Of a DNA stretch of 64,000 bases, positions 1-64,000 are shown piece by piece. Source of the stretch: Nemertoderma westbladi (Eukaryota; Animalia; Xenacoelomorpha). The stretch lies in assembly GCA_032718475.1 (NCBI GenBank), contig JAUCBJ010008086.1:43123-107122 (forward strand). Direction: 5' to 3'. A program made the translations under genes and the position numbers. The notes beneath the pieces were generated by a model. The model saw nothing but the letters and a program-made list of their open reading frames with translations. It was not told where the DNA came from and searched no databases. Position 1 is the stretch's first letter, and the number at the start of each line of letters is the position of its first letter.

Positions 1-235
1 TCCACTGGTACGATTGGTCTTACTGCTCTTTGCAGCAGCCTTCACTTCAGCAAAGGAGATATCGCCAATGGGAATATCTGGGAGTACAGACTCAGACACT
101 TTTATTTCTATAAAGTTATCAGGCAATACCCTGTCATTATTGAGGTGCTTTTCAAGGTGGGCCTTCCAACCATAAATGCTCCACCAGAGAACAAGGTCAG
201 TAATGAAAGATCACAACTGTATAACTGGTTATCCC
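1..235 (-). mobile_element. LINE (RTE-like) ORF2 fragment, linker region preceding the RT domain
   Basis: Minus strand translates as GWKAHLEKHLNNDRVLP...IPIGDISFAEVKAAAKSSKTNRTSG, resembling the W..HF..LLN / EV..A...KA.G.D segment of LINE ORF2; runs off the window edge. Confidence 0.55.
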
Positions 236-370
236 CCTCTTAATGTTGATTGCCCTGCAGAAATGCTTGATATGTGTTCTTATCAGCAAACCGTTTATTC
301 CAAAGAAAAAGGACCCTTTGTTGTGATTCTTCAAAGTTGGTCAAAAAAGGTCGCACAAGTTATAGTAGTG

Positions 371-541
371 CATATCAGACAGTCTGCTTAAGTACTGTAG
401 GTAGGCTACCGGTTTTACTGTAGTTGTAATAATAAAATGGCAATAATAAAATAACGTTATAATAACGTTATTTTATTATTGCCTATAAATACAGTAAAAC
501 CGGTAGCCTACCTACAGTACGTAAGCAGACTGTCTGATATG
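371..541. repeat. ~170-bp near-perfect foldback (MITE-like palindrome)
   Basis: CATATCAGACAGTCTGCTTAAGTACTGTAGGTAGGCTACCGGTTTTACTGTA (371-422) is mirrored by TACAGTAAAACCGGTAGCCTACCTACAGTACGTAAGCAGACTGTCTGATATG (490-541); inner arms GGCAATAATAAAATAACGTTAT / ATAACGTTATTTTATTATTGCC. Confidence 0.85.
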
Positions 542-828
542 TGTTAAATATTGTGTTTTCCATTTATAGATTAATTATAATAGTGCCCGAATGAGCATAA
601 TATTATTTGCTGTACGTGGTGACAGGATGAACTACTAATAGTGGATTGTGCTTGCTGAGTTGGACGTTTTCTTCAATGTCTTCAATGTTTAACGATGATT
701 CTTAGTAAAATAAACTATTAATTTTACATAATTAAAATTAATTATTTTTTTTATTTATTTAATACTGATTATAAGTTTATTGCTGCTAATAAATAATTTT
801 ATTTACTTCTTTATATTTCGTACAAAAA

Positions 829-1621
829 ATGAAAATATTATGCGCAGAAAATGTGTTAGTATCTATTGCTATATTATTTCTGAGTGGAGTATCAAAAGCT
901 AAACTTACAGAAACAGTAGAGATTGAAAAGAAACGTGTGGTTTCAGATACCTCAATGCGTGGGGAATTTAGTAAGAAAGTAAGCGATATATTGGCTGAGC
1001 AGTCAGCAATGGTGAATAAGTTACAGACTGTAATGAATTATCTGAAGTCGTTGAATAATTTAGTGGAGGAAGGTTCAAAGCTGGAAAACGAATACATGGA
1101 TGTTAGGAGTTTTGTTGAAGGAGTAACTCGACGTTGCCATACAGCATACAACGTTCTGGACGATATCGGTAAAAATCTATTTGTTTGCGATGTTTTGGAA
1201 CCGAGTGGCCCGTGGGTTGTGATTCAATCCAGAGAGAACCCATTCAATGTGAATTTCGAACGTCGTTGGCATGATTACAAGGTTGGATTTGGGGATAGAA
1301 GTGGGGATTTTTGGTTGGGCCTCGACAATATCCACAGATTAACAAAGGATCATAAAGTTAATCTCCGGATCTACATATGGGTAGCAGGACTTGACTACTT
1401 CACACACACTTGGTTATCCCAAGTCTTCATAGTGCACAACCCAAAAGAAGATTTGGCGAAAATTGGTAGAAACATGTTGAATTTTAAAGTTGGGGATGAA
1501 GCCTCAAATTATACCATGAGCCACGACAGTGGGTTTTGGGGATCTGGTATTATTAGTGGGCACATGTTCTCAACTGCAGATAGGGATAACGACCGCTTGG
1601 AAGGGAAACATTGCGCTCATG
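829..1621 (+). CDS. Fibrinogen-related domain (FReD) protein, exon 1: signal peptide, coiled coil and most of the fibrinogen C-terminal domain
   Basis: Hydrophobic N-terminus; CD...W.VIQ.R, NFERRWHDYKVGFG, FWLGLDNIHRLT, FSTADRDND...HCAH motifs. A GT donor at 1622 (CAT G|GTATTG) coincides with the point where FReD similarity stops in the ORF track. Confidence 0.85.
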
Positions 1622-2354
1622 GTATTGTCACATTACTATACCCTTTCAACCCTAAACATATTACCTACCAACCAGTATTTGCCACTCAATGCTGTATTAG
1701 ATGTTTAGCTATGTATTCAAATACAATTAAACTTATTTGTTACATTTCAAACATACAATCTTTCTACATCTAAATATTTATTTTTCTACAGCATGGTCTG
1801 GAATATAGTGCGGTAATTCAGGTCCCTGAACACCCCAATATTTTTTACATCTATTAATGAGATTGCAAGAAATTTGAAATAGAGATAGCTTCACCTCCTT
1901 CCTCCTACCTCCAGTATTTTTATTTTCGGTTTCAATCTTTAGTTACAAGCGGGTGTGTACAAACAGAGACCTAAGACCATGGTACAAAATAAGACTCCCA
2001 GGTACAAAAGAAAGACCCTCTTCCCCCCTCCTGGAGCCCTCTGCACATGGGGGGTCTTCATTTTGGAGAGGAGTCTTCATTTTGTAAAAGGTTAAGAACT
2101 TTAGAAAAAAAAATAATTTGGGGGGGGGGGGGGGGGTTAGTAACAGAAATACGACACTATATTCCAGGACTACGTTTAAAAATACATTTTTTTTTTATCA
2201 AAGACGAAAGAATTATTTAATTTTAGATGACTGTTTTAGCACAATTAATATTTATTTAAAAAAAAGAAAATTCTATACCCCAAATTTCAATTAAGTCTGG
2301 TAGTAAAAAATGATCGGGTCTCACACAGGACATAGTAATGTCGTTATCATATAG

Positions 2355-2560
2355 GCACAACTGGGTGGTGGTACGGCGCATTTCCGGTACATCGAGAAGA
2401 TGACCCCCAACCCTGCGAATATACCAACATTAATGCCGATCCCATAGCGTGGGCCTTTGAAGATCGTTATTCGTTCACTTGGATTAGTTCGAATGGTAGA
2501 GCAAGAGTTCTGAAATCAGTCATGGAAATTCAGATATCCCCATTGCTTTCAAAAAACTGA
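2355..2560 (+). CDS. FReD protein, exon 2 (C-terminus)
   Basis: AG acceptor at 2353-2354; phase-1 join gives CAHG-TTGWWY...CEYTNIN...FTW...LKSVMEIQISPLLSKN*, matching the GWWY..C..NLNG..W..K...MKI end of the fibrinogen domain. Confidence 0.85.
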
Positions 2561-2671
2561 AATTGTGATATAATTAAAAAATTAATGTAGATTAGGTGTG
2601 TCGGTTCCGGGCAATTTATTTTTCATGTTAACTGATGTTTATTGATGTTATATACTTTAGTAACGGTATTT

Positions 2672-2898
2672 TTGGGTGAATGAGTGGTTTCATATTGTTA
2701 TAACTGTTGGTCTTCACAGTTGGGTCTGCAATGACGTACAGGTGGGTTTGAACTGGTGACCTCCGTGGAAGTATGGCGCTTTAACCATTCAGCTAGCGGC
2801 GCAGGTAAAAGGTAGGCCTGGAAATACTACCGGATACCTCGTACATGTATATCCGCAATTTACGCCCTTGTGGCCTCCCATCTGTCAATACCATAATC
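2672..2898 (-). mobile_element. Partial copy of the tRNA-head-containing repeat at 20524-20875
   Basis: Reverse complement aligns with 20638-20870 (ATGGTATTGACAGATGGG...AGCTGAATGGTTA.AGCG...GGAGGTCACCAGTTC...TGAAACCACTCATTCACC). Confidence 0.7.
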
Positions 2899-3026
2899 TG
2901 ATGACATTCTGTACAATCATATCGAATGCCTGTTTGGCAGTCTTTAACAACTCGCTACTATGAAAGGATTGTGTATATTATCTAATAACCATCATGGCCA
3001 CTATAATTAATTATACACTACTGTCC

Positions 3027-3415
3027 AGGTGACATTTGCTAGATCATCCGCATCTTCAAGGCCAGTGTCCTTTAAGATGCGTCTCAAGAACGTCATGGGC
3101 TGTCCACCATGCTTATTCACTCCATGAGGCTGCCAAAGTATAAGATTATGCACTGGCTGGTCCTCACGGCGAAAGCAATGTCCTGCAAAGCGGAGGCGAT
3201 TTTGTTCTAGTGTTAAGCTTGGGGGAACCAATGAGACACCTCCAATGTTATATAGTGTCTGGTTGGAGATGTGTGCATTGTACTTGACACAATGAACCCG
3301 GCGTAGCATTCTTGTGAATGTGCCATCCAGAGATTTGGTGTCCTCAGCAGTTAGAGCCCAGCATGAACTCCCATAGAAGAGTACTGGAACTACTGCTGCT
3401 CTAAATAATCGGATC
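3027..3415 (-). mobile_element. RTE-clade LINE family A, 3' fragment
   Basis: Nearly identical to the C-terminus of ORF 16621-17880 (MLRRVHCVKY...RLRFAGHCFRREDQPVHNL.LWQPHG). Confidence 0.9.
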
Positions 3416-5914
3416 TTCTAATCTGTAATATGTAATTCTGCAAAGGGTCCGTCCCTTTCTAGGGTTCATTGTCCCCTTACCGTACTAATATAACCTTCAC
3501 CTATTATCATGAGACGCTACTACTGGGCCTTTAGGTAATATTAATACACAGCATTTAAGCAGGCTATCACACCACACACTGTGGAGCGAACAACGAAAGT
3601 AAGCGCGCTTTGCATACTGGTACCACTAACTCAATCGGTGTGTATGTTCTGTTGTTCTGTAGTTCTGTTGTTCTGTCGTTCTGTTGTTCTGTTGTGTCCA
3701 ATTTTAAACGTTAATACCTCAGCCAAATCTCGATAATCCAATCTATCCCAACTTGGTACACATGTAGTCTTGCAAAATTTTCCAAGTTGAATTTGCGTGT
3801 GGCCTTTGAGAAGCTAAGATAATAGCAATTCATTAATTAAATTAAAATTAATTACGTTGGTTAAGGTAAAAACAGCATTTTCAACATGACTTTTAAAGGA
3901 AATTAAATATTTTAGAGGATAAGATATAAATAATTATACTTCACAATTATACGCTGTAATCCCCATACTCCATTCCATTATAGTTTTTAATTAGTTAAAG
4001 TGATTTTCTTCAAGAAATGTGTTTTTAATTGATCCAAACGTAATTAAGTTATCAAAATGCCCCTTTACTCAATACTTCTAGCTCCGTCATTCCTTGGCAT
4101 GCTTGCTATTGCCTATAGTTGGGAACCAGTTCAATCATCTCACCACTACTTGGCAACGGGTAATTATATCTATAGGACATAAGCACTCCTACTAGTGTAA
4201 GGTGCCAGACTAATAAGCCAGTTTGCTTATTATTTATCTCGGAAAATGATTGCCTGGAGATTTAATCGTGATTCTTTAGAATAATTAGGTAAATTACTTC
4301 GCTGAGGTGTTGAGGCGCTGAGGTGTTGACATGATACTTTAATATTTCAGTATCTATACTATCAGCGGCAGAAGGTTAAGTTTTAATATTTATTACAAAT
4401 TGGGTCGCCTCTATGCCTAAAATTTTAATTTTATTTCCCGTTGCCGTTACACACATATCCTCTGTGCGCCTTTGGGTTGGGGTGGTGCAGATTAAGAGGG
4501 GGATTGAAGCAGGGGGGGGGGGGGGGGGGGACTTTCCTCTCTTCTTTGATTTATTCCGCGATGGTTAAATTTCTTAAATACCGATTTTGGGATAGAATAG
4601 CTCAATTTTAATCTGAATCTGATAACTGAGCCTCGTGCTGCGCGAATGCCCCACGAACGTGTTTGTCTGCTCCAATAAACCCCAAATATACTCCAAAAAA
4701 GCTCCTTTGAACCCATTCAGTCCGATGACCCGATGTGGTTGCTATGGTGTCACAACAAATTGTGTATATATTAATATAACTTAAAAGGCTTAGGGTTAGG
4801 GTTGCGACACATACCTGTATGTTTAGCATGTATTTATATTTGTTTGTGTTTGTGTGTTTGTTGTTCTTCGATGACCCTAGGGGTTGAGAAGTATATTTTG
4901 GGCTAAATGTCCTGATTCTATATTTTTTTATTGGGTGTGTAAGACTCCTGTTCTTCCTTTAAGTTAAATTATTATATATATAACAACCCCCTGCTAGTCA
5001 GTATGAAGTTAACATCAATTAAATGGCTTACAAAACTAACTATTTCCTAATGATATTACTTAGTTTTTAGATAACTACTCCCATGGGTTTTTAAAATTGT
5101 AGAATGGTATATGCTAGTAATTGAACAGTGGAAAATATATGTAGTTTGTAACAGTTGACACTATTGGAATTATATTTGTAGTACCCCTATAACCAGTTAT
5201 AGTAGTAATTAATATGAGGAAATAAAGATAAACCACCGGTAAATATTGCAATTGAAAAAATAAGCAAAATCGTCTCTGAGTCACAACCTCAAACGAACAC
5301 CAAACTCATAGGAAAGTCACACAACTAGGAAAAGGCAACAAGCAGAACTGTGATACATCCACCATGTCAGTGGGGGGGGGGGGGGGGGGTCTGTTTACAG
5401 CTGAAAGCAGTTCATTTGCAAGTATGACATCCTGTAAGTTTCCCCACCTGCACCTCTGTCATCAGTTCATCAGTGGTTGTTATGTCCTAGGTGGGATGCT
5501 GGTCCACTGGGAGATGTAGCCGAAGAATCTTCTATGTCAGACTTCCATCCTCTGGCCTTTCCCATAGAGGGTTTCGGCCAGATGCAGACAGGTCATCCAC
5601 GTAATGTGCCAAGCCCAATAAGTTGACCTCTCCCTGCCATTGTCAACTACTTGATGTATGGGTTCTACTTCTCCAATGATGGTCAGACCTCTGAATTAAT
5701 TGCACTGTCCATAATTTAATGTGTTTTATTGCTGGGTTGGCTCTTGGGGCAGTTACCAAACCCTGATTTGCCAGTCCACAGTGAGTTTTGCAGCGCAGCA
5801 GTGTGCCCAGGCCTTACTGTCTCATTTGCCAGACCTGTGAACCTGCCACATGACACATGTTACAATGGAGACGACTTCTATAATTATATTAGTCGACTCA
5901 TGCACTTCACCATC

Positions 5915-6716
5915 CATTACCTGGCACCAGAAGTCGAGGAAATGCAGCCAAGTCCTAACTGATCTAGACTTGATTTCGGAGTACTCTCAGAATCAAGTGA
6001 GGGAGCCAAACAGCTCCTCCACTCATTAGAACATGCTGCTTCTAGTGTTGGTATTTTTGTTCTCCAAGAAGACGAAAATTTTGACAGTTAACTTTGGAAG
6101 TCCTCAGCAAATCTCTGATCAGATGAGCATATAGGTATGCTTGAGCTGAGCATGTGGACGACTTCTGTTACCTGGGATCATGGATCCGGAAGTCAGGCGA
6201 GGACTTTCGAATACGTAAGGGAAAGGCATGGGCAGCCTTGAATAGGCTTTCCAGGATTTGGAAGTCACATAGAATTCATCGGAAACTTAAGGTCTGATTA
6301 TTTGGTGCAGCAGAAGTTCTAGTACTCCTCTATGGGAGTCCATGCTAGGCTCTAACTGCTGAGGACACCAAATCTCTGGATGGCACATTCACAAGAATGC
6401 TACGCCGGGTTCATTGTGTCAAGTACAATGCACACATCTCCAACCAGACACTATATAACATTGGAGGTGTCTCGTTGGTTTCCCCAAGCTTGACACTAGA
6501 ACAAAGTCGCATCCGCTTTGCTGGACATTGTTTTCGCTGTGAGGACCAGCCTGTGCACAATCTTGTGCTTTGGTAGCAACATGGAGAAAATAAGCATGGT
6601 AGACAGCCCATGACTTTTGTGAGACGCATCTTAAAGGACACTGGCCTTGAAGATGCGGATAGTTTCGTGAAAGTCATGGGGGATAAGGAGTTGTGGCGTT
6701 GCAACTTTGTTGACAA
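5915..6716 (+). mobile_element. RTE-clade LINE family A, decayed fragment
   Basis: Colinear with ~17040-17860 (TDLD..., RIRKGKAW, DGTFTRMLRRVH, FAGHCFR) but carries indels and stops. Confidence 0.85.
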
Positions 6717-7948
6717 CTACTACTACTAGGATGGATAGTAGTAGGATAGTAGTCGTAGTATTTAGGATTTTTATGGATATTTAATAAAAAATGGAATAAT
6801 TATTGGTGTATGTTCAAACAGAAATTACCATTGGGATTTTATCAAAAAGCCTTCATTTACAAACGCCAGAAACTCCCAAAGGAATTTATTTATGTCAAAC
6901 GGAAAATTAAAATATGGACAATGCTTCTTTATTCTCCTGCAAACTGCTCCCAAAATGGTACTCAATACCTTCCAGGTATTAGGTGATCATTAGACATTAA
7001 ACGGCACATGGTGAATTACTAATGATATTCTACTCCAGTTTTATAACCCATACCTCAACCCACATAATAAATAATTCAGTACAAAAACCCAAGTAAACGA
7101 GTAAAACTTTCGCCCAATATTGTGTGGCAATGATGTCCATCTAATTCACCTAAACAGTCATGGATTAAATGCACATTTTGAATACATGATTCATGAATTA
7201 TGTAACTCTAGGGAAAACTATTTATATTGGAGGAGAACAAGTTGGTTTCCAGTTATAACAATGAGCATTAAGGTGACAGCACCATGTGATAGTATTTATG
7301 AAGACTCTGCATATTTAACTGTAAGGTAATCGTAATCAATCAATTGCAATATTCTTGTGTTGCAGATTTTGATGTACAGCATTGTTATTTGCAAAGTGTC
7401 CTCTGATTAAATTAGTTAGTTACGTAACGCCTGGAGCGAATAAATATAATTCCATTTCAAATTATTGAATAATTAATGAAAGAGCACCAGTAAGTATATA
7501 GCACAATACTCCTAACGGTGCTATGTGGTTTATTTGTGTCCTACCTCAATAATTAATCAGGCATTGATTGGAGAAATATAAAGGACCAATCAGGTTACGA
7601 GTACCAGTCAGTAGTCAAGCAAGGAATAACGATCATACATCTGTCATCTTGCAGTAAACTGCTAGTAACTCCATCATATAACACATCTTAATACTATTAA
7701 TAATAAGGTGTTATAGTTAATTACTTTAGGATAACATTCCGGTGCGGTAATAACTTCCTAAGGTACGATACCGGTAATAGCTTTTACCTGCACTGCACAA
7801 GGTCTCTTTATTTTTAAGTTAAAGTCAAGGACTACTATACTACAGGACTGGCACACCCCTTCATCCGACTTCGCTAGCAAAGTCCATTGGTTTGCTATTG
7901 CTTTATATTGTTATATGATGTTGACAACTACGACTTTAGAGGGATTGT

Positions 7949-8062
7949 AATATTCATATTAAAACAATAAAATAGGACATGGGGTCTATATGGCCCTAAA
8001 TGCTAGGTAGTATCTGAGGGAATAGACCCCATGTCCTATTTTATTGTTTTAATATGTATATT
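7949..8062. repeat. Hairpin with ~40-bp arms
   Basis: CATATTAAAACAATAAAATAGGACATGGGGTCTAT ... ATAGACCCCATGTCCTATTTTATTGTTTTAATATG. Confidence 0.85.
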
Positions 8063-8784
8063 GTTATAGACATTGTTATCAAAGGATTTGTATGAAATTT
8101 ATTACACACTCGTAATTATTAGTAACAAATAAATTTTGGTGTCAAGAAATAAAGGACGAGCGCAGCGAGGCTTGTAACAAAGGGGACGACGAGTGTTGTG
8201 TACTAACTATATTCAATATAGTCTAGAACGACCGTGTTTAGTTAGTACATTGTGCGACATAAAAAACGATGTGAACAGTACCCCTATTGGTAGGGGAATG
8301 TTGTGACACAGATGATATCGGATTCAACTAACGGTATATTTGTCTCACCCCACAATACAGCAATATACATGGACCTCCCTCTCTCTATATTCTTTATCCT
8401 CAAGCCAGGTTCCAGGTACCCCCCCCCCCCCCCCCCCCCCCCCCAACTGCCTTTCTGATATTATTACTTTATAGGTCTAATATTATTAGGTACTTTATAT
8501 TACTATTAGGTACTTACTTTATATTACTAGTAGGTACTCTATGTTATTACTTTATTATTTATTACGATAGCCGACCAAATATTCCCCACCCCAGAGTGAA
8601 AACACATCAATGGCCCCGATACGGGCTCATCATTAATATCAATCAATCAATCAAATTATTGATTATTATTATTAATAAAAAAAGATATTGAAATTATTAA
8701 TTAATAAATTGAATAAGTACCAATCCCGAATATTAAACATAAACTGGAAAATTAAACGAGTGACTCCCCTGTAGACTCCTCTAT

Positions 8785-8978
8785 ATATCTCAGTTTTTAT
8801 GAGTCTCGCCGGGCGCGGACTCAACGTGTGACCCCCTGTAGAGAAATATCTCAGTTTTTATGAGTCTCTCCTGGCTTGGACTCAACGTGTGACCCCCTGT
8901 AGAGAAATATCTCAGTTTTTATGAGTCTCTCCTGGTTCGGACTCAACATGTGACCCCATGTAGAGAAATATCTCAGTT
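8785..8978. repeat. 61-bp tandem repeat, ~3.2 copies
   Basis: ATATCTCAGTTTTTATGAGTCTC...GGACTCAACGTGTGACCCCCTGTAGAGAA recurs with period 61. Confidence 0.85.
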
Positions 8979-10690
8979 CACAGTTTGACGTGATACGAAA
9001 CGATATCATATTTCGGCCTGGTATACAATAATATTTATTTATTTTGTCCCCTTCCCGTTATTCGGAGGAATTTAATTTACTAATTTAGTTTGTGCGGCTG
9101 TATCGCCAGAATGCGAGTCGCGCCGTTTCTGCCTATCCGTTTCTTCCATAGATCGCTTTTGTACTCCATTAAGAAGGGTGTTTGCTAGGATACGGCAAGC
9201 AGCTATTGGTGGCAGCGGGGAGATACCGTAATACAGTAATAGACCGCAATCATGTGCACTACTTGAGTTAGTTGTTTGTAGCACCGTATAGTTCCATTAG
9301 GTAAAGCATCCACCCACACAGCCGACGCCATGGTCCATCATAATGAGGCATGAGGAGCAAGTTGTAATCCATCACGAGTTAGGGCTTGGGTAAATAAATA
9401 TATTATCCTCCTCTAAAATATCACCTGTGATGTCTAACTCTGGGATTACCTTTACCAGGGCAGGAATCCTGCAACGTAAGTTGCTTCTTTGACATAAGTG
9501 AAACCTGTATATTCGTCGTTATGGAATAAGAAAAGCAATAGGCTACTTGGAACTCCGATCGCTTCACAAAAATGTCAGTATCGCGACCGTATCCTGCGAT
9601 TCCCTTTAGCCACGTAGAAACAACGGGTTCAGTCAGCTGCAAAAAGCCCCCAATCAACCAATTAAATCTCGCTCATTGAGCAACTGAAGTTGGCGTTCCT
9701 CAATGGGAGGGAGTTCTCGTGGAGTAGGGGGTCGCGGTGGAACACACGATAAGGGAAGTAGAATGGAGGTATTGTTGGCAGCCAGGGACTTTCTTGCGCG
9801 GAATTCCCGCGGCTGCGCGGGACACTCTGGCCAAATGTCAGAATGTTGAATACAAATGACGGCAGTGCTTCCATAACTTAAACGGAGAGCCATCATCTGC
9901 CTGCACTGCGTCGTGGTAGCGCGGCAATCCACTGATCTCGTTCGGCACCGACAGGAGGAAGTTTCACTGCGCGAACGTTCAGTAAACTGCAGAACTGTCT
10001 ATAACTGTCTAGCTGTCTGTTTGTAGGTTAAGTATACTGGTATAATAAATCATTCTACGGTAGCAGTACAGCTTACCGCAGTACTGCAGTATGAAATGAA
10101 TGGACTTCGCTAGCGAAGTCGGATCAGGCAGTATGCCAGTCCTGTAGTATAGCAGTCCTTGGTTAAAGTATATCATTTTTGAATTTCCCGCCACCTGTCC
10201 ATTATTATCACCTACTGTATCTACTTGGAATCATCAATATGAATGCAATAAATTAATGGACAAACAGTTCAACTTCACGAAATACATAAAATAAAAACCA
10301 AATGTAATAATAAATATAAGTAATCAATCATTTATATCTGAAACACTACACTCGATCTGAAGAAATATCTTAATCCCAGTAGCAGGATATATACTGCACT
10401 GTTCTACAGTTATACAAGTTAGTAAGTAGTAGTATATTTATTCATGTAAACTATAAGTAAGTATGAGTGTTTTGTAAAGTTTAGTTTGTGTACTCGCTTA
10501 GGTAACATTGAAAACTGAGAGATTGCTAGGACAACGAGATAATCAAGTTGGAGTTCACCAACTTTCCGACTGTGCTGCTGTTTCTTTGTACCGTAGGCCT
10601 ACCTAATCTACATTTATTTTAAACTGAAAGAAATGCTATTAGTAATAACAATTAGTAAATAATATAGATTGTAGCAGATGAGCTGCCACA

Positions 10691-11657
10691 TTGGTGACCT
10701 GGAATTTTCAAACCGCACATTTGAGAAAAATAATCGAACTCGCCATAAAATTGGTTTGGCCATGCTGAGGCACAAATCCACATCCGCGGCATTACATCAG
10801 GCGCGACCAAATATTATTACTTTGTCGGGGTGCTCGATCAAAACACAGCCGAGCGTCTGTTACATATTATTCGTAATCCGCCTACCACAAACAAATATCC
10901 CAAACCAAAGGATCAACTGCTTAAAATCTATGGAATCTCCCAACGTGAACGCGCCTCCAGACTCTGGGACTTAAATGGTCTCGGTGACCACCGCCCTTCT
11001 CAACTACTAAGTGAGATGCAGACGCTATTGGGTGACGAGCACCCCTGCATGCTTTTCGAGGAACTTTTCCTTCTCCAGATGACCAAGGATATACCCTTCA
11101 ACTTGCAGAGCAGGACTTCAGCAACCTCGATCGAGTTGCGACTGCGCCGATGCCTTGTGGGGGGCATCCAGCAACAAGGCCTCATCCTCAACCTTGCCAA
11201 ATGCCAGTTCGGTCAAACAACCATAGATATCCTTGGCCATCACATTTCATCCCAAGGCGCCATTCCTCTCCCCAACAAGGTCGCTGTCATTCGGGATTTC
11301 ACAAAACCAACCACCATTAAAGGACTGCAGGAATTTGTAGGAATGATAAACTTTTATCACTGGTTTATTCCTGCAGCCGCAGACATTATGTGCCCTCTCT
11401 ACAGCACCCTTGCTGGCAAACCTAAAACACTCACTTGGACTAACAGCATGGATGTCACATTCACAAACTCCAAGGAAGCCCACGCCAATACCACAATGCT
11501 CACTCACCCAAACGATACCAATCAAATCATGCTCACTGTGGACGCCTCTGGTACTGCAAGGTGGCGTCTTAGAACATCTGGTAGGTTATTTGTGGCTCCC
11601 ACTAGCATTCTTCAGTCGACAACTGAGAGAACACCAGAGGTAAAATACAGCGCATGA
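10691..11657 (+). mobile_element. Ty3/Gypsy (CsRn1-like) internally deleted relic: gag piece fused to RT thumb and start of RNase H
   Basis: CA|TTGGTGACC tRNA-Trp-type PBS at 10691; gag motif GLGDHRPSQLL; LNLAKCQFG...ILGHHIS..G..P.PNKV, LQEFVGMINFY, LTVDASG. Confidence 0.8.
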
Positions 11658-13032
11658 AAAAATATCCCCACCAAAAAGTGAATAAAAAAACCAAATGTAT
11701 GACATACACTACTGGCGTGGTCGTCGACTGAACTGGTTAATCATTACGTTTCTGTTGGAACATATTTGAGCTTGAGGAAGTAGTGCAGCCGCTTGGTTTA
11801 ATAAATGGTGCTTTCCTGATGAGTTAGTGTGGATGTGGTGAGACCTGGTTGATTAGGCTGGTGGTAATTTGCTAGATTTCCTGAGCTCAGACATTCGGAC
11901 AATTGTCACGAAAATTGCTGGAGTCTGTCAGACAAATTAGTTTAGCACCTTCAGGAAAGATTGCACAAAACCCACAATGTAAATACATAATGTGAATGCA
12001 ACATACATACATATTTTAGTCCTTTAACATTATACAAATTGGTGTTGAGTAACATCGAAATTAATTAATTACACCAAAGATATTAATGCCAAAGCCCTCA
12101 AATATAATGGGACAGTAGTTAATATAGGTAGACAGTAATAAGGAGACATAGATCAGCAAGATAATAGATCCCTAACTGTATTGTATGTACATAGAATGCA
12201 TAGAAAGAAACATATTATAATAATATCCATAATATCTCATCACCTGAACTACTGTATATAGTGTATCTCCTTGCAAGGGGAGTCTGGGCCGAACAGAGGG
12301 TGGTGTCATTCATTGTTAACCGGTCCCTGGACCGGTCCCTGGAGCAGTGAGTCCGAGCTAAGAAGGTGCACTACAGTGTGGTGTGCGAGGATCGTAGGAT
12401 CTCCTTCACCCCCCTAGTCGGTACCTCCGATGGGGTGTGGTGCAAGGAGGCCGAGATCCCAATTGTGGCTCGGCGGCAGGGGATGCGCAAACGTGGCCTC
12501 GCTTGTGTTTTGGGTGGTGTGCGGAGGCGCCTAGAGTTCGCGCTCCAAACTCATTATGCTTACGGAGAGGGCGAGGGCCGTAATATTTTACAAACTGCAT
12601 GCAGTAATAGTTATGTAAAGTGTAATAGGCCTTACTGGTCTGGTATTTGTTATTGGGTTGGCTAAATCAAAAATCACTGCTATTCTGTATAATACAGTAA
12701 TATAGGATAGGCCAACAAGTAGGCACTGTCACTATTATACCATTTACAAGGATACCTACCATGCAAAACAATACAAGTTGAGTTGTTTTGAGCAAACAAA
12801 TGAAATTAAGTTTACCGGTAGTCAAGCTTAGTCAGTCATACTCCTTTCTGTACTCGTGCGTGGCTACATATCACTACACTACAAACCTACACAGTCAGGC
12901 TAGTCAGTCATATGTAATCGTATCGGTACTACTCGTAAATGTTCAACTTTTACTCATTTGTCATTTTAATAATAAATGACTTGTGTAAGTACCTACCTAA
13001 TATGAGCTAGTGTATGCTGATTTGAAATAATA

Positions 13033-15660
13033 ATGCCAAAGTTGAAGGATGTTCCATGTTTTAATTTGGGGCAGAAGTTATCATGGTTTAATGAAGTAAT
13101 TATAGATATATATGAACTGTCACCAGGAGGTACACTAAGCAATGAACATTCACATAGAACTGCTACTGTAAATTCATATGTAGATTCTTTGATAGAACAG
13201 TGGACAAAGGCATTTGGAGCTGAGCATGTGGCTCACCACACCACGATTAAGAAACATATTCGAAATGGCTTAAAGTCGTATTACAATGATGTGATGTCTA
13301 AAGGTAAACTTAAAGCAGCATTAGCTGGGAAATCACATATAGAACGTTTGAGAGCTTGGTGGAATAAATGTAGAAAATAACAGGCTCTTTGAATGGTTTA
13401 AAAGTTCATCAAATCCAGATGAATTTGAAGAATCGGAAAAGGTATTTTACAATAATCAGAAATCACTAAGGCGAGTAGGATATTTAAATGATAAAGAAGT
13501 AGATGAAGAATACGAAATGTAGAAATTGAGAAGAAATTGTGGCAGCACATGAGGTTGATCGGTATAGAGAGGAATTTATTGATACAGTAGAAATTCAAAG
13601 CACTTCAGCAGGAAGTGAGAAGTTTCACTTCCATCAGCACTATTCACGTTCTGGATTTGCAAAGTATGAGGTAACAATAACAGATGTAGAGGGACAAACA
13701 AATATTTCTGAAAACTGGAATCCTCCAGCGATTCGAAAAGAGATTTTTAAAGAAAATATACAAGCAGCTTGTGCCACAGTATCAGCTGCAACTGGCTTGT
13801 CAGCTGAATTATCCCGAATTGCTGTGCAAAAAAACCTGTGATGTTCTTTATAATCATAAATATTACCTATCTCAAGAATACAGACAAAGTCATCGATATG
13901 AACATGATCTAGAAGTAGTAGAACCAGCTTCAAAACTACAAAAAAAAACAGAAAAATGTACTACTCCACACTCATCAAAACAGTACAAAATTATAGATGG
14001 ATCCTGCCTTCAGCTAAAGTCATAACTCTCCACAAACAGCAACAAGCCGCAACAGAGGATAACTATGCTGGTTTGGTGTTACTAAATAAAACTGATGATA
14101 GTGTTGCAACATGTCAATATGAATCCACTTCACGAAGCTCAATAGATGGTGAATGGCCTGTGATTCTTTTAAACATATCTAATAAGCAATCAAAGGCAAC
14201 CCAACAGTTATTTCAACTTAGGTCAATACTATTTGCTTATGAGGATCGAGCTAACATTATTGGTAGATTAATAGTGGAATCCTATGAAAGAATGGCAACT
14301 GCTTTCTCTATTGCTACTTCCAAGTCTGTTAAAGGAATTCAGTTGTGGGTAAAAACTGATTGCTTGATGACAGATTCAGTATCAAAGAACCCGTTAATTT
14401 AAGATATTGTTTCTGAAACATTTGGATCTGATTATAAACCAAAGCATCTTCTGTGTGACAAATTGGATAACTGCATGCTTAAAGTGTGTGGTGATGTTGA
14501 AAAATGATTACAAATGCAGGATAGGATGTTACGTGCATTACCTGGCATGAGGCCGTTCTTACATGGAACGACTGCAGTAGTGGCTGGTATTAAGAGTATT
14601 TTAAAGCTCATATCACATGATAAGTCAGGTCAAAGTTGCTCGCTTGCAGAGGAGTTTGACAATCTAATAGAGAGTAAAGGTCAAGTTAAGCATCTTGTTC
14701 AATATCACGAACGCCGCTTTTCAAAGTTGGGATATTCAGCAGCCTCCATTTTAGCCTGATTCCACTTCTAACTCAACTACTTAATGAAACACCTAGATCT
14801 AACCTTTTAGTTGATTCATCGAGTATTCGAGAATTTTTGGAATGTGAATTCTTCATAACCGAACTACAGGCACTATCTTACTTTATACACAAAGTAATTC
14901 TTCCTTTGCTAAACTGTATAGAATGTTGTGAACAAGAAGATATTTTCTAAACTGTATGCTGACTTGAAAGATGAAAAGGTTGATACACTAATTGAGTACA
15001 TTGTACAATATAGGCACATACCAGTCTATGAGCCAACTTCTGATATTGGAAAGACATTGGTTAATAGAATATGTACAGAAGCAGCTGAAGGTTTAAGAAT
15101 TCAGAGAGGTAGGGAATATGGCTTTGGAGATGTGTGGCAGAAATCGAGGGGAACTACTGAAGTAGACGAGTTAGATGTGGAAGAACGAAAAGGCTTACAG
15201 AACATTTCGTAATATAATTGCAGAGAGAGAGTTGGTGGTCGGTGGTCTTTGACAAGAGATCATGGGTTGCCAAGTTTCGAAATCACAAATTCAAGGCTAA
15301 AGGTATTTGTACAGATATGCAGCCATACAATACTCCGAGAACAAAACATGTTGACAAAACTGTTCGGGCTATACAGAAAGCATTAAGTATATGAGAAGAA
15401 GCTTGGGATGATGAACAAAAACGCATGAATGATAAAATATAGAAACTAAGATGAAGAATGGTATTAAAGAATGCACATACACAAATTGTCTTCTAAAATC
15501 ATGTAAGAGTTGGAATGGTCCTTGTACATCATCAGAAGAATTGCTACAAATAGTGTGCCGAAAGCCAGACCAGAAAGATCAAATCATCAAAACAGAGCTA
15601 GCGAATTTCGTTCATACACATACATAAGAGTGATAGACTTGGCCGTGAAGATCTATTCTA
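13033..15660 (+). pseudogene. Decayed DNA-transposase-like gene (DDE, possibly hAT-related), many frameshifts
   Basis: Chain of same-strand ORF pieces over 2.6 kb with ESTSR..IDGEW, LMTDSVSKN, KHLLC, YHERRFSKLG and QRGREYGFG; motif order resembles D...TD...C..H...R(W/F)...ER transposases. Confidence 0.5.
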
Positions 15661-16579
15661 CCTTAATGGTATTACTGGTAATATTGTAATCGATTTTTCG
15701 CGCCTCCATAGGCAAACATACAAAATACACTTCCTCATGACTCTGATTTAAAAACGAAATAATTACAACATAATTATTCCCCCTTTCCTATCCCGCTGTA
15801 ACATTCATCCCAGAGATATTCACCGAAATATTCATCCTAGATATATTCACCAAAATATTCATCTCAGAATATTATCCAATATCCCATATTATGACTCATA
15901 TGACTCATTGTCCCAACCCAGACCTCCTTAGTCATGGCGGGCATGCCAAGCCCTGCCTTGTGCACCCAATACAGTCCATCCAGGGTACTTTCCAGGGTCC
16001 ATTGTTATCCAATACATCCCTTCCCTTACACCAGCCCCCAGCACACAGCCTACTGCCACCACCCAATAGCAGTAGGGAATGATTGACTAGTCACCTTCAA
16101 AACTCCATCCAGGTACCAAATTAATTAGTCTATTATAATGAGTAATCATACTTTAACATGGTTTGAACGTAAAGTCTCTGCCCAGAAGTCCACCTGTGCG
16201 CAGGTGATAATTAGGGGTCAACTCCATATTGACCCCACATCGGGTTATAAATAGGGCCGCATCAGGACAAAAAACAAGAGTCTTCAACCCCAGCTGCCTG
16301 CAGTGAGCCCTGCTCCTCAGTACAGCAAAAGTTTAGCCTAGAAGTCAGCTCTGTTCCAAGTTGGGGCCGTCTTTGTTGCTGGGTCGGGCCTGCGAAAGGC
16401 GTTGCGATTGCCAAAATGTTCAAAAATGGTATTCCCCATTTCTGTTTTTACAATAAAACTATTTAATTCAAATTTTTAATCTTATCAAGCGTTACAGTAG
16501 ATTACAACTTGAGCACGAAATAAAATAAAAAATTTATCACCCGTCATATAAAGTTACCAATAACATCATCATATAATAT

Positions 16580-17918
16580 AAGCTACAAAGCTTTACAATA
16601 GGATTCTATTAAATCGCTTCATGGATCCCATTGAGAGACTGCTCCGTGGAAATCAGAATGGGTTCCGTAACGGTCGTGGGACCATGGAGCCCATTTTGGA
16701 ACTTAGAAGGATAATTGAAGAATTATCAAAAAAGATTGACAGGCATCTGGCTGTTATCTTTGTTGACTTCTTCAAGGCCTTTGATTCAGTCTCTCGCTCA
16801 CGTATGTTCAGCATACTTTCATTATATGGGATTCCTGATGAAATTATTGCAGCAATCAGATCAGTATACGATGGTTCGACAACATTTGTGTCTACTGTTG
16901 ACGGTGACACAGAACCATTTGAAGTGTTATGGGGCGTCCTCCAAGGAGACACACTTGCACCATTCTTGTTCATTATTGTGGTTGACTATGTTCTACGCAT
17001 GTCCTTAGATCATCATAATGATGATGGGGTGATGATATCTCCACCTACTGGCTCCAGAAGTAGAGGAAATCCTGCCAAGTACCTAACTGATCTAGACTTT
17101 GCTGATGACTTAGGAGTACTCTCAGAATCATTAGAGGGAGCCCAACGGCTCCTCAGCTCATTAGAACATGCTGCTTCTAGTGTTGGTCTTTTTATTAACT
17201 CCAGAAAGACCAAAATTTTGACAGTTAACTTTGAAAGTCCTCAGCAAGTCTCTGATCGGATGAGCATAAGCTCAAAGGATGGTATGCTTGAGCATGTGGA
17301 CGACTTCTGTTACCTGGGATCATGGATCCGGAAGTCAGGTGAGGAGGACCTTCGAATACGTAAGGGAAAGGCATGGGCAGCCTTGAATAGGCTTTCCAGG
17401 ATTTGGAAGTCACCGAGAATTAATCGGAAACTTAAGGTCCGATTATTTAGAGCATCAGTAGTTCCAGTACTCCTCTACGGGAGTCCGTGCTGGGCTCTAA
17501 CTGCTGAGGACACCAAATCTCTGGATGGCACATTCACAAGAATGCTACGCCGGGTTCATTGTGTCAAGTACAATGCACACATCTCCAACCAGACACTATA
17601 TAACATTGGAAGTGTCTCATTGGTTCCCCCAAGCTTGACACTAGAACAAAATTGCCTCCGCTTTGCAGGACATTGCTTTCGCCGTGAGGACCAGCCAGTG
17701 CATAATCTTGTACTTTGGCAGCCTCATGGAGTGAATAAGCATGGTGGACAGCCCATGACTTTTTTGAGACGCATCTTAAAGGACACTGGCCTTGAAGATG
17801 CGGATGATCTAGCAAATGTCATGGGTGATAGGGGGTTGTGGCGGTGCAATTTTGTTGACAAGCCGGCACAGCATTCTTAAAAATGCAGCTGCAATGCAGC
17901 ATGCCTATCCTAGTAGTA
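16580..17918 (+). mobile_element. RTE-clade LINE family A, 5'-truncated copy with open RT domain (ORF 16621-17880)
   Basis: QNGFR.GR.T, FVDF.KAFDS, GVLQGDTLAP.LF, DFADD, F.YLGS, LLYGS..W, RLRFAGH motifs; short 3' UTR ending in (TAG)n. Confidence 0.92.
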
Positions 17919-18469
17919 TAACTATGAATTGCAGCAATTGTATTTTGAACATTAGGGTTAACTTTTCCTAATGAAGATGTTGGTTCAATGAACAAATTCA
18001 CATTAGTTTTTAAAAATAATTTTAGTCATGTTCAAAATAGAATCATTAATACAAGGAATTCCAAATAATGAAGTGCTACGGCTACCACAGTACTGGCCTA
18101 ACGGCCATATACGTAACCGGCCATTACGGCCTAACGTGTTGTCGATATGGCCTTAAAAAAAGAGGCCAGTTCTTTTTACACTATTTTGATATGGGGAGAG
18201 TTCTATAAATTGTCATTTGCTGCAATTTGGTCAACGGACGTAATTGAAGCCTCCTCGTTAAGCAAAATAAACAATTTTATGGTAGCTAGTGTTTTAGGAG
18301 GTTTAGCTAGTAATTTCGACACTGGTTCCGATATCCTACTTCCCTCTATATATTTTTGTAGTAGCTAGTTCTTGTTACTATTTGTATAGAAAATGTTCCA
18401 GAACATGTTAGCTATTCATTTTAAGAAAAAATCACGTTCTAGAACAAATATTTTTTGTTCTAGAACATT

Positions 18470-20150
18470 TTTTAGAAGAGCAAAATGGTATAGCTGTAAG
18501 GAAAAATAGGACCATGGTAGAGTGTGTTAGGGCAATGTTAGATAATGCAGGCCTCACAAAGAATTCTGGGCTGAAGCAATATAGACAGCAACCTATATAC
18601 AAAATAGGACTTTAACAAGAGCTGTTGATGGATTTGTTCCAGTTGAAGGATTCTATGGCAAGAAACCATCCATAGCTGGATCCACCTATCCAAAAACTTA
18701 AGAAATGGGATATGAAAAGTGTAAGGCAAATTTTCATAGGATATTCGGGGGAGACCAAGGGATACCGTGTGTATAATCCAGCAACAAAGAAAGCCATAAT
18801 CAGTCATGACATAAGATTTAATGAGAGCTGTTTCGGAGGCCGTATTCGTAAAACTGAATATGTTGCTGATAAAAACTTAGATGAGTCTGAAGTAGAGGAC
18901 TCTGAGAGGGCTCTAGATATAAAGGAGGAGGATAAGATACCTGTGGTGGTAGAGGTTGAGAACAAAAATCCTACCTTAAGGCGTCCATCAAGAGCTACAA
19001 AGGCACCAGAACGCTACGGTCAACTTGCAGACAAAAATCAAGTCGAAAATGAAATATTCTTAACATATAATGAAGAACCAAAGACAATTACTGAAGCATT
19101 AGCTGGGGAACATTCAAAGGAATGGTACCAAGCAATTAATTCGGAATACAAGTCACTAATAGACAATGAAACATGGGAATTGGTAGAATTGCCCGAAGGA
19201 AGGGAAGAGTTGGTTGTAAATGGACATTCAAGGTCAAAACTGATTCTGAGGTCAATGTTGATAGGTATAAAGCCAGATTGGTTGCACAGGGATATAGCCA
19301 ACAACCTGGAGTATATTTCACTGAGACTTTTTCACCAGTTTCTCGCTGTACTTCAATACGAACTGTTCTTGCTATAGCAAACGAGCTAAACCTCGATGTG
19401 CACCAAATGGATGTCCAAACTGGGTTCTTAAATGGAAGATTAGAAGAAAACATATATATGAAACAACCAGAGGGTTTTATTAAAACTGGCAATGAACATT
19501 TAGTTTGTAAACTTGAGAAAAGTATATATGGACTAAAACAAGCTACATGGTGTTGGTTTGATACAATGGATGATTACTTGAAGAGAATTGGATATATACC
19601 ATCTCATGGAGACCCTTGTGTTTACATTAAATATATTGGGAGTACTTTTATCATTCTTACATTATATGTCGATGACTTAATTATGGCGTCTAATAACCTA
19701 TAAATATTAGATAAGGATAAAATATTACTAAAGACAAAGTTTAGAATGAAGGATTTGGGAGACATGGAATACTGCTTGGGGATAAAGATAACAAGAGATA
19801 GAAGTAACAGAACAATGAAACTTACTCAGCAAACCTACCTAGAATCTCTATTGATGAAATTTGGCATGGAAAACACGAATCCAGTGTCGACCCCTCTGGA
19901 AATAGGTTGTGCACTTGCACCTAATGATTACGATGCTGCCGAACCAAGAGTATACCAAGCAATCATGGGATGTCTCACATATGTTGTTTATGCTACACGT
20001 CCAGACCTAGCAAGCGCTCTCAGTCAGGTAAATCAGTTCTGTTCCAATCCTGGGGAGGCGCATTGGAAAGCTCTCAAGCGTATTCTTCGATACATCAAAG
20101 GGACAATGGAAATTGGGTTAACTTTCAAGGGGAGCTTTAAAGTTGTATTT
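18470..20150 (+). mobile_element. pol: Ty1/Copia pol relic (integrase end, RT, start of RNase H) with frameshifts
   Basis: FIGY...[73 protein letters not shown]. Confidence 0.92.
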
Positions 20151-20258
20151 TGTATTTTAAAATTGTATTTCTAAAAGAATGCTAGCCGATATAATGACCT
20201 AACAGTTACCGAAAGCAACATTTGAAAACCTAAGAAAAAGTTTTATAGACTAATTAGC

Positions 20259-20440
20259 GAGGGGGAGTGATGGAAACTAAGATCAGTTCGCTAATTATTA
20301 TTATTTAACTTTTATATGACCTAAGTTACCTTTTCTTGGTGAAGGTGAAGGTGTATTCTATTAGTATTATAATTGTTTATGGCCTTCTGTTGTGCTCTTC
20401 CCAGTACATGTCCGGACAGTTTGAATATTATGGTTTTACA
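20259..20440 (+). repeat. Copia polypurine tract and start of 3' LTR
   Basis: GAGGGGGAG followed directly by TG at 20268, downstream of the pol relic; LTR 3' end uncertain. Confidence 0.6.
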
Positions 20441-20523
20441 AACAGCTTTTACTTTTCAATACTCTAGCTACTAATTTAGGTAGGACAGTTAAACCCATAG
20501 AGAATTGCGACCGGTATATTTAT

Positions 20524-20875
20524 AATTTATTATTGGTGTTATGGGTGAATGAGTGAGTGGTTTCAAACACTACCCTTTCATTGTAGCGAGTGGTTAAAGA
20601 CGGCCAAGTACGGTAGGGTTGAGCACAGTGGCAGCATATGATGGTATTGACAGATGGGGGGCCATGATGAGGTAAATTGCAGACATACAAGGTATCAGAT
20701 AGTATTTCCAGGTCTATCTTTTACCTGAGCTGCCAGCTGAATGGTTAGAGCGTCAGACTTCCAACCCGGAGGTCACCAGTTCGATCCCACCTGGATGTCA
20801 TTGCCGACTTTGCAAAAACTGTGCCCAAAAAAAAGTTATAATAATATGAAACCACTCATTCACCAATAATAAATT
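20524..20875 (+). mobile_element. Short TIR-flanked repeat carrying a tRNA-like A/B-box segment
   Basis: Ends AATTTATTATTGGTG..AATGAGT(GAGT)GGTTTCA / TGAAACCACTCATTCACCAATAATAAATT are inverted; internal AGCTGAATGGTTAGAGCG...CCAGTTCGATCC at ~20735-20790; second copy at 2672-2898. Confidence 0.65.
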
Positions 20876-21129
20876 TAAAATTATGGTTATTATATGCAGT
20901 TTTTTATTATTTGGGACATTTTTTTTTTTATTTAGCTGAGCTTTTAAAACTCTCCATCTTGTTTTTTCATTTTTAACGTTGATTAACTATTATTTTACAT
21001 AAATATACTAATACAAATAATATGTATGTCAACAGTAGCTACAGTAAAGGTTGAATGGTGAAGGGAATTAGAGTTGTGGAGTGAGATTTGGGATATAATA
21101 CAATAGTGCATAGTGCATAGTGCTATTAC

Positions 21130-22370
21130 TCCAAGTATGACGTCTGCACTTTTCCCCAAAATGTTGACCCCCTCCCTCCCCTAAATCAGATGTCATCAGA
21201 TAGGCGTTGACCCCCCCCCCCCCCCCCCCCCTCTCCCCTAAATCAAATTAAAAAAATTTTCGGGTCCTAATCACTGAAACATGGTGACTGGTAACTGAAA
21301 CAGAAGGTCGTGCTACGGGCCTTCGGGGGCTTCGAACAATTAAAATAGGCAAGCTATTTACTCTTCTGCTATATCTCTTCTAGCACCTATAAATGAACAT
21401 GCTGACGTCAGATTTTGGCTGATCCCCTCCCCTCCCCCCATCAGCACGTCATCAGATTTTCATTGACATTGCCCTGCTCTCTAATACGCTAGCAGATGCA
21501 CAGCTTCTACTAGATAAAGTGGAGAGGGCTGCTAAGGAGGTTGGATTGCATATAAATGCTACCAAGACCGAATTCATGACCTTTAATGTTGATGGAAACT
21601 TGACAACCATTGATAATAATCAACTAAGGCAGGTCGATGACTTCCAGTACCTTGGATCATGGATAGAGAGTAGCAAAAAGGACATAGAGGTTAGGAAAGC
21701 AAAGGCTTGGGTAGCTCTATCAAAAATGGATACCATCTGGAAATCAGATCTCTCCAGGCACCTGAAGACCAAGTTCTTTCGAGCCACAGTGGAAAGTGTA
21801 TTTTTATACGGGGGTGAGACCTGGACACTGACTAAATCACTTGAACAACGAATTGATGGTTGCTACACAAGACTACTAAGGGCAGCCCTAAACATCAGCT
21901 GGAGACAACACATGACAAACGCCGAGCTTTATGGTACAATACCACCTGTATCAACCACCCTCCGTGAACGCAGATTAAGATTCAGTGGCCACTGCTGGCG
22001 AAGTAAAGACGAGGTCATACCAGATCTACTTCTCTGGCAACCAACTCATGGAAAGCGTAGTCGTGGACGACCTGCCATAACATATATAGATCAACTTGAA
22101 AGGGATACTGAACTTGGGAGAAACGAAATTGCGACAACTATGGAGAATCGGGAAGCCTGGAAGGATCGCATTTCCACTGTCCGAGTTCGCTCGACCTAGT
22201 AGTAGTAGTAGTAGTAGCTATATCTCTTCTAGCACCTATAAATGAACATGCTGACGTCAGATTTTGGCTGACCCCTCCCCTCCCCTCCCCCCATCAGCAC
22301 GTCATCAGATTTTCCCAACCCCCCCCCCCCCCCCCCCCCTAAAGTGCTGACGTCTTACTTGGACGGCCCC
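21130..22370. mobile_element. MITE interrupted by an RTE insertion
   Basis: TCCAAGTATGACGTCTGCACTTT (21130-21152) is inverted to AAAGTGCTGACGTCTTACTTGGA (22341-22363); internal GACCCCC and TGACGTCA subrepeats. Confidence 0.7.
21462..22216 (+). mobile_element. RTE-clade LINE family B, 5'-truncated, (TAG)n tail, ~94-bp target-site duplication
   Basis: ORF 21519-22199: GLHINATKTEFM, DDFQYLGSW, LYGGETW, RRLRFSGHCWR, GKRSRGRP; flanked by direct repeats 21368-21461 and 22217-22314. Confidence 0.92.
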
Positions 22371-23110
22371 ATATGTAATTGACCAACAACTTCTACAATT
22401 ATAGGAAATTTATTTAATCTACTAGAAAGCCCGGACTTTCTAGTTAGACCGCAAGCTGGCACAAAGTGAGAAATTAAGTGTTATCAATGGATTAAAAGTC
22501 ATATGAACTGAACTGCCTTTGGAAATTTCTGCTTAATGAGTTTCCCCAGTGACAATAATAATTAGATATTATAATTCTTTATAATAACCAAATTTAATTG
22601 ATTACCAAATCATTCTGAACAAAATAATTAATTTCAACCAATAAAAGTTGTAAACAACACAATTATGCAATGGAATATCAAATAAGACAATTGATTCCAG
22701 ATGAGATCCGGCCAAAAAATCGACGTGGCTCAAATTTTTTTCAATTACGATTCTTCCATTCCGTGCTCGGATTACACGCGACCGACCCCCTTGTAGATAA
22801 TTTATCTGGGCTCGGACTCACGAATCAATCTCCAGTGTCGCCAGTTAGAGAATTTGTAGTCCCCATTCATGAAACATATCAATTACAATCGGGTGACTCC
22901 ATTGGCTGTTTCTTTAATGCATAGTGAACGTTATCAGGATGGACAACTCGGGAAGATCAAAAGATGAGACCGTAGAGTTGGCCATCACGATTTAATATTT
23001 GTCGAGCATCCCGTTGCTGAGCAGTTTCACTGCCACGCATTATTGTAGTTGCAACTCGATCCACTGTCCGGCGAGTTGCCCATTCCGCGGCAGATTCTAA
23101 AGATAGCACT

Positions 23111-24396
23111 TGTAAAACCTTCTGTGGGATATAACTGGCCCTTTTGCTTTGCAATCCAGTTTCCCCCCAGGCGCTGGAATACTCTAAAAGGCTCTCTAAC
23201 TATATATATATTCCCCTCACCCGCAAGGTACCGTAATAGGTGTTTTAACGGACATAAACGTCATTCTTCTATATGTGTGCTTTGGCGGACATGGTAAGGC
23301 TAAAAAACCCGCAATGCACCAAATACCCTGGCCCAGCTTAGCCTTGATGATTCAGATTACGACATCTAACAGCTGGTTGCTGACATGGAAACGGCCATTG
23401 GACACATGGTTCTTTGTTTAGCTTAAGCCAATCAGAGCGATTTCTTCTGTCGATGTGGAGATATTCAGCAGATCGTGCTAGTAGTGTTCAGTCTTACTGT
23501 TTTTCCTTGATACTGTTGTGTTGTTTCTATCTAGGCCAGGAACACCGGCTCTAGAGTCAATTCGTTTCAGACTTTAGAAGAAACATTAGTAGGCTTAAGA
23601 TTATAGAGCGTATAACTGTTATCAGTCATAACTTAACATATCATATCACATATCGGTCCATATCAGTTCAACTCATAACATATCATATCTTAACCTACCG
23701 TCTTAATGCTTTTTACTGTTGTCATATTTTGTATTAGTTGGTTGAATATTATTTGGAGAACATTTATAAAGAACCCAAATTTCCCAATTTTCTTGATACA
23801 CTACAGGTTAGAGAGACGGGTTATATATAGCGATTGCGACTTATATTGTTGTGGTATGTAGTGAATTTAATGCTATTTGATAAGCACTACATGAGTCAAT
23901 TGCTGTTCGCTTTATATATGATAAAATTCATTGACGGTCGGCAACTTAGTGAGCAGTATTGTGTGTTACCGGTAGTGTGCATGATTGTGACTGATAACTA
24001 AGCATTTCCTAAAGAATGCGCCTCATACGTGAATCATAAGCCTTACCGACTTACCGTTGTGATTAGTATAAGTCATATCTCTGTTTACCTAGATAGAGCG
24101 CCACGTCCTAAAGGAACTGTTAATATTTCCCGAAAGTGAATAATATTAGTCAGAAATTATTTATTAACGATCAATCGAATAATACAGTAAGCTTACACTG
24201 CAATAATAATCTAAGCCCTCAGAATCCAGTCTCCCGGGTATATCCAGCGGGTGAATGGACGCGCACTAGGCTGGCTTCTGCTAATGTTGTGTTTATTGGT
24301 ATTAAATATTTGTCAACTTCTAAAGTCTATTTATAAACCAAAAGACATATAAATTTTGGCAGGTTAAACTGCTAAAGGTCTTCAAAAGCGCGTACA
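23111..24396 (+). repeat. 5' LTR of BEL copy 1 (1286 bp)
   Basis: Starts TGTAAAA, ends AAAGCGCGTACA; both termini and the 3' half align with LTRs 41975-43174 and 52609-53292. Confidence 0.85.
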
Positions 24397-24407
24397 ATAA
24401 CAGTTAT
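24397..24407 (+). promoter_or_regulatory. Non-tRNA primer-binding position of copy 1, complementary to LTR segment 23612-23622
   Basis: ATAACAGTTAT is the reverse complement of ATAACTGTTAT (23612-23622); no TGG follows the LTR. Confidence 0.65.
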
Positions 24408-24461
24408 TGTCTTTATTGCAGTAAGCAATAAAGTTGAAAGTACCGGTCGACCGGTAAACCT

Positions 24462-24665
24462 GAACCGGTACTTCTGTAGGTCAGTAGGCCCAACTGCCAG
24501 AACCGGTACTGCTGTAGGTCCGTAGGTCCAACTGCCAGAACCGGTACTTCTGTAGGTCAGTAGGCCCAACTGCCAGAACCGGTACTGCTGTAGGTCCGTA
24601 GGTCCAACTGCCAGAACTGGTACTTCTGTAGGTCCGTAGGCCCAACTGTCCTAACCGGTACTTCC
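24462..24665 (+). repeat. 38-bp tandem repeat in BEL leader, ~5.4 copies
   Basis: GAACCGGTACTTCTGTAGGTCAGTAGGCCCAACTGCCA units; copy 2 has only ~2.5 units at 43242-43337. Confidence 0.9.
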
Positions 24666-24845
24666 AGTATAAGTACATTAGTATTATTCGATTTTGATTA
24701 TTGTATACCGGTAGGTCTCGATATTAAATCGGGGATGCCTGGTTTTTATTGGGATTTTACTTAGGTCTATTTCTGTCAGTTTTATTTCCTAGTAGGTTAA
24801 TATTGAGCTGAAGACGTGTAAGTCTGCTCAGATTGTTCAGATAAC

Positions 24846-25415
24846 TGTAGGCCGGACTGTTGTTGGATTGTTGTTGGGTTTGGAGAGATTACGGCGTGTG
24901 TAGAGTTTGTCTGATAAAGTGCCAGTTAGTAAGTTGGGGCAGCCATAGCTGTAAGGTCAATCCCCTCTTAAAGAATAAGTCGTACTACCGTGTTAGAACG
25001 CATACTAACTAACCATTTTGGAATCTGCACATACTGTAGTTTATTTAGGCTTGACAGTATTCTGCCAGCGTTTTGGCCTGTGTTTGTTTGTGTGGTCTGT
25101 TCAGGTACCGTAATAGTTATTACTCAGATATTTTGTAGGCTGGATTGTTGTCTAGCTATTATTAGGTCTGAAGAGATTGCTGCGTGTGTAGAGTTTGTCT
25201 GATAAAGTGCCAGTTAGTAAGTTGGGGCAGCCATAGCTGTAAGGTCAATCCCCTCTTAAAGAATAAGTCGTACTACCGTGTTAGAACGCATACTAACTAA
25301 CCATTTCGGAATCTGCACATACTGTAGTTTATTTAGGCTTGGTGATAGTCTGCCAGCGTTTGGTTTGTATTTTGTTTGAGTATTCTGTACGGGTAGCGTA
25401 ATATTTATTATTCAG
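24846..25415 (+). repeat. 288-bp tandem duplication in BEL leader
   Basis: GTGTGTAGAGTTTGTCTGATAAAGTGCCAG... at 24896 and 25184; the equivalent 290-bp pair in copy 2 starts at 43567 and 43857. Confidence 0.9.
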
Positions 25416-26706
25416 AGTTTATGCGATTATTCGCAACATTCATGTCCCCAAGTTTATTCCTACAGTAATTGTGCTTGTTACACATACCGTTATAGTTAAA
25501 TTAACCCCGGTACTACACGGGCTGCTTGGCGTAGGAAAAGACTGGTGACTTTGTGCTTCGGTCACTCCAGCAGATGCCGTGGTTCTTTTAACTGTTCAAG
25601 TATATTTAACTACTAATTATTGTTGTACCAGTATTTGTACATAATTTAGGGTTTAGTGTACAGTGCTTTCCGAAGGTAATTAGTGTGTAGGCAGTATATT
25701 TGTGTTGTAAAGTGGTTAATAGGCACGTTGGATCTGGTAGTCCGTGGTAATTAACTTCCAGGTAGGAACACTCCGTGATACATAACGTAGTACCTATAGC
25801 GATACGGCTATAGGTCGTCAGGCGGTGGTATTTTCCTATCTGGACAGTGCAATATATTTACTACTACTTATTATTTTCAAATACCGTAGTACCCTGTCTG
25901 TTGTAATAACCAGAATTCTAACCCTTTGTTAGGCTGGTTTGTAGACTTCCTGTGAAATTACCCTAAAAATTTCGTACGTAATATTTTGTTGTGTTTAATT
26001 AGAGATTTAATCTCACCCGTATCGTAAGTAATTTGTAGTATTAAGTAACTTAGGTAAATTAGAATTATCTGTTTTAGTGTCCCATAGGTAGCACTTCACT
26101 GAGAGCGCACAGCTTCTGTGTAGTGACACCCCAGAAATAATAACATTTATTTCAAATATTGACAAAAAACCCATTTTAAACGGGTATATAAATATTATAA
26201 ATCAACTCAAACGATTTATAAATAGTAGGCCTGCCATACAACAACTAGGTCTCAATATCAGTTGGACTACTGCTTAAATAACGGTAATAAAGTAAGTTAA
26301 AGTAACCAAGTAACCCTAAAATATTCAGAAATTCAATTATTCTAAAATAATTGTCATACCAGTATTTACCATAGGCTTATTATATTTATTTCTATAAATT
26401 TGGGTTGAAATCATACCGGTATTCTGTAATTAATTCTAGTTCATAATTATACTTATATATACTATAAGTGTAAGCTGTATACCGGTATTCACGATAGGCC
26501 TATTATATATATATATATATTTGTGCTAAAATTATACACCGGTACTCTGTGACAAAACTAGTTTACAATACTTATATATACTATAAGTGTATACCGGTAT
26601 TCTAATACTGCAATAAATTAACGGTACTAGGCCAACGGTCATACTGAATTACTAGACTTTCTTTAACTGTAACTATAGCAGTAGACATTCAACCGTATAG
26701 CTAAGC

Positions 26707-29700
26707 ATGTCTGACACTCAGCAAAACCTGTCAGACAGTCTAATCGATACAACCATCTGTGACACAGATAGGAGTGTGGAGCGATTAAGAAAGGAGTTCA
26801 GCTCACCTCCCACTGAAAGAAAGGTCATCCCTCCAGTAGTAGTATCAGACCCTAAGCTAATCCAACACCGTAGGTCTATCATCGGCACTCGGGCCCAAGT
26901 CAAACGGAACCAGGAAGCAGCTGTCCCACAGCAGCAACAGCCTAATCAAGAAACTTGTTCCCAGCGATCCGATAGCTCCAGTAGTTCGGATACTGTCGAG
27001 CTGACCCCCGAACGCGGATTGCAGATGGCGGCTACAGCCTACTCGGATCCCCTTCTCACCCTTCCTGCCGCAGTGCTAACTACTATATTGATTGCGGTGG
27101 AGGAACATCAAGCCGATTGGGCGAGAAGTAAGCGAGCGACCCAAGATAATTATGCGGGATACGCCAGGGAAGAATTGATGTCTATTGTCGAGTCACAATG
27201 GAACTTTCCCGGACCCGGACTCCCGTTAGATTTGTCCGAGGCTACTTGGGAAGATATACACAGGATGGGAGTGACTAAAGATACAATGGACCCAGCTGTT
27301 TGGAAGAGGTCGGCAGCAGGATATGTGCAGGGATTCTTCGGCTCCTTGGAGCGATTGGAAGAACAACTGTTTCGACAACCCCAAGGACCTCAAGAGCAGG
27401 AAGAGCTGCTATATCAAGTACGCGAAAGAACCCTACGCATTAGACTAATCCTATCAGCCTTTGAGGAAACTTCCAAAAGAAGACAGGACACGTCGCTGCA
27501 GGTTGCTGTCAAAACTTGGTTCCAGCGGGTAGGTCTCAAAGTACAAGAAACGGACCAGTGGAAATCCCAGCTGTCTGAGAGACTAACCTATGAAGAACCA
27601 ACCGATGCCACCCTTTCTCAAGTGGAAGGCGAAGAGACCGCAGAGAGACCACGAACGAGAGACGCCATCGACATATATCTGTCCGACTATCAGCGATTCC
27701 TAGGAGACGAAGAGTTGAGGAGACGGCTGTCTGGACTTTCCCCTAATAGTGAAGGAACCCAGCGTGTGTTAGACTCAATCGATGCTGAAATGTTAGCTGC
27801 TAACCAAGCTGAGTTTGATGAAAAACTCCGCCTCACTAGAGTCCAAGAAGAACTAGTAAAGAAAAGACGGATAGAGGACCGAAAGGCAGCTGAAGTAACA
27901 GCGGCAATGGCAGAAGTAGAAGCAGAAAGAAAGGCAGCGGCGGCAGAAGCAGAAGCAGAAAGAAAAGTAACAGCGGCAATGGCAGAAGTAGAAGCAGAAA
28001 GAAAAGTAACAGCGGCAATGGCAGAAGTAGAAGCAGAAAGAAAGGCAGCGGCGGCAGAAGCAGAAGCAGAAAGAAAAGCAGCAAAGGCAGTGGCAGAAGC
28101 AGAACGGAGAGCCTCTGAGGAGACTACCCAACTGGAGTTGGAAAATCTGCAAGAGACGCAAGACAACATAAATAAACAGTTAACTGCTAGTCAAATGCAG
28201 ATGAACAGAAGATCTACTCCCAAACGCCAGGGATATACGTCATCGGAGGAAAGCGAAACCACCGATCCTGAAGGCGGAGGAAACAGATCTCGTCTAAGCA
28301 GGCGTAGAAAAACATCTTACCGTCACAAATTGCCTGATTTGCCCCCAGCTGCTAGAAGACAACTAGCTAGCACCGACTTAAGTAGTATAGAACCTACAGA
28401 CCAAATTATTAAGGTCAAAAAACTCCCTACTATAGTTGATGAGCCTGAAATAATTAGGCCTGTCGTTCCCAAAGTCACTCCTGTGCTAGAGACCCCTGTA
28501 CTTCCAGAGCTTAACTCTAAATTTCCTTTACACAGTACTACACTGCCTGTACCCGGTAGAACAGTCCATGAGAATATCCCTGTCCTGGAAGCTGAGAGAG
28601 AAATCAAAGATTTGTCTCCCGTCGTCCCGCATCAGCCCGCTACAATGTTGGCGACTCCCGCTTCGGCGGTCGAGTGGGTAGAGGAGGGACGGCGGGGGAT
28701 GAATCTCCTGCTCGGACAGATGCAGGAGACTGTCCACCAACTTAAGGGAACAGTAAGGGAAGGTAGGGCCGAATTGCAAGAAGTGCAGCAAAGTATCGCG
28801 CTAGAACGCGACAAATTAGTCAACATACAAAAAGGTATACCAATACCCCCTGTAAAATTGTGTCAACCTGTTAGGTCTGAAGTATTACATGCGCAAGGTG
28901 TGGAGCCTACACGCATCTATACTGCTAGTGAAGTAGAAACTCCTATAGCAAACCCTGTTAAGGGTGATTATAGACCTGTTGTTAATGATATTCCCTATAG
29001 ACCTGACAATGATCTGAGAAATTTATATACCGATAATTCGATATTAAATAACACGATGGCCCAAGAAAGCTTTACGCGTCAGATGGCTAGAACAGAAGCC
29101 CGCCAAGCGGTCAAAGTGGGAGAGATCGTCAAATTCAATGGAGATGAGATGAAATGGTTACCTTTCAACGAATATTACAAAGACAGCATACAGAACTCTG
29201 TGCTATCTACCGGAGAGAAACTTAGGTTCCTCATCAAGTGCTTGGAAGGACCTCCCAAGTTAATGGCGCTAAAGTTTATTGGACATCCAGAAGGATTAAG
29301 ACAAGTTTGGGATACATTAAACATCAGGTATGGTAACAAGGATAACATAGCTAAGTATTTGTATGCAAAATTAGTAGCCCCCCGAAACTTCCTTAGTAGT
29401 GGTATTATAGAGTTTTCCGATGAGATTCAGGAGATCTGTAGACAATTGGACTGGTTAGGTAAGTCTCATGAATATCAGAGTTCCATGGTTATTGGAGCAG
29501 TAGTCTCTACTTTACCAAAGGGTGGGGTATGTACGCGTTGGGACAAGAAAGTGTTGTACATGAATGAACAACAACGACGAAGCCCTACCATGGCTGATCT
29601 CATGTCCTTCTTAGATGGTGAAGTAAAACTACAACTCATCAAGCAGTCCAGAGAGAAAATATCGGAAAATAAGGTAAGTGAGAAACCCGCTTCTAAGAGA

Positions 29701-32700
29701 AGAGTAACACCGGTGTGTTACACTGACGACGGCGAAAGCCAAGCTTCTCAAGAAGAGGACAGCGGGAAAGACACTGATAGATCTTACTACGTTGAAAAAA
29801 CCTCAAAAGACGTAAGTAAATACAAGGCTCGAAACAACGATAGGAGAGAACAGGTTGCCAAGACCCCTCCTCAGTCTCCTAACAGAATGCACCGAAGAAA
29901 GCCCGAAGAAAGAACGAGAGTGCATCAGGTTACCCAAGGTAAAGTGAGTAACATAAAACCCAACTGTGCGCTGTGCGAAGGTACCCACCGTTTGAGTGCG
30001 TGTGCTGAATTTCTAAAGAAATCCCTTGTAGACAGACGTGCAGTCGTGTGGGATAAGCGGTTATGCTATAATTGCCTCAGACCAGGACACCAACGGCGAA
30101 CCTGTTACTCCGACATAAAGTGTGCAAAGTGTAGCGCGAAACATCACATTTTGTTACACAGTGAGTTCGACCGAGACAACCCGGGTCAGGTAAGTGAGCC
30201 CGAACTACATGTCCAATTCAGTGATGTAAACGACACTGATCAAGAATCTGAGATGGAAGGATTCTATACTGACGAATTCTCCGACGCCAACGAATCCTGT
30301 TATCTAATCAATACCGCAGTGTATCGAGCACTTACTTATGAAAAGGACACCAACAATGAGTTCCCCCCAACTACCTTTGACAGACAACCATCTTGGAAAG
30401 CTCCAGCTTCCAATGTAGGAATCAGAGAATTTCCTGTAGTGCAGGTAAGAGTTCACGGTCTTAACAACAGTTACATAGTGAACGCCCTCCTTGACTCCGG
30501 CAGTACAGGAACATTCATCGATCAAGAACTAGCCGAAGATATCTTTGCTGGACAACCCAAATTCCGGACTAAATTGAATATGTCAGGAATTATGCAGGTT
30601 TGGAAATCTACCCTAACGGCAGATTACTATGTAGGTGTATTGTCCACCCCCCAGGATAAGTTAGGAGCACAAGGTATAAGGTCGGTAAAAATGGTGGCTA
30701 TAAAGAACTTCGCTACTACTCAAGCAGACCTTTATAATTGGGACGAGGATGAAAGCATCCAACATCTTAAGATACCTCGATTCCAGACAGATTATCCTGG
30801 AGTGCAAATACTCAACGGCCAAAACGCGCATGAGGCGCTCGAGACATTGGAGAAACGGCCTGCTCAACCGCAGCCACTGCAAACCTATGCGGTAAGAACT
30901 AGAGTAGGTTGGTACTTTACTGGCCCTTCCCGCAGGACTCTCGAAGAGAGAATGCCACAAGAACGAACATCCCAAGTAAATGAATGGGAAGTGGAGAGCA
31001 GTGAGGTGGACGAACTAACTGAGGAAACACCATACTCTTCAGATAATGACGACATCTACCAACTCTTCGATGAAGAGAACACAATCGACCTACTTACAGA
31101 AAACCAAACTTGGAAAAATCAGGTGAACCTATGTCAACTGATTCGCCCATCGGAACCCATCGCTTACAATGACGAACTAAACGATGAGATAGAGCGCGAC
31201 AACGCTAGAACTCGGGACGAACTAGCCGTACGATTCTTTACTCAAGAACTGGTAGAGCCCAATTCATATGATAAGGCCCTATCGATAGAAGAAGAAAGAG
31301 CCAAGCAAATCCAGGAAACAACTACACGTTTTTTAAAGGACCAAGGTAGATATGAAATCGGCCTGCTATTTCGAAAACGAGAACCTAGATTTATAAATAA
31401 CAGACCCTTGGCAGAGAAAAGAATCGCTCAATTACATCGACGCCTTACGGCTAATGCTCCAGCTAAAGAAATGTACCAAACTCAGCTGAAGAAATTTATA
31501 ACAAAGGGATACGCGGAGCGAGGACCGGAAGGAACACCAGTGACTGAGAGAACGTATTACTTAACACATCATTACGTTCCCAAACCCGGTAAACCCCACG
31601 AAGTACGAGTCGTATTCGATGGCTCCGCGCTATATATGGGCCAATCCCTCAATTCCAAGTTGTTACCAGGACCCAACTTACTCCAATCTTTGTTGGGAAT
31701 ACTTTTAAGATTAAGACAATATTCCATCGCGTTCGCCTCCGATATAGAAGGAATGTTCTTACAAGTCAAGGCGCTAGATAGAGATAGAGACAGCCTGAGA
31801 TTTCTGTGGTGGCCTGAAGGAGACCTCAATCAGAAACCGGTAGAGTACTGGATGACCATCCAGGCTTTTGGAATCATATCAAGCCCTTCCAACGCCTGCT
31901 CCGTGGTGCGAACCACTGCGAATGACAACCGAGACTCCTTCTCAAAAGAGGTGATAGACAACATCAAACGGAATATATACATGGACGACAATTTAAGGTC
32001 CCTTCCATCAGTAGAAGAAGCCATAGATGTCGCGAAAGGAACGGTAGAGTGTTTGAAAAGAGGTGGATTTCGACTGACGAAATTCACCAGCAACTCCCGT
32101 GAGTTTCTGGAAGCGATACCGGTAGAAGACCGAGGAGCGAAAGACCTAGACTTAATAAAGGACGATCTTCCTGAAACCAAGACGCTTGGCTTGAAGTGGG
32201 ACACTGAAAGAGACATCCTGTTTTTTCAGTTAAAACAGCGAGATAATCCAGTTCGGACCAAACGGATTTGTTTAAGTATCCTGAGCACTTATTTCGACCC
32301 ATTGGGATTTATAAGCCCAGTTATATTGATTGCTCGGAGTTTAGTACAACAAATGTGGCTTGAAAACCACTCATGGGACGATCCGCTTAAGGGAGAATTG
32401 TTAAAGAAATGGATGAAATGGGAAGATTCTCTACCTGCCATCGAGAACTTTATAATTTCCCGTGCATATTTTGGCCATGTTCTTCCTACGTATTCCTATC
32501 AACTCCATGTGTTTGGAGACGCCAGCGACATGGGAATAGGTATAGTAGCATATCTGCGAGTCGAAACCCCGGATGGAATCAAAGTCGCCTTGGTTACCTC
32601 TAAGGCATTGATTAACAACAAGTTAAAGGTTCCTCGAGCGGAGTTAAAGGCGGCTTTATACGCTACAGCCATCGGCCGGAACGTAACGGAACAAATCGAC

Positions 32701-33510
32701 TATCCACTGGAGAAAACGGTTTATTGGACCGACGCTTTACTCGTGTTGGAGTATCTAACCAATGAAGTCTGTCAGTTCAGCGTTTTTGTTACTAACAGGG
32801 TAGCTATTATTCTTAGTCGCACAAAGATAGATCAATGGAGACATTGCCCTGGTACGATTACTCCAGCCGATATCGCCTCACGGGGAGCAACTCCACAGGA
32901 ACTGATAGATACTCCAGACTGGTTGGGTGGACCCGACTTCCTGAGCAAGGAAGAGGATGAATGGCCTCCTCACCTTACTACGGCGGAGATTAGACAAGCC
33001 AAGGGAGCGGAGACAGTCAAACCTAAAACCCGGGCGAGTAAATCGAAGTTATCTAAACCGACTATCGATCTATCTGTATTACATACTTCCGGGAATGATG
33101 CTTCGGATCCACAATCCCTCAACACAAATAAGTCTGTTGTGGAAATTAGAGATAGAGATTGGAAATCTGGAATACCAGACGTCTCGCAAGGAATCTCACC
33201 CATGCTGCAGAGAGCAATGCATCACTACAGTTCCTGGAATCAGCTCTGTAAAGCCGTCACATATTTAAGACGATGTTTTCATCATCACTACTCCAGGACG
33301 AAGACCATTAGTGATACCGCTCCATTGACATCTGCACAAGTTCATGTTATTAAAAATTTACCCAAATATAAGACATCGGATCGTTTTCTAAAGGAGAAAA
33401 TTAGTCACCAGGAGCATGAAGAAACCAATAAGCAGATACTGAGACTCCTGCAATGCTATGAGGATTCCGAAAAGTATTTCCTGTTGTTGAGAAATCCGCA
33501 GATGGCTTAA
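26707..33510 (+). CDS. gag-pol: BEL/Pao gag-pol polyprotein (gag, zinc knuckles, aspartic protease, RT, RNase H)
   Basis: KFNGD...W..F gag core; CALC..HRLSAC / CYNCL..GH....C / CAKC..KHHILLH BEL knuckles; LLDSGST protease; RVVFDGS, SLN..L.PGPNL, DIEGMFLQV, YMDD; LHVFGDAS, PRAELKAA, YWTD, FV.NRV, WRHCPG..PADIASRG. Confidence 0.95.
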   Translation: MSDTQQNLSDSLIDTTICDTDRSVERLRKEFSSPPTERKVIPPVVVSDPKLIQHRRSIIGTRAQVKRNQEAAVPQQQQPNQETCSQRSDSSSSSDTVELTPERGLQMAATAYSDPLLTLPAAVLTTILIAVEEHQADWARSKRATQDNYAGYAREELMSIVESQWNFPGPGLPLDLSEATWEDIHRMGVTKDTMDPAVWKRSAAGYVQGFFGSLERLEEQLFRQPQGPQEQEELLYQVRERTLRIRLILSAFEETSKRRQDTSLQVAVKTWFQRVGLKVQETDQWKSQLSERLTYEEPTDATLSQVEGEETAERPRTRDAIDIYLSDYQRFLGDEELRRRLSGLSPNSEGTQRVLDSIDAEMLAANQAEFDEKLRLTRVQEELVKKRRIEDRKAAEVTAAMAEVEAERKAAAAEAEAERKVTAAMAEVEAERKVTAAMAEVEAERKAAAAEAEAERKAAKAVAEAERRASEETTQLELENLQETQDNINKQLTASQMQMNRRSTPKRQGYTSSEESETTDPEGGGNRSRLSRRRKTSYRHKLPDLPPAARRQLASTDLSSIEPTDQIIKVKKLPTIVDEPEIIRPVVPKVTPVLETPVLPELNSKFPLHSTTLPVPGRTVHENIPVLEAEREIKDLSPVVPHQPATMLATPASAVEWVEEGRRGMNLLLGQMQETVHQLKGTVREGRAELQEVQQSIALERDKLVNIQKGIPIPPVKLCQPVRSEVLHAQGVEPTRIYTASEVETPIANPVKGDYRPVVNDIPYRPDNDLRNLYTDNSILNNTMAQESFTRQMARTEARQAVKVGEIVKFNGDEMKWLPFNEYYKDSIQNSVLSTGEKLRFLIKCLEGPPKLMALKFIGHPEGLRQVWDTLNIRYGNKDNIAKYLYAKLVAPRNFLSSGIIEFSDEIQEICRQLDWLGKSHEYQSSMVIGAVVSTLPKGGVCTRWDKKVLYMNEQQRRSPTMADLMSFLDGEVKLQLIKQSREKISENKVSEKPASKRRVTPVCYTDDGESQASQEEDSGKDTDRSYYVEKTSKDVSKYKARNNDRREQVAKTPPQSPNRMHRRKPEERTRVHQVTQGKVSNIKPNCALCEGTHRLSACAEFLKKSLVDRRAVVWDKRLCYNCLRPGHQRRTCYSDIKCAKCSAKHHILLHSEFDRDNPGQVSEPELHVQFSDVNDTDQESEMEGFYTDEFSDANESCYLINTAVYRALTYEKDTNNEFPPTTFDRQPSWKAPASNVGIREFPVVQVRVHGLNNSYIVNALLDSGSTGTFIDQELAEDIFAGQPKFRTKLNMSGIMQVWKSTLTADYYVGVLSTPQDKLGAQGIRSVKMVAIKNFATTQADLYNWDEDESIQHLKIPRFQTDYPGVQILNGQNAHEALETLEKRPAQPQPLQTYAVRTRVGWYFTGPSRRTLEERMPQERTSQVNEWEVESSEVDELTEETPYSSDNDDIYQLFDEENTIDLLTENQTWKNQVNLCQLIRPSEPIAYNDELNDEIERDNARTRDELAVRFFTQELVEPNSYDKALSIEEERAKQIQETTTRFLKDQGRYEIGLLFRKREPRFINNRPLAEKRIAQLHRRLTANAPAKEMYQTQLKKFITKGYAERGPEGTPVTERTYYLTHHYVPKPGKPHEVRVVFDGSALYMGQSLNSKLLPGPNLLQSLLGILLRLRQYSIAFASDIEGMFLQVKALDRDRDSLRFLWWPEGDLNQKPVEYWMTIQAFGIISSPSNACSVVRTTANDNRDSFSKEVIDNIKRNIYMDDNLRSLPSVEEAIDVAKGTVECLKRGGFRLTKFTSNSREFLEAIPVEDRGAKDLDLIKDDLPETKTLGLKWDTERDILFFQLKQRDNPVRTKRICLSILSTYFDPLGFISPVILIARSLVQQMWLENHSWDDPLKGELLKKWMKWEDSLPAIENFIISRAYFGHVLPTYSYQLHVFGDASDMGIGIVAYLRVETPDGIKVALVTSKALINNKLKVPRAELKAALYATAIGRNVTEQIDYPLEKTVYWTDALLVLEYLTNEVCQFSVFVTNRVAIILSRTKIDQWRHCPGTITPADIASRGATPQELIDTPDWLGGPDFLSKEEDEWPPHLTTAEIRQAKGAETVKPKTRASKSKLSKPTIDLSVLHTSGNDASDPQSLNTNKSVVEIRDRDWKSGIPDVSQGISPMLQRAMHHYSSWNQLCKAVTYLRRCFHHHYSRTKTISDTAPLTSAQVHVIKNLPKYKTSDRFLKEKISHQEHEETNKQILRLLQCYEDSEKYFLLLRNPQMA
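27883..28110 (+). repeat. Coding Ala/Glu-rich helical repeat in gag (AEAERKVTAAMAEVE / AEAERKAAAA)
   Basis: GCAGAAG/GCGGCA-rich tandem units; a different expansion (AEAKAAA) occurs in copy 2 at ~45710-45910. Confidence 0.85.
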
Positions 33511-33530
33511 GGGATCGATTCTCGAGCACA

Positions 33531-34862
33531 ATGATAGATGGGCTAATACGTGTTGGAGGAAGACTCACCAATGCGCCCTTATCCTTTGACACTAAATTCC
33601 CCATACTCATTAGAAATCTTGAAGTACAAATCAAGATGATTGTAGATGTTCACAGCAAACTTTATCATGCTGGTAGAGAACGAGTTCTTAGCGAAATTCG
33701 AACTCGCTATTATTTTGATAAACCCCGTAGAGCTCTGAACCAAGTTCTTAGGAACTGCATACCCTGTAGGAAAGCATTCAGTAGGCCTTTAACACAGCGA
33801 GAGGCAGAATTACCTAGGGAACGAGTAAGCTTCTATGAACCACCTTTTACTAACACTGGTGTAGATTTATTTGGCCCTATTGAAGTATATCGTGCTAGGA
33901 CTATAGTCAAGAGATGGTGTGTCATCTTCGTATGCATGACTTGTAGAGCCATCCATCTCGATATGGTGAACGATCTATCTACCAACAGCTTTGTCTTAAG
34001 TTTACGCCGACAGATCGCTCGCTTCGGGACGAGTAATACCATGAGATCGGATAAGGGAACGAACTTCATTGGTGCCAACAACGAAATACAGGCTTACGTG
34101 AAGGACTGGAACCAAAGACAGGTGGACGATCAGCTAAGGATAACAGCGTCTAGCTGGACCTTCAACGCCGCCGACGCCCCTTGGTGGGGAGGAAGTTGGG
34201 AGAGATTAATTAGAAGTGTCAAGACCGCATTTCACTTTATAGTGCCATGCCGCGCGTATCTCACCGACGAACTTTTGCGGACGTTAATGGAGGAAATAGC
34301 TGCCTATCTCAACGAGAGACCGCTTATGCCAGTCTCATCGAGTCCCGATTCCCTGGAAGCGCTAACACCCGCGCACTTCCTACTGAAGAAACCTGTAGCC
34401 ATGCTCCCACGATCGGAGATTGCCGACGGAGACGAATACTGCCGTCGAACTTGGCAACTTATGCAGTTGCTATCCCGTCGTTTCGCTGACCATTTCGAGA
34501 AACATTATCTGCCCACGCTACAACTTCGAACTAAGTGGTTTGCGCAGCAAGAAAACGTCAGCGCCGGAGATATGGTGCTTATTGTAGATCCAGACCTCCC
34601 ACGTAAACGGTGGCAGACAGGTCGTATCATCGAGACCCACATCTCGGATGATGGTTTAGTACGCTCGGTAGAACTCATCGTCATGCGGCGTAACTTCAAG
34701 AAGCCAGGCATAATCTTTGAGACGCAACAACTCAATCGCCCAGTTGGTCGTTTATGTTTACTGGAAAGAGACAGAGAACTCTCCGGGAACTATGGAAGGC
34801 AAGACACTCTTCCCACGACCACCTCCCTAATTCCTCAAACATCTAGGGACTCCCTAACGTGA
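33531..34862 (+). CDS. BEL/Pao integrase, continuing gag-pol across a frameshift near 33450-33510
   Basis: DGLIRVGGRL, H...H...CxxC, PPF..TGVD.FGP, F.C...RAIHL, SDKGTNF.GA, PWWGG.WERLIRSVK, LN.RPL, LTPAHFL, DGLVRSV. Confidence 0.93.
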   Translation: MIDGLIRVGGRLTNAPLSFDTKFPILIRNLEVQIKMIVDVHSKLYHAGRERVLSEIRTRYYFDKPRRALNQVLRNCIPCRKAFSRPLTQREAELPRERVSFYEPPFTNTGVDLFGPIEVYRARTIVKRWCVIFVCMTCRAIHLDMVNDLSTNSFVLSLRRQIARFGTSNTMRSDKGTNFIGANNEIQAYVKDWNQRQVDDQLRITASSWTFNAADAPWWGGSWERLIRSVKTAFHFIVPCRAYLTDELLRTLMEEIAAYLNERPLMPVSSSPDSLEALTPAHFLLKKPVAMLPRSEIADGDEYCRRTWQLMQLLSRRFADHFEKHYLPTLQLRTKWFAQQENVSAGDMVLIVDPDLPRKRWQTGRIIETHISDDGLVRSVELIVMRRNFKKPGIIFETQQLNRPVGRLCLLERDRELSGNYGRQDTLPTTTSLIPQTSRDSLT

Positions 34863-35404
34863 TACGTCTGGAGTGGGTGTATGACTATATTATTTTACCT
34901 ATTTTATTATATTTTTATATGCGAACGTTATTATGTACTTTATTATAATCGTTTTTATTCAATTTTATTTAGTAGAATGTTATTTTAGTGATAATTTAGT
35001 AGATTAGTGCAATGTATTAGTGTTTATTACGTACGTAATTACTTATAATATATATTTAGTGCGACGGCGAGAAAATAATTATTTTTCTCTTTCCTTACTG
35101 TCCGTATCATATTGTAAATACGTGACTACAGTAAGATGAAATGTCCGTACTTATTAAAGTACAATAAAGCCACTACTATATTCAAGTATTATTGGTAGGC
35201 AGAGTATTAGGAATGCAAAGTTCAGATCCTCGTGTCTCAGCTAAACCAAGCTCTGGGTAGACCTTGGAAACGACTTGCCTCTTCACACTGACATTGCTTT
35301 GTGCGATATTGCTCTTCTACCTTATATTAAATAATACATATAGTAGCGTGATGTCCCTCTAACAGTAGCGTAAAACGCAAATAAATCTGTTAAACCTTTT
35401 GACC

Positions 35405-35700
35405 ATCTGTAATTCTAGTCGATTAAGATATCGCGGCACCCACGATATACTTGAAAGACAAATTCTAGAATCAGTGGTTAACGTCCCCAGACAAGTTCTA
35501 GAATAAATCGGTGCCCATCTTAAATATTAATTTAATATTTAGTAAAAATCTGTAAAATTCAGGTCCTTTGAAATTTCTAGTCAATTAAGATATCGCAGCA
35601 CTTACCGATACTCTTGAAAGACAATTTTATAGAATTAAGGATCCCATGTCCCCAGACCTGCTCTGGAATCAAATTGTGTCAATTTTAATATTAAATAATA
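35405..35700 (+). repeat. Diverged ~165-bp tandem duplication in the pol-ORF3 spacer
   Basis: TTCTAGTC.ATTAAGATATCGC.GCAC...TTGAAAGACAA...GTCCCCAGAC at ~35413 and ~35575; both units also present in copy 2 (~50095, ~50273). Confidence 0.75.
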
Positions 35701-36305
35701 AAATTCACGGGAATAAATTCAAATTCATATTTTAAATGAATTTCATAAATTGTCATTTTGTACAATTTATAACATTCCCAAAATTCCATTAATTATTAGA
35801 TCATGGGAGCGGAGATTCATCCTATTGAGTGTATTAGAGTGCGAGAATCTCCAACATATAGTCAATAGCCGATAAAATTAATAAAATCATGCATAAAGAG
35901 GATTTTGACAATTAAAGAATTATTATTAAATAGCATCCCAGATCTGTATGCATGAGAATTACCCTAATTCTGCTGCTAGCATTCCATAATGTCACCATAG
36001 CAACACCCACGCTAGAATTAGAAGCAAGTTAAGAGAACAATAGAAAGCTTGTCACATTGCATAGCATAGAGAATACATAGCACACTGTTAGTATCCAAGG
36101 ATACACAGTAATAACGTGACATTCTGGAAGGCACTGACTAATGGACAAATGGCCTGTATGTGTATAATTGGTGACAGTTGTGTGGAATTTGTGCGTTTAT
36201 AGGTGAATGTAACTGCTAAAGTATGTTTACAGTAGCTAGTCGCAATTGTAAAAGTAGCCCAACTCTCCTATAGAAAGAACCTAAGTGGATCCAAGCCTTT
36301 GGGAC

Positions 36306-36408
36306 GGACAGTGGAGTGACTTGTGCCGGTTATCGTTGTCGTGCTGTTGCTACATGTTGGCGTAAACACCGCGACGACGGTACATCGGCGCTGAGAATCC
36401 CACTGTCC
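36306..36408 (+). promoter_or_regulatory. Conserved long RNA hairpin ~80 nt upstream of ORF3
   Basis: GGACAGTGG/CCACTGTCC, GTGCCG/CGGCGC and ATCGTTGTCG/CGACGACGGT stems; pairing retained with different bases in copy 2 (51013-51118). Confidence 0.6.
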
Positions 36409-36490
36409 AGGGGCAAAGAGAAGTAGGCAGCGACGCCCGCTCGCCTAAAATATAAACTTATTTTGATATTAATAAACTCAGATAGCAGAT

Positions 36491-39400
36491 ATGACGGAGT
36501 TGATAGAAGATGATCTTGGTATTAGGGAGCGATATACTCTACCTTTACAAGCATTTGTGGATAGCTTAATACGCGGTGAAGCCGATCCAACCATTACGGA
36601 GGACGATGGTCGTTATATCGAACCGCCGATGTCCCAAGAGCAACTTGCGCGTGAATTGGACTATCGAAAATTCACCACTCGCTATACGAATCGTAATGGT
36701 ACGTATATGGACTTCTTAACTACCGGCCATCCTATCGATTTACATGATATGGACGATGTAGATACAGAGAGGGAAATGGTTCTATTTAAATATCATACCC
36801 AGCGGAGTCGTAACGATAAACCGAGAATAGATCACGAAAATTCTATTCGTAATAGACTGGAAAGAGAAAACGTTGAAGAACCGGATAAACGCATCGATTT
36901 CAACGAATACCTAGAATTTTTGAGAGAAACCTATCTCAACATCGCTAGTCAGCAGAACTTAGAGACTCGATATCCTCAAGGTATACATCACGACCCTGTG
37001 GTAGAACTCAAACGGCTCTATTTCACTATGATGTATCTTACCGCCGATCGTCCACTACCTGTTATCCCGGATAGTTTTGAACAAATGGAAGAATACTGCA
37101 AAACTGGAGAACGATCACCCGCGTTTCCTCTACAGGACGTACGTCTTTGGTATTATTGTGACGAATGCCCTAGACCCAACCAACAAACTGAAAGACATAA
37201 ACATCCGCGAAGACGTTGCGCTAAACACAGCTTTACGCGTTACACTTACGGGAGTTTCGAGCGAAACCTGTTCGACGTACCACCTACGATTGCTCGTCTT
37301 AAACGATCACTGAATAAACCCATGATCAGAGTTCCGGAATACTCGGTCAGGCCTCCCCATTCCCTAGTGAGACCTCAAACTCTTGATCCTAACAGTATCA
37401 CTGATCCTCCCGAACTATATTCCCTGTTCAAAGACTTAGTGTTACCCGAACAAATAATCGGTGGTGCTCCGGTAGTGGGTTCGTTAGACATTCGCCCATC
37501 CTACTTAGCCGGATTGGGACGCGGGCAGCTAATATCGCCCTTTGATCCTTACAATCGTCCAGGATTAAACCCGATGCAACCCGCCACGGAAGTCGAGGAG
37601 AGCGTTATAAGAAACGCTTTAGACGCCATTCGACAGAAAATCGGAAAGGGAACACAAGATTGTTTAGAGAAACGTAAATTACAACAACAAGTCCAATCGG
37701 TGAAGGAGTTAGCCTTGCCACAGTTCGATAGAGAAATCCAAAACCTCGAGGAAGATATCAAGCTTGGACGCACGTATTCTCTACAAGAATTTTTAGATGA
37801 ACGCTTACAGAGACAAGCGGAAGAAAATCTAATCGAGGAGAAACACACGAAACTGGAAGAGAGAGAAGAAGCCGCTTTAGCCCAACCTGAAGCTCAAATC
37901 CTCATGACGGACCTCTACTCTAAAACCGTTCGTCATCCCTCGATGATTCCACATTTCGGAGACAAGCTCTTCGCTACGATACAGCCTCAACCGGTTGATA
38001 TCAGTACAGGATCGCAAAATCTTATCGCTGATGCCCCTATGTTACAGCGTCCGCCGATCGAGGCCGCTCGTGTTGACGGTATACTCGTTGAACCTCCGGA
38101 CAATCGAGCGGATCTTGTCCGTCGTATGGTACACGATGTCAACATACGCGCTAGACCTTTACAGAACTCGTTTTATGGGATTAAAGAGCACCCTTATTAC
38201 GTTAATCTGACTCAATATTATATGGTAAAACCAGAAGACCCGACGCATAACTTAAAGTTTCTACCACTAATCAATCCTCTAGACATTGTCGAACTCGAAC
38301 AATTGCAGAAACATCTGGATCAGTTAGTAAAGGTAAACTCATTTAGAAAACCATATAACATTTCTCGAATCGAGAAAGATATAGAACCTCCTTATAATCT
38401 CGATGGATTTATTAAAACTCGATTAGTCCATTGGAATCTAGATGTATTATTTGAAGAAGAGAAAATACAAAGATATGGAAATGTGGAGACGTATACCACT
38501 CGGCACATGAAGTATAGTGATCTCCCTGACGCTAACCAATGCGCCACCTTGTGGCATCCAGTAGGGATGACTCTAGATAACGCCACCAAGGAGTGGAATG
38601 AAACTCTTAATGTTATTGAGATGTATGGAGTTGTCACCTACGACAATGAAGGTAGCGTTCCGGTCGGAGAACTAGGAACTACGCGCATGATCCACATACG
38701 CGGATTAGCTGGTTCTACCCACGTGTTTACTCGAGCGTGTTCCGACGTGATTGATTATTCCTTTGAAACTCTCACCGAAACACAAAAGAATCTCCGACAT
38801 GGACAATTCGAACTCGCGCAGCGTTACGTTATTGACACCGAACGCAAACCGGCCATGGGCATCGATGGATCGATGTTACCCCAACCCGTACTCGAGATGT
38901 TGTTCAACGAAAGAATCCTTAAAATCGGCTCAGCTGTTTATGGAGATCTCCAAAACGACTTTCGGAATATGGAGAACATTCCATACCCTTTCGTTGATAC
39001 TCAGCTGATTGCTCCCTGGGCAGAAGGTCGAGGTTTCTTCCGCACCATGTATGCTAATACGTCTAGCAACATTACAAAGGTGCAACGAACTTCCATCGGA
39101 CATCTTGCCTTTCAGGAATACGGATGGAATTTCAAAGTCGGAAATCCCATTAACTATCAACAAGTATACGGAGATCATTATTCCCGATTATACTTTGATG
39201 GACCATTAACCGCACCTGGCGCCGTGTATAGCTTCATGAGTGTTCCACTCCATCCTTCCTTAGCTATCTACACGATTTTTGAAAACACCGCACTTGCCGG
39301 TTGGCTAGCCGATGTGTGCAGTCGTACTATACGCGCCCATCCGTTAATACTTGGGACCAAACTCGCTAAGCTAGATGAGCATAATAAATTCATCCGCTTC

Positions 39401-40738
39401 GAATGTTTCCGGCGATTTTTAACCCCGTTCCGCAACGTGGATAGCCAATTTAAAGACCGCGCTTTGACCAAGCTCAGCCTAAGAAACTCAGCTGCAGAGA
39501 AGTTGGATAGCGCTGGATTCGCCATTTTCCAAGAGATTTGTATATCGAACTTGCACTCCTCTGTTATACAAAGACCTCGAATCCCCACAGGTTATTCTGT
39601 CGTGGAAATTCAGACAATAGGTCCACCTGAAGAGACAGACACGCCCACCTCAGCTATGCACTTGGAAGACGAGCCAATATGTCTAGAATCTGAGGAGATT
39701 CAGCCTATCGCGCCCCGGAACAGCGACAACGACTACATCATAGAATGGTATCAAGGTCCACAGTGTCTCACTGCGTACGATTATCGACATGCCAACTATG
39801 TTTCTAGGCAACGTTGTCGGTTATGCGCATCGAGAGACCATGATACGCCCATGGACACAAACGTCCGCTGTTCCTATTTCCAAGAACAACCGACTATGGA
39901 AATTTATTGCGCCTATTGCAGACTCAATAACTTGCATATTTTTGCGGTTTGCCCTCAATTTATGACTCAATGTCACCATTGTCAACTAAAGGGACACGCC
40001 AGTTTCGATTGCCCTTTTAATCACGATTTGGAAAGCGTAGATGAAATGATCACACTACGTTACATCAGAGCTTGGGAAGCGAACGCTGATTTACATTGTG
40101 ATTCGCGCCATCGCTATTATCCCGGACGCGCTTACGAAGGAGTTTATGCGTTCCATCCTTATCTATTCGCTTCTGTCGAACAGAAATCACGCATATCGAG
40201 TTACGAACTACTGAAGCGCGTCGGAGAATGTATTTCAACCAAGTTCGTACGTAAATTTCTCAGGAGTGTTAATCCTAGCGACCTTCATTCCTATAACTTA
40301 ATCAATTACATCCGTCAGGATCCGGACTATGGAGACTTATTTGTTAACTCACACCCAGAGTTACAGGAAGTATATCGGCGGCCTTACGAATACCGAGCCC
40401 GCGAACGCGAGTTGGAAAGAACCATTAAACCCCGGAGGTTTCTAACTGCCTATGGTCCACCCACGGCCCTCGTTCAGACCACTCGTAAAGGACCCGTAAG
40501 AGCGGCTGTCTTAAAACGAGCTCTCAAAGCCGTTAGACCCCTCTCCCCCGACGTTGATGTCAATCAACCCGGTACTTCGACTGGCGGATACACCGACCAT
40601 AATCCTACACCCTCTGATGCAATCATATTGCACCTTTCACCCAGGAGTTATAGCCCTCCTTGTAAAGTGGCTCGCCCCAAAGAGAAAAGGACTCTGGCTA
40701 GCTTTAAAAAACTGCGTAAACGCCGTCCGCGCTGTTAG
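36491..40738 (+). CDS. Extra retrotransposon ORF3 (1415 aa): N-terminal CxxC..CxxH, coiled coil, DEDDy 3'-5' exonuclease-like domain, C-terminal Cys/His knuckles, basic tail
   Basis: VVTYDNEG (ExoI), LPQPVLEMLFNERILKIGSAVYGDL (ExoII), FVDTQ, SIGHLAFQEYG, PLTAPGAVYSFMS (ExoIII-like) resemble WRN/EXD/RNase D domains; CRLC...H, CAYC....H...C, CHHCQLKGHASFDC; KKLRKRRPR. A remnant lies inside the LTRs of copy 2. Confidence 0.8.
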   Translation: MTELIEDDLGIRERYTLPLQAFVDSLIRGEADPTITEDDGRYIEPPMSQEQLARELDYRKFTTRYTNRNGTYMDFLTTGHPIDLHDMDDVDTEREMVLFKYHTQRSRNDKPRIDHENSIRNRLERENVEEPDKRIDFNEYLEFLRETYLNIASQQNLETRYPQGIHHDPVVELKRLYFTMMYLTADRPLPVIPDSFEQMEEYCKTGERSPAFPLQDVRLWYYCDECPRPNQQTERHKHPRRRCAKHSFTRYTYGSFERNLFDVPPTIARLKRSLNKPMIRVPEYSVRPPHSLVRPQTLDPNSITDPPELYSLFKDLVLPEQIIGGAPVVGSLDIRPSYLAGLGRGQLISPFDPYNRPGLNPMQPATEVEESVIRNALDAIRQKIGKGTQDCLEKRKLQQQVQSVKELALPQFDREIQNLEEDIKLGRTYSLQEFLDERLQRQAEENLIEEKHTKLEEREEAALAQPEAQILMTDLYSKTVRHPSMIPHFGDKLFATIQPQPVDISTGSQNLIADAPMLQRPPIEAARVDGILVEPPDNRADLVRRMVHDVNIRARPLQNSFYGIKEHPYYVNLTQYYMVKPEDPTHNLKFLPLINPLDIVELEQLQKHLDQLVKVNSFRKPYNISRIEKDIEPPYNLDGFIKTRLVHWNLDVLFEEEKIQRYGNVETYTTRHMKYSDLPDANQCATLWHPVGMTLDNATKEWNETLNVIEMYGVVTYDNEGSVPVGELGTTRMIHIRGLAGSTHVFTRACSDVIDYSFETLTETQKNLRHGQFELAQRYVIDTERKPAMGIDGSMLPQPVLEMLFNERILKIGSAVYGDLQNDFRNMENIPYPFVDTQLIAPWAEGRGFFRTMYANTSSNITKVQRTSIGHLAFQEYGWNFKVGNPINYQQVYGDHYSRLYFDGPLTAPGAVYSFMSVPLHPSLAIYTIFENTALAGWLADVCSRTIRAHPLILGTKLAKLDEHNKFIRFECFRRFLTPFRNVDSQFKDRALTKLSLRNSAAEKLDSAGFAIFQEICISNLHSSVIQRPRIPTGYSVVEIQTIGPPEETDTPTSAMHLEDEPICLESEEIQPIAPRNSDNDYIIEWYQGPQCLTAYDYRHANYVSRQRCRLCASRDHDTPMDTNVRCSYFQEQPTMEIYCAYCRLNNLHIFAVCPQFMTQCHHCQLKGHASFDCPFNHDLESVDEMITLRYIRAWEANADLHCDSRHRYYPGRAYEGVYAFHPYLFASVEQKSRISSYELLKRVGECISTKFVRKFLRSVNPSDLHSYNLINYIRQDPDYGDLFVNSHPELQEVYRRPYEYRARERELERTIKPRRFLTAYGPPTALVQTTRKGPVRAAVLKRALKAVRPLSPDVDVNQPGTSTGGYTDHNPTPSDAIILHLSPRSYSPPCKVARPKEKRTLASFKKLRKRRPRC

Positions 40739-41298
40739 CTTATCCAATTCCGCTAACACAAACCCATAGAGTGAGCCATAAAGCGATATTGGGAGCACGA
40801 GGTTGATTACCAATCAACCTCGTGTCAGCCCAGTAAACGGGGACAATAGGCCCCAAAGGAGACACACACAATAAGGGTCAGGGGTTACTCCCCTGACAAG
40901 AGAGAGAATAGCTGGGGTGAACGGGAAACACACCAGGGAAGGTGAAGGGGCGAGAAGTGGGATATTAGCCAATGGGGGGACAGCATCGACTAGGTACACT
41001 AATATGGCCAACCGTGCAGTATATTACCTGTTGGTGCTCCCCTATTCAGTCAGTTATCTCAGTCGGTCAGTACAGTCAGGTAGTACGGTGACAGTTAGGA
41101 CCGTCACCGCCGTCATCACATTACCGGTACCAGTGCAGCAGTATTCAGTGCTATCTGCTATTGTACCTATACACTATATGTTATCTCAATTTATATCCTT
41201 AACAACAACGTCAGAACAACAACTCTTTTCATCCACACGGCGGGGACGCGTACTTAACCAATACCGGATAAACCGGGATCCTCTCGGATCCCGTCACA
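40733..41298 (+). repeat. 5' LTR (566 bp) of a third LTR element inserted in the last codons of ORF3
   Basis: TGTTAGC..ATCCAATTCCGC ... GATCCCGTCACA; both ends match the solo LTR at 62666-63286; insertion point is where copy 1 and copy 2 ORF3 diverge. Confidence 0.8.
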
Positions 41299-41343
41299 GT
41301 CCTAACTCTAGGCCTGCCGAACTGTAACAGACCAAAGATAAAG

Positions 41344-41974
41344 ATGAGTCGAGAGAAAGGAACGACACCGCCGCGGACCCCGGACGACGATCTAACGATC
41401 CGCGAGGCCACGGCGAGACGATACGAACCCACGACGCCGGTCGATGCTACGCCGACCACGTCGACGCAGGTTGACGCCACGTCGATAACGAGCAATACGG
41501 CGAACCAAGTTGTGGGGGGTCGTCTACCAGGAGAGAGCGAGTCGAGTAGAGGAGACGAGTCGGGAGAAGAAGAGAAAGACGAGTCGACGCGGAGCGAGGG
41601 TCGACATACCGATGTCACCGGCCAGCCACAGGCCGAGGACGACGAACGGTCCACCGGAACGGCGACGGTGGGGCCGTCGGTACGACGTCGGACCCGGAGA
41701 GACAGAGGAGAGGTCGGCGACGAGGACGTCGGGGTTTCTGATCAACTTCGACGGGCCTACAACGCGACCCGGGAACTACTAAAGGAGGCCAAGGAGGGGG
41801 CGAAGATAGACGAGGTGAGACTGAGAAAGCGACTAGGTGAGTCGAACAGATATTTTGATCACCTAGTGTGTTCTGGACAGAGAGAACTAGCAGAGTTGAG
41901 GGCGTGGGGAGTTGCCTTCGAACTGTTTAAACTATGGGAATGTGGGGGTATGGAACCTAGTGTAGTGTACATAG
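41344..41974 (+). CDS. N-terminal part of the first (gag-like) ORF of the third LTR element, truncated by BEL copy 2
   Basis: ATG 45 nt after the LTR; Thr/Glu/Arg-rich disordered sequence; the stop codon is supplied by the inserted LTR at 41975. Confidence 0.55.
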
Positions 41975-43174
41975 TGTAAAAGCTTTTGTGGGATAACTGA
42001 TTCGTTTGCCTTGTTGGCCAGTTCCCCCCCAGTCGCTAAGAATACTCTCAAAGTGATCTATAGCTAAAAATAGTGCAAGTTACCAGCTTATTGGCTGATT
42101 TGCTGTACGCAGGCATCTGGGCTCTGTTTAATCGGCCAACAAGCCTAGGGAGGTTGCGTCATAGCCTTGTTTTTGTATCTCCCAATAGAATTTGAGTTAG
42201 CCTTGATTTTGACCTATCACAGAGCTACTGAACTGAAATTTTCCTATCTCACTGCTCTTTCTCTGTGTTGAACGGGAGCTTCGTGGAATAAGGGAGTTGG
42301 TATCCTCGTACAGAGCAGTAGTCACGAGTTTTTCAAAGCCACGAAAGAACGGCTTTTTAGTGTTTTGTGCTTTCTGCTTTTTAGCTCAACACTAGTAGGT
42401 TTAATTATAAGGACATATATCCTTTAACTGCAATTTCGTAATCACTGCATACTGCGGTACTGCATACACTGCATACTGTGTAACACTGTGCATACTTTTA
42501 TATTGTTATACTGCTATTTACTGTCAGTTCTTCATAATATGGTTGATGAATTATTATATTTGGAATAACGAGAAATAACCCCGAAAACCCAATATTCTTG
42601 ATATACCGAAGGTAAGAGAGAAAGGTTACCAATAACGATTGTGACTTATGTTAAAGTGGTTTGAAGTGAATCTAATGTTATTTGGTAGACCCTACATGAG
42701 TCAGTCTGTGTTCCTTTTATATGTGATTAAAATCAGTGAAGATTGGCAGATTAGTGTGCAGTATTGTGCAGCATTGCGTATGAGCGAGTCTGTTAAAGAA
42801 GCAATTCCTAAAGAATGCGCCATATATGTGAATTATAATTAAGCCATATCGTTGTGAGTAGTTTAAGTCATAACTCTGTTTCTATAGATAAAGCGCCACG
42901 TCCTAAAGGAACTGTTAATATTCCCGAAGGTGAATAATATTGTCAGAGATTATATAATACTGTCAGTCGAATAATACATTAGGCTTACATAGCAACAAAA
43001 TTAAACCGTCGAACCCAATCTCCCGGGAATATCCAGCGGGTGAATGGTCGCGCACGGATTGGTTTCGACTAGTGTAGTGAATCAAATACTTGTCATAGGC
43101 TAAAAAGCGATTTAATATCTAGAAGACATCTTAATTTGGCGGGTTAAACTGCCAAAGGTCTGAAAGCGCGAACA
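41975..43174 (+). repeat. 5' LTR of BEL copy 2 (1200 bp)
   Basis: TGTAAAAGC...AAAGCGCGAACA; direct repeat of 52609-53292. Confidence 0.93.
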
Positions 43175-43186
43175 TTAAAGGATATA
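43175..43186 (+). promoter_or_regulatory. Non-tRNA primer-binding position of copy 2, complementary to LTR segment 42416-42427
   Basis: TTAAAGGATATA is the reverse complement of TATATCCTTTAA (42416-42427). Confidence 0.7.
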
Positions 43187-45399
43187 GCTTCTTTGTTGCA
43201 GTAAGCAATAAAGTTGAAAGTACCGGTCAACCGGTAAACCTGAACCGGTACATCTGTAGGTCAGTAGTCAGTAGGCCCAACCGCTAGAACCGGTACTTCT
43301 GTATTCCGTAGGCCTAGCTGTCCTAACCGGTACTTCCGTATAAGTACACTAGTATTATTCGATTTGATTGTTGTATACCGGTAGGTCTTAGTACTTAATC
43401 AGGGAACGGCCGCCCTGATTTTTTATTGAGATTTTACTTATTTCTGTCAAGTTTTATTTATTTGTAGGCCAGTATTGAACAGAAGGCGTGTAAGCCTGAT
43501 CAGATTGTACAGACGATTTGTAGGCTGAGCTGTTGTCTGATTGCTGTTAAGTCCGAACGAATTGCAGTGTGTGTAGATCACCTGTCCGATTAAGTACGAT
43601 TAGGCAGTAGGGGCAGCGAACGCTGTAAGGTAAACCCCCAACTAAAGAATAAGTCGCACTACTGGGTTAGAGCGCATACTCCCTAATCATTTCGGAGTCT
43701 GCATGTCCTGTAGTTTATTTAGGCTTGAGAGTAGTCTGCCATCGTTTAGTCTGTACTTTGTTTGTGTAAGTCTGTACGGGTAGCGTATAATTTTATTTAG
43801 ATAATTTGTAGGCTGGATAGTTGTCTGGCTGTTATTAGGTCTGAACGGATTGCCGCGTGTGTAGATCATCTGTCCGATTAAGTACGGTTAGGCAGTAGGG
43901 GCAGCGAACGCTGTAAGGTAAACCCCCAACTAAAGAATAAGTCGCACTACTGGGTTAGAGCGCATACTCCCTAATCATTTCGGAGTCTGCATATACCGTA
44001 GTTTGTTTAGGCTTGATAGTAGTCTGTCAGTGTTCGGTCTGTATTTTGTTTGAGTAGTTTGTACGCGTAGCGTAATATTTATTATTCAGAGTTTATGCGA
44101 TTATCAGCAACATTCATTCCCCAAGTTTGTTCCTACAGTAATTGTGTTTGTTATACATACCGCTATAGTTAAATTAACCCCGGTACTACACGGGCTGCTC
44201 GGCGTAGGTAAAGACTGGTGATTTTGTGCATCGGTCACTCCAGATGCCGTGGTTCTTTTAGCTGTTCAAGTATATTTAACTACTGATTATTTGTTGTACA
44301 AGTACTCGTACCTAATTTAGGGTTTAGTGTACAGTACTTTCCGAAGTAATTATTGTAGACATTATATCTGTGTTGTAAAGTGGTTGATAGGCACATTCGA
44401 TTAGCTCTATTAACTTCTAGGTAGGAACACTCCGTGATACATAACGTAGAACCTATAGCGATACGGCTATAGGTCGTCAGGCGGTGGTATTTTCCTATCT
44501 AGACAACGCAGTGTATTTACTACTACTTATTATTTCAAAACACCGTAGTACCCTGTCCGTTGTAATAACCGGTATTCTAACCCTTTGTTAGGCTGGTTTG
44601 TAGACTTCTTGTAAAATTACCCTAAAAATTCGTATTTGTGTTTTTGTAAATTTTTTGTGTTTATTTAGAGATTGTAATCTCACCCGAATTGTACGTAATT
44701 TGTAGTATTAAGTAACTTAGGTAAATTAGTATTATTTGTTTTAGTGTCCTATACGTAACACTTCACTAAAAGCGCACCGCTTTGTGTAGTGATTACCCCC
44801 AGAAATAATAACATTTATTTCCAACATTGACTAAACCCATTAAAACGGGTATATATATATTATAAATCAAATCTAACGATTTATAAATAGTAGGCCTACC
44901 ATATAACAACTAGGTCTCCATATCAGTTGGACTACTGCTCAAATAACGGTAATAAAGTAAGTAAAGTAACAAAGTAACCCTAAAGTAACAGAAATTCAAT
45001 TATTTGAAATAATTGATATACCGGTATTTACGATAAGCCTATTATCTTTATTTCTATAAATCTAGGCTGAAATTATACCGGTACTTGTGATTAATTCTAT
45101 TTCAGAATTATATATCCTACAAACTGTAAGCTGTATACCGGTATTCCAGATAGGCCTATTATATATTATATATATTTGTGCTAAAATTATACCGGTATTC
45201 TGTGATAAACCTAGTCTGTGATAATACTTATATAGTTATATATACTATAAGTATACCGGTATTCTAATATATTATATATATATCACGCTACACTGAGTAG
45301 CAGTACCGGTAATTAATTACTAGGCTATCAGTTAATACTGAGTTACTAGACTTGCTCAGACTGTAATACAGCAGTAGACATTCAACTGTACACATAAGC

Positions 45400-48300
45400 A
45401 TGTCTGACGCAAGACAGAACCTATCAGACAGTCTACTAGATACAACCGAGAGCGAAGTGACGGTAGAGAAGCCGCATAAGAGGGATGCCATTGACATCTA
45501 TCTGTCAGACTATCAACGTTTTTTAGGAGATGAAGAGTTGAGGAGAAGGCTAGAGGGACTTAGCCCTAATAGCGAAGGAGCCAAACTTGTGTTAGATGCG
45601 ATTGATGTGGATAGGTTAGCGGCGAACCAAGCTAAATTCGATGAACAACTCCGCATCGCTAGAGAAAAGGAAGAACAAGTAAGGAAAAAGCGTATAGAAG
45701 ACAGAAAGATAGCAGCAGTGGCAGAGGCAGAAAGAAAAGCGGCAGCGGCAGAGGCAAAAGCGGCAGCGGCAGAGGCAAAAGCGGCAGCGGCAGCGGCAAA
45801 AGCGGCAGCAGTGGCGGAAGCAGAACGAAAGGCGGCAGCGGCAGAGGCAAAAGCGGCAGCAGCAGAGGCAAAAGCGGCAGCAGTGGCGGAAGTAGAACGA
45901 AAAGCGGCTGAAGAGATCATCCAACTGGAGTTGGAAAATCTTCAAGAGAAGCAAGACGACTTCAGTAAACAGTTAGCAGCTAGTAATATGCAGATGATGA
46001 GTCGATCTACTCCCAAAAGACAAGGGTATACATCATCTGAGGAAGGCGATACCACCGACACTGAAGGCGGAAGAAATCGATCTCGACTAAGCAGACGTAA
46101 AAGAACATTCCACCGGCAGAAATTGCCTGATTTGCCTCCAGCTGTTAGAAGACAACTAAATAACACCAACTTAGGTAGTACAGAACCCACAGACCAAATA
46201 ATTGAAATAGAAAGACTCCCTACTATAGTAGATGAGCCTGAAATAATTAGGCCTGTTCTTGAAATCACCCCTACGGTGATAGACACACCTGTACTCCCTG
46301 AAGCTACCTATAAATTCCCTCTGCATAGCACTAAGCTACCTGTGCCCCGTAGAACTGCCCAAGAGACAGTTCAGGTCCTGGACCCCGAGCGAAGTATTCC
46401 GAATTTGTCGCCCGTTGTCCCTTGTCTGCCCGCTACGACGTTGGCGGATCCCGTTTCGGCGGTTGATTGGGTAGACGAGAGACGGCGGGGGATGGATATT
46501 CTCCTCGGAGAGATGAAGGAGAATCGGAGACTCTCCTCCCAACAGGTCCGAGAGTTGGAAGGGACTGTCCAACATTTAAAGGGAACAGTGAGGGAAAGTA
46601 AGTTAGAGTTGCAAGAAGTGCAGCAAAATATCGCGCTAGAGCGCGATAAATTAGTAAATTTACAAAAGGGTATACCACCACCCCCTGTAACAATGTGTCA
46701 ACCCGTTAGGTCTGAAGTATCTCATGCGCAAGGTGTGGAGCCTACACGCATTTATACTGCTAGCGAAGTAGAAACTCCTATAGTGAACCCTATTAAGGGT
46801 AATTATAGACCTGTTGGTAATGATATTCCCTATGGAACTGATCATAATCCGAGAAATTTATATACCGATAACTCGATATTAAATAGCACGATGGCCCAAG
46901 AAAGTTTTACGCGTCAAATGGCTAGAACCGAAGCCCGGCAAGCGGTAAAGGTGGGAGAGATCGTCAAGTTCAATGGAGATGAGATGAAATGGTTACCTTT
47001 TAATGAATATTACAAAGATAACATACAGAACTCCGTACTATCTAATGGAGAAAAACTTAGATACCTCATCGAGTGCTTGGAAGGATCTCCCAAGTTAATG
47101 GCGTTAAGGTTTATTGGACATCCAGACGGATTAAGACAAGTTTGGGATACACTAAACATCAGGTATGGTAATAGGAATAACATAGCTGGGTATTTGTATG
47201 CAAAGTTGGTAGCGCCCCGAAAGTTTATTAGCAGCGGGATTATAGAGTTTTCCGATGAAATTCAGGAGATCTGCAGACAATTAGATTGGCTAGGTAAGTC
47301 TCATGAGTATCAGAGTGCTATGGTTATTAGAGCAGTGGCTTCTGCTTTACCGAAGGGTGGAGTAGGTACACGCTGGGATAAGAAAGTGTTATATATGATG
47401 GAACAACAACGACGAGACCCTACCATGGCTGATCTCATGTCATTCTTAGATGGAGAAGTGAAATTACAGCTCCTAAGGCAGTCCAGAGAGAAGACATTGG
47501 AAAACAAGGTAAGTGAGAAACCCGTTTCTAGGAGAAGGGTAACACCAGTATGTTATACCGACGACGGTGAAAGCCAAACTTCTCAAGGAGAGGACAGCGG
47601 GAAAGACACTGACAGATCTTATTATGTCAATAAAATGCCTAAAGATCAGGTAAGTAAATCCGAGTCTCGACCCAATGACAGAAGGGAACCGGTACAAAAA
47701 ACCCTTCCTACGTCTCCTAAAAGAATTCAGGTGAGAAAGCCCGAGGAAAGAACAAGTGTGCACCACATAGCACAGGTTAAAGTAAGTAACATCAAGCCGA
47801 AATGTGTGCTGTGCGACGGGCCCCACCGTTTAAATGCGTGTGATAAATTCCTGAGGAAATCACTAAAGGATAGACGTGAAGTCATGTGGGATAAGCGGTT
47901 GTGTTATAATTGCCTCAGACGAGGACACCAACGGCGAACCTGTAACTCCGACGCAAGGTGTGCAAAGTGCGGCGCAAAACATCATATCTTGTTGCACACG
48001 GAATTCGAACGAAACAGCCCGAGTCAGGTAAGTGAGTCCGAACTACATGTCCAATTCAGTGATGTGAACGACACTGATCAATCTGAGATGGAAGGATTCT
48101 ATACGGACGAGTTCTCCGACCAAAACGAATCCTGTTACCTAATAAACACCACCGCAGTGTATCGAGCACTCGTGTATGAGAAAGACACAGACAGCGACCT
48201 TACCTTAACTACTTCCGATCAACAACCATCTTGGAAAGCGCCAACTTCCAATATAGGAATCCGAGAATTTCCTGTAGTCCAGTTACGGGTCCACGGACCT

Positions 48301-49542
48301 CAGAAGAGCTATATAGTGAACGCCCTCCTGGACTCCGGTAGCACAGGAACATTCATCGATAGGGAACTAGCCGAAGTCATCTTTGCTGGACAACCCAAGT
48401 TCCGAACCAAGCTAAACCTGTCAGGGATCATGCAGGTTTGGAATTCTACTGTAGCTGCCGACTATTATATAGGTGAGTTGTCCACCCCCCAGGACGAACT
48501 AGGAGAACATAGCATCAGGTCAGTGAAAATGGTGGCTATAAAGAACTTCGCTACTACTCAAGCAGACCTTTATAATTGGGACGAGGATGAGAGCATCCAA
48601 CATCTTAACATACCTCGATTCCAGACTGATTATCCTGGAGTGCAAATACTCATCGGCCAAAACGCGCATGAGGCGCTGGAGACATTAGAGAAACGGCCTG
48701 CTCAACCGCAGCCACTACAGACCTATGCGGTAAGAACTAGAGTAGGTTGGTACCTTACTGGACCTTCCGGTAGAACGCTCAGGGAAAGACTGCTTCAAGA
48801 TCGCGTCTGCCAGGTGAGTGAATGGGAAGATGATACTAGTGAGGGAGACGACCCAACTGAGGGAACACCACACTCCTCAGATAATGACAATCTTAGCTCC
48901 AATGTAGATCAATGGAGATATTGCCCCAAGAAGTTTAATCCAACGGACATCGCTTCCAGAGGAGCAACTCCTCAAGAACTGACAGATACTATAGACCGGT
49001 TAGGTGAACCCGACTTCCTGAGTAAGGAGAATGAATGGCCTTCCCATCTTACTCCGACTGAGATTAGACCAGCCAAGGGAGCGGAGAAAGTCGAACCTGA
49101 AACCCGGACGGGTGGATCGGAGTTATTTGAACCCGGGATAGATCTGTCGGTATTACATGTTGCCAGGGACGACGCCGTGGATCTGGGCCTCCCCTCCGCG
49201 AGTGGATCCTTCATGAAGATCAGAGAGAGCGATTGGAGCTCTGGAACATCAGACGTCTCGCAGGGACTCTCACCTCTCCTGCAGAGAGCGACGGACCACT
49301 ATAGCTCCTGGAATCGGCTTTGTGACGCCGTCATATACTTTGAGCGATGTTTCTATCGTCACTATTCCAGGACGAAGAGGAAACCTGGAATTGTATTCAG
49401 GATGCAGCGACTCAATCACCCAGTCGGTCGTTTGTGTTTATCGGAAGGGAATGGAGGACTCTCCGGAAACTGTGGAAGGCAAGATTCTCTTCCCACGACC
49501 ACCTCCCTAATCCTTCAAACATCTAGGGACTCCATAACGTAA
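45400..49542 (+). CDS. BEL gag-protease ORF with in-frame deletions of RT/RNase H and integrase
   Basis: Homologous to 26707-34862; keeps gag, knuckles and LLDSGST; junctions SSDNDN|..VDQWRYCP and HYSRTK|RKPGIVF; ends at the native pol stop (TSRDSIT*). Confidence 0.9.
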   Translation: MSDARQNLSDSLLDTTESEVTVEKPHKRDAIDIYLSDYQRFLGDEELRRRLEGLSPNSEGAKLVLDAIDVDRLAANQAKFDEQLRIAREKEEQVRKKRIEDRKIAAVAEAERKAAAAEAKAAAAEAKAAAAAAKAAAVAEAERKAAAAEAKAAAAEAKAAAVAEVERKAAEEIIQLELENLQEKQDDFSKQLAASNMQMMSRSTPKRQGYTSSEEGDTTDTEGGRNRSRLSRRKRTFHRQKLPDLPPAVRRQLNNTNLGSTEPTDQIIEIERLPTIVDEPEIIRPVLEITPTVIDTPVLPEATYKFPLHSTKLPVPRRTAQETVQVLDPERSIPNLSPVVPCLPATTLADPVSAVDWVDERRRGMDILLGEMKENRRLSSQQVRELEGTVQHLKGTVRESKLELQEVQQNIALERDKLVNLQKGIPPPPVTMCQPVRSEVSHAQGVEPTRIYTASEVETPIVNPIKGNYRPVGNDIPYGTDHNPRNLYTDNSILNSTMAQESFTRQMARTEARQAVKVGEIVKFNGDEMKWLPFNEYYKDNIQNSVLSNGEKLRYLIECLEGSPKLMALRFIGHPDGLRQVWDTLNIRYGNRNNIAGYLYAKLVAPRKFISSGIIEFSDEIQEICRQLDWLGKSHEYQSAMVIRAVASALPKGGVGTRWDKKVLYMMEQQRRDPTMADLMSFLDGEVKLQLLRQSREKTLENKVSEKPVSRRRVTPVCYTDDGESQTSQGEDSGKDTDRSYYVNKMPKDQVSKSESRPNDRREPVQKTLPTSPKRIQVRKPEERTSVHHIAQVKVSNIKPKCVLCDGPHRLNACDKFLRKSLKDRREVMWDKRLCYNCLRRGHQRRTCNSDARCAKCGAKHHILLHTEFERNSPSQVSESELHVQFSDVNDTDQSEMEGFYTDEFSDQNESCYLINTTAVYRALVYEKDTDSDLTLTTSDQQPSWKAPTSNIGIREFPVVQLRVHGPQKSYIVNALLDSGSTGTFIDRELAEVIFAGQPKFRTKLNLSGIMQVWNSTVAADYYIGELSTPQDELGEHSIRSVKMVAIKNFATTQADLYNWDEDESIQHLNIPRFQTDYPGVQILIGQNAHEALETLEKRPAQPQPLQTYAVRTRVGWYLTGPSGRTLRERLLQDRVCQVSEWEDDTSEGDDPTEGTPHSSDNDNLSSNVDQWRYCPKKFNPTDIASRGATPQELTDTIDRLGEPDFLSKENEWPSHLTPTEIRPAKGAEKVEPETRTGGSELFEPGIDLSVLHVARDDAVDLGLPSASGSFMKIRESDWSSGTSDVSQGLSPLLQRATDHYSSWNRLCDAVIYFERCFYRHYSRTKRKPGIVFRMQRLNHPVGRLCLSEGNGGLSGNCGRQDSLPTTTSLILQTSRDSIT

Positions 49543-51201
49543 CAACATATGGAGTGGGTGTGTGACTCTATTATTTTATATTATTTTATTATTTTTATAT
49601 TTATGTATGTATTACTATGTAATTCTATTATAATCGTTTTCTTTAATTTTATTCAGTAGAATGTTATTTTAGCGATTATTTAGTAGATTAGTGCAATATA
49701 TATTCGCGTTTATTACTTAATTACGTATATATTATATTTAATGCGACGGCAAGAAATAATTCTTTTCCTTCTTCCTTACTGTCCGTATTACATTACAAAT
49801 ACGTAACTACAGTAAGATGAAATGTCCGTACTTATTAAAGTACAATAAAGCCACTACTATATTCAAGTATTATTGGTAGGCAGAGTATTAGGAATGCAAA
49901 GTTCAGATCCTCGTGTCTCGGCTAAACCAAGCTCTGGGTAGACCTTGGAAACGACTTGCCTCTTCACACTGACATTGCTTCGTGCGATATTGCTCTCATA
50001 CCGTATATTAAATAATACATATAGTAGCGTGATGTCCCTTTAACAGTAGCGTATAACGCAAAATAAATCTGTTAAACCCTTTGACCATCTGTAATTCTAG
50101 TCGATTAAGATATCGCGGCACCCACCGATATACTTGAAAGACAAATTCTAGAATCAGTGGTTAACGTCCCCAGACAAGTTCTGGAATAAATCGGTGCCCA
50201 TCTCAAATATTAATTATTTAATATTTGCAAATCTAATAAATCAAAATCTGTAAAATTCAGATCCTTCAACAATTCTAGTCAATTAAGATATCGTAGCATT
50301 TACCGATATTCTTAAAAAAGACAATTGTCATAGAATTAAGGATCTTGTGTCCCTAGACATGTTCTAGAATCAAAATATGTCCATTTAATTATCAAATAAT
50401 AAAATTTCAGGGAATAAATTTAAATTCATGCCTTTTAATGAATTTAATAAATTGCCATTTTTACGCAATTTATAAAGTTCCCAAAATTCCATTAATTAAT
50501 AGATCAAGGGAGCGGAGATTTATCTTATCATGCGTATGAGTGTGTGAAAGTCTCCCAAACATAGTCAATAGCCGATAAAATTCATAAAGTCATGTATAAA
50601 ACAGAACATTGACTATTAAAGAATACTATTAAATAACATCCCAGATCTGTATGCATTGGAATCTACCCTAATTCTACCGCTAGCTTTGCATAATGTCACC
50701 ATAGCAACAACCACGCTAGAATTAGAATTGAGTTAAAAGAACAATAGAAAGCTTGTCCCATTGAATAGCATAGGGAATAAATAGCGCACTACTAGTATCC
50801 AAGGATACATAATAATACAGTGACATTCTGGAAGGCATTGACTAACGGACAAATGGCCCGAATGTGTGTAATTTGTGACAAGTTGTGTGTGTGGTATTTG
50901 TGAGTTTATAGGTGAATGTTACTGCTAAGGTGTGTTTACAGTAGCCAGTCGCAATCGTAAAAGTAACCTAACTCTCCAAGGAAAACCTGAAGTACATCTA
51001 AGACTTTGGGACGGACAGTCGAGTGACTTGTGCCGGTTGTCGTTGTCGTTGTGCGGCTACGTCGTTGGCGAAAGTACAGCGGCGACGACACATCGGCGCT
51101 GAGGATCTCGTACTGTCCGGGTGTTGATTGGGGTAGGCAGCGACGCCCGCTCGCCTAAATATAAACTCATTATAATATGGATAAACTCATATATAGCAGA
51201 T

Positions 51202-52530
51202 ATGACGGAGTTGATAGAAGATGGTCTTGGTATCGGGGAGCGATATACTCTACTTTTGCAAGCGTTTGTTGATAGCTTAATACGCGGCGACGTTAGTCCA
51301 ACTGCTGCGGAGGACGATGGTCGTTATATCGAACCGCCAATGTCCCAAGAGCAGCTCGCGCGAGTTGGACTATAGAAAATTCGCTGCTCGATATACGCAG
51401 CGTAAGGGTACGTATATGGACTTCTTAACTACTGGTCATCCTATCGATTTACACGATACGGACTATGTCGACTATATATCCTGCCCAGCGGAGTCGGAAC
51501 CATAAACTGAAATTCGAATGCGAAATTTCTATTCGAAATCGGCTCGAAAGAAAAGACATTAAAGAAACAAATAAACGCGGTAACTCCAACATATATTTGG
51601 AATTCTTGATAGAAGCATTGTAACAACAAATAAATATCACCCGCGTTTACCCTACCAGACGTGAGTCTTTGGTATTATTACGGTAAATGCCCTAGACCCA
51701 GCCAATAAACGGAAAGACATAAACATCCACGGAAACGTTGTGTTAAACACAGTTGTGTTCGTTATATTTACTGGAGTTTCGAGCGAAACTTGTTTGACGT
51801 ATCACCTATGCTCACTCGGCTCTAACGATCCTAGAATAAACCTACGATCAGAGTCCCGGAATACTCGGTCAAACCTCCTCATTCCTTAGTTGGACCTCAG
51901 ACCTGTGATCCTGGTGGTGTCGCGGATCCTCGCGGACGGTATTCACTGTTCAAGATCTAGTGCTACCCTAACAATTAATCGGTAACACTCCGACAGTGAT
52001 TTCTAGCTAGCCGCCCATCTTACCTAGCCGGATTATGACGCAGACACCTAATATCACTATCCAACCGTATGGTCGTCCAGTTTAACGCGATACAACCCTT
52101 CATCAAGGTGAAGGAGAGCGTTGTACGAAACGAGTTAAACGCTATTCTATAAAGATCAAAAAAGAAACCTGCGTTTGTTCAGATAAACGTAAGTTATAAC
52201 AGTACGTCCAATCGATAAACAAATTGGCCTTATCTCAGTTCGATTGGGAAATCTCGAATCTCAAAGAAGATATCAAGCTTAGAAAACCCTATTCTCTGCG
52301 AGAGTTTTGGACGAACGTATCCCATGACAAGCGGAGGAAAATCAGCTCGAGGAGAAGCATATCGAAATGGACGAGACACCGACCGTAAACCCAAACCTTC
52401 TAATGCAATCATATTGCACCCTTCACCCAGGAGTTATGGCCCTCCTAGTAAAGTGGCTTCCCCCAAAGAGAAAATGACTCTTGCTAGCTTTAAAAAACTG
52501 CGTAAACGCCGTCCGCGCAAGAAAGACTAA
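51202..52530 (+). pseudogene. Decayed, internally deleted ORF3 of copy 2
   Basis: MTELIEDGLGI.ERYTL...PPMSQEQLAR start and ...LASFKKLRKRRPRKKD* end; frameshifts and stops; exonuclease and knuckle region missing. Confidence 0.88.
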
Positions 52531-52608
52531 CTGTTTAGAGTATTTTTATATTTTAGAAACTGTGCTTTTGTATATTTTATAGACTTAAATCCCATTTTCT
52601 GGGAGCGG

Positions 52609-53292
52609 TGTAAAAGCTTTTGTGGGATAACTGATTCGTTTGCCTTGTTGGCCAGTTCCCCCCCAGTCGCTAAGAATACTCTCAAAGTGATCTATAGCTA
52701 AAAATAGTGCAAGTTACCAGCTTATTGGCTGATTTGCTGTACGCAGGCATCTGGGCTCTGTTTAATCGGCCAACAAGCCTAGGGAGGTTGCGTCATAGCC
52801 TTGTTTTTGTATCTCCCAATAGAATTTGAGTTAGCCTTGATTTTGACCTATCACAGAGCTACTGAACTGAAATTTTCCTATCTCACTGCTCTTTCTCTGT
52901 GTTGAACGGGAGCTTCGTGGAATAAGGGAGTTGGTATCCTCGTACAGAGCAGTAGTCACGAGTTTTTCAAAGCCAGTAGTTTAAGTCATAACTCTGTTTA
53001 TGTAGATAAAGCGCCACGTCCTAAAGGAACTGTTAATATTACCGAAGGTGAATAATATTGTCAGAGATTATATAATACTGTCAGTCGAATAATACATTAG
53101 GCTTACATAGCAATAAAATTAAACCGTCGAACCCAATCTCCCGGGAATATCCAGCGGGTGAATGGTCGCGCACGGATTGGTTTCGACTAGTGTAGTGAAT
53201 CAAATACTTGTCATAGGCTAAAAAGCGATTTAATATCTAGAAGACATCCTAATTTGGCGGGTTAAACTGCCAAAGGTCTGAAAGCGCGAACA
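52609..53292 (+). repeat. 3' LTR of BEL copy 2 with a 516-bp internal deletion
   Basis: Matches 41975-42340, then jumps to ~42857-43174; about five substitutions seen by eye. Confidence 0.93.
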
Positions 53293-53383
53293 CATATACT
53301 ACTCTACATATATACTACTCTACATATATACTACATATACTACACATATACTACACTACACATATACTACACTACACATATAC
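53293..53383. repeat. 16-bp minisatellite (CATATACTACACTACA)n, left part
   Basis: Same unit as 58015-58290. Confidence 0.9.
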
Positions 53384-53560
53384 TTTTTTTTTAACCCTCG
53401 AATATATTAATAATATTAGACATTTTGAAGCTGCACATTACAAGCATTTAGTTAAGAAATCAAGTCACATTAACGCAAAGAGATACAAACATTAAGTAAA
53501 AGAGATATTAACATTAATATTGATTGTCTAAAGATAAGCTGTTAGTTCTCCAAAGCTGTT

Positions 53561-56500
53561 CTAAATACTGCTTGGCAGCCCAGCACCGTCCTCAAACCCC
53601 TGCCCACTTCTCCACTTCACCCGCGAGCCCCGTAGGCAATGGGAGGCCCCGCGTATTATCGCGAACTGGACGCGAGTTCGGACCCAGCCCATCGTGGTGC
53701 TGAAAGGTCGCCCCCAGGAACGGTGCAGCCTATCAGCCAAGATACGGAGGAGGTGGTTTGCCTGCGGAGCGAGTACGCCGTCACAGGACGCAACAAACGG
53801 GGAGAAGTCGCCCCGTCGTGCCGTCACTGCTTCCGCGTACAGCCGCTTCTTTTGGTCTTCGGCCGACTCGAGGATAGACATTGGGGTGCGACCCACATAG
53901 GACCCGGCGTCAAGGTTGATAACCCGAATGTCTATCAACGCCTGGGTCTGTGGGTTTAGCGCACCCCGTATCCCCACATCGCACCGAAGACCTGCGGCAC
54001 CCTCCACTCCCTGCTGCTCGCGGACAACCGGCTCGCAGACTACGTTTCGAGGTCCGAAAGCCATAGCCGAGAGGTCTCCAACCACGTCCCGTAGTTCGTT
54101 ATGGCGCTGTATAACGAGGCCGCCTTTTTTACAATTTAGACCGTGGTTTAAATTGAAGGCGGCCCCGCACCCATCGCACCGGCTTGGCACTGCCGCCAGG
54201 GGGCGGCCGTATCGGATCGCCAGCGCGTCCCGGAACTCCAGGGGGGACAGGTCCATCTGGTGGTCGGCCATGGGCAGGGAGGAGATCCACCCACTCGAAC
54301 GGAAGTCGGCGGTACGTTGTACAGTCCGCCGGCGGTCCGGTGGCAGTTCCTCCAGCACAGCTTCCAAGTTGGATTTCTCTCTCCCAAGCTGCTGCTCCCG
54401 TCCTTCCTTCCTTGCCCGTTGTAGACAACCGAGGTGTTGCGCGTTGGAGAACTCGCGGTGTCCCAAAATGGCCTCGGCAAGGGATCTGGTTCCCGCCCGC
54501 GATACGGCGTATGAATGTGGGGCCTCGGTTGCGGGATTCCGCAGTCCCATTCCTGCCATCCGTGGGGAGAGGGCGAACAGACTGCGTTCATTGGAGGAGA
54601 TTGGGCCGCCGAAGACGGCCGGCAGGAATCTCTGTACGATTGCCTCCTCCAGTGGCTGGTACTCGTCACCACAGTCAGGGGATACCCGCTGTAGGTAGGC
54701 CCACTCCCTCTGGAGGGAGCAGGCCATGGCGGCGAATGCGGCTTGGGGCTGGGACACCGCCATCTCGGCAAGGCGGTCCACCGATGCTACCCAGGCAGCA
54801 ACCTTGGCGCGAACGAAACCCTTCCTTTCAGCGTCTCCACCAAGAAATCCCCCGAGGAATCGATTTCCCGTCACAATGTTCACGGAATGGCCTGCGAACA
54901 CTCTTTCTGCTTCCTCCATGAATTGGGGAGCTACCACGAGGTAGCTTTTGCTGGGTTCGGGGAAGTATCCAAGGGTTGGGCCGAACCGCTGCAGTTCGAG
55001 GAACCACTCAAGGATGAGTTGCAGTTTACCAGCCGCAGACGAGTCATCGGCGAACCAATTCTGGAGTACAGGCGGCTTCCGGAGGCGGTGGATGAGGGGG
55101 AGGATACCTGAGGAGTACTCCAGCATCGCGAGGGGGTCTCCTTGAGTGGTTCCCTCCTCGCTGAATAGTATATCCTCTGTCCCATGGATGGTTAGGATAC
55201 TGTGCCCCCTGTAGCAATTAAATAGAAACAGGGAGCACCTGGGCCACTTCTGGCGGGCGTTCCACAGCGCGGCCGTCCGGTTCAGCGAGTTGAACGCGTT
55301 GGACGCATCAACGAGGAGAACCCCCCAGCCGTCCTCCTTCCGCTCCTCGAACAACTCCGCCATCGTGTGGACAGCGGCCTCCACCCCGGCTGACATGCCT
55401 GCGGAGAGCTGCTCGGCGCCGCAGGTTGCAGTGACGTTATCGCCCGTCGCTTCCGCCATGGATCGGCCGAGAATCCGCCGCAGACATTCCCCAATGCCGA
55501 TTGGGCGGACCCCCGGGCATTTGTCCAGGGCGATCAAACGACAGGACATCAGGGCACGCACCGACTCCCAGGGTACGACTGAGTTCGCGAGGGCTCTCGC
55601 TATTCCCGCGACTGAGTCACGGAGGCATTCACTGTGGGCACCATACCGGAGGAGGAAGTCACCCCACCACGTTGAGTCAGTCCCGGCAGGTCCGGCGCCG
55701 CCGTGTAGTCGGCGCGCTGCAGTCTCGATATGCGAGGCCGTGATGTCCACATCCACTCGAGTAGGGAGGTCCTGGTCGGTTTGGATTAGAGATTCTGGCG
55801 GGGGTGGGGAAGCAGGGGGATGCTTGGCTCGTAAAAGGTCAAGGACCTTAACCTTCTGCCCTCCCATATCCACCTCGTCATTAGGATCTAACACTCCCCC
55901 ACTCTCCCGACTCGTTACCCATCTTACTGCGCTGCGGATCTTCCCTTCCAGCATCAACCGAGTGAACACACGGACAGTGTTCTCTTTGTCATCCTCGGCC
56001 GACTTACGTTTACCCTTCTGCCCCCTCCCAAACTTAAGGGAGCTGCGTTCAGCCTCTTGAAGCAGCGCCTCGAGCTGCCCAGACCTCCACATCTCCAGTC
56101 TACGTATTAGAAGGCGACGGATATCAGCTGCCTTCATGACCTTTGGGTCGCGGTGGAGGAGCAGCGACTCGGCTAACAGGATCCGCTCCGAGCGCGCGAT
56201 GGCGGCGTTGTGCTGCAGCCCCGTTAAGAAGGCCCTTGACACTGCCGCCATCAGCTCGACTACATCTCTCCCTACAGCGCCCCCTGGCAGTCTATACTTT
56301 GCACCACACAGCTGGGTAGCTCGTCTCCACTGATGGAGGAGACAGTCCGGCGCGGGCCCCTTCCCAACCAAGGGGGCCCCAAAAGCCCTCACCATCAGGT
56401 CCTGCGGGTCCGTGTTGACGGGTGGGTTCATAATCCAGTGCCGGCCGAAGTGAGTTGTGTCACCAGTAAATGTGGGTCCCATCTGGGTAGGGGGGTACAA

Positions 56501-57833
56501 CAGACTAGATGCACCAGGCTGATGTGCGAGACCTGCATCGTTTGTAGGGGGACCCGTATGACAGGGTGGCCCCAGCTGAGGACCTGGGGTGCCCGGTCGA
56601 TTTGGGGGATCCGTCGTTGGGACAACTCCTGACACCGTGGGTACATGGGGGACAACCCCAGACACAGTGGGTACTGGGGGGACAACCCCAGGCACCGTAG
56701 GGACAACTCCTGACACCGCGGGGACAACTCCTGACACCGTGGGTACAGGGGGGAGAACCCCAGATACCGTGGGTACAGGGGGGACAACCCCAGACATCGT
56801 GGGTACTGGGGGGACAACCCCAGACACCGTGGGGATGACTCCTGACACCGTAGGTACAGGGGGCACATCCCCAGAAACCGTGGGTACAGGGGGGACCACC
56901 TCTGACACCGTGGGTACAGGGGGGACAATCCCAGATACCGTGGGGACAACTCCTGACACTGTGGGTACAGGGGGGACACCCCAGACACCGTGGGTACTGG
57001 GGGGACAACCCCAGACACCATGGGGACAACTCCTGACACCGTGGGTGCAGGGGGGACACCACTAGACGCCGTGTGTACAGTGGGGACAACCCCAGACACC
57101 GTAGGGACAGCTCCTGACACCGTGGGTATAGAGGGGACTCCCCCAGACACCGTGGGTGCAGGGGGGACAACCCCAGACACCGGGGGGACAACTCCTGACA
57201 CTGTGGGTACAGGGGGGACAACCCCGGACACCGTGGGTACAGGAGGGACAACCCCAGGCACCGTGGGTACAGGGGGGGCACCCACAGACACCGTGGGTCC
57301 AGGGGGGAAAGGGGGGATAACCCCAGACCCCTTAGGGACAACTCCTGGCACCGTGGGAACTGGGGGGACAGCCCCTGACACCGTTGGGGCAGGGGGGACA
57401 GCCACAATACCTGTAACAATGGGGACCTGGTGGGTGACAACAAACGACGTTGGAGCTTGGGGGGCACCCGACGCATTGGCACTGGGACACCCGAATCGCT
57501 GGCCGCTGGGACACTCAAAAGACTGGTTACATTAGTTAACGTTGCATCTAAGTCCACCAATGTGTCATGCCAGTTATCGTCCTCCTCTTCTCCTGATAAC
57601 CAACCACCACTATCCGCTGGCAACGGCTGCGAAAGTGAACCCGGAACGGAATCAACGGATAAGCTTCTCTCGGTAGGGGAAGGCAGCGGCTGCGAGGAAG
57701 ATGTCCCCCCGTCGTTGGAACAGTTCCTCTTCTTTCCCGGTGCACAGTTTGTACAAACACGTCCCGCATTTACGCAGGCGCACCTCTTACAACGGCTACC
57801 CGAGCCGGAGTTACTGCAAGTGCAGCAGGGCAT
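53561..57833 (-). CDS. Single RT-RLE ORF of the CRE-like element, split by two apparent 1-bp frameshifts (~57480 and ~56975)
   Basis: MPCCTCSNSGSGSRCKRCACVNAGRVCTNC (57833), then the PTVSGVVPPV repeat frame (57405), then the RT/RLE frame (56959-53561). Confidence 0.75.
56618..57402 (-). repeat. Coding 21/30-bp tandem array (VPTVSGV[VPP]) in the CRE-like ORF
   Basis: GGGACAACCCCAGACACCGTGGGTACAGGG-type units over ~780 bp. Confidence 0.92.
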
Positions 57834-58014
57834 CGCGAGTAGGACTAACGCAGAACGCAGGTGACGCGGTTGTAAGTTCTACTCTAGAACTCCAACTCAG
57901 TATCCGTTGGCACCAGGAAGTCTGACAGTGTTAGGTTTGGTGCAGTGCAGTACAGTACAATCAAAGTAATACAATCAGTATATATCACAGTCTAACAAAA
58001 GTGATTCAAAATAA

Positions 58015-58290
58015 CACATATACTACACTACACATATACTACACTACACATATACTACTCTACATATATACTACATATACTACACATATACTACACTACA
58101 CATATACTACACTACACATATACTACTCTACATATATACTACATATACTACACATATACTACACTACACATATACTACACTACACATATATTACACTACA
58201 CATATACCACTCTACATATATACTACACACATATTCTACACTACACATATACAACACTACACATATACTACACTACACATATACTACACT
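58015..58290. repeat. 16-bp minisatellite (CATATACTACACTACA)n, right part, merging into the (CTA)n tail of an RTE
   Basis: Array is continuous with ACTACTACTACTAGGAT at ~58288-58304. Confidence 0.9.
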
Positions 58291-58772
58291 ACTACTACTA
58301 GGATCGGCATGCTGCATTGCAGCTGCATTTTTAAGAATGCTGTGCCGGCTTGTCAGCAAAATTGCACCGCCACAACTCCCTATCACCCATGACATTTGCT
58401 AGATCATCCGCATCTTTAAGGCCAGTGTCCTTTAAGATGCGTCTCGAGAAAGTCATGGGCTGTCCACCATGCTTATTCACTCCATGAGGCTGCCAAAGTA
58501 CAAGATTATGCACTGGCTGGTCCTCACGGCGAAAGCAATGTCCTGCAAAGCGGAGGCGAATTTGTTCTAGTGTCAAGCTTGGGGGAACCAATGAGACACC
58601 TCCAATGTTATATAGTGTCTGGTTGGAGATGTGTGCATTGTACTTGACACAATAAACCCGGCGTAGCATTCTTGTGAATGTGCCATCCAGAGATTTTGTA
58701 TCCTCGGCAGTTAGAGCCCAGCGTGGACTCCCATAGAGGAGTACTGGAACTACTGCTGTTCTAAATAATCGA
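58288..58772 (-). mobile_element. RTE-clade LINE family A, 3' fragment with 3' UTR and (TAG)n tail
   Basis: ORF 58331-58669 is nearly identical to the end of 16621-17880; same 3' UTR AAATGCAGCTGCAATGCAGCATGCC. Confidence 0.92.
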
Positions 58773-58796
58773 ATAATGTAATATCGAATAATATTA

Positions 58797-59048
58797 GTGA
58801 ATAATTTAGAAATAATTAATTTTATTATATTTTGTGCTACTACAGTATTTTACTACATACAGGTTAATTGCGAAAAAACTTAATGTACTTAAATTGTCGT
58901 CCCACTTTTCGAGTATCTTAATCTTATTAATATTTATATAATTAATATCTACAGTAATAACATGTTATTTGTTAATATATGCTGGCTGGGCTGGCCACTA
59001 CTACTACTGTTACTATGTGAGACAATTATTAGTGTATCATCAGCGTAT
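58797..59048 (+). repeat. ~250-bp AT-rich direct repeat, second copy at 61523-61770
   Basis: GTGAATAATTTAGAAATAATTAATTTT...GTGTATCATCAGCGTATT nearly identical in both places. Confidence 0.85.
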
Positions 59049-59276
59049 TTGAGATGTTTTTTATATATGATTAACTACGTACGCTCTGTATAATTCCGGT
59101 TTGGTGTTGATAACAGAATTATTTACTTATTAGATTAATTTTTATGTACGAATTTGAACTTCTGCATTGACTTTAACACCCTGGTAGCTAAATGAATGGA
59201 AGCGGTGTTGCTGCAGGTATAAATCCTGCCTTTTAATTGATTAGGGTTAGTATATGAAACAATGCATATATTACAG

Positions 59277-59399
59277 ATATCAATGAATGCACCAATAATA
59301 CCAACACCTGCGACTCTAATGCAGAATGTGTAAATACTGCAGGAAGCTACAATTGCCATTGCAACTCCGGGTTCATTGAAAATGGAAGTAGTTGTGAAG
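59277..59399 (+). CDS. Calcium-binding EGF exon 1 of a multi-EGF host gene
   Basis: AG|..|GT, phase 1, 123 bp: DINECTNNTNTCDSNAECVNTAGSYNCHCNSGFIENGSSCE. Confidence 0.9.
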
Positions 59400-59788
59400 G
59401 TAAAGTAAATAATAATTTAGATAACAGCTCATGTCAATTATAATTAATAAATAGATCTTTAATTGAATTTTCTGAATTTGAAGTTTCTATAAAGAATTAT
59501 TAGAAGACCGTTAGGACTTCTTACTGTAAAAGTATTCTGTATCTATATATGTTTGTATCTATCTATGTATTTATATCAATCGACGAAGATCAACTCCAGG
59601 ATGTCGAATAAAAGTTTCGAAAAAATTATTCATGTGTTTCGAATATCTCCTCTACCAAAACTGCCTAAAGTTCCCTTTCTTTTCTTTCCTTCCCTTTCTT
59701 CGGTATATTTATAACATATATACAGATATATTCATGTTCGAAAGTCACTTGATAATTCTTAGAGATTTCAATGCAACTATGATAACAA

Positions 59789-60031
59789 AAAAAGCAAGCA
59801 AACAGTCGGCCGAAGCCGGAGGCGACCCGAAGGCTCCTCTTTCAATAGCTGCTACCCGAGAGTAGGGGTGGGCGCTACTCCTATCCCAAGATTTGCTCCC
59901 AGTTATTTAACTGGTACTCATTTTATCGACCCCAGTGGATGAAAGGCTGAGTGGACCCTGGCGGGGCTGAACCTACAACCATTAGATTGCAGGCCCGGCG
60001 CTCAATCAACTGAGCTACCCCGCCTCCTATG
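59789..60031 (-). mobile_element. tRNA-derived SINE with Nin/Deu-like core and 13-bp TSD
   Basis: Head GGCGGGGTAGCTCAGTTGATTGAGCG...GGTTCAGCCCC; core GGTCCACTCAGCCTTTCATCC...GGGTCGATAAAATGAGTACC; TSD ACTATGATAACAA at 59776-59788 and 60032-60044. Confidence 0.85.
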
Positions 60032-60067
60032 ACTATGATAACAAGCACGTATAAATCTTATTTTTAG

Positions 60068-60202
60068 ATGTAGATGAATGTTTCAGCAGCACTCACCCTC
60101 ACAAATGTGATTTTATGACAACTATTTGTGAAAACTCTGTTCCTCTGTACAATTGTGCCTGTCTGCAGGGATACAAACGGGTTGACGATCAAACATGTAC
60201 AG
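60068..60202 (+). CDS. Calcium-binding EGF exon 2
   Basis: 135 bp, phase 1: DVDECFSSTHPHKCDFMTTICENSVPLYNCACLQGYKRVDDQTCT. Confidence 0.88.
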
Positions 60203-60696
60203 GTATGATTATTATATTTATCATATTGTATATGTATACGACTACTATTAGGTTGATCGAGGTCGTTAGTGGTGTCCTTCCAGGCTACCTGATTCTTTAT
60301 GGTCGTTGCAATGTGCGTGCCTTATAAACAAAGCCTTTTCAATTTTTGCTAGATTTTTTTATCTGGTATTTATGTTTATAGAACAAATTTAAAAAAATAC
60401 AAAATTCTTGGAAGCATCAAAAACAAGTACAAATATAATTAATTCTATACACCCAAACATTAGAATGCACAGACTTAAAGAAAATATGGTTTTTATATGA
60501 TTACATAGATTGGATTGTAAGATGAAAGGAATCTGGTCGACTTGGGTACTCACAGCAAAGCTTTGAGGCGCTCATGACCACATAAAAAAGTATAATTATA
60601 ATTGTAGACCTTGAATTTGATTATTAATGATTCAGTTATAATTCATTAATCATATCGTTGAATAAAAATATAACCAATTTTCGTTTAATTTCACAG

Positions 60697-60834
60697 ATAT
60701 AAACGAATGTTCAGGTAGTGATTCCATTGAGCACAACTGTGACTTATCCACTACTGCCTGCATTAACATAGATGGATCATTCAAATGTGATTGCCACTCA
60801 GGATACAAACATATAAGCCCGGCCAAATGTGAAG
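60697..60834 (+). CDS. Calcium-binding EGF exon 3
   Basis: 138 bp, phase 1: DINECSGSDSIEHNCDLSTTACINIDGSFKCDCHSGYKHISPAKCE. Confidence 0.9.
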
Positions 60835-62085
60835 GTAATACAGTATTCCATATGTATTTTATTAAATTAATGTACTTCATGTACAAAGGTTACAGTAGTT
60901 AATGCAATACAGCAAGTTTCTTGGTCTAGATTGGTATTATATTAGAACAACATAATTCATCGTGTGGGTCAACTTAACATCCATATCCGTCTCTTATTTC
61001 GTCTTATTTCGTCAATATGTGTCTGAGGGTCTGTCATATCATAAGTTATCAACAAATAATCTAGCCAAGGAGACAGACAGTGGTGACACTTTCCAAATTG
61101 GGTATGCCTGCAGTCTTTTGCTGAAAGTGTTAACTTGTATAAGTCATTTGAAATTATGTTATATTTCACATAGTCCACATTGAGCATTTGTTTCTAGAAC
61201 ACTATTTAAAACCTAATTACAGATGTTTTACTTAACAACAATAAATCAACATTCAGTGGAATATTCACCTCTGAAGACACTGGCATATATAAATAAGGAA
61301 AAACTAAGCTCGATAAAATATAGTACCTCTTACTCGAGTGTGTCATTGTGACTCCTCCAGTGTACAGAATGAAGAGCACGTCCTACTGTATTGTCTGTTG
61401 ACTCGAATTTTAGAGACACGCACCATGACCTCGAATACATTAGCTTAGAAAATGTGTTTAAATGTTTTTCTAAGATTGCACCCTTTCACTTTGTAAACTA
61501 GTACATAGTGTTCTAGAGTTTTGTGAATAATTTAGAAATAATTAATTTTATTATATTTTGTGCTACTACAGTATTTTACTACATACAGGTTAATTGCGAA
61601 AAAACTTAATGTACTTAAATTGTCGTCCCACTTTTCGAGTATCTTAATCTTATTAATATTTATATAATTAATATCTACATTAATAACATGTTATTTGTTA
61701 ATATATGCTGGGCTGGCCACTACTACTACTGTTACTATGTGAGACAATTATTAGTGTATCATCAGCGTATTAAACAATGTTTAAATTATGAAATCTCTTG
61801 TCATGAATTAACGTGCAACATAAATAATATGGGCCCGATATGTGTCTGTCTCCGGTGGAATGTGTACCACTCTGATGTGGTCATGTTTATTTTTACCCTT
61901 TTTAGTTTATCATTTAGAAAGTTTTTAACTAGCGACGATCCTAGCGGCCCCTAGCGGCCCATAGTTGTCTTGTGTAATTTTAGCCAATTTTTCTTACCCA
62001 ATCAACCACCAATTTTAGGTGTTATTGTGGCAGTGTCATTAAATCATTTCAGAATACGAATATTGACTCTCGTCTAATTTCATAG

Positions 62086-62223
62086 ATATAAATGAATGCT
62101 CTGGTACTGATTCTATTGTTCACAACTGTGATTTATCCACTACTGCCTGCAGTAACATAGATGGATCATTCGAATGTGATTGTCTCTCAGGATACAAATA
62201 TTTGAGCCCTAGCAAATGTGAAG
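62086..62223 (+). CDS. Calcium-binding EGF exon 4 (recent duplicate of exon 3)
   Basis: 138 bp, phase 1: DINECSGTDSIVHNCDLSTTACSNIDGSFECDCLSGYKYLSPSKCE; the downstream intron also resembles that after exon 3. Confidence 0.9.
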
Positions 62224-62665
62224 GTAATACAGCATTCTCTATGTATTTATTTAATTGATTGGCTTCATGTACAAAGGTAACAGTTAGTTATAGCAATACA
62301 GCAATACTCATGTTGGTCTAGTTTGGAACTAGAAGAACATAATTCATTGCAGGGTAAACTAACATTAACATCTGAACATGTCTCAGTTTTGCCTTACTCC
62401 GTTCTGCTAAAGTATAGGTATGAATTAAATTGTACATACTTGGATATTCCACACTAAAAATTGTATTGTATATATTCGAAAATACACACCCTGTAAAACA
62501 GTTGTAAAAAAGGTGGTTAGATTTCATGAATTTTTATTGTATTATAAAGATGGTGTTTTCATTTGTTGTCTCCAGCAATGGTAATTTTTAGAATTTTCTA
62601 CTGGTGGGCCAAATTGGAAAAAGGGCATTTCTTATATACAGATAGTTTAGCTTTATCAAGAATTA

Positions 62666-63286
62666 TGTGACGGGATCAATGAAATCCCGACCGGATGAGT
62701 TGTTTCGTACGCGTCACCGATGTGATGGAAAAGGTTCGAAATTGATGTTATCTTTCGCCGTTATGTATAATAGTACAAGAGTTATGTATGATAGCACAAT
62801 AGTTATGTATAATACAGTAGCACAAGAGATATAATGAGTTGATATGACAGTAATATTGACGGCAACGGTGACGGTAAAACAATGTCCTCCGTCTGCACTG
62901 AAACCGGTAACTGGACTAACTAAACTAATGTATTGGTATGTAGGTTGATAATATATGACACACCAGTATTAGCTCATTGCTACACTACTGTGGCCCTTTA
63001 CCTAGCGGATGCTCTCCTTCGCCCCTATTGGCTAATAACCTACTTCATGCCTCTCGCTCTCTCTGGGAGTGTTTCCCCCCCCTGTTGGCCCCTGTTGGTT
63101 ATTTTTCCCTCTCGAGGTGGTTTGACCTCTAACCTCCCTTTGTGTGGCTTTGGGGTTTGTGTTGTCCCCGGTTATTGGGTTATGATACGAGATTGGTTGT
63201 TATCGATCTCGTATCTCCAATATTGCTGAAAAGGCGCCACTGTCCTAACTTATGAGGGTAATGAGGCGGAATTGAATCCGCTCACA
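62666..63286 (-). mobile_element. Solo LTR (621 bp) related to LTR 40733-41298, with 5-bp TSD
   Basis: Minus strand TGTGAGCGGATTCAATTCCGC...GATCCCGTCACA; AATTA on both sides (62661-62665, 63287-63291). Confidence 0.88.
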
Positions 63287-63967
63287 AATTAAATCTATTA
63301 TATTCTATTCTACTAATACTATATTATATTATATTATTAGTTCAATATAGAGATGGACCTCCCTCGTAAAAGTTTATATAACCAAATAAGTATTGTACTA
63401 TTTGACTAATATCTGAATATAATAAAGCAGTAGTCTGTATAAAGCAGATAAAAAACCGTCTTTACTGCGAAATAGCAGCATATTTGAAAGAAGAAAATGT
63501 CCCTACAGTAAGTCCCTACAGCCGGACACCCGGTATGGGAAAACCCGTTGAGACGTGTCTTCTAGTCTCCATAGTCTACCCGTAATTAAGAAGCTCTTAG
63601 CTTCTTTCCTGTCTCAATTTTTCTGAAGATTTTTGTTGTTGGGCATGAAGAAAAAAAAGAAAAAAAACTGGATTGCTCCCTGATTGGCTAGAGCTACAAC
63701 ATCTTCTTTAGGCCTTCCCAAGCAGCCTTTAATCAGCCTTGATAGGCAGGCAGACTGTTGGTAGAAGTTCATTCATTCCCTATCCATCCACTCATACTGC
63801 ATGTAGGTGGATATGTGTGTGTTTAGGTCAATGACATCAATATTATTACTAACTTAAAAGGAATACTAATATTCCCTACAACCTGAGGTGTGTGTTTATC
63901 AGTTTATTAACTGATGAATGAAATAAATTATTGTTTTACGAAAGTGATTACTTGTGTAAGCTTACTT

Positions 63968-64000
63968 AGGGGTCATCCATAAAAGACGTCCGAGCTAGAG
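63968..64000 (+). mobile_element. Probable left terminus of a MITE like the one at 21130-22370
   Basis: GGGGTCATCCATAAAAGACGTC resembles GGGGCCGTCCAAGTAAGACGTC, the reverse complement of the MITE end at 22370. Confidence 0.4.

Follow-up and report, generated by a model that had tools for sequence, protein, structure and literature searches.

Two BEL/Pao elements in a 64,000-nucleotide stretch of Nemertoderma westbladi DNA (the window) appear to start reverse transcription from their own RNA. The best reading, and a probable one, is tRNA-independent self-priming of the Tf1 kind, with a primer internal to the LTR that many relatives would assemble by splicing. It is drawn from the lack of TGG at the LTR junction, a perfect complement, a partner whose 3′ end lies at the LTR end, compensated changes between copies and the same geometry in relatives. 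The layout of the two copies is as follows.

23111–24396, + strand: 5′ LTR of copy 1, 1286 nt, TGT...ACA
24416–24440, + strand: leader block of copy 1, identical to 43196–43220 in copy 2, with splice-site-like GCAG/GTAAGC and AATAAA inside
26701–33510, + strand: gag-pol ORF of copy 1, with DUF1759, Pao peptidase A17 and RT motifs recognised by eye
33462–34862, + strand: integrase part of copy 1, with Integrase_H2C2 and DUF5641, in a different frame from the gag-pol ORF
40733–41974, + strand: unrelated LTR-like sequence and gag-like ORF, truncating copy 1 and preceding copy 2
41975–43174, + strand: 5′ LTR of copy 2, 1200 nt
45367–49542, + strand: gag-protease ORF of copy 2
52599–52608, + strand: polypurine tract (CTGGGAGCGG) 5′ of the copy 2 3′ LTR
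52609–53292, + strand: 3′ LTR of copy 2, with 98–100% identity to its 5′ LTR

Copy 1 is more than 17 kb long, its pol is broken by the frame change at the integrase part, and no partner 3′ LTR lies within the 64-kb window; its LTR end was set by homology and by contigs of run X5 that depart from the stretch at 24397. The LTR end of copy 2 was fixed by comparison with its own 3′ LTR. In copy 2 the RT, integrase and extra-ORF regions are mostly deleted, and the 3′ LTR is missing ~515 nt (the equivalent of 42342–42856), the self-primer partner being within the lost part. Its flanks, CATAG and CATAT, match as a target duplication at only 4 of 5 positions. The LTRs of the two copies are identical in 853 of 1158 aligned columns (74%). 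The element family is abundant in contigs of 4 and 3 runs, whose short length does not allow partner and primer-binding site (PBS) to be linked; among the joints listed for them none was of GT-AG type, which counts neither for nor against splicing. Exact LTR or leader patterns had 0 matches in viral and metagenome contigs, and viral contigs had no match in a protein scan either.

On protein grounds, as judged from its predicted translations, the window element is BEL/Pao, despite failing the textbook PBS feature. The domain order is of BEL type (DUF1759, Peptidase_A17, Integrase_H2C2, DUF5641), and PF05380 is present in all 120 homologues listed out of 918. Among the matches listed, the database proteins nearest to the RT region have 37–44% identity, with one at 31%, and the closest named proteins come from echinoderms, cnidarians, molluscs, a tunicate, a fish and a pseudoscorpion. 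The TG...CA LTRs and polypurine tract are also those of BEL/Pao; the 18-nt tRNA-Arg/Gly PBS of the ICTV description is lacking. Pol is that of BEL/Pao and not the Ty3/gypsy type that would mark a Tf1/sushi chromovirus. In a quick tree the window element forms a long branch (1.85) of unsure placement.

The proposed primer sites and their partners are these.

24397–24407, + strand: non-tRNA primer-binding site of copy 1, ATAACAGTTAT, at offset 0 from the LTR end
23612–23622, + strand: predicted self-primer (PBS partner) of copy 1
43175–43186, + strand: non-tRNA primer-binding site of copy 2, TTAAAGGATATA, at offset 0 from the LTR end
42416–42427, + strand: predicted self-primer of copy 2

The initial annotation reported perfect pairing of the 11 nt (copy 1) and 12 nt (copy 2) at the LTR end, and each site is indeed the exact reverse complement of its partner. 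Both matches are maximal and begin at offset 0 from the terminal CA, where the partner's 3′ end falls exactly in both duplexes, as had been noted; the LTR alignment places the two 3′ ends at homologous points, which bears out a shared LTR position, and the next base is C in both copies. TGG, said to be missing after both 5′ LTRs, occurs nowhere from −30 to +60 of either junction, and no other candidate primer site lies at the junction. The further claim that both halves changed together stands for four substitutions, at positions 1, 5, 6 and 8, which are altered on both sides, with position 12 an extra pair in copy 2; the sites are less different than it implied, since they agree at 7 of the first 11 positions. 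Crossed pairs reach only 6 and 5 nt. The window PBS begins with A or T, versus G in 20 of 24 relatives. In run X3, 42427 carries A>T at about half of the depth, with no matching PBS change among the rows listed. ARAGORN found no tRNA genes in the 64-kb window, Rfam gave no matches in 23000–53400, and a splice-junction version of the PBS complement had no match in the window copies.

The covariation test that the initial annotation called for was run in relatives and passed. The sample comprised 79 BEL/Pao loci in 55 families: 11 with pair-defined LTR ends, 20 with inspected ends that fit, 1 ambiguous and 23 not evaluable. All 11 pair-defined families are without TGG and carry a 10–15-nt self-complement at offset 0–4, against 0–1 of 308 pseudo-sites in the null for each. 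The partner is contiguous in two of them, like the window copies, and in the other nine runs across a GT-AG junction inside the LTR. Non-cognate pairings reached 10 nt in 7 of 156 cases, six of which involve three families with near-identical sites. Where LTR ends were chosen by inspection, 16 of 16 families fit, as do L059, L035, L057 and L049; L066 reaches only 5 nt at the end so chosen, and in L052, whose LTR end is undefined, CA is followed by TGG. One clade shows a T-A/A-T swap in exon 1 with a matching change in the PBS (L049 and L047 versus L058 and L021). The LTR of L042 has the exon-exon join precise and contiguous in the DNA, an intron-less form, and the contiguous L026 is sister to the spliced L029, with a homologous site. 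The base after the partner is C in 18 of 26 cases, by automated placement with at least one misplaced. In most relatives examined a predicted LTR intron interrupts the partner, which in the spliced relatives could be a simple 11-nt 5′ end only with a tiny exon 1. The initial proposal of a self-priming BEL lineage is supported in its mechanism, and the lineage is not small, running through distantly related BEL/Pao elements among those sampled. A PBS-like decoy downstream of the primer was rejected as a general feature, not being general among relatives.

As in Tf1-type elements, the PBS complements the element's own LTR and the partner's 3′ end meets the LTR end, and replication could proceed along similar lines. 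Transcription would start upstream of the partner, for which there is one candidate.

23586–23590, + strand: TTAGT, candidate transcription start ~25 nt upstream of the copy 1 partner, with CTAGT at 42392 in copy 2

We take both motifs to be initiator-like. The 5′ part of the element's own transcript would pair with the PBS and prime minus-strand DNA, the duplex forming in the particle against a competing stem at a predicted cost of 3–7 kcal/mol. As in Tf1, RNase H would cut the transcript immediately 3′ of the duplex, in front of the C next to the partner. RT would copy ~750–775 nt up to the cut (minus-strand strong-stop), then jump to the 3′ R and recopy the primer region from it. In most relatives the partner would be made by splicing of the predicted LTR intron; the window copies have the contiguous arrangement, and in at least one relative (L042) that arrangement agrees with loss of the intron. 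The initial annotation suggested that the primer may be released by cleavage or be a trimmed 3′ end; its position deep within the LTR is consistent with an RNA that starts upstream and contains it internally, and trimming is not required.

Predicted folding is less favourable to this scheme, and includes a long stem in each copy.

23618–23999, + strand: predicted long irregular stem of copy 1, its base overlapping the primer 3′ end, z −1.9
42422–42798, + strand: predicted long stem of copy 2, at the homologous position, z −3.9

The specificity of the long stem is imperfect, with one crossed pairing scoring equal to the cognate. When the predicted R-U5-PBS RNA is folded without constraints, the primer-PBS pairs have probability 0 in both copies, the partner pairing instead with an internal LTR site; in copy 2 a different LTR segment is predicted to outbind the partner at the PBS region, and the duplex was not recovered by a consensus fold of the two sequences. 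The predicted strong-stop DNA of 747–774 nt compares with ~50–360 nt in relatives. AATAAA is absent from both window LTRs and ATTAAA is not conserved, so R was not located. A second helix at positions 15–19 was dropped, as shifted registers did equally well.

These folds bear on the idea that the pairing is a real RNA helix serving packaging, dimerisation or translation control, the primer being an internal tRNA fragment or other small RNA. In both copies the competing stem and the partner overlap, which would suit such a role; yet about 30 families have mutually different sites, each matching its own LTR only and lying 0–6 nt from the LTR end, and the junction offers neither TGG nor another candidate site. 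We consider this explanation improbable. Chance, a local palindrome or a one-off templated inversion is less credible still. The copy 1 site is near-palindromic and lies in AT-rich DNA, the palindrome noted earlier being a real 7-bp local hairpin (−3.3 kcal/mol), and 3 of 308 pseudo-sites reach the copy 1 length once spliced junctions and offsets are allowed. The palindrome is no explanation for the pairing in copy 2, however, and two different sequences pair at homologous positions with low chance rates: 29/20000 (copy 1) and 8/20000 (copy 2) for Markov-resampled LTRs, and 8/16286 and 1/9376 for internal pseudo-sites. These rates and the recurrence in 11 of 11 independent families already contradict it. 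The unrelated LTR-like neighbour at 40733 has no self-complement of 8 nt or more.

The most serious competitor, though an unlikely one, is self-priming from a 3′ end or in trans, by an RNA ending at the partner through cleavage, through 3′–5′ trimming as far as the duplex (perhaps by the product of an extra ORF), or as a second spliced transcript.

36476–40738, + strand: extra ORF of copy 1, 1420 aa, with a 3′–5′ exonuclease-like region (~aa 720–930) and CCHC knuckles

The likeness of this ORF to 3′–5′ exonucleases (0.93 to PF01612 clusters in Atlas) speaks for trimming; as a lead only, it may be of the DEDDy type. One homologue has a weak PF01612 match (E 0.2), Pfam and PDB gave no exonuclease match for the ORF, a word-index search returned no match, and its structure model has a pLDDT of 31. 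Copy 1 has an initiator-like TCAGTC directly after the partner, and trans priming would ease the need for the intron to survive in the 3′ copy of spliced relatives. Against this, relatives with both LTRs share the geometry, yet the interval from pol to their 3′ LTR showed no second ORF of comparable length, and many relatives have AATAAA or ATTAAA downstream of the partner, which implies that the RNA does not end there.

Priming from an internal site of the element's own RNA remains the preferred reading, and we think it likely that a large BEL/Pao branch self-primes in this way, host splicing of an LTR intron building the primer in most members and so gating replication. The window family would be a divergent and oversized form without the intron, equipped in addition with a long stem that masks the primer and with an exonuclease-like gene. 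If true, the mode of replication that ICTV states for the whole family would be overturned for many members, BEL/Pao would join gypsy and copia as self-priming groups, and retrotransposition would be tied to host splicing, and a single intron would have to be handled one way in its 5′ copy and another in its 3′ copy. PBS-dependent annotation of such elements would need revision. The start site, junction reads and the RNA on strong-stop DNA are directly testable predictions.

Among BEL elements, Cer7 of Caenorhabditis elegans is reportedly proposed to encode its own primer; that primer is said to be a tRNA-like sequence, still with a tRNA-type PBS, unlike the window elements. The literature searched yielded no report of BEL self-priming and no description of a splice-assembled primer. 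The ICTV account of Belpaoviridae gives LTRs of 0.2–1.2 kb, a single gag-pol with BEL-specific domains, a polypurine tract, an 18-nt tRNA-Arg/Gly PBS with tRNA priming, and genomes of 4.2–10 kb (PMC8742986). The window elements share the LTR size range, the gag-pol with BEL-specific domains and the polypurine tract, whereas copy 1 is longer than 17 kb, lacks a tRNA PBS and has, at the position of env-like genes, an exonuclease-like ORF. In plants, self-primers of Tcn1 (gypsy) and TAR/Houba/Osr-1 (copia) were predicted from a complement of at least 10 bp starting 0–5 bp after the LTR, the same kind of evidence as here from other superfamilies and hosts; the available portion of that paper mentions no splice-built primer (PMC6317226). 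Reverse transcription of Tf1 is self-primed, the primer being the first 11 nt of its RNA according to the excerpted accounts (PMC7175516, PMC6317226). As far as those excerpts go, Tf1/Tf2 and the Tf1/sushi chromoviruses (Metaviridae) share with the window elements the lack of a tRNA PBS, an 11–12-nt PBS-LTR complement and a partner 3′ end at the LTR end. They are Ty3/gypsy rather than BEL/Pao elements; the Tf1 primer is the start of the RNA as there described, whereas that of the window elements is probably internal, at a distance of ~750 nt from the PBS, and its counterpart spans a predicted splice junction in most relatives.

The window contains two copies of a BEL/Pao element, delimited by self-comparison and Pfam searches as follows.

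Features of the two BEL/Pao copies
23111-24396, 5' LTR of copy 1 (self-comparison), followed by a 2.3-kb leader
26701-33510, gag-pol of copy 1 (Pfam)
33462-34862, part of the integrase of copy 1, in a different frame (Pfam)
36476-40738, extra open reading frame (ORF) of copy 1, 1420 aa
41975-43174 and 52609-53292, LTRs of copy 2, 98-100% identical

Copy 1 ends at 40732, interrupted by unrelated LTR-like sequence, and copy 2 carries large internal deletions and a 3' LTR from which ~515 nt, including the partner site, have been lost. The 5' LTRs of the two copies share 74% identity, and the family is abundant, with 9980 contigs of sequencing run X1 matching the copy 1 LTR. The presence of BEL/Pao elements and of a fibrinogen-C gene points to an animal host. 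The 2.3-kb leader holds 38-nt and 288-nt tandem repeats (24459-24664, 24837-25416). Copy 2 has the 288-nt pair too, with a shorter 38-nt array. An invariant leader block (24416-24440 / 43196-43220) comprises acceptor-like (pyrimidines then CAG) and donor-like (GTAAGC) sequence followed by AATAAA, and is possibly a major splice site or a poly(A) control. The LTR-like element truncating copy 1 (40733-41979; TGTTAG...) has a gag-like ORF, with no Pfam match and no evident TGG. Elsewhere, a 4.6-kb GC-rich segment with 21/30-nt repeats (53293-58400) is flanked on both sides by the same AT-rich microsatellite and contains a long minus-strand ORF (53561-57061) without a Pfam match, and 793-1773, 10749-11657 and 16582-22199 hold a fibrinogen-C gene fragment and gypsy-type (DUF7041), non-LTR RT and copia-type SH3 fragments.

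The initial annotation described perfect pairing, in both copies, between the nucleotides abutting the 5' LTR end (the primer binding site, PBS; 24397-24407 and 43175-43186) and a partner inside the LTR (23612-23622 and 42416-42427), with no tRNA-type PBS; a direct sequence check bore out the pairing, and TGG is absent near both 5' LTR junctions. Such matches arose in 29/20000 (copy 1) and 8/20000 (copy 2) resampled LTRs, and at 8/16286 and 1/9376 internal pseudo-sites, respectively. The sites of the two copies are identical at 7/11 positions, and crossed pairs, the PBS of one copy against the partner of the other, reach only 6 and 5 nt; both halves did change together, as had been proposed, with positions 1, 5, 6 and 8 altered in PBS and partner. 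We regard the self-complement at the LTR ends as a real feature. A second helix (positions 15-19), suggestive at first, was no better than shifted registers.

Relatives were collected with a profile built from 33 proteins, which matched 536 stretches; the best 80 gave 79 metagenome loci in 55 families. A repeat pair reached a candidate LTR end in 19 loci, from which 11 families were scored, leaving aside L001, L063 and L071 (same families), L079 (internal duplication) and L030, L035, L057 and L066 (LTR end unclear; their families were scored afterwards). The post-LTR complement recurs where the initial annotation had suggested looking for it: in 11/11 pair-defined families a 10-15-nt self-complement begins 0-4 nt past the LTR, and TGG is absent (null, 0-1/308 pseudo-sites each). 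The complement is contiguous in 2/11 and crosses a GT-AG junction within the LTR in 9/11, with predicted introns of 67-186 nt and a downstream exon supplying 5-7 nt. Non-cognate pairings of at least 10 nt numbered 7/156, six of them within three families with near-identical sites. A partly circular set of 16 further families, with LTR ends picked by eye or following a blind scan, fits in 16/16 cases (12 spliced, 4 contiguous; null 0-5/308), and loci L059, L035, L057 and L049 likewise fit; L066 has a contiguous 12-nt match, yet scores 5 at the LTR end picked. Contigs of the other 23 families, judged by eye, had no usable LTR and junction pair; among them, L052 shows CA then TGG, without a defined LTR end. 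Seven loci (L009, L010, L013, L046, L059, L060, L073) form one clade with a nearly constant PBS (GTTCGAATTT) and junction, the predicted intron ranging from 139 to 371 nt (L013 donor outside the contig). L032:1-18507 carries three BEL units head-to-tail with LTRs in common, 100% identical, either a tandem array or a collapsed circular assembly.

Donors and acceptors in spliced relatives are canonical, and in one clade a base swap in exon 1 has its match in the PBS (L049, L047 vs L058, L021). L042, a member of that clade, has the exon-exon join contiguous in its 3' LTR (its PBS lies outside the contig), as expected from reverse transcription of spliced RNA. The canonical sites, the mirrored swap and this joined form argue that the predicted LTR junction is real. 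A quick RT tree of 69 rows, omitting 2 families, scatters contiguous forms among spliced ones, e.g. L026 beside L029, and puts the window element on a long branch whose position is uncertain.

The transcript would likely begin upstream of the partner, possibly at candidate initiator-like motifs. Its partner region would pair with the PBS, and a cut 3' of the duplex would leave a 3'-OH at the LTR end. The 3' R would serve as the template for a new copy of the primer region and of any intron, and would have to escape splicing at least sometimes; we infer every step beyond the pairing. In retroviruses, plus-strand synthesis copies the tRNA primer. If the self-primer were likewise copied here, any change in the partner would pass into the PBS of itself, and this would account for their complete compensation. 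Contigs of three runs skip sequence from 23623-23624, directly 3' of the partner, which fits a boundary after it and fits the adjacent short repeats as well.

Several results count against self-priming. Under free folding the primer-PBS duplex has probability 0, and the 3' half of the partner lies in a long stem with 23930-23999 (copy 1, z -1.9) or 42740-42798 (copy 2, z -3.9). The duplex can be imposed at a cost of 6.5 and 2.9 kcal/mol with most of the stem kept, so that a switch between stem and duplex is plausible in these models. The predicted strong-stop DNA is 747-774 nt, the two LTRs have no poly(A) signal in common, and the first base of the window PBS is atypical. A change at 42427, common in run X3, lacked a PBS counterpart among the matches listed. 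A loose end in that run suggests a third variant of the partner.

The extra ORF of copy 1 occupies the env position and combines CCHC knuckles with a region like 3'-5' exonucleases. By features, residues 640-960 are similar to DNA_pol_A_exo1 clusters (0.93), a likeness that neither Pfam nor PDB nor folding confirmed; the only homologue among 1.8 billion representatives shares both the knuckles and the exonuclease-like region (E 1.5e-6). No comparable ORF was seen in the relatives, and it is therefore not needed for the self-priming geometry.

Self-priming has been proposed for Cer7. It is recorded for the Tf1/sushi group, for Tcn1 and for copia elements of the plant TAR type (PMC6317226, PMC7175516, PMC3601003), and tRNA priming is stated for Belpaoviridae (PMC8742986). 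No discussion of the BEL priming mechanism was found in the available portions of PMC554778, PMC3118150, PMC8220671, PMC6238403 and PMC8556966, nor any report of BEL self-priming or a splice-built primer in the literature searched (outside subscription journals, Repbase/GyDB entries and supplements). In Tf1, the RNA's initial 11 bases anneal to the PBS and RNase H cleaves between base 11 and base 12 (PMC7175516). By analogy, these BEL/Pao elements quite probably use Tf1-like self-priming, with a primer assembled by splicing in many relatives.

Follow-up and report, generated by a model that had tools for sequence, protein, structure and literature searches.

Background

What does a long open reading frame do in a retrotransposon at the place where related elements carry env? 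The question is raised by a window of 64,000 nucleotides from Nemertoderma westbladi (contig JAUCBJ010008086.1 of GenBank assembly GCA_032718475.1, positions 43,123 to 107,122 of the forward strand), in which a reading frame designated ORF3 lies 3' of the pol region of an LTR element (Table 1). The initial annotation, made from the sequence alone, had described an intact, intronless 4.2-kb sense ORF with a DEDDy exonuclease-like domain and zinc knuckles, carried by a BEL/Pao element. In the present study, we examined the identity of the element, the conservation of ORF3, and its putative active site, and then weighed the possible functions of its product.

Table 1. Features of the element and its surroundings (positions in the window)
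Feature	Position	Strand	Remarks
Copy 1 5' LTR	23111..24396	+	TGT...ACA, 1,286 bp; alignment to copy-2 LTR
LTR segment exactly complementary to copy-1 PBS, candidate self-primer	23612..23622	+	11 nt; reached by 15/5,000 shuffles
Copy 1 PBS position	24397..24407	+	no tRNA-type TGG start
gag-PR-RT-RH ORF of BEL/Pao element	26707..33510	+	DUF1759, Peptidase_A17, RVT_1
Integrase ORF	33462..34862	+	different frame (pol break); Integrase_H2C2, DUF5641
Non-coding spacer, common to both copies	34863..36490	+	no Rfam or tRNA match
ORF3	36491..40738	+	1,415 aa, intronless; last codon and stop from adjoining inserted element
Predicted RNase D/WRN-like (DEDDy-like) domain	38606..39325	+	aa ~706-945; proposed D718, E720, D819, Y927, E931
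Three CCHC-type zinc knuckles	39815..40012	+	aa 1109-1174; third canonical
Basic NLS-like tail	40661..40735	+	12 K/R in 25 aa
Unrelated LTR element (LTR and start of gag-like ORF)	40733..41974	+	interrupts copy 1 at ORF3 end
Copy 2 5' LTR	41975..43174	+
Copy 2 LTR complement to PBS at 43175-43186	42416..42427	+	12 nt; reached by 2/5,000 shuffles
Copy 2 gag-PR ORF	45400..49542	+	non-autonomous form; RT, RNase H, and integrase for the most part deleted
Copy 2 ORF3 remnant	51202..52530	+	limited to aa 1-457 and 1368-1409; contains stops and frameshifts
Copy 2 U-tract/PPT and 3' LTR	52595..53292	+	PPT to 52608; 3' LTR 52609-53292, internal 515-nt deletion

Identity and structure of the element

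Upstream of ORF3, Pfam searches detected the BEL/Pao signature, namely DUF1759, an aspartic protease, Peptidase_A17 (E 8e-36), integrase H2C2, and DUF5641, and RVT_1 was matched in the gag-PR-RT-RH ORF (E 0.007). The domains lie in the Pao-type order PR-RT-RH-IN, and the element was assigned to BEL/Pao by this signature and order. The gag-pol frame of the copy that carries ORF3 (copy 1) is interrupted at about 33460-33510, after RNase H and before integrase. For copy 1, the window includes the 5' LTR only, and the element measures at least 17.6 kb, excluding the 3' LTR; the arrangement of TG...CA LTRs with a PPT before the 3' LTR is complete in a second copy (copy 2). The ICTV criteria for Semotivirus include an 18-nt PBS for tRNA-Arg or tRNA-Gly and a length of 4.2-10 kb. 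As the PBS of this element is self-complementary and lacks a TGG start, and the length exceeds that range, we classify the element as BEL/Pao-type only.

The two copies are 95-99% identical in the strip of the spacer at 35150-35450. The folding of this conserved strip was only moderate (z -2.0), and searches of the element with Rfam and ARAGORN detected no structured RNA or tRNA. The spacer also contains a conserved GC box and a TATA-like sequence, TATAAA, at 36451-36456, about 40 nt 5' of the ORF3 start codon, which may constitute an internal promoter for ORF3. At the other end of ORF3, the identity between the copies stops at 40732, and an unrelated LTR element follows, whose identity to a relative on the minus strand, at about 62770-63286, is 57%; thus, the last codon and the termination codon of the copy-1 ORF3 are supplied by the inserted element.

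Copy 2 transposed recently, without the nuclease domain. The identities of its LTR pair are 100% and 98.4%, and the identical joint of its pol deletion was recovered in three runs. As it has no RT, it needs mobilisation in trans.

ORF3 is a conserved gene of the element

ORF3 was confirmed to be free of stop codons throughout its length, for which the chance is about 6e-34 at the local composition. It occupies the env slot of related elements. The initial annotation had regarded it as cargo of the element and not as a host gene, on the basis of a remnant in copy 2, and this was borne out: in copy 2, pol and the PPT/3' LTR flank the two preserved ends of ORF3, which identifies it as cargo. Only these two terminal segments remain in copy 2; the nuclease region and the knuckles have been deleted there. 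In the host, ORF3 is multi-copy, with 6,538 contigs in one run and 2,310 in another showing 80-100% identity over 1.7 kb. A single-copy host gene is ruled out, as ORF3 is multi-copy, intronless, and within LTR boundaries. An env identity, already discounted in the initial annotation, is ruled out as well, because ORF3 has no transmembrane segment (the highest Kyte-Doolittle value over 19 residues is 1.24) and its N-terminus is not hydrophobic.

ORF3 is under purifying selection. Between the copies, dN/dS, a measure suggested at the outset, was 0.21 and 0.26 in the N-terminal part and 1.15 in the C-terminal 47 codons. Among the 40 best-supported of 481 variants, which are not a random sample, 31 were synonymous, compared with 12.6 expected. 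In the nuclease region, 20 of the 22 variants among these 40 were synonymous (8.0 expected), the D718 codon included, and the nine listed for the N-terminal region gave no significant result (p 0.07).

Evidence for a likely RNase D/WRN-type domain

Several weak but independent signals suggest that ORF3 likely contains an RNase D/WRN-type (DEDDy-like) domain. The best match in NCBIfam was RNase D, with E 0.002 for the domain, on the ExoII block, and 0.014 for the whole of ORF3. The domain proposed in the initial annotation gains from this agreement, but neither ORF3 nor the domain reached a Pfam gathering score, and DNA_pol_A_exo1, the family named at that time, did not match. Searches of PDB sequences with the domain gave chance matches only, and the AlphaFold models were of low confidence (pLDDT 31 and 29).

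Among 1.84 billion representative proteins, a single homologue of ORF3, designated P0002, was found (E 3e-7). Its layout is the same, a nuclease and three knuckles, and its match to PF01612 was below the threshold (E 0.04-0.2). The P0002 sequence comes from one contig of 9,449 nt. When P0002 was used as the query in the Atlas, the ten best named matches all belonged to the family PF01612 or to its clan, a lead with a top score of 0.86, and the top cluster was a euglenozoan family with PF01612 and zf-CCHC. With an independent profile of seven bacterial exonucleases, P0002 ranked first and ORF3 second, ahead of all of the 2,000 shuffles and 129 decoy ORFs, and hhalign gave 90% for the exonuclease comparison; these profile matches of ORF3 cover the ExoII region only.

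No homologue of ORF3 residues 560-1230 was detected among proteins of 778-2,477 residues, and none was detected among proteins of 111-429 residues; a two-sequence profile of ORF3 and P0002 recovered P0002 itself only. DNA scans of viral contigs (also for RT), of genome contigs, and of a first metagenome set gave no match, and the PHROGs search gave nothing useful. By tblastn, P0002 had two weak matches in phages. The single tblastn match in plasmids was rnd (E 7), a weak signal in favour of the fold. In a second metagenome scan with patterns from ORF3 and P0002, 4 of 264 candidates were intron-split WRN-like exonuclease genes, two of which scored against PF01612 and one of which matched the WRN exonuclease 2fbt (E 7e-7); these four loci serve as references only, and their ExoII match arises by construction.

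The Cys/His clusters and the basic tail that had been noticed downstream were both recovered. The three clusters are CCHC knuckles, for which a profile search gave NC-like PDB matches (E 0.0014), and 12 of the last 25 residues of ORF3 are K or R.

Putative active site

All the motifs quoted in the initial annotation were found in ORF3: VTYDNEG at residues 715-721, GSAVYGDL at 813-820, FVDTQ at 834-838, SIGHLA at 868-873, and PLTAPGAVY from 905. For ExoII, the helix-strand block with its conserved Asp is present, and D819 ranked first of 1,398 positions with the profile of seven bacterial exonucleases. For ExoI, D718/E720 ranked third of 1,406 positions and requires an insertion of about 35 residues; MAFFT repeatedly picked another register, S757-x-E759, which lacks the Asp and lies at the canonical spacing. 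In P0002, the corresponding D62/E64 ranked first of 639.

The earlier placement of ExoIII at PLT...Y (Y913) was rejected, as that register ends in Ser, without the final acid, and ranked 13th compared with seventh of 1,399 for Y927, although one of three reference segments chose otherwise. Judging from the sequence, ExoIII is most likely Y927-x3-E931, within PLHPSLAIYTIFEN (residues 919-932), which gives the acidic set D-E-D-E. The final acid is Glu in ORF3 and also in P0002; as Y-x3-D is thus absent, we do not file ORF3 as a canonical DEDDy enzyme, though it may work like one. We consider it likely that the central domain adopts the DEDDy fold, in which D718, E720, D819, and E931 would form the acidic set together with Y927. 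Given this fold, we lean towards a catalytically active nuclease.

Another explanation is that the domain is a module of DEDD fold that lacks catalytic activity and binds RNA (compare EXD1, Maelstrom, and Egalitarian). Together with the knuckles and a stretch resembling a coiled coil, it would then act on the genomic RNA of 18-19 kb, either as a chaperone or as an adaptor for export or transport. The Glu at the last acidic position, the uncertain ExoI register, the long insertions, the NC-like knuckles, and the selection that also acts on the 690 N-terminal residues would all fit such a module. Dead enzymes, however, seldom retain the full set of catalytic residues, and all five proposed residues (D, E, D, Y, and E) are common to ORF3 and P0002 at an identity of only 26-29%. 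Inactive DEDD derivatives do exist in piRNA pathways, but rotifer cargo with the altered acidic set DEED is still judged possibly active in the same account (PMC5408684). We therefore regard a dead module as unlikely, while giving it some weight.

Possible functions of ORF3

The best reading, by analogy, is that ORF3 is an RNA 3'-trimming accessory protein resembling TbRND of Trypanosoma brucei. We tentatively propose that ORF3, the conserved third gene of a multi-copy BEL/Pao family, encodes a predicted RNase D/WRN-type 3'-5' exonuclease with three knuckles, which would weaken silencing by the host through the trimming of small RNAs or of tailed ones; this is plausible, though we stop short of calling it probable. 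ORF3 would be expressed from a promoter of its own within the spacer and would then act in trans, apart from the Gag-Pol polyprotein. The basic tail could carry the protein into the nucleus. If TbRND is a guide, the knuckles may grip RNA in single-stranded form and pass the 3' end on to the active site. The most likely class of targets would be small RNAs of the host or the precursors of these, or surveillance tails carried by the RNA of the element itself. If small RNAs are the target, ORF3 would be a suppressor of RNA silencing encoded by an animal transposon, a kind of protein that has long been sought. The open reading frame makes expression and assay of the domain feasible. Mature piRNAs carry a 2'-O-methyl group and are resistant to trimming at the 3' end, which counts against a role in silencing. 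The rotifer elements that bear DEDDy cargo count against it too, as they are described as still covered by small RNAs and without a clear gain in copy number (PMC5408684). Such cargo nevertheless recurs in unrelated classes of retroelements according to that description (PMC5408684), and a general host-facing job therefore fits better than a single priming mechanism.

A role in priming was considered because neither copy has a tRNA-type PBS. In both copies, the PBS is complementary to about 11 nt of its own LTR, as in Tf1, and the exact complements, which show four compensatory changes, occupy the same place in the LTR. If the LTR segment pairs with the PBS, an exonuclease might trim the 3' overhang of the RNA back to the 11-12-bp duplex and free a 3' OH for RT. 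The orientation of the complement suits minus-strand priming, 3' ends of structured RNAs are substrates of RNase D-type enzymes, and a TATA-like word just 5' of the complement suggests that the latter may sit at the end of U3, near the 3' end of the transcript. Against this, Tf1-type self-priming needs only the RNase H of RT, which weakens a primer-trimming role for ORF3. Moreover, ORF3 lies outside Gag-Pol with no sign of packaging, and nothing in the present findings ties it to priming. In the published description, Tf1-type priming uses the 5' end of the transcript and RNase H, with no extra gene (PMC4600332), and TbRND is not halted by RNA pairing (PMC7797062). Primer maturation by ORF3 is thus improbable. 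Slightly more doubtful is the wider proposal of a BEL/Pao lineage, about 19 kb in size and independent of tRNA, that has a primer-maturation enzyme of its own. In this proposal, a D-E-D-E exonuclease bearing zinc knuckles would cut the RNA of the element back to the 11-12-bp self-primer duplex, a route distinct from tRNA priming and from the Tf1 RNase H cut. If ORF3 does mature the self-primer, this would be a new way of starting reverse transcription.

The closest sequence leads include WRN/EXD-type exonucleases, which act on DNA, and the element has an NLS-like tail and about twice the described size of BEL/Pao elements; a DNA-acting 3'-5' exonuclease might therefore proofread or trim cDNA ends or single-stranded intermediates of this very long element, or clear cytosolic cDNA. 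Since the CCHC knuckles suggest single-stranded RNA, RNase D is the top family match, and there is no sign of packaging alongside RT, we consider this quite improbable. Finally, that ORF3 is a captured host gene or a chance reading frame that does nothing for the element, or a protein of a non-nuclease fold, could draw on the failure of Pfam and structure prediction to confirm the domain and on the recent transposition of copy 2 without it, but ORF3 is intronless, multi-copy, and selected across the family, its remote homologue P0002 has the matching architecture, and copy 2, also without RT, moved in trans, so that such explanations are very improbable and the absence of any role is largely refuted.

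Comparison with known systems

The precedent cited in the initial annotation, DEDDy ORF3s in Gypsy-type and Penelope-like elements of bdelloid rotifers, was found in PMC5408684. The rotifer LTR retrotransposons Juno and Vesta carry an ORF3 with a DEDDy exonuclease, which they share with the Athena/Terminon Penelope-like elements (PMC5408684, PMC6431247). As described there, Juno and Vesta resemble the present element in having an RNase D-like gene in the env slot behind pol, without transmembrane segments and with an altered acidic set. By these descriptions, however, the rotifer elements are Ty3/gypsy-type or Penelope-like, whereas ours is BEL/Pao. The acidic motif of the rotifer ORFs is DEED compared with the D-E-D-E proposed here, and our ORF3 differs further in its 1,415 residues, three CCHC knuckles, long N-terminal region, and basic tail. 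Purifying selection was observed in ORF3, whereas the rotifer account reports no such direct evidence (PMC5408684).

The layout predicted for ORF3, an RNase D-type DEDD domain with C-terminal CCHC fingers, is shared with TbRND, whose fingers bind single-stranded RNA and which acts on the tails of small RNAs (PMC7797062). TbRND, in contrast, is a host mitochondrial enzyme for guide-RNA U-tails, with four fingers, and is much shorter (PMC7797062). As TbRND was absent from the matches of the PDB profile search, we treat it as an architectural analogue and not as a shown orthologue of ORF3. With Tf1 and Tj1, the element shares a PBS that pairs with about 11 nt of its own LTR and not with a tRNA; these are Ty3/gypsy chromoviruses, in which RNase H releases the mRNA 5' end that serves as the primer, and they are described without an accessory nuclease (PMC4600332).

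BEL/Pao elements (Belpaoviridae) have been described as 4.2-10 kb long, with an 18-nt PBS for tRNA-Arg or tRNA-Gly and an env-like third gene (PMC8742986, PMC3118150). The signature Pfam domains, the PR-RT-RH-IN order, the TG...CA LTRs, the PPT, and a third gene after pol agree with these descriptions (PMC8742986, PMC3118150). The window element departs from the textbook form in its size, even without the 3' LTR, in its self-complementary primer site, and in the nuclease-like nature of its third gene. We found no literature report of DEDDy-type nuclease cargo in BEL/Pao; as presented in PMC5408684, published cases of such cargo are confined to Gypsy-type and Penelope-like elements of rotifers, with no demonstrated function. 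ORF3 extends nuclease cargo to a third lineage, BEL/Pao, in a different architecture, in which the predicted nuclease is joined to three CCHC knuckles as in TbRND.

A selected gene carried by a BEL/Pao element

ORF3, the gene behind pol, had been described as a 4.2-kb intronless sense ORF, and it is a real, selected, element-borne gene; the computed chance of an open frame of this length is ~6e-34. The Pfam domains found upstream of it (DUF1759, Peptidase_A17 (E 8e-36), Integrase_H2C2, and DUF5641) form the BEL/Pao signature; thus, we assigned the element to BEL/Pao. As hydrophobicity never exceeded 1.24 in a 19-residue window over the whole ORF, ORF3 is not env, in agreement with the initial annotation.

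Positions of the element copies, their genes, and their primer sites in the window
Feature	Position	Strand	Remarks
Copy 1 5' LTR	23111-24396		1,286 bp
Self-complementary primer site, copy 1	LTR segment 23612-23622; PBS 24397-24407
gag-PR-RT-RH ORF	26707-33510	+	precedes ORF3
Integrase ORF	33462-34862	+	frame differs from gag-PR-RT-RH ORF; precedes ORF3
ORF3	36491-40738	+	1,415 codons; intron unnecessary
Copy 2	41975-53292		within unrelated LTR element
Self-complementary primer site, copy 2	LTR segment 42416-42427; PBS 43175-43186
Copy 2 ORF3 remnant	51202-52530		aa 1-457 and 1368-1409; 78 nt upstream of 3' LTR

Copy 1, which carries the intact ORF3, extends to 40732 or beyond (at least 17.6 kb, 3' LTR not counted). 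An unrelated LTR element begins after 40732 and supplies the last codon and stop of ORF3; near 62770-63286 it has a relative on the minus strand, at 57% identity. This second LTR family (40733-41979) opens with a short inverted repeat; next comes the start of a gag-like ORF (41272-41979), which is truncated by copy 2 and had no match in Pfam.

The LTRs of the shortened copy 2 are identical over 368 nt and 98.4% identical over 318 nt, and the 3' LTR has a 515-nt deletion. Little of RT, RNase H, and integrase remains, with an identical pol joint in three of the four runs compared. The ORF3 remnant lies within the element before the 3' LTR, as had been noted, but the nuclease region and the knuckles (CCHC-type zinc clusters) are deleted there. 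Because the remnant keeps both termini of ORF3 ahead of the 3' LTR, both ORF3 ends are inside the element boundaries. The 1.7-kb nuclease-knuckle region matched 6,538 contigs in sequencing run X1 and 2,310 in X3, mostly at 90-99% identity; these totals are not copy numbers, and X1 may be the source of the window itself. The region is thus present as many divergent copies, and ORF3 is element cargo and not a host gene, as first claimed.

Contigs from three runs each bridge 36859-39664 and 31052-32828; therefore, subfamilies with internal deletions circulate in this host. A non-coding strip (35150-35450 and ~49830-50130) is 95-99% identical between the copies, versus ~80% in its surroundings; it has a predicted long hairpin (z -2.0) and no match in Rfam, and is a candidate cis-acting RNA or DNA element. 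The 2.3-kb leader ahead of gag (24397-26706) contains 38-nt and 288-nt tandem repeats preserved in both copies. On the minus strand, 53561-57061 encodes a 1,166-aa non-LTR reverse transcriptase ORF, which had no Pfam match; its 5' part consists of GC-rich tandem repeats, and arrays of one short repeat border it (~53290-53390 and ~58010-58290). We take it to resemble a site-specific CRE-type element. Short exons at 59270-62230, judged by eye, look like part of a host gene with calcium-binding EGF repeats.

Among the best-supported 40 of 481 ORF3 variants, 31 were synonymous (12.6 expected for the same types of substitution), including 20 of the 22 in the nuclease region (8.0 expected, p 2e-7); the nine listed N-terminal variants, taken alone, were not significant (p 0.07). 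The dN/dS comparison of the two copies, suggested earlier, indicated purifying selection at aa 1-91 (0.21) and 208-457 (0.26), close to the gag-PR value (0.19), but not in the last 47 codons (1.15).

The putative nuclease domain

Several weak lines of evidence indicate that the central domain of ORF3 is probably DEDDy, as proposed, and that its fold is likely nuclease-like. Against the proposal, Pfam had no match to ORF3, PDB sequence searches with the domain gave chance-level matches only, and the AlphaFold pLDDT (31 with one sequence, 29 with two) was too low to model a fold. In its favor, RNase D was the top match among 18,950 NCBIfam models (E 0.002 for the domain, 0.014 for the whole ORF). 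A search of 1.84 billion proteins gave one ORF3 homologue, P0002 (648 aa, E 3e-7). It has the same layout, a nuclease-like region and then three CCHC knuckles, and scores below threshold against PF01612 (E 0.04). The Atlas places P0002 next to PF01612 clusters, and in the top-ranked of these (score 0.86, no more than a lead) 61% of members carry zf-CCHC. With a profile of seven bacterial proteins annotated as 3'-5' exonucleases or RNase D, gathered without ORF3 ExoI or ExoIII although its RNase D member was retrieved via an ORF3 match, P0002 (E 1e-4) and ORF3 (E 0.015) outranked 2,000 shuffles and 129 decoy ORFs; hhalign gave 90% over 51 columns.

Every motif quoted in the initial annotation was found in ORF3. 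ExoII D819 ranked first of 1,398 positions. ExoI D718/E720 ranked third of 1,406 and requires an insertion of ~35 aa; the P0002 counterpart ranked first of 639, and an alternative register at S757 also aligns, with Asp absent. The ExoIII position had been placed at Y913 (13th of 1,399), but PLHPSLAIYTIFEN ranked better (7th overall, and locally first for two of three reference segments) and lines up with P0002 and the family Tyr. The final acid of the proposed set is Glu, whereas that of EXD2 is D246 (canonical residues D108, E110, D171, Y242, and D246, in part of PMC6648332). The putative D-E-D-Y-E set common to ORF3 and P0002 favours a functioning predicted active site. The three reported Cys/His clusters are CCHC knuckles that match retroviral NC fingers (E 0.0014). 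An additional N-terminal cluster at aa 223-246 (37157-37228), matched in the copy 2 remnant, is a possible zinc finger.

Priming and expression

The element lacks a tRNA-type PBS. In both copies, the 11-12 nt behind the 5' LTR exactly complement an LTR segment, which occupies a matching position in each; four compensatory changes separate the copies. This pairing was equalled by 15 (copy 1) and 2 (copy 2) of 5,000 shuffles. For these reasons, tRNA-independent self-priming is likely. Copy 2 retains the primer site despite ORF3 decay (7 stops in 242 codons); therefore, the element requires the site in cis, and any ORF3 function that it requires is supplied in trans. A GC box and a TATA-like word ~40 nt upstream of the ORF3 ATG persist in both copies, which suggests a candidate internal promoter.

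Possible role of ORF3 and comparison with known systems

By analogy, ORF3 would be an enzyme like the Trypanosoma brucei TbRND, which also combines an RNase D-like domain with CCHC fingers; according to PMC7797062, the fingers bind single-stranded RNA and the RNase D domain strips 3' tails off small RNAs. ORF3 would then work where the element meets its host, with small RNAs or surveillance tails as substrates. This is the likeliest single reading, though held tentatively, and we prefer it because nuclease cargo recurs in retroelements of unrelated replication schemes. That ORF3 is a dead RNA-binding adaptor seems rather unlikely. The boldest reading, maturation of the element's own primer, is doubtful: Tf1-type elements prime off the mRNA 5' end without an additional gene (PMC4600332, in part). 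A DNA-directed role is still less probable, and the absence of any role, or a wrong fold assignment, is very improbable.

The literature on cargo and self-priming yielded no exonuclease ORF in a BEL/Pao element; one could still be recorded in Repbase, in subscription journals, or in bioRxiv supplements, which lay outside this scope. The word 'nuclease' does not occur in the available part of a BEL/Pao survey (PMC3118150), and that of PMC13524379 names only fusogens for BEL/Pao. According to the ICTV description (PMC8742986), BEL/Pao elements span 4.2-10 kb, have a tRNA PBS, and carry a third gene that is env-like at most; copy 1 differs in its length and its self-complementary primer site. The nuclease-like cargo has the rotifer precedent that had been cited: the Juno, Vesta, and Athena elements carry RNase D-like ORF3s (excerpts of PMC5408684, restated in those of PMC6431247 and PMC6338049), with a DEED motif where the acidic set proposed for the N. 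westbladi ORF3 is D-E-D-E.
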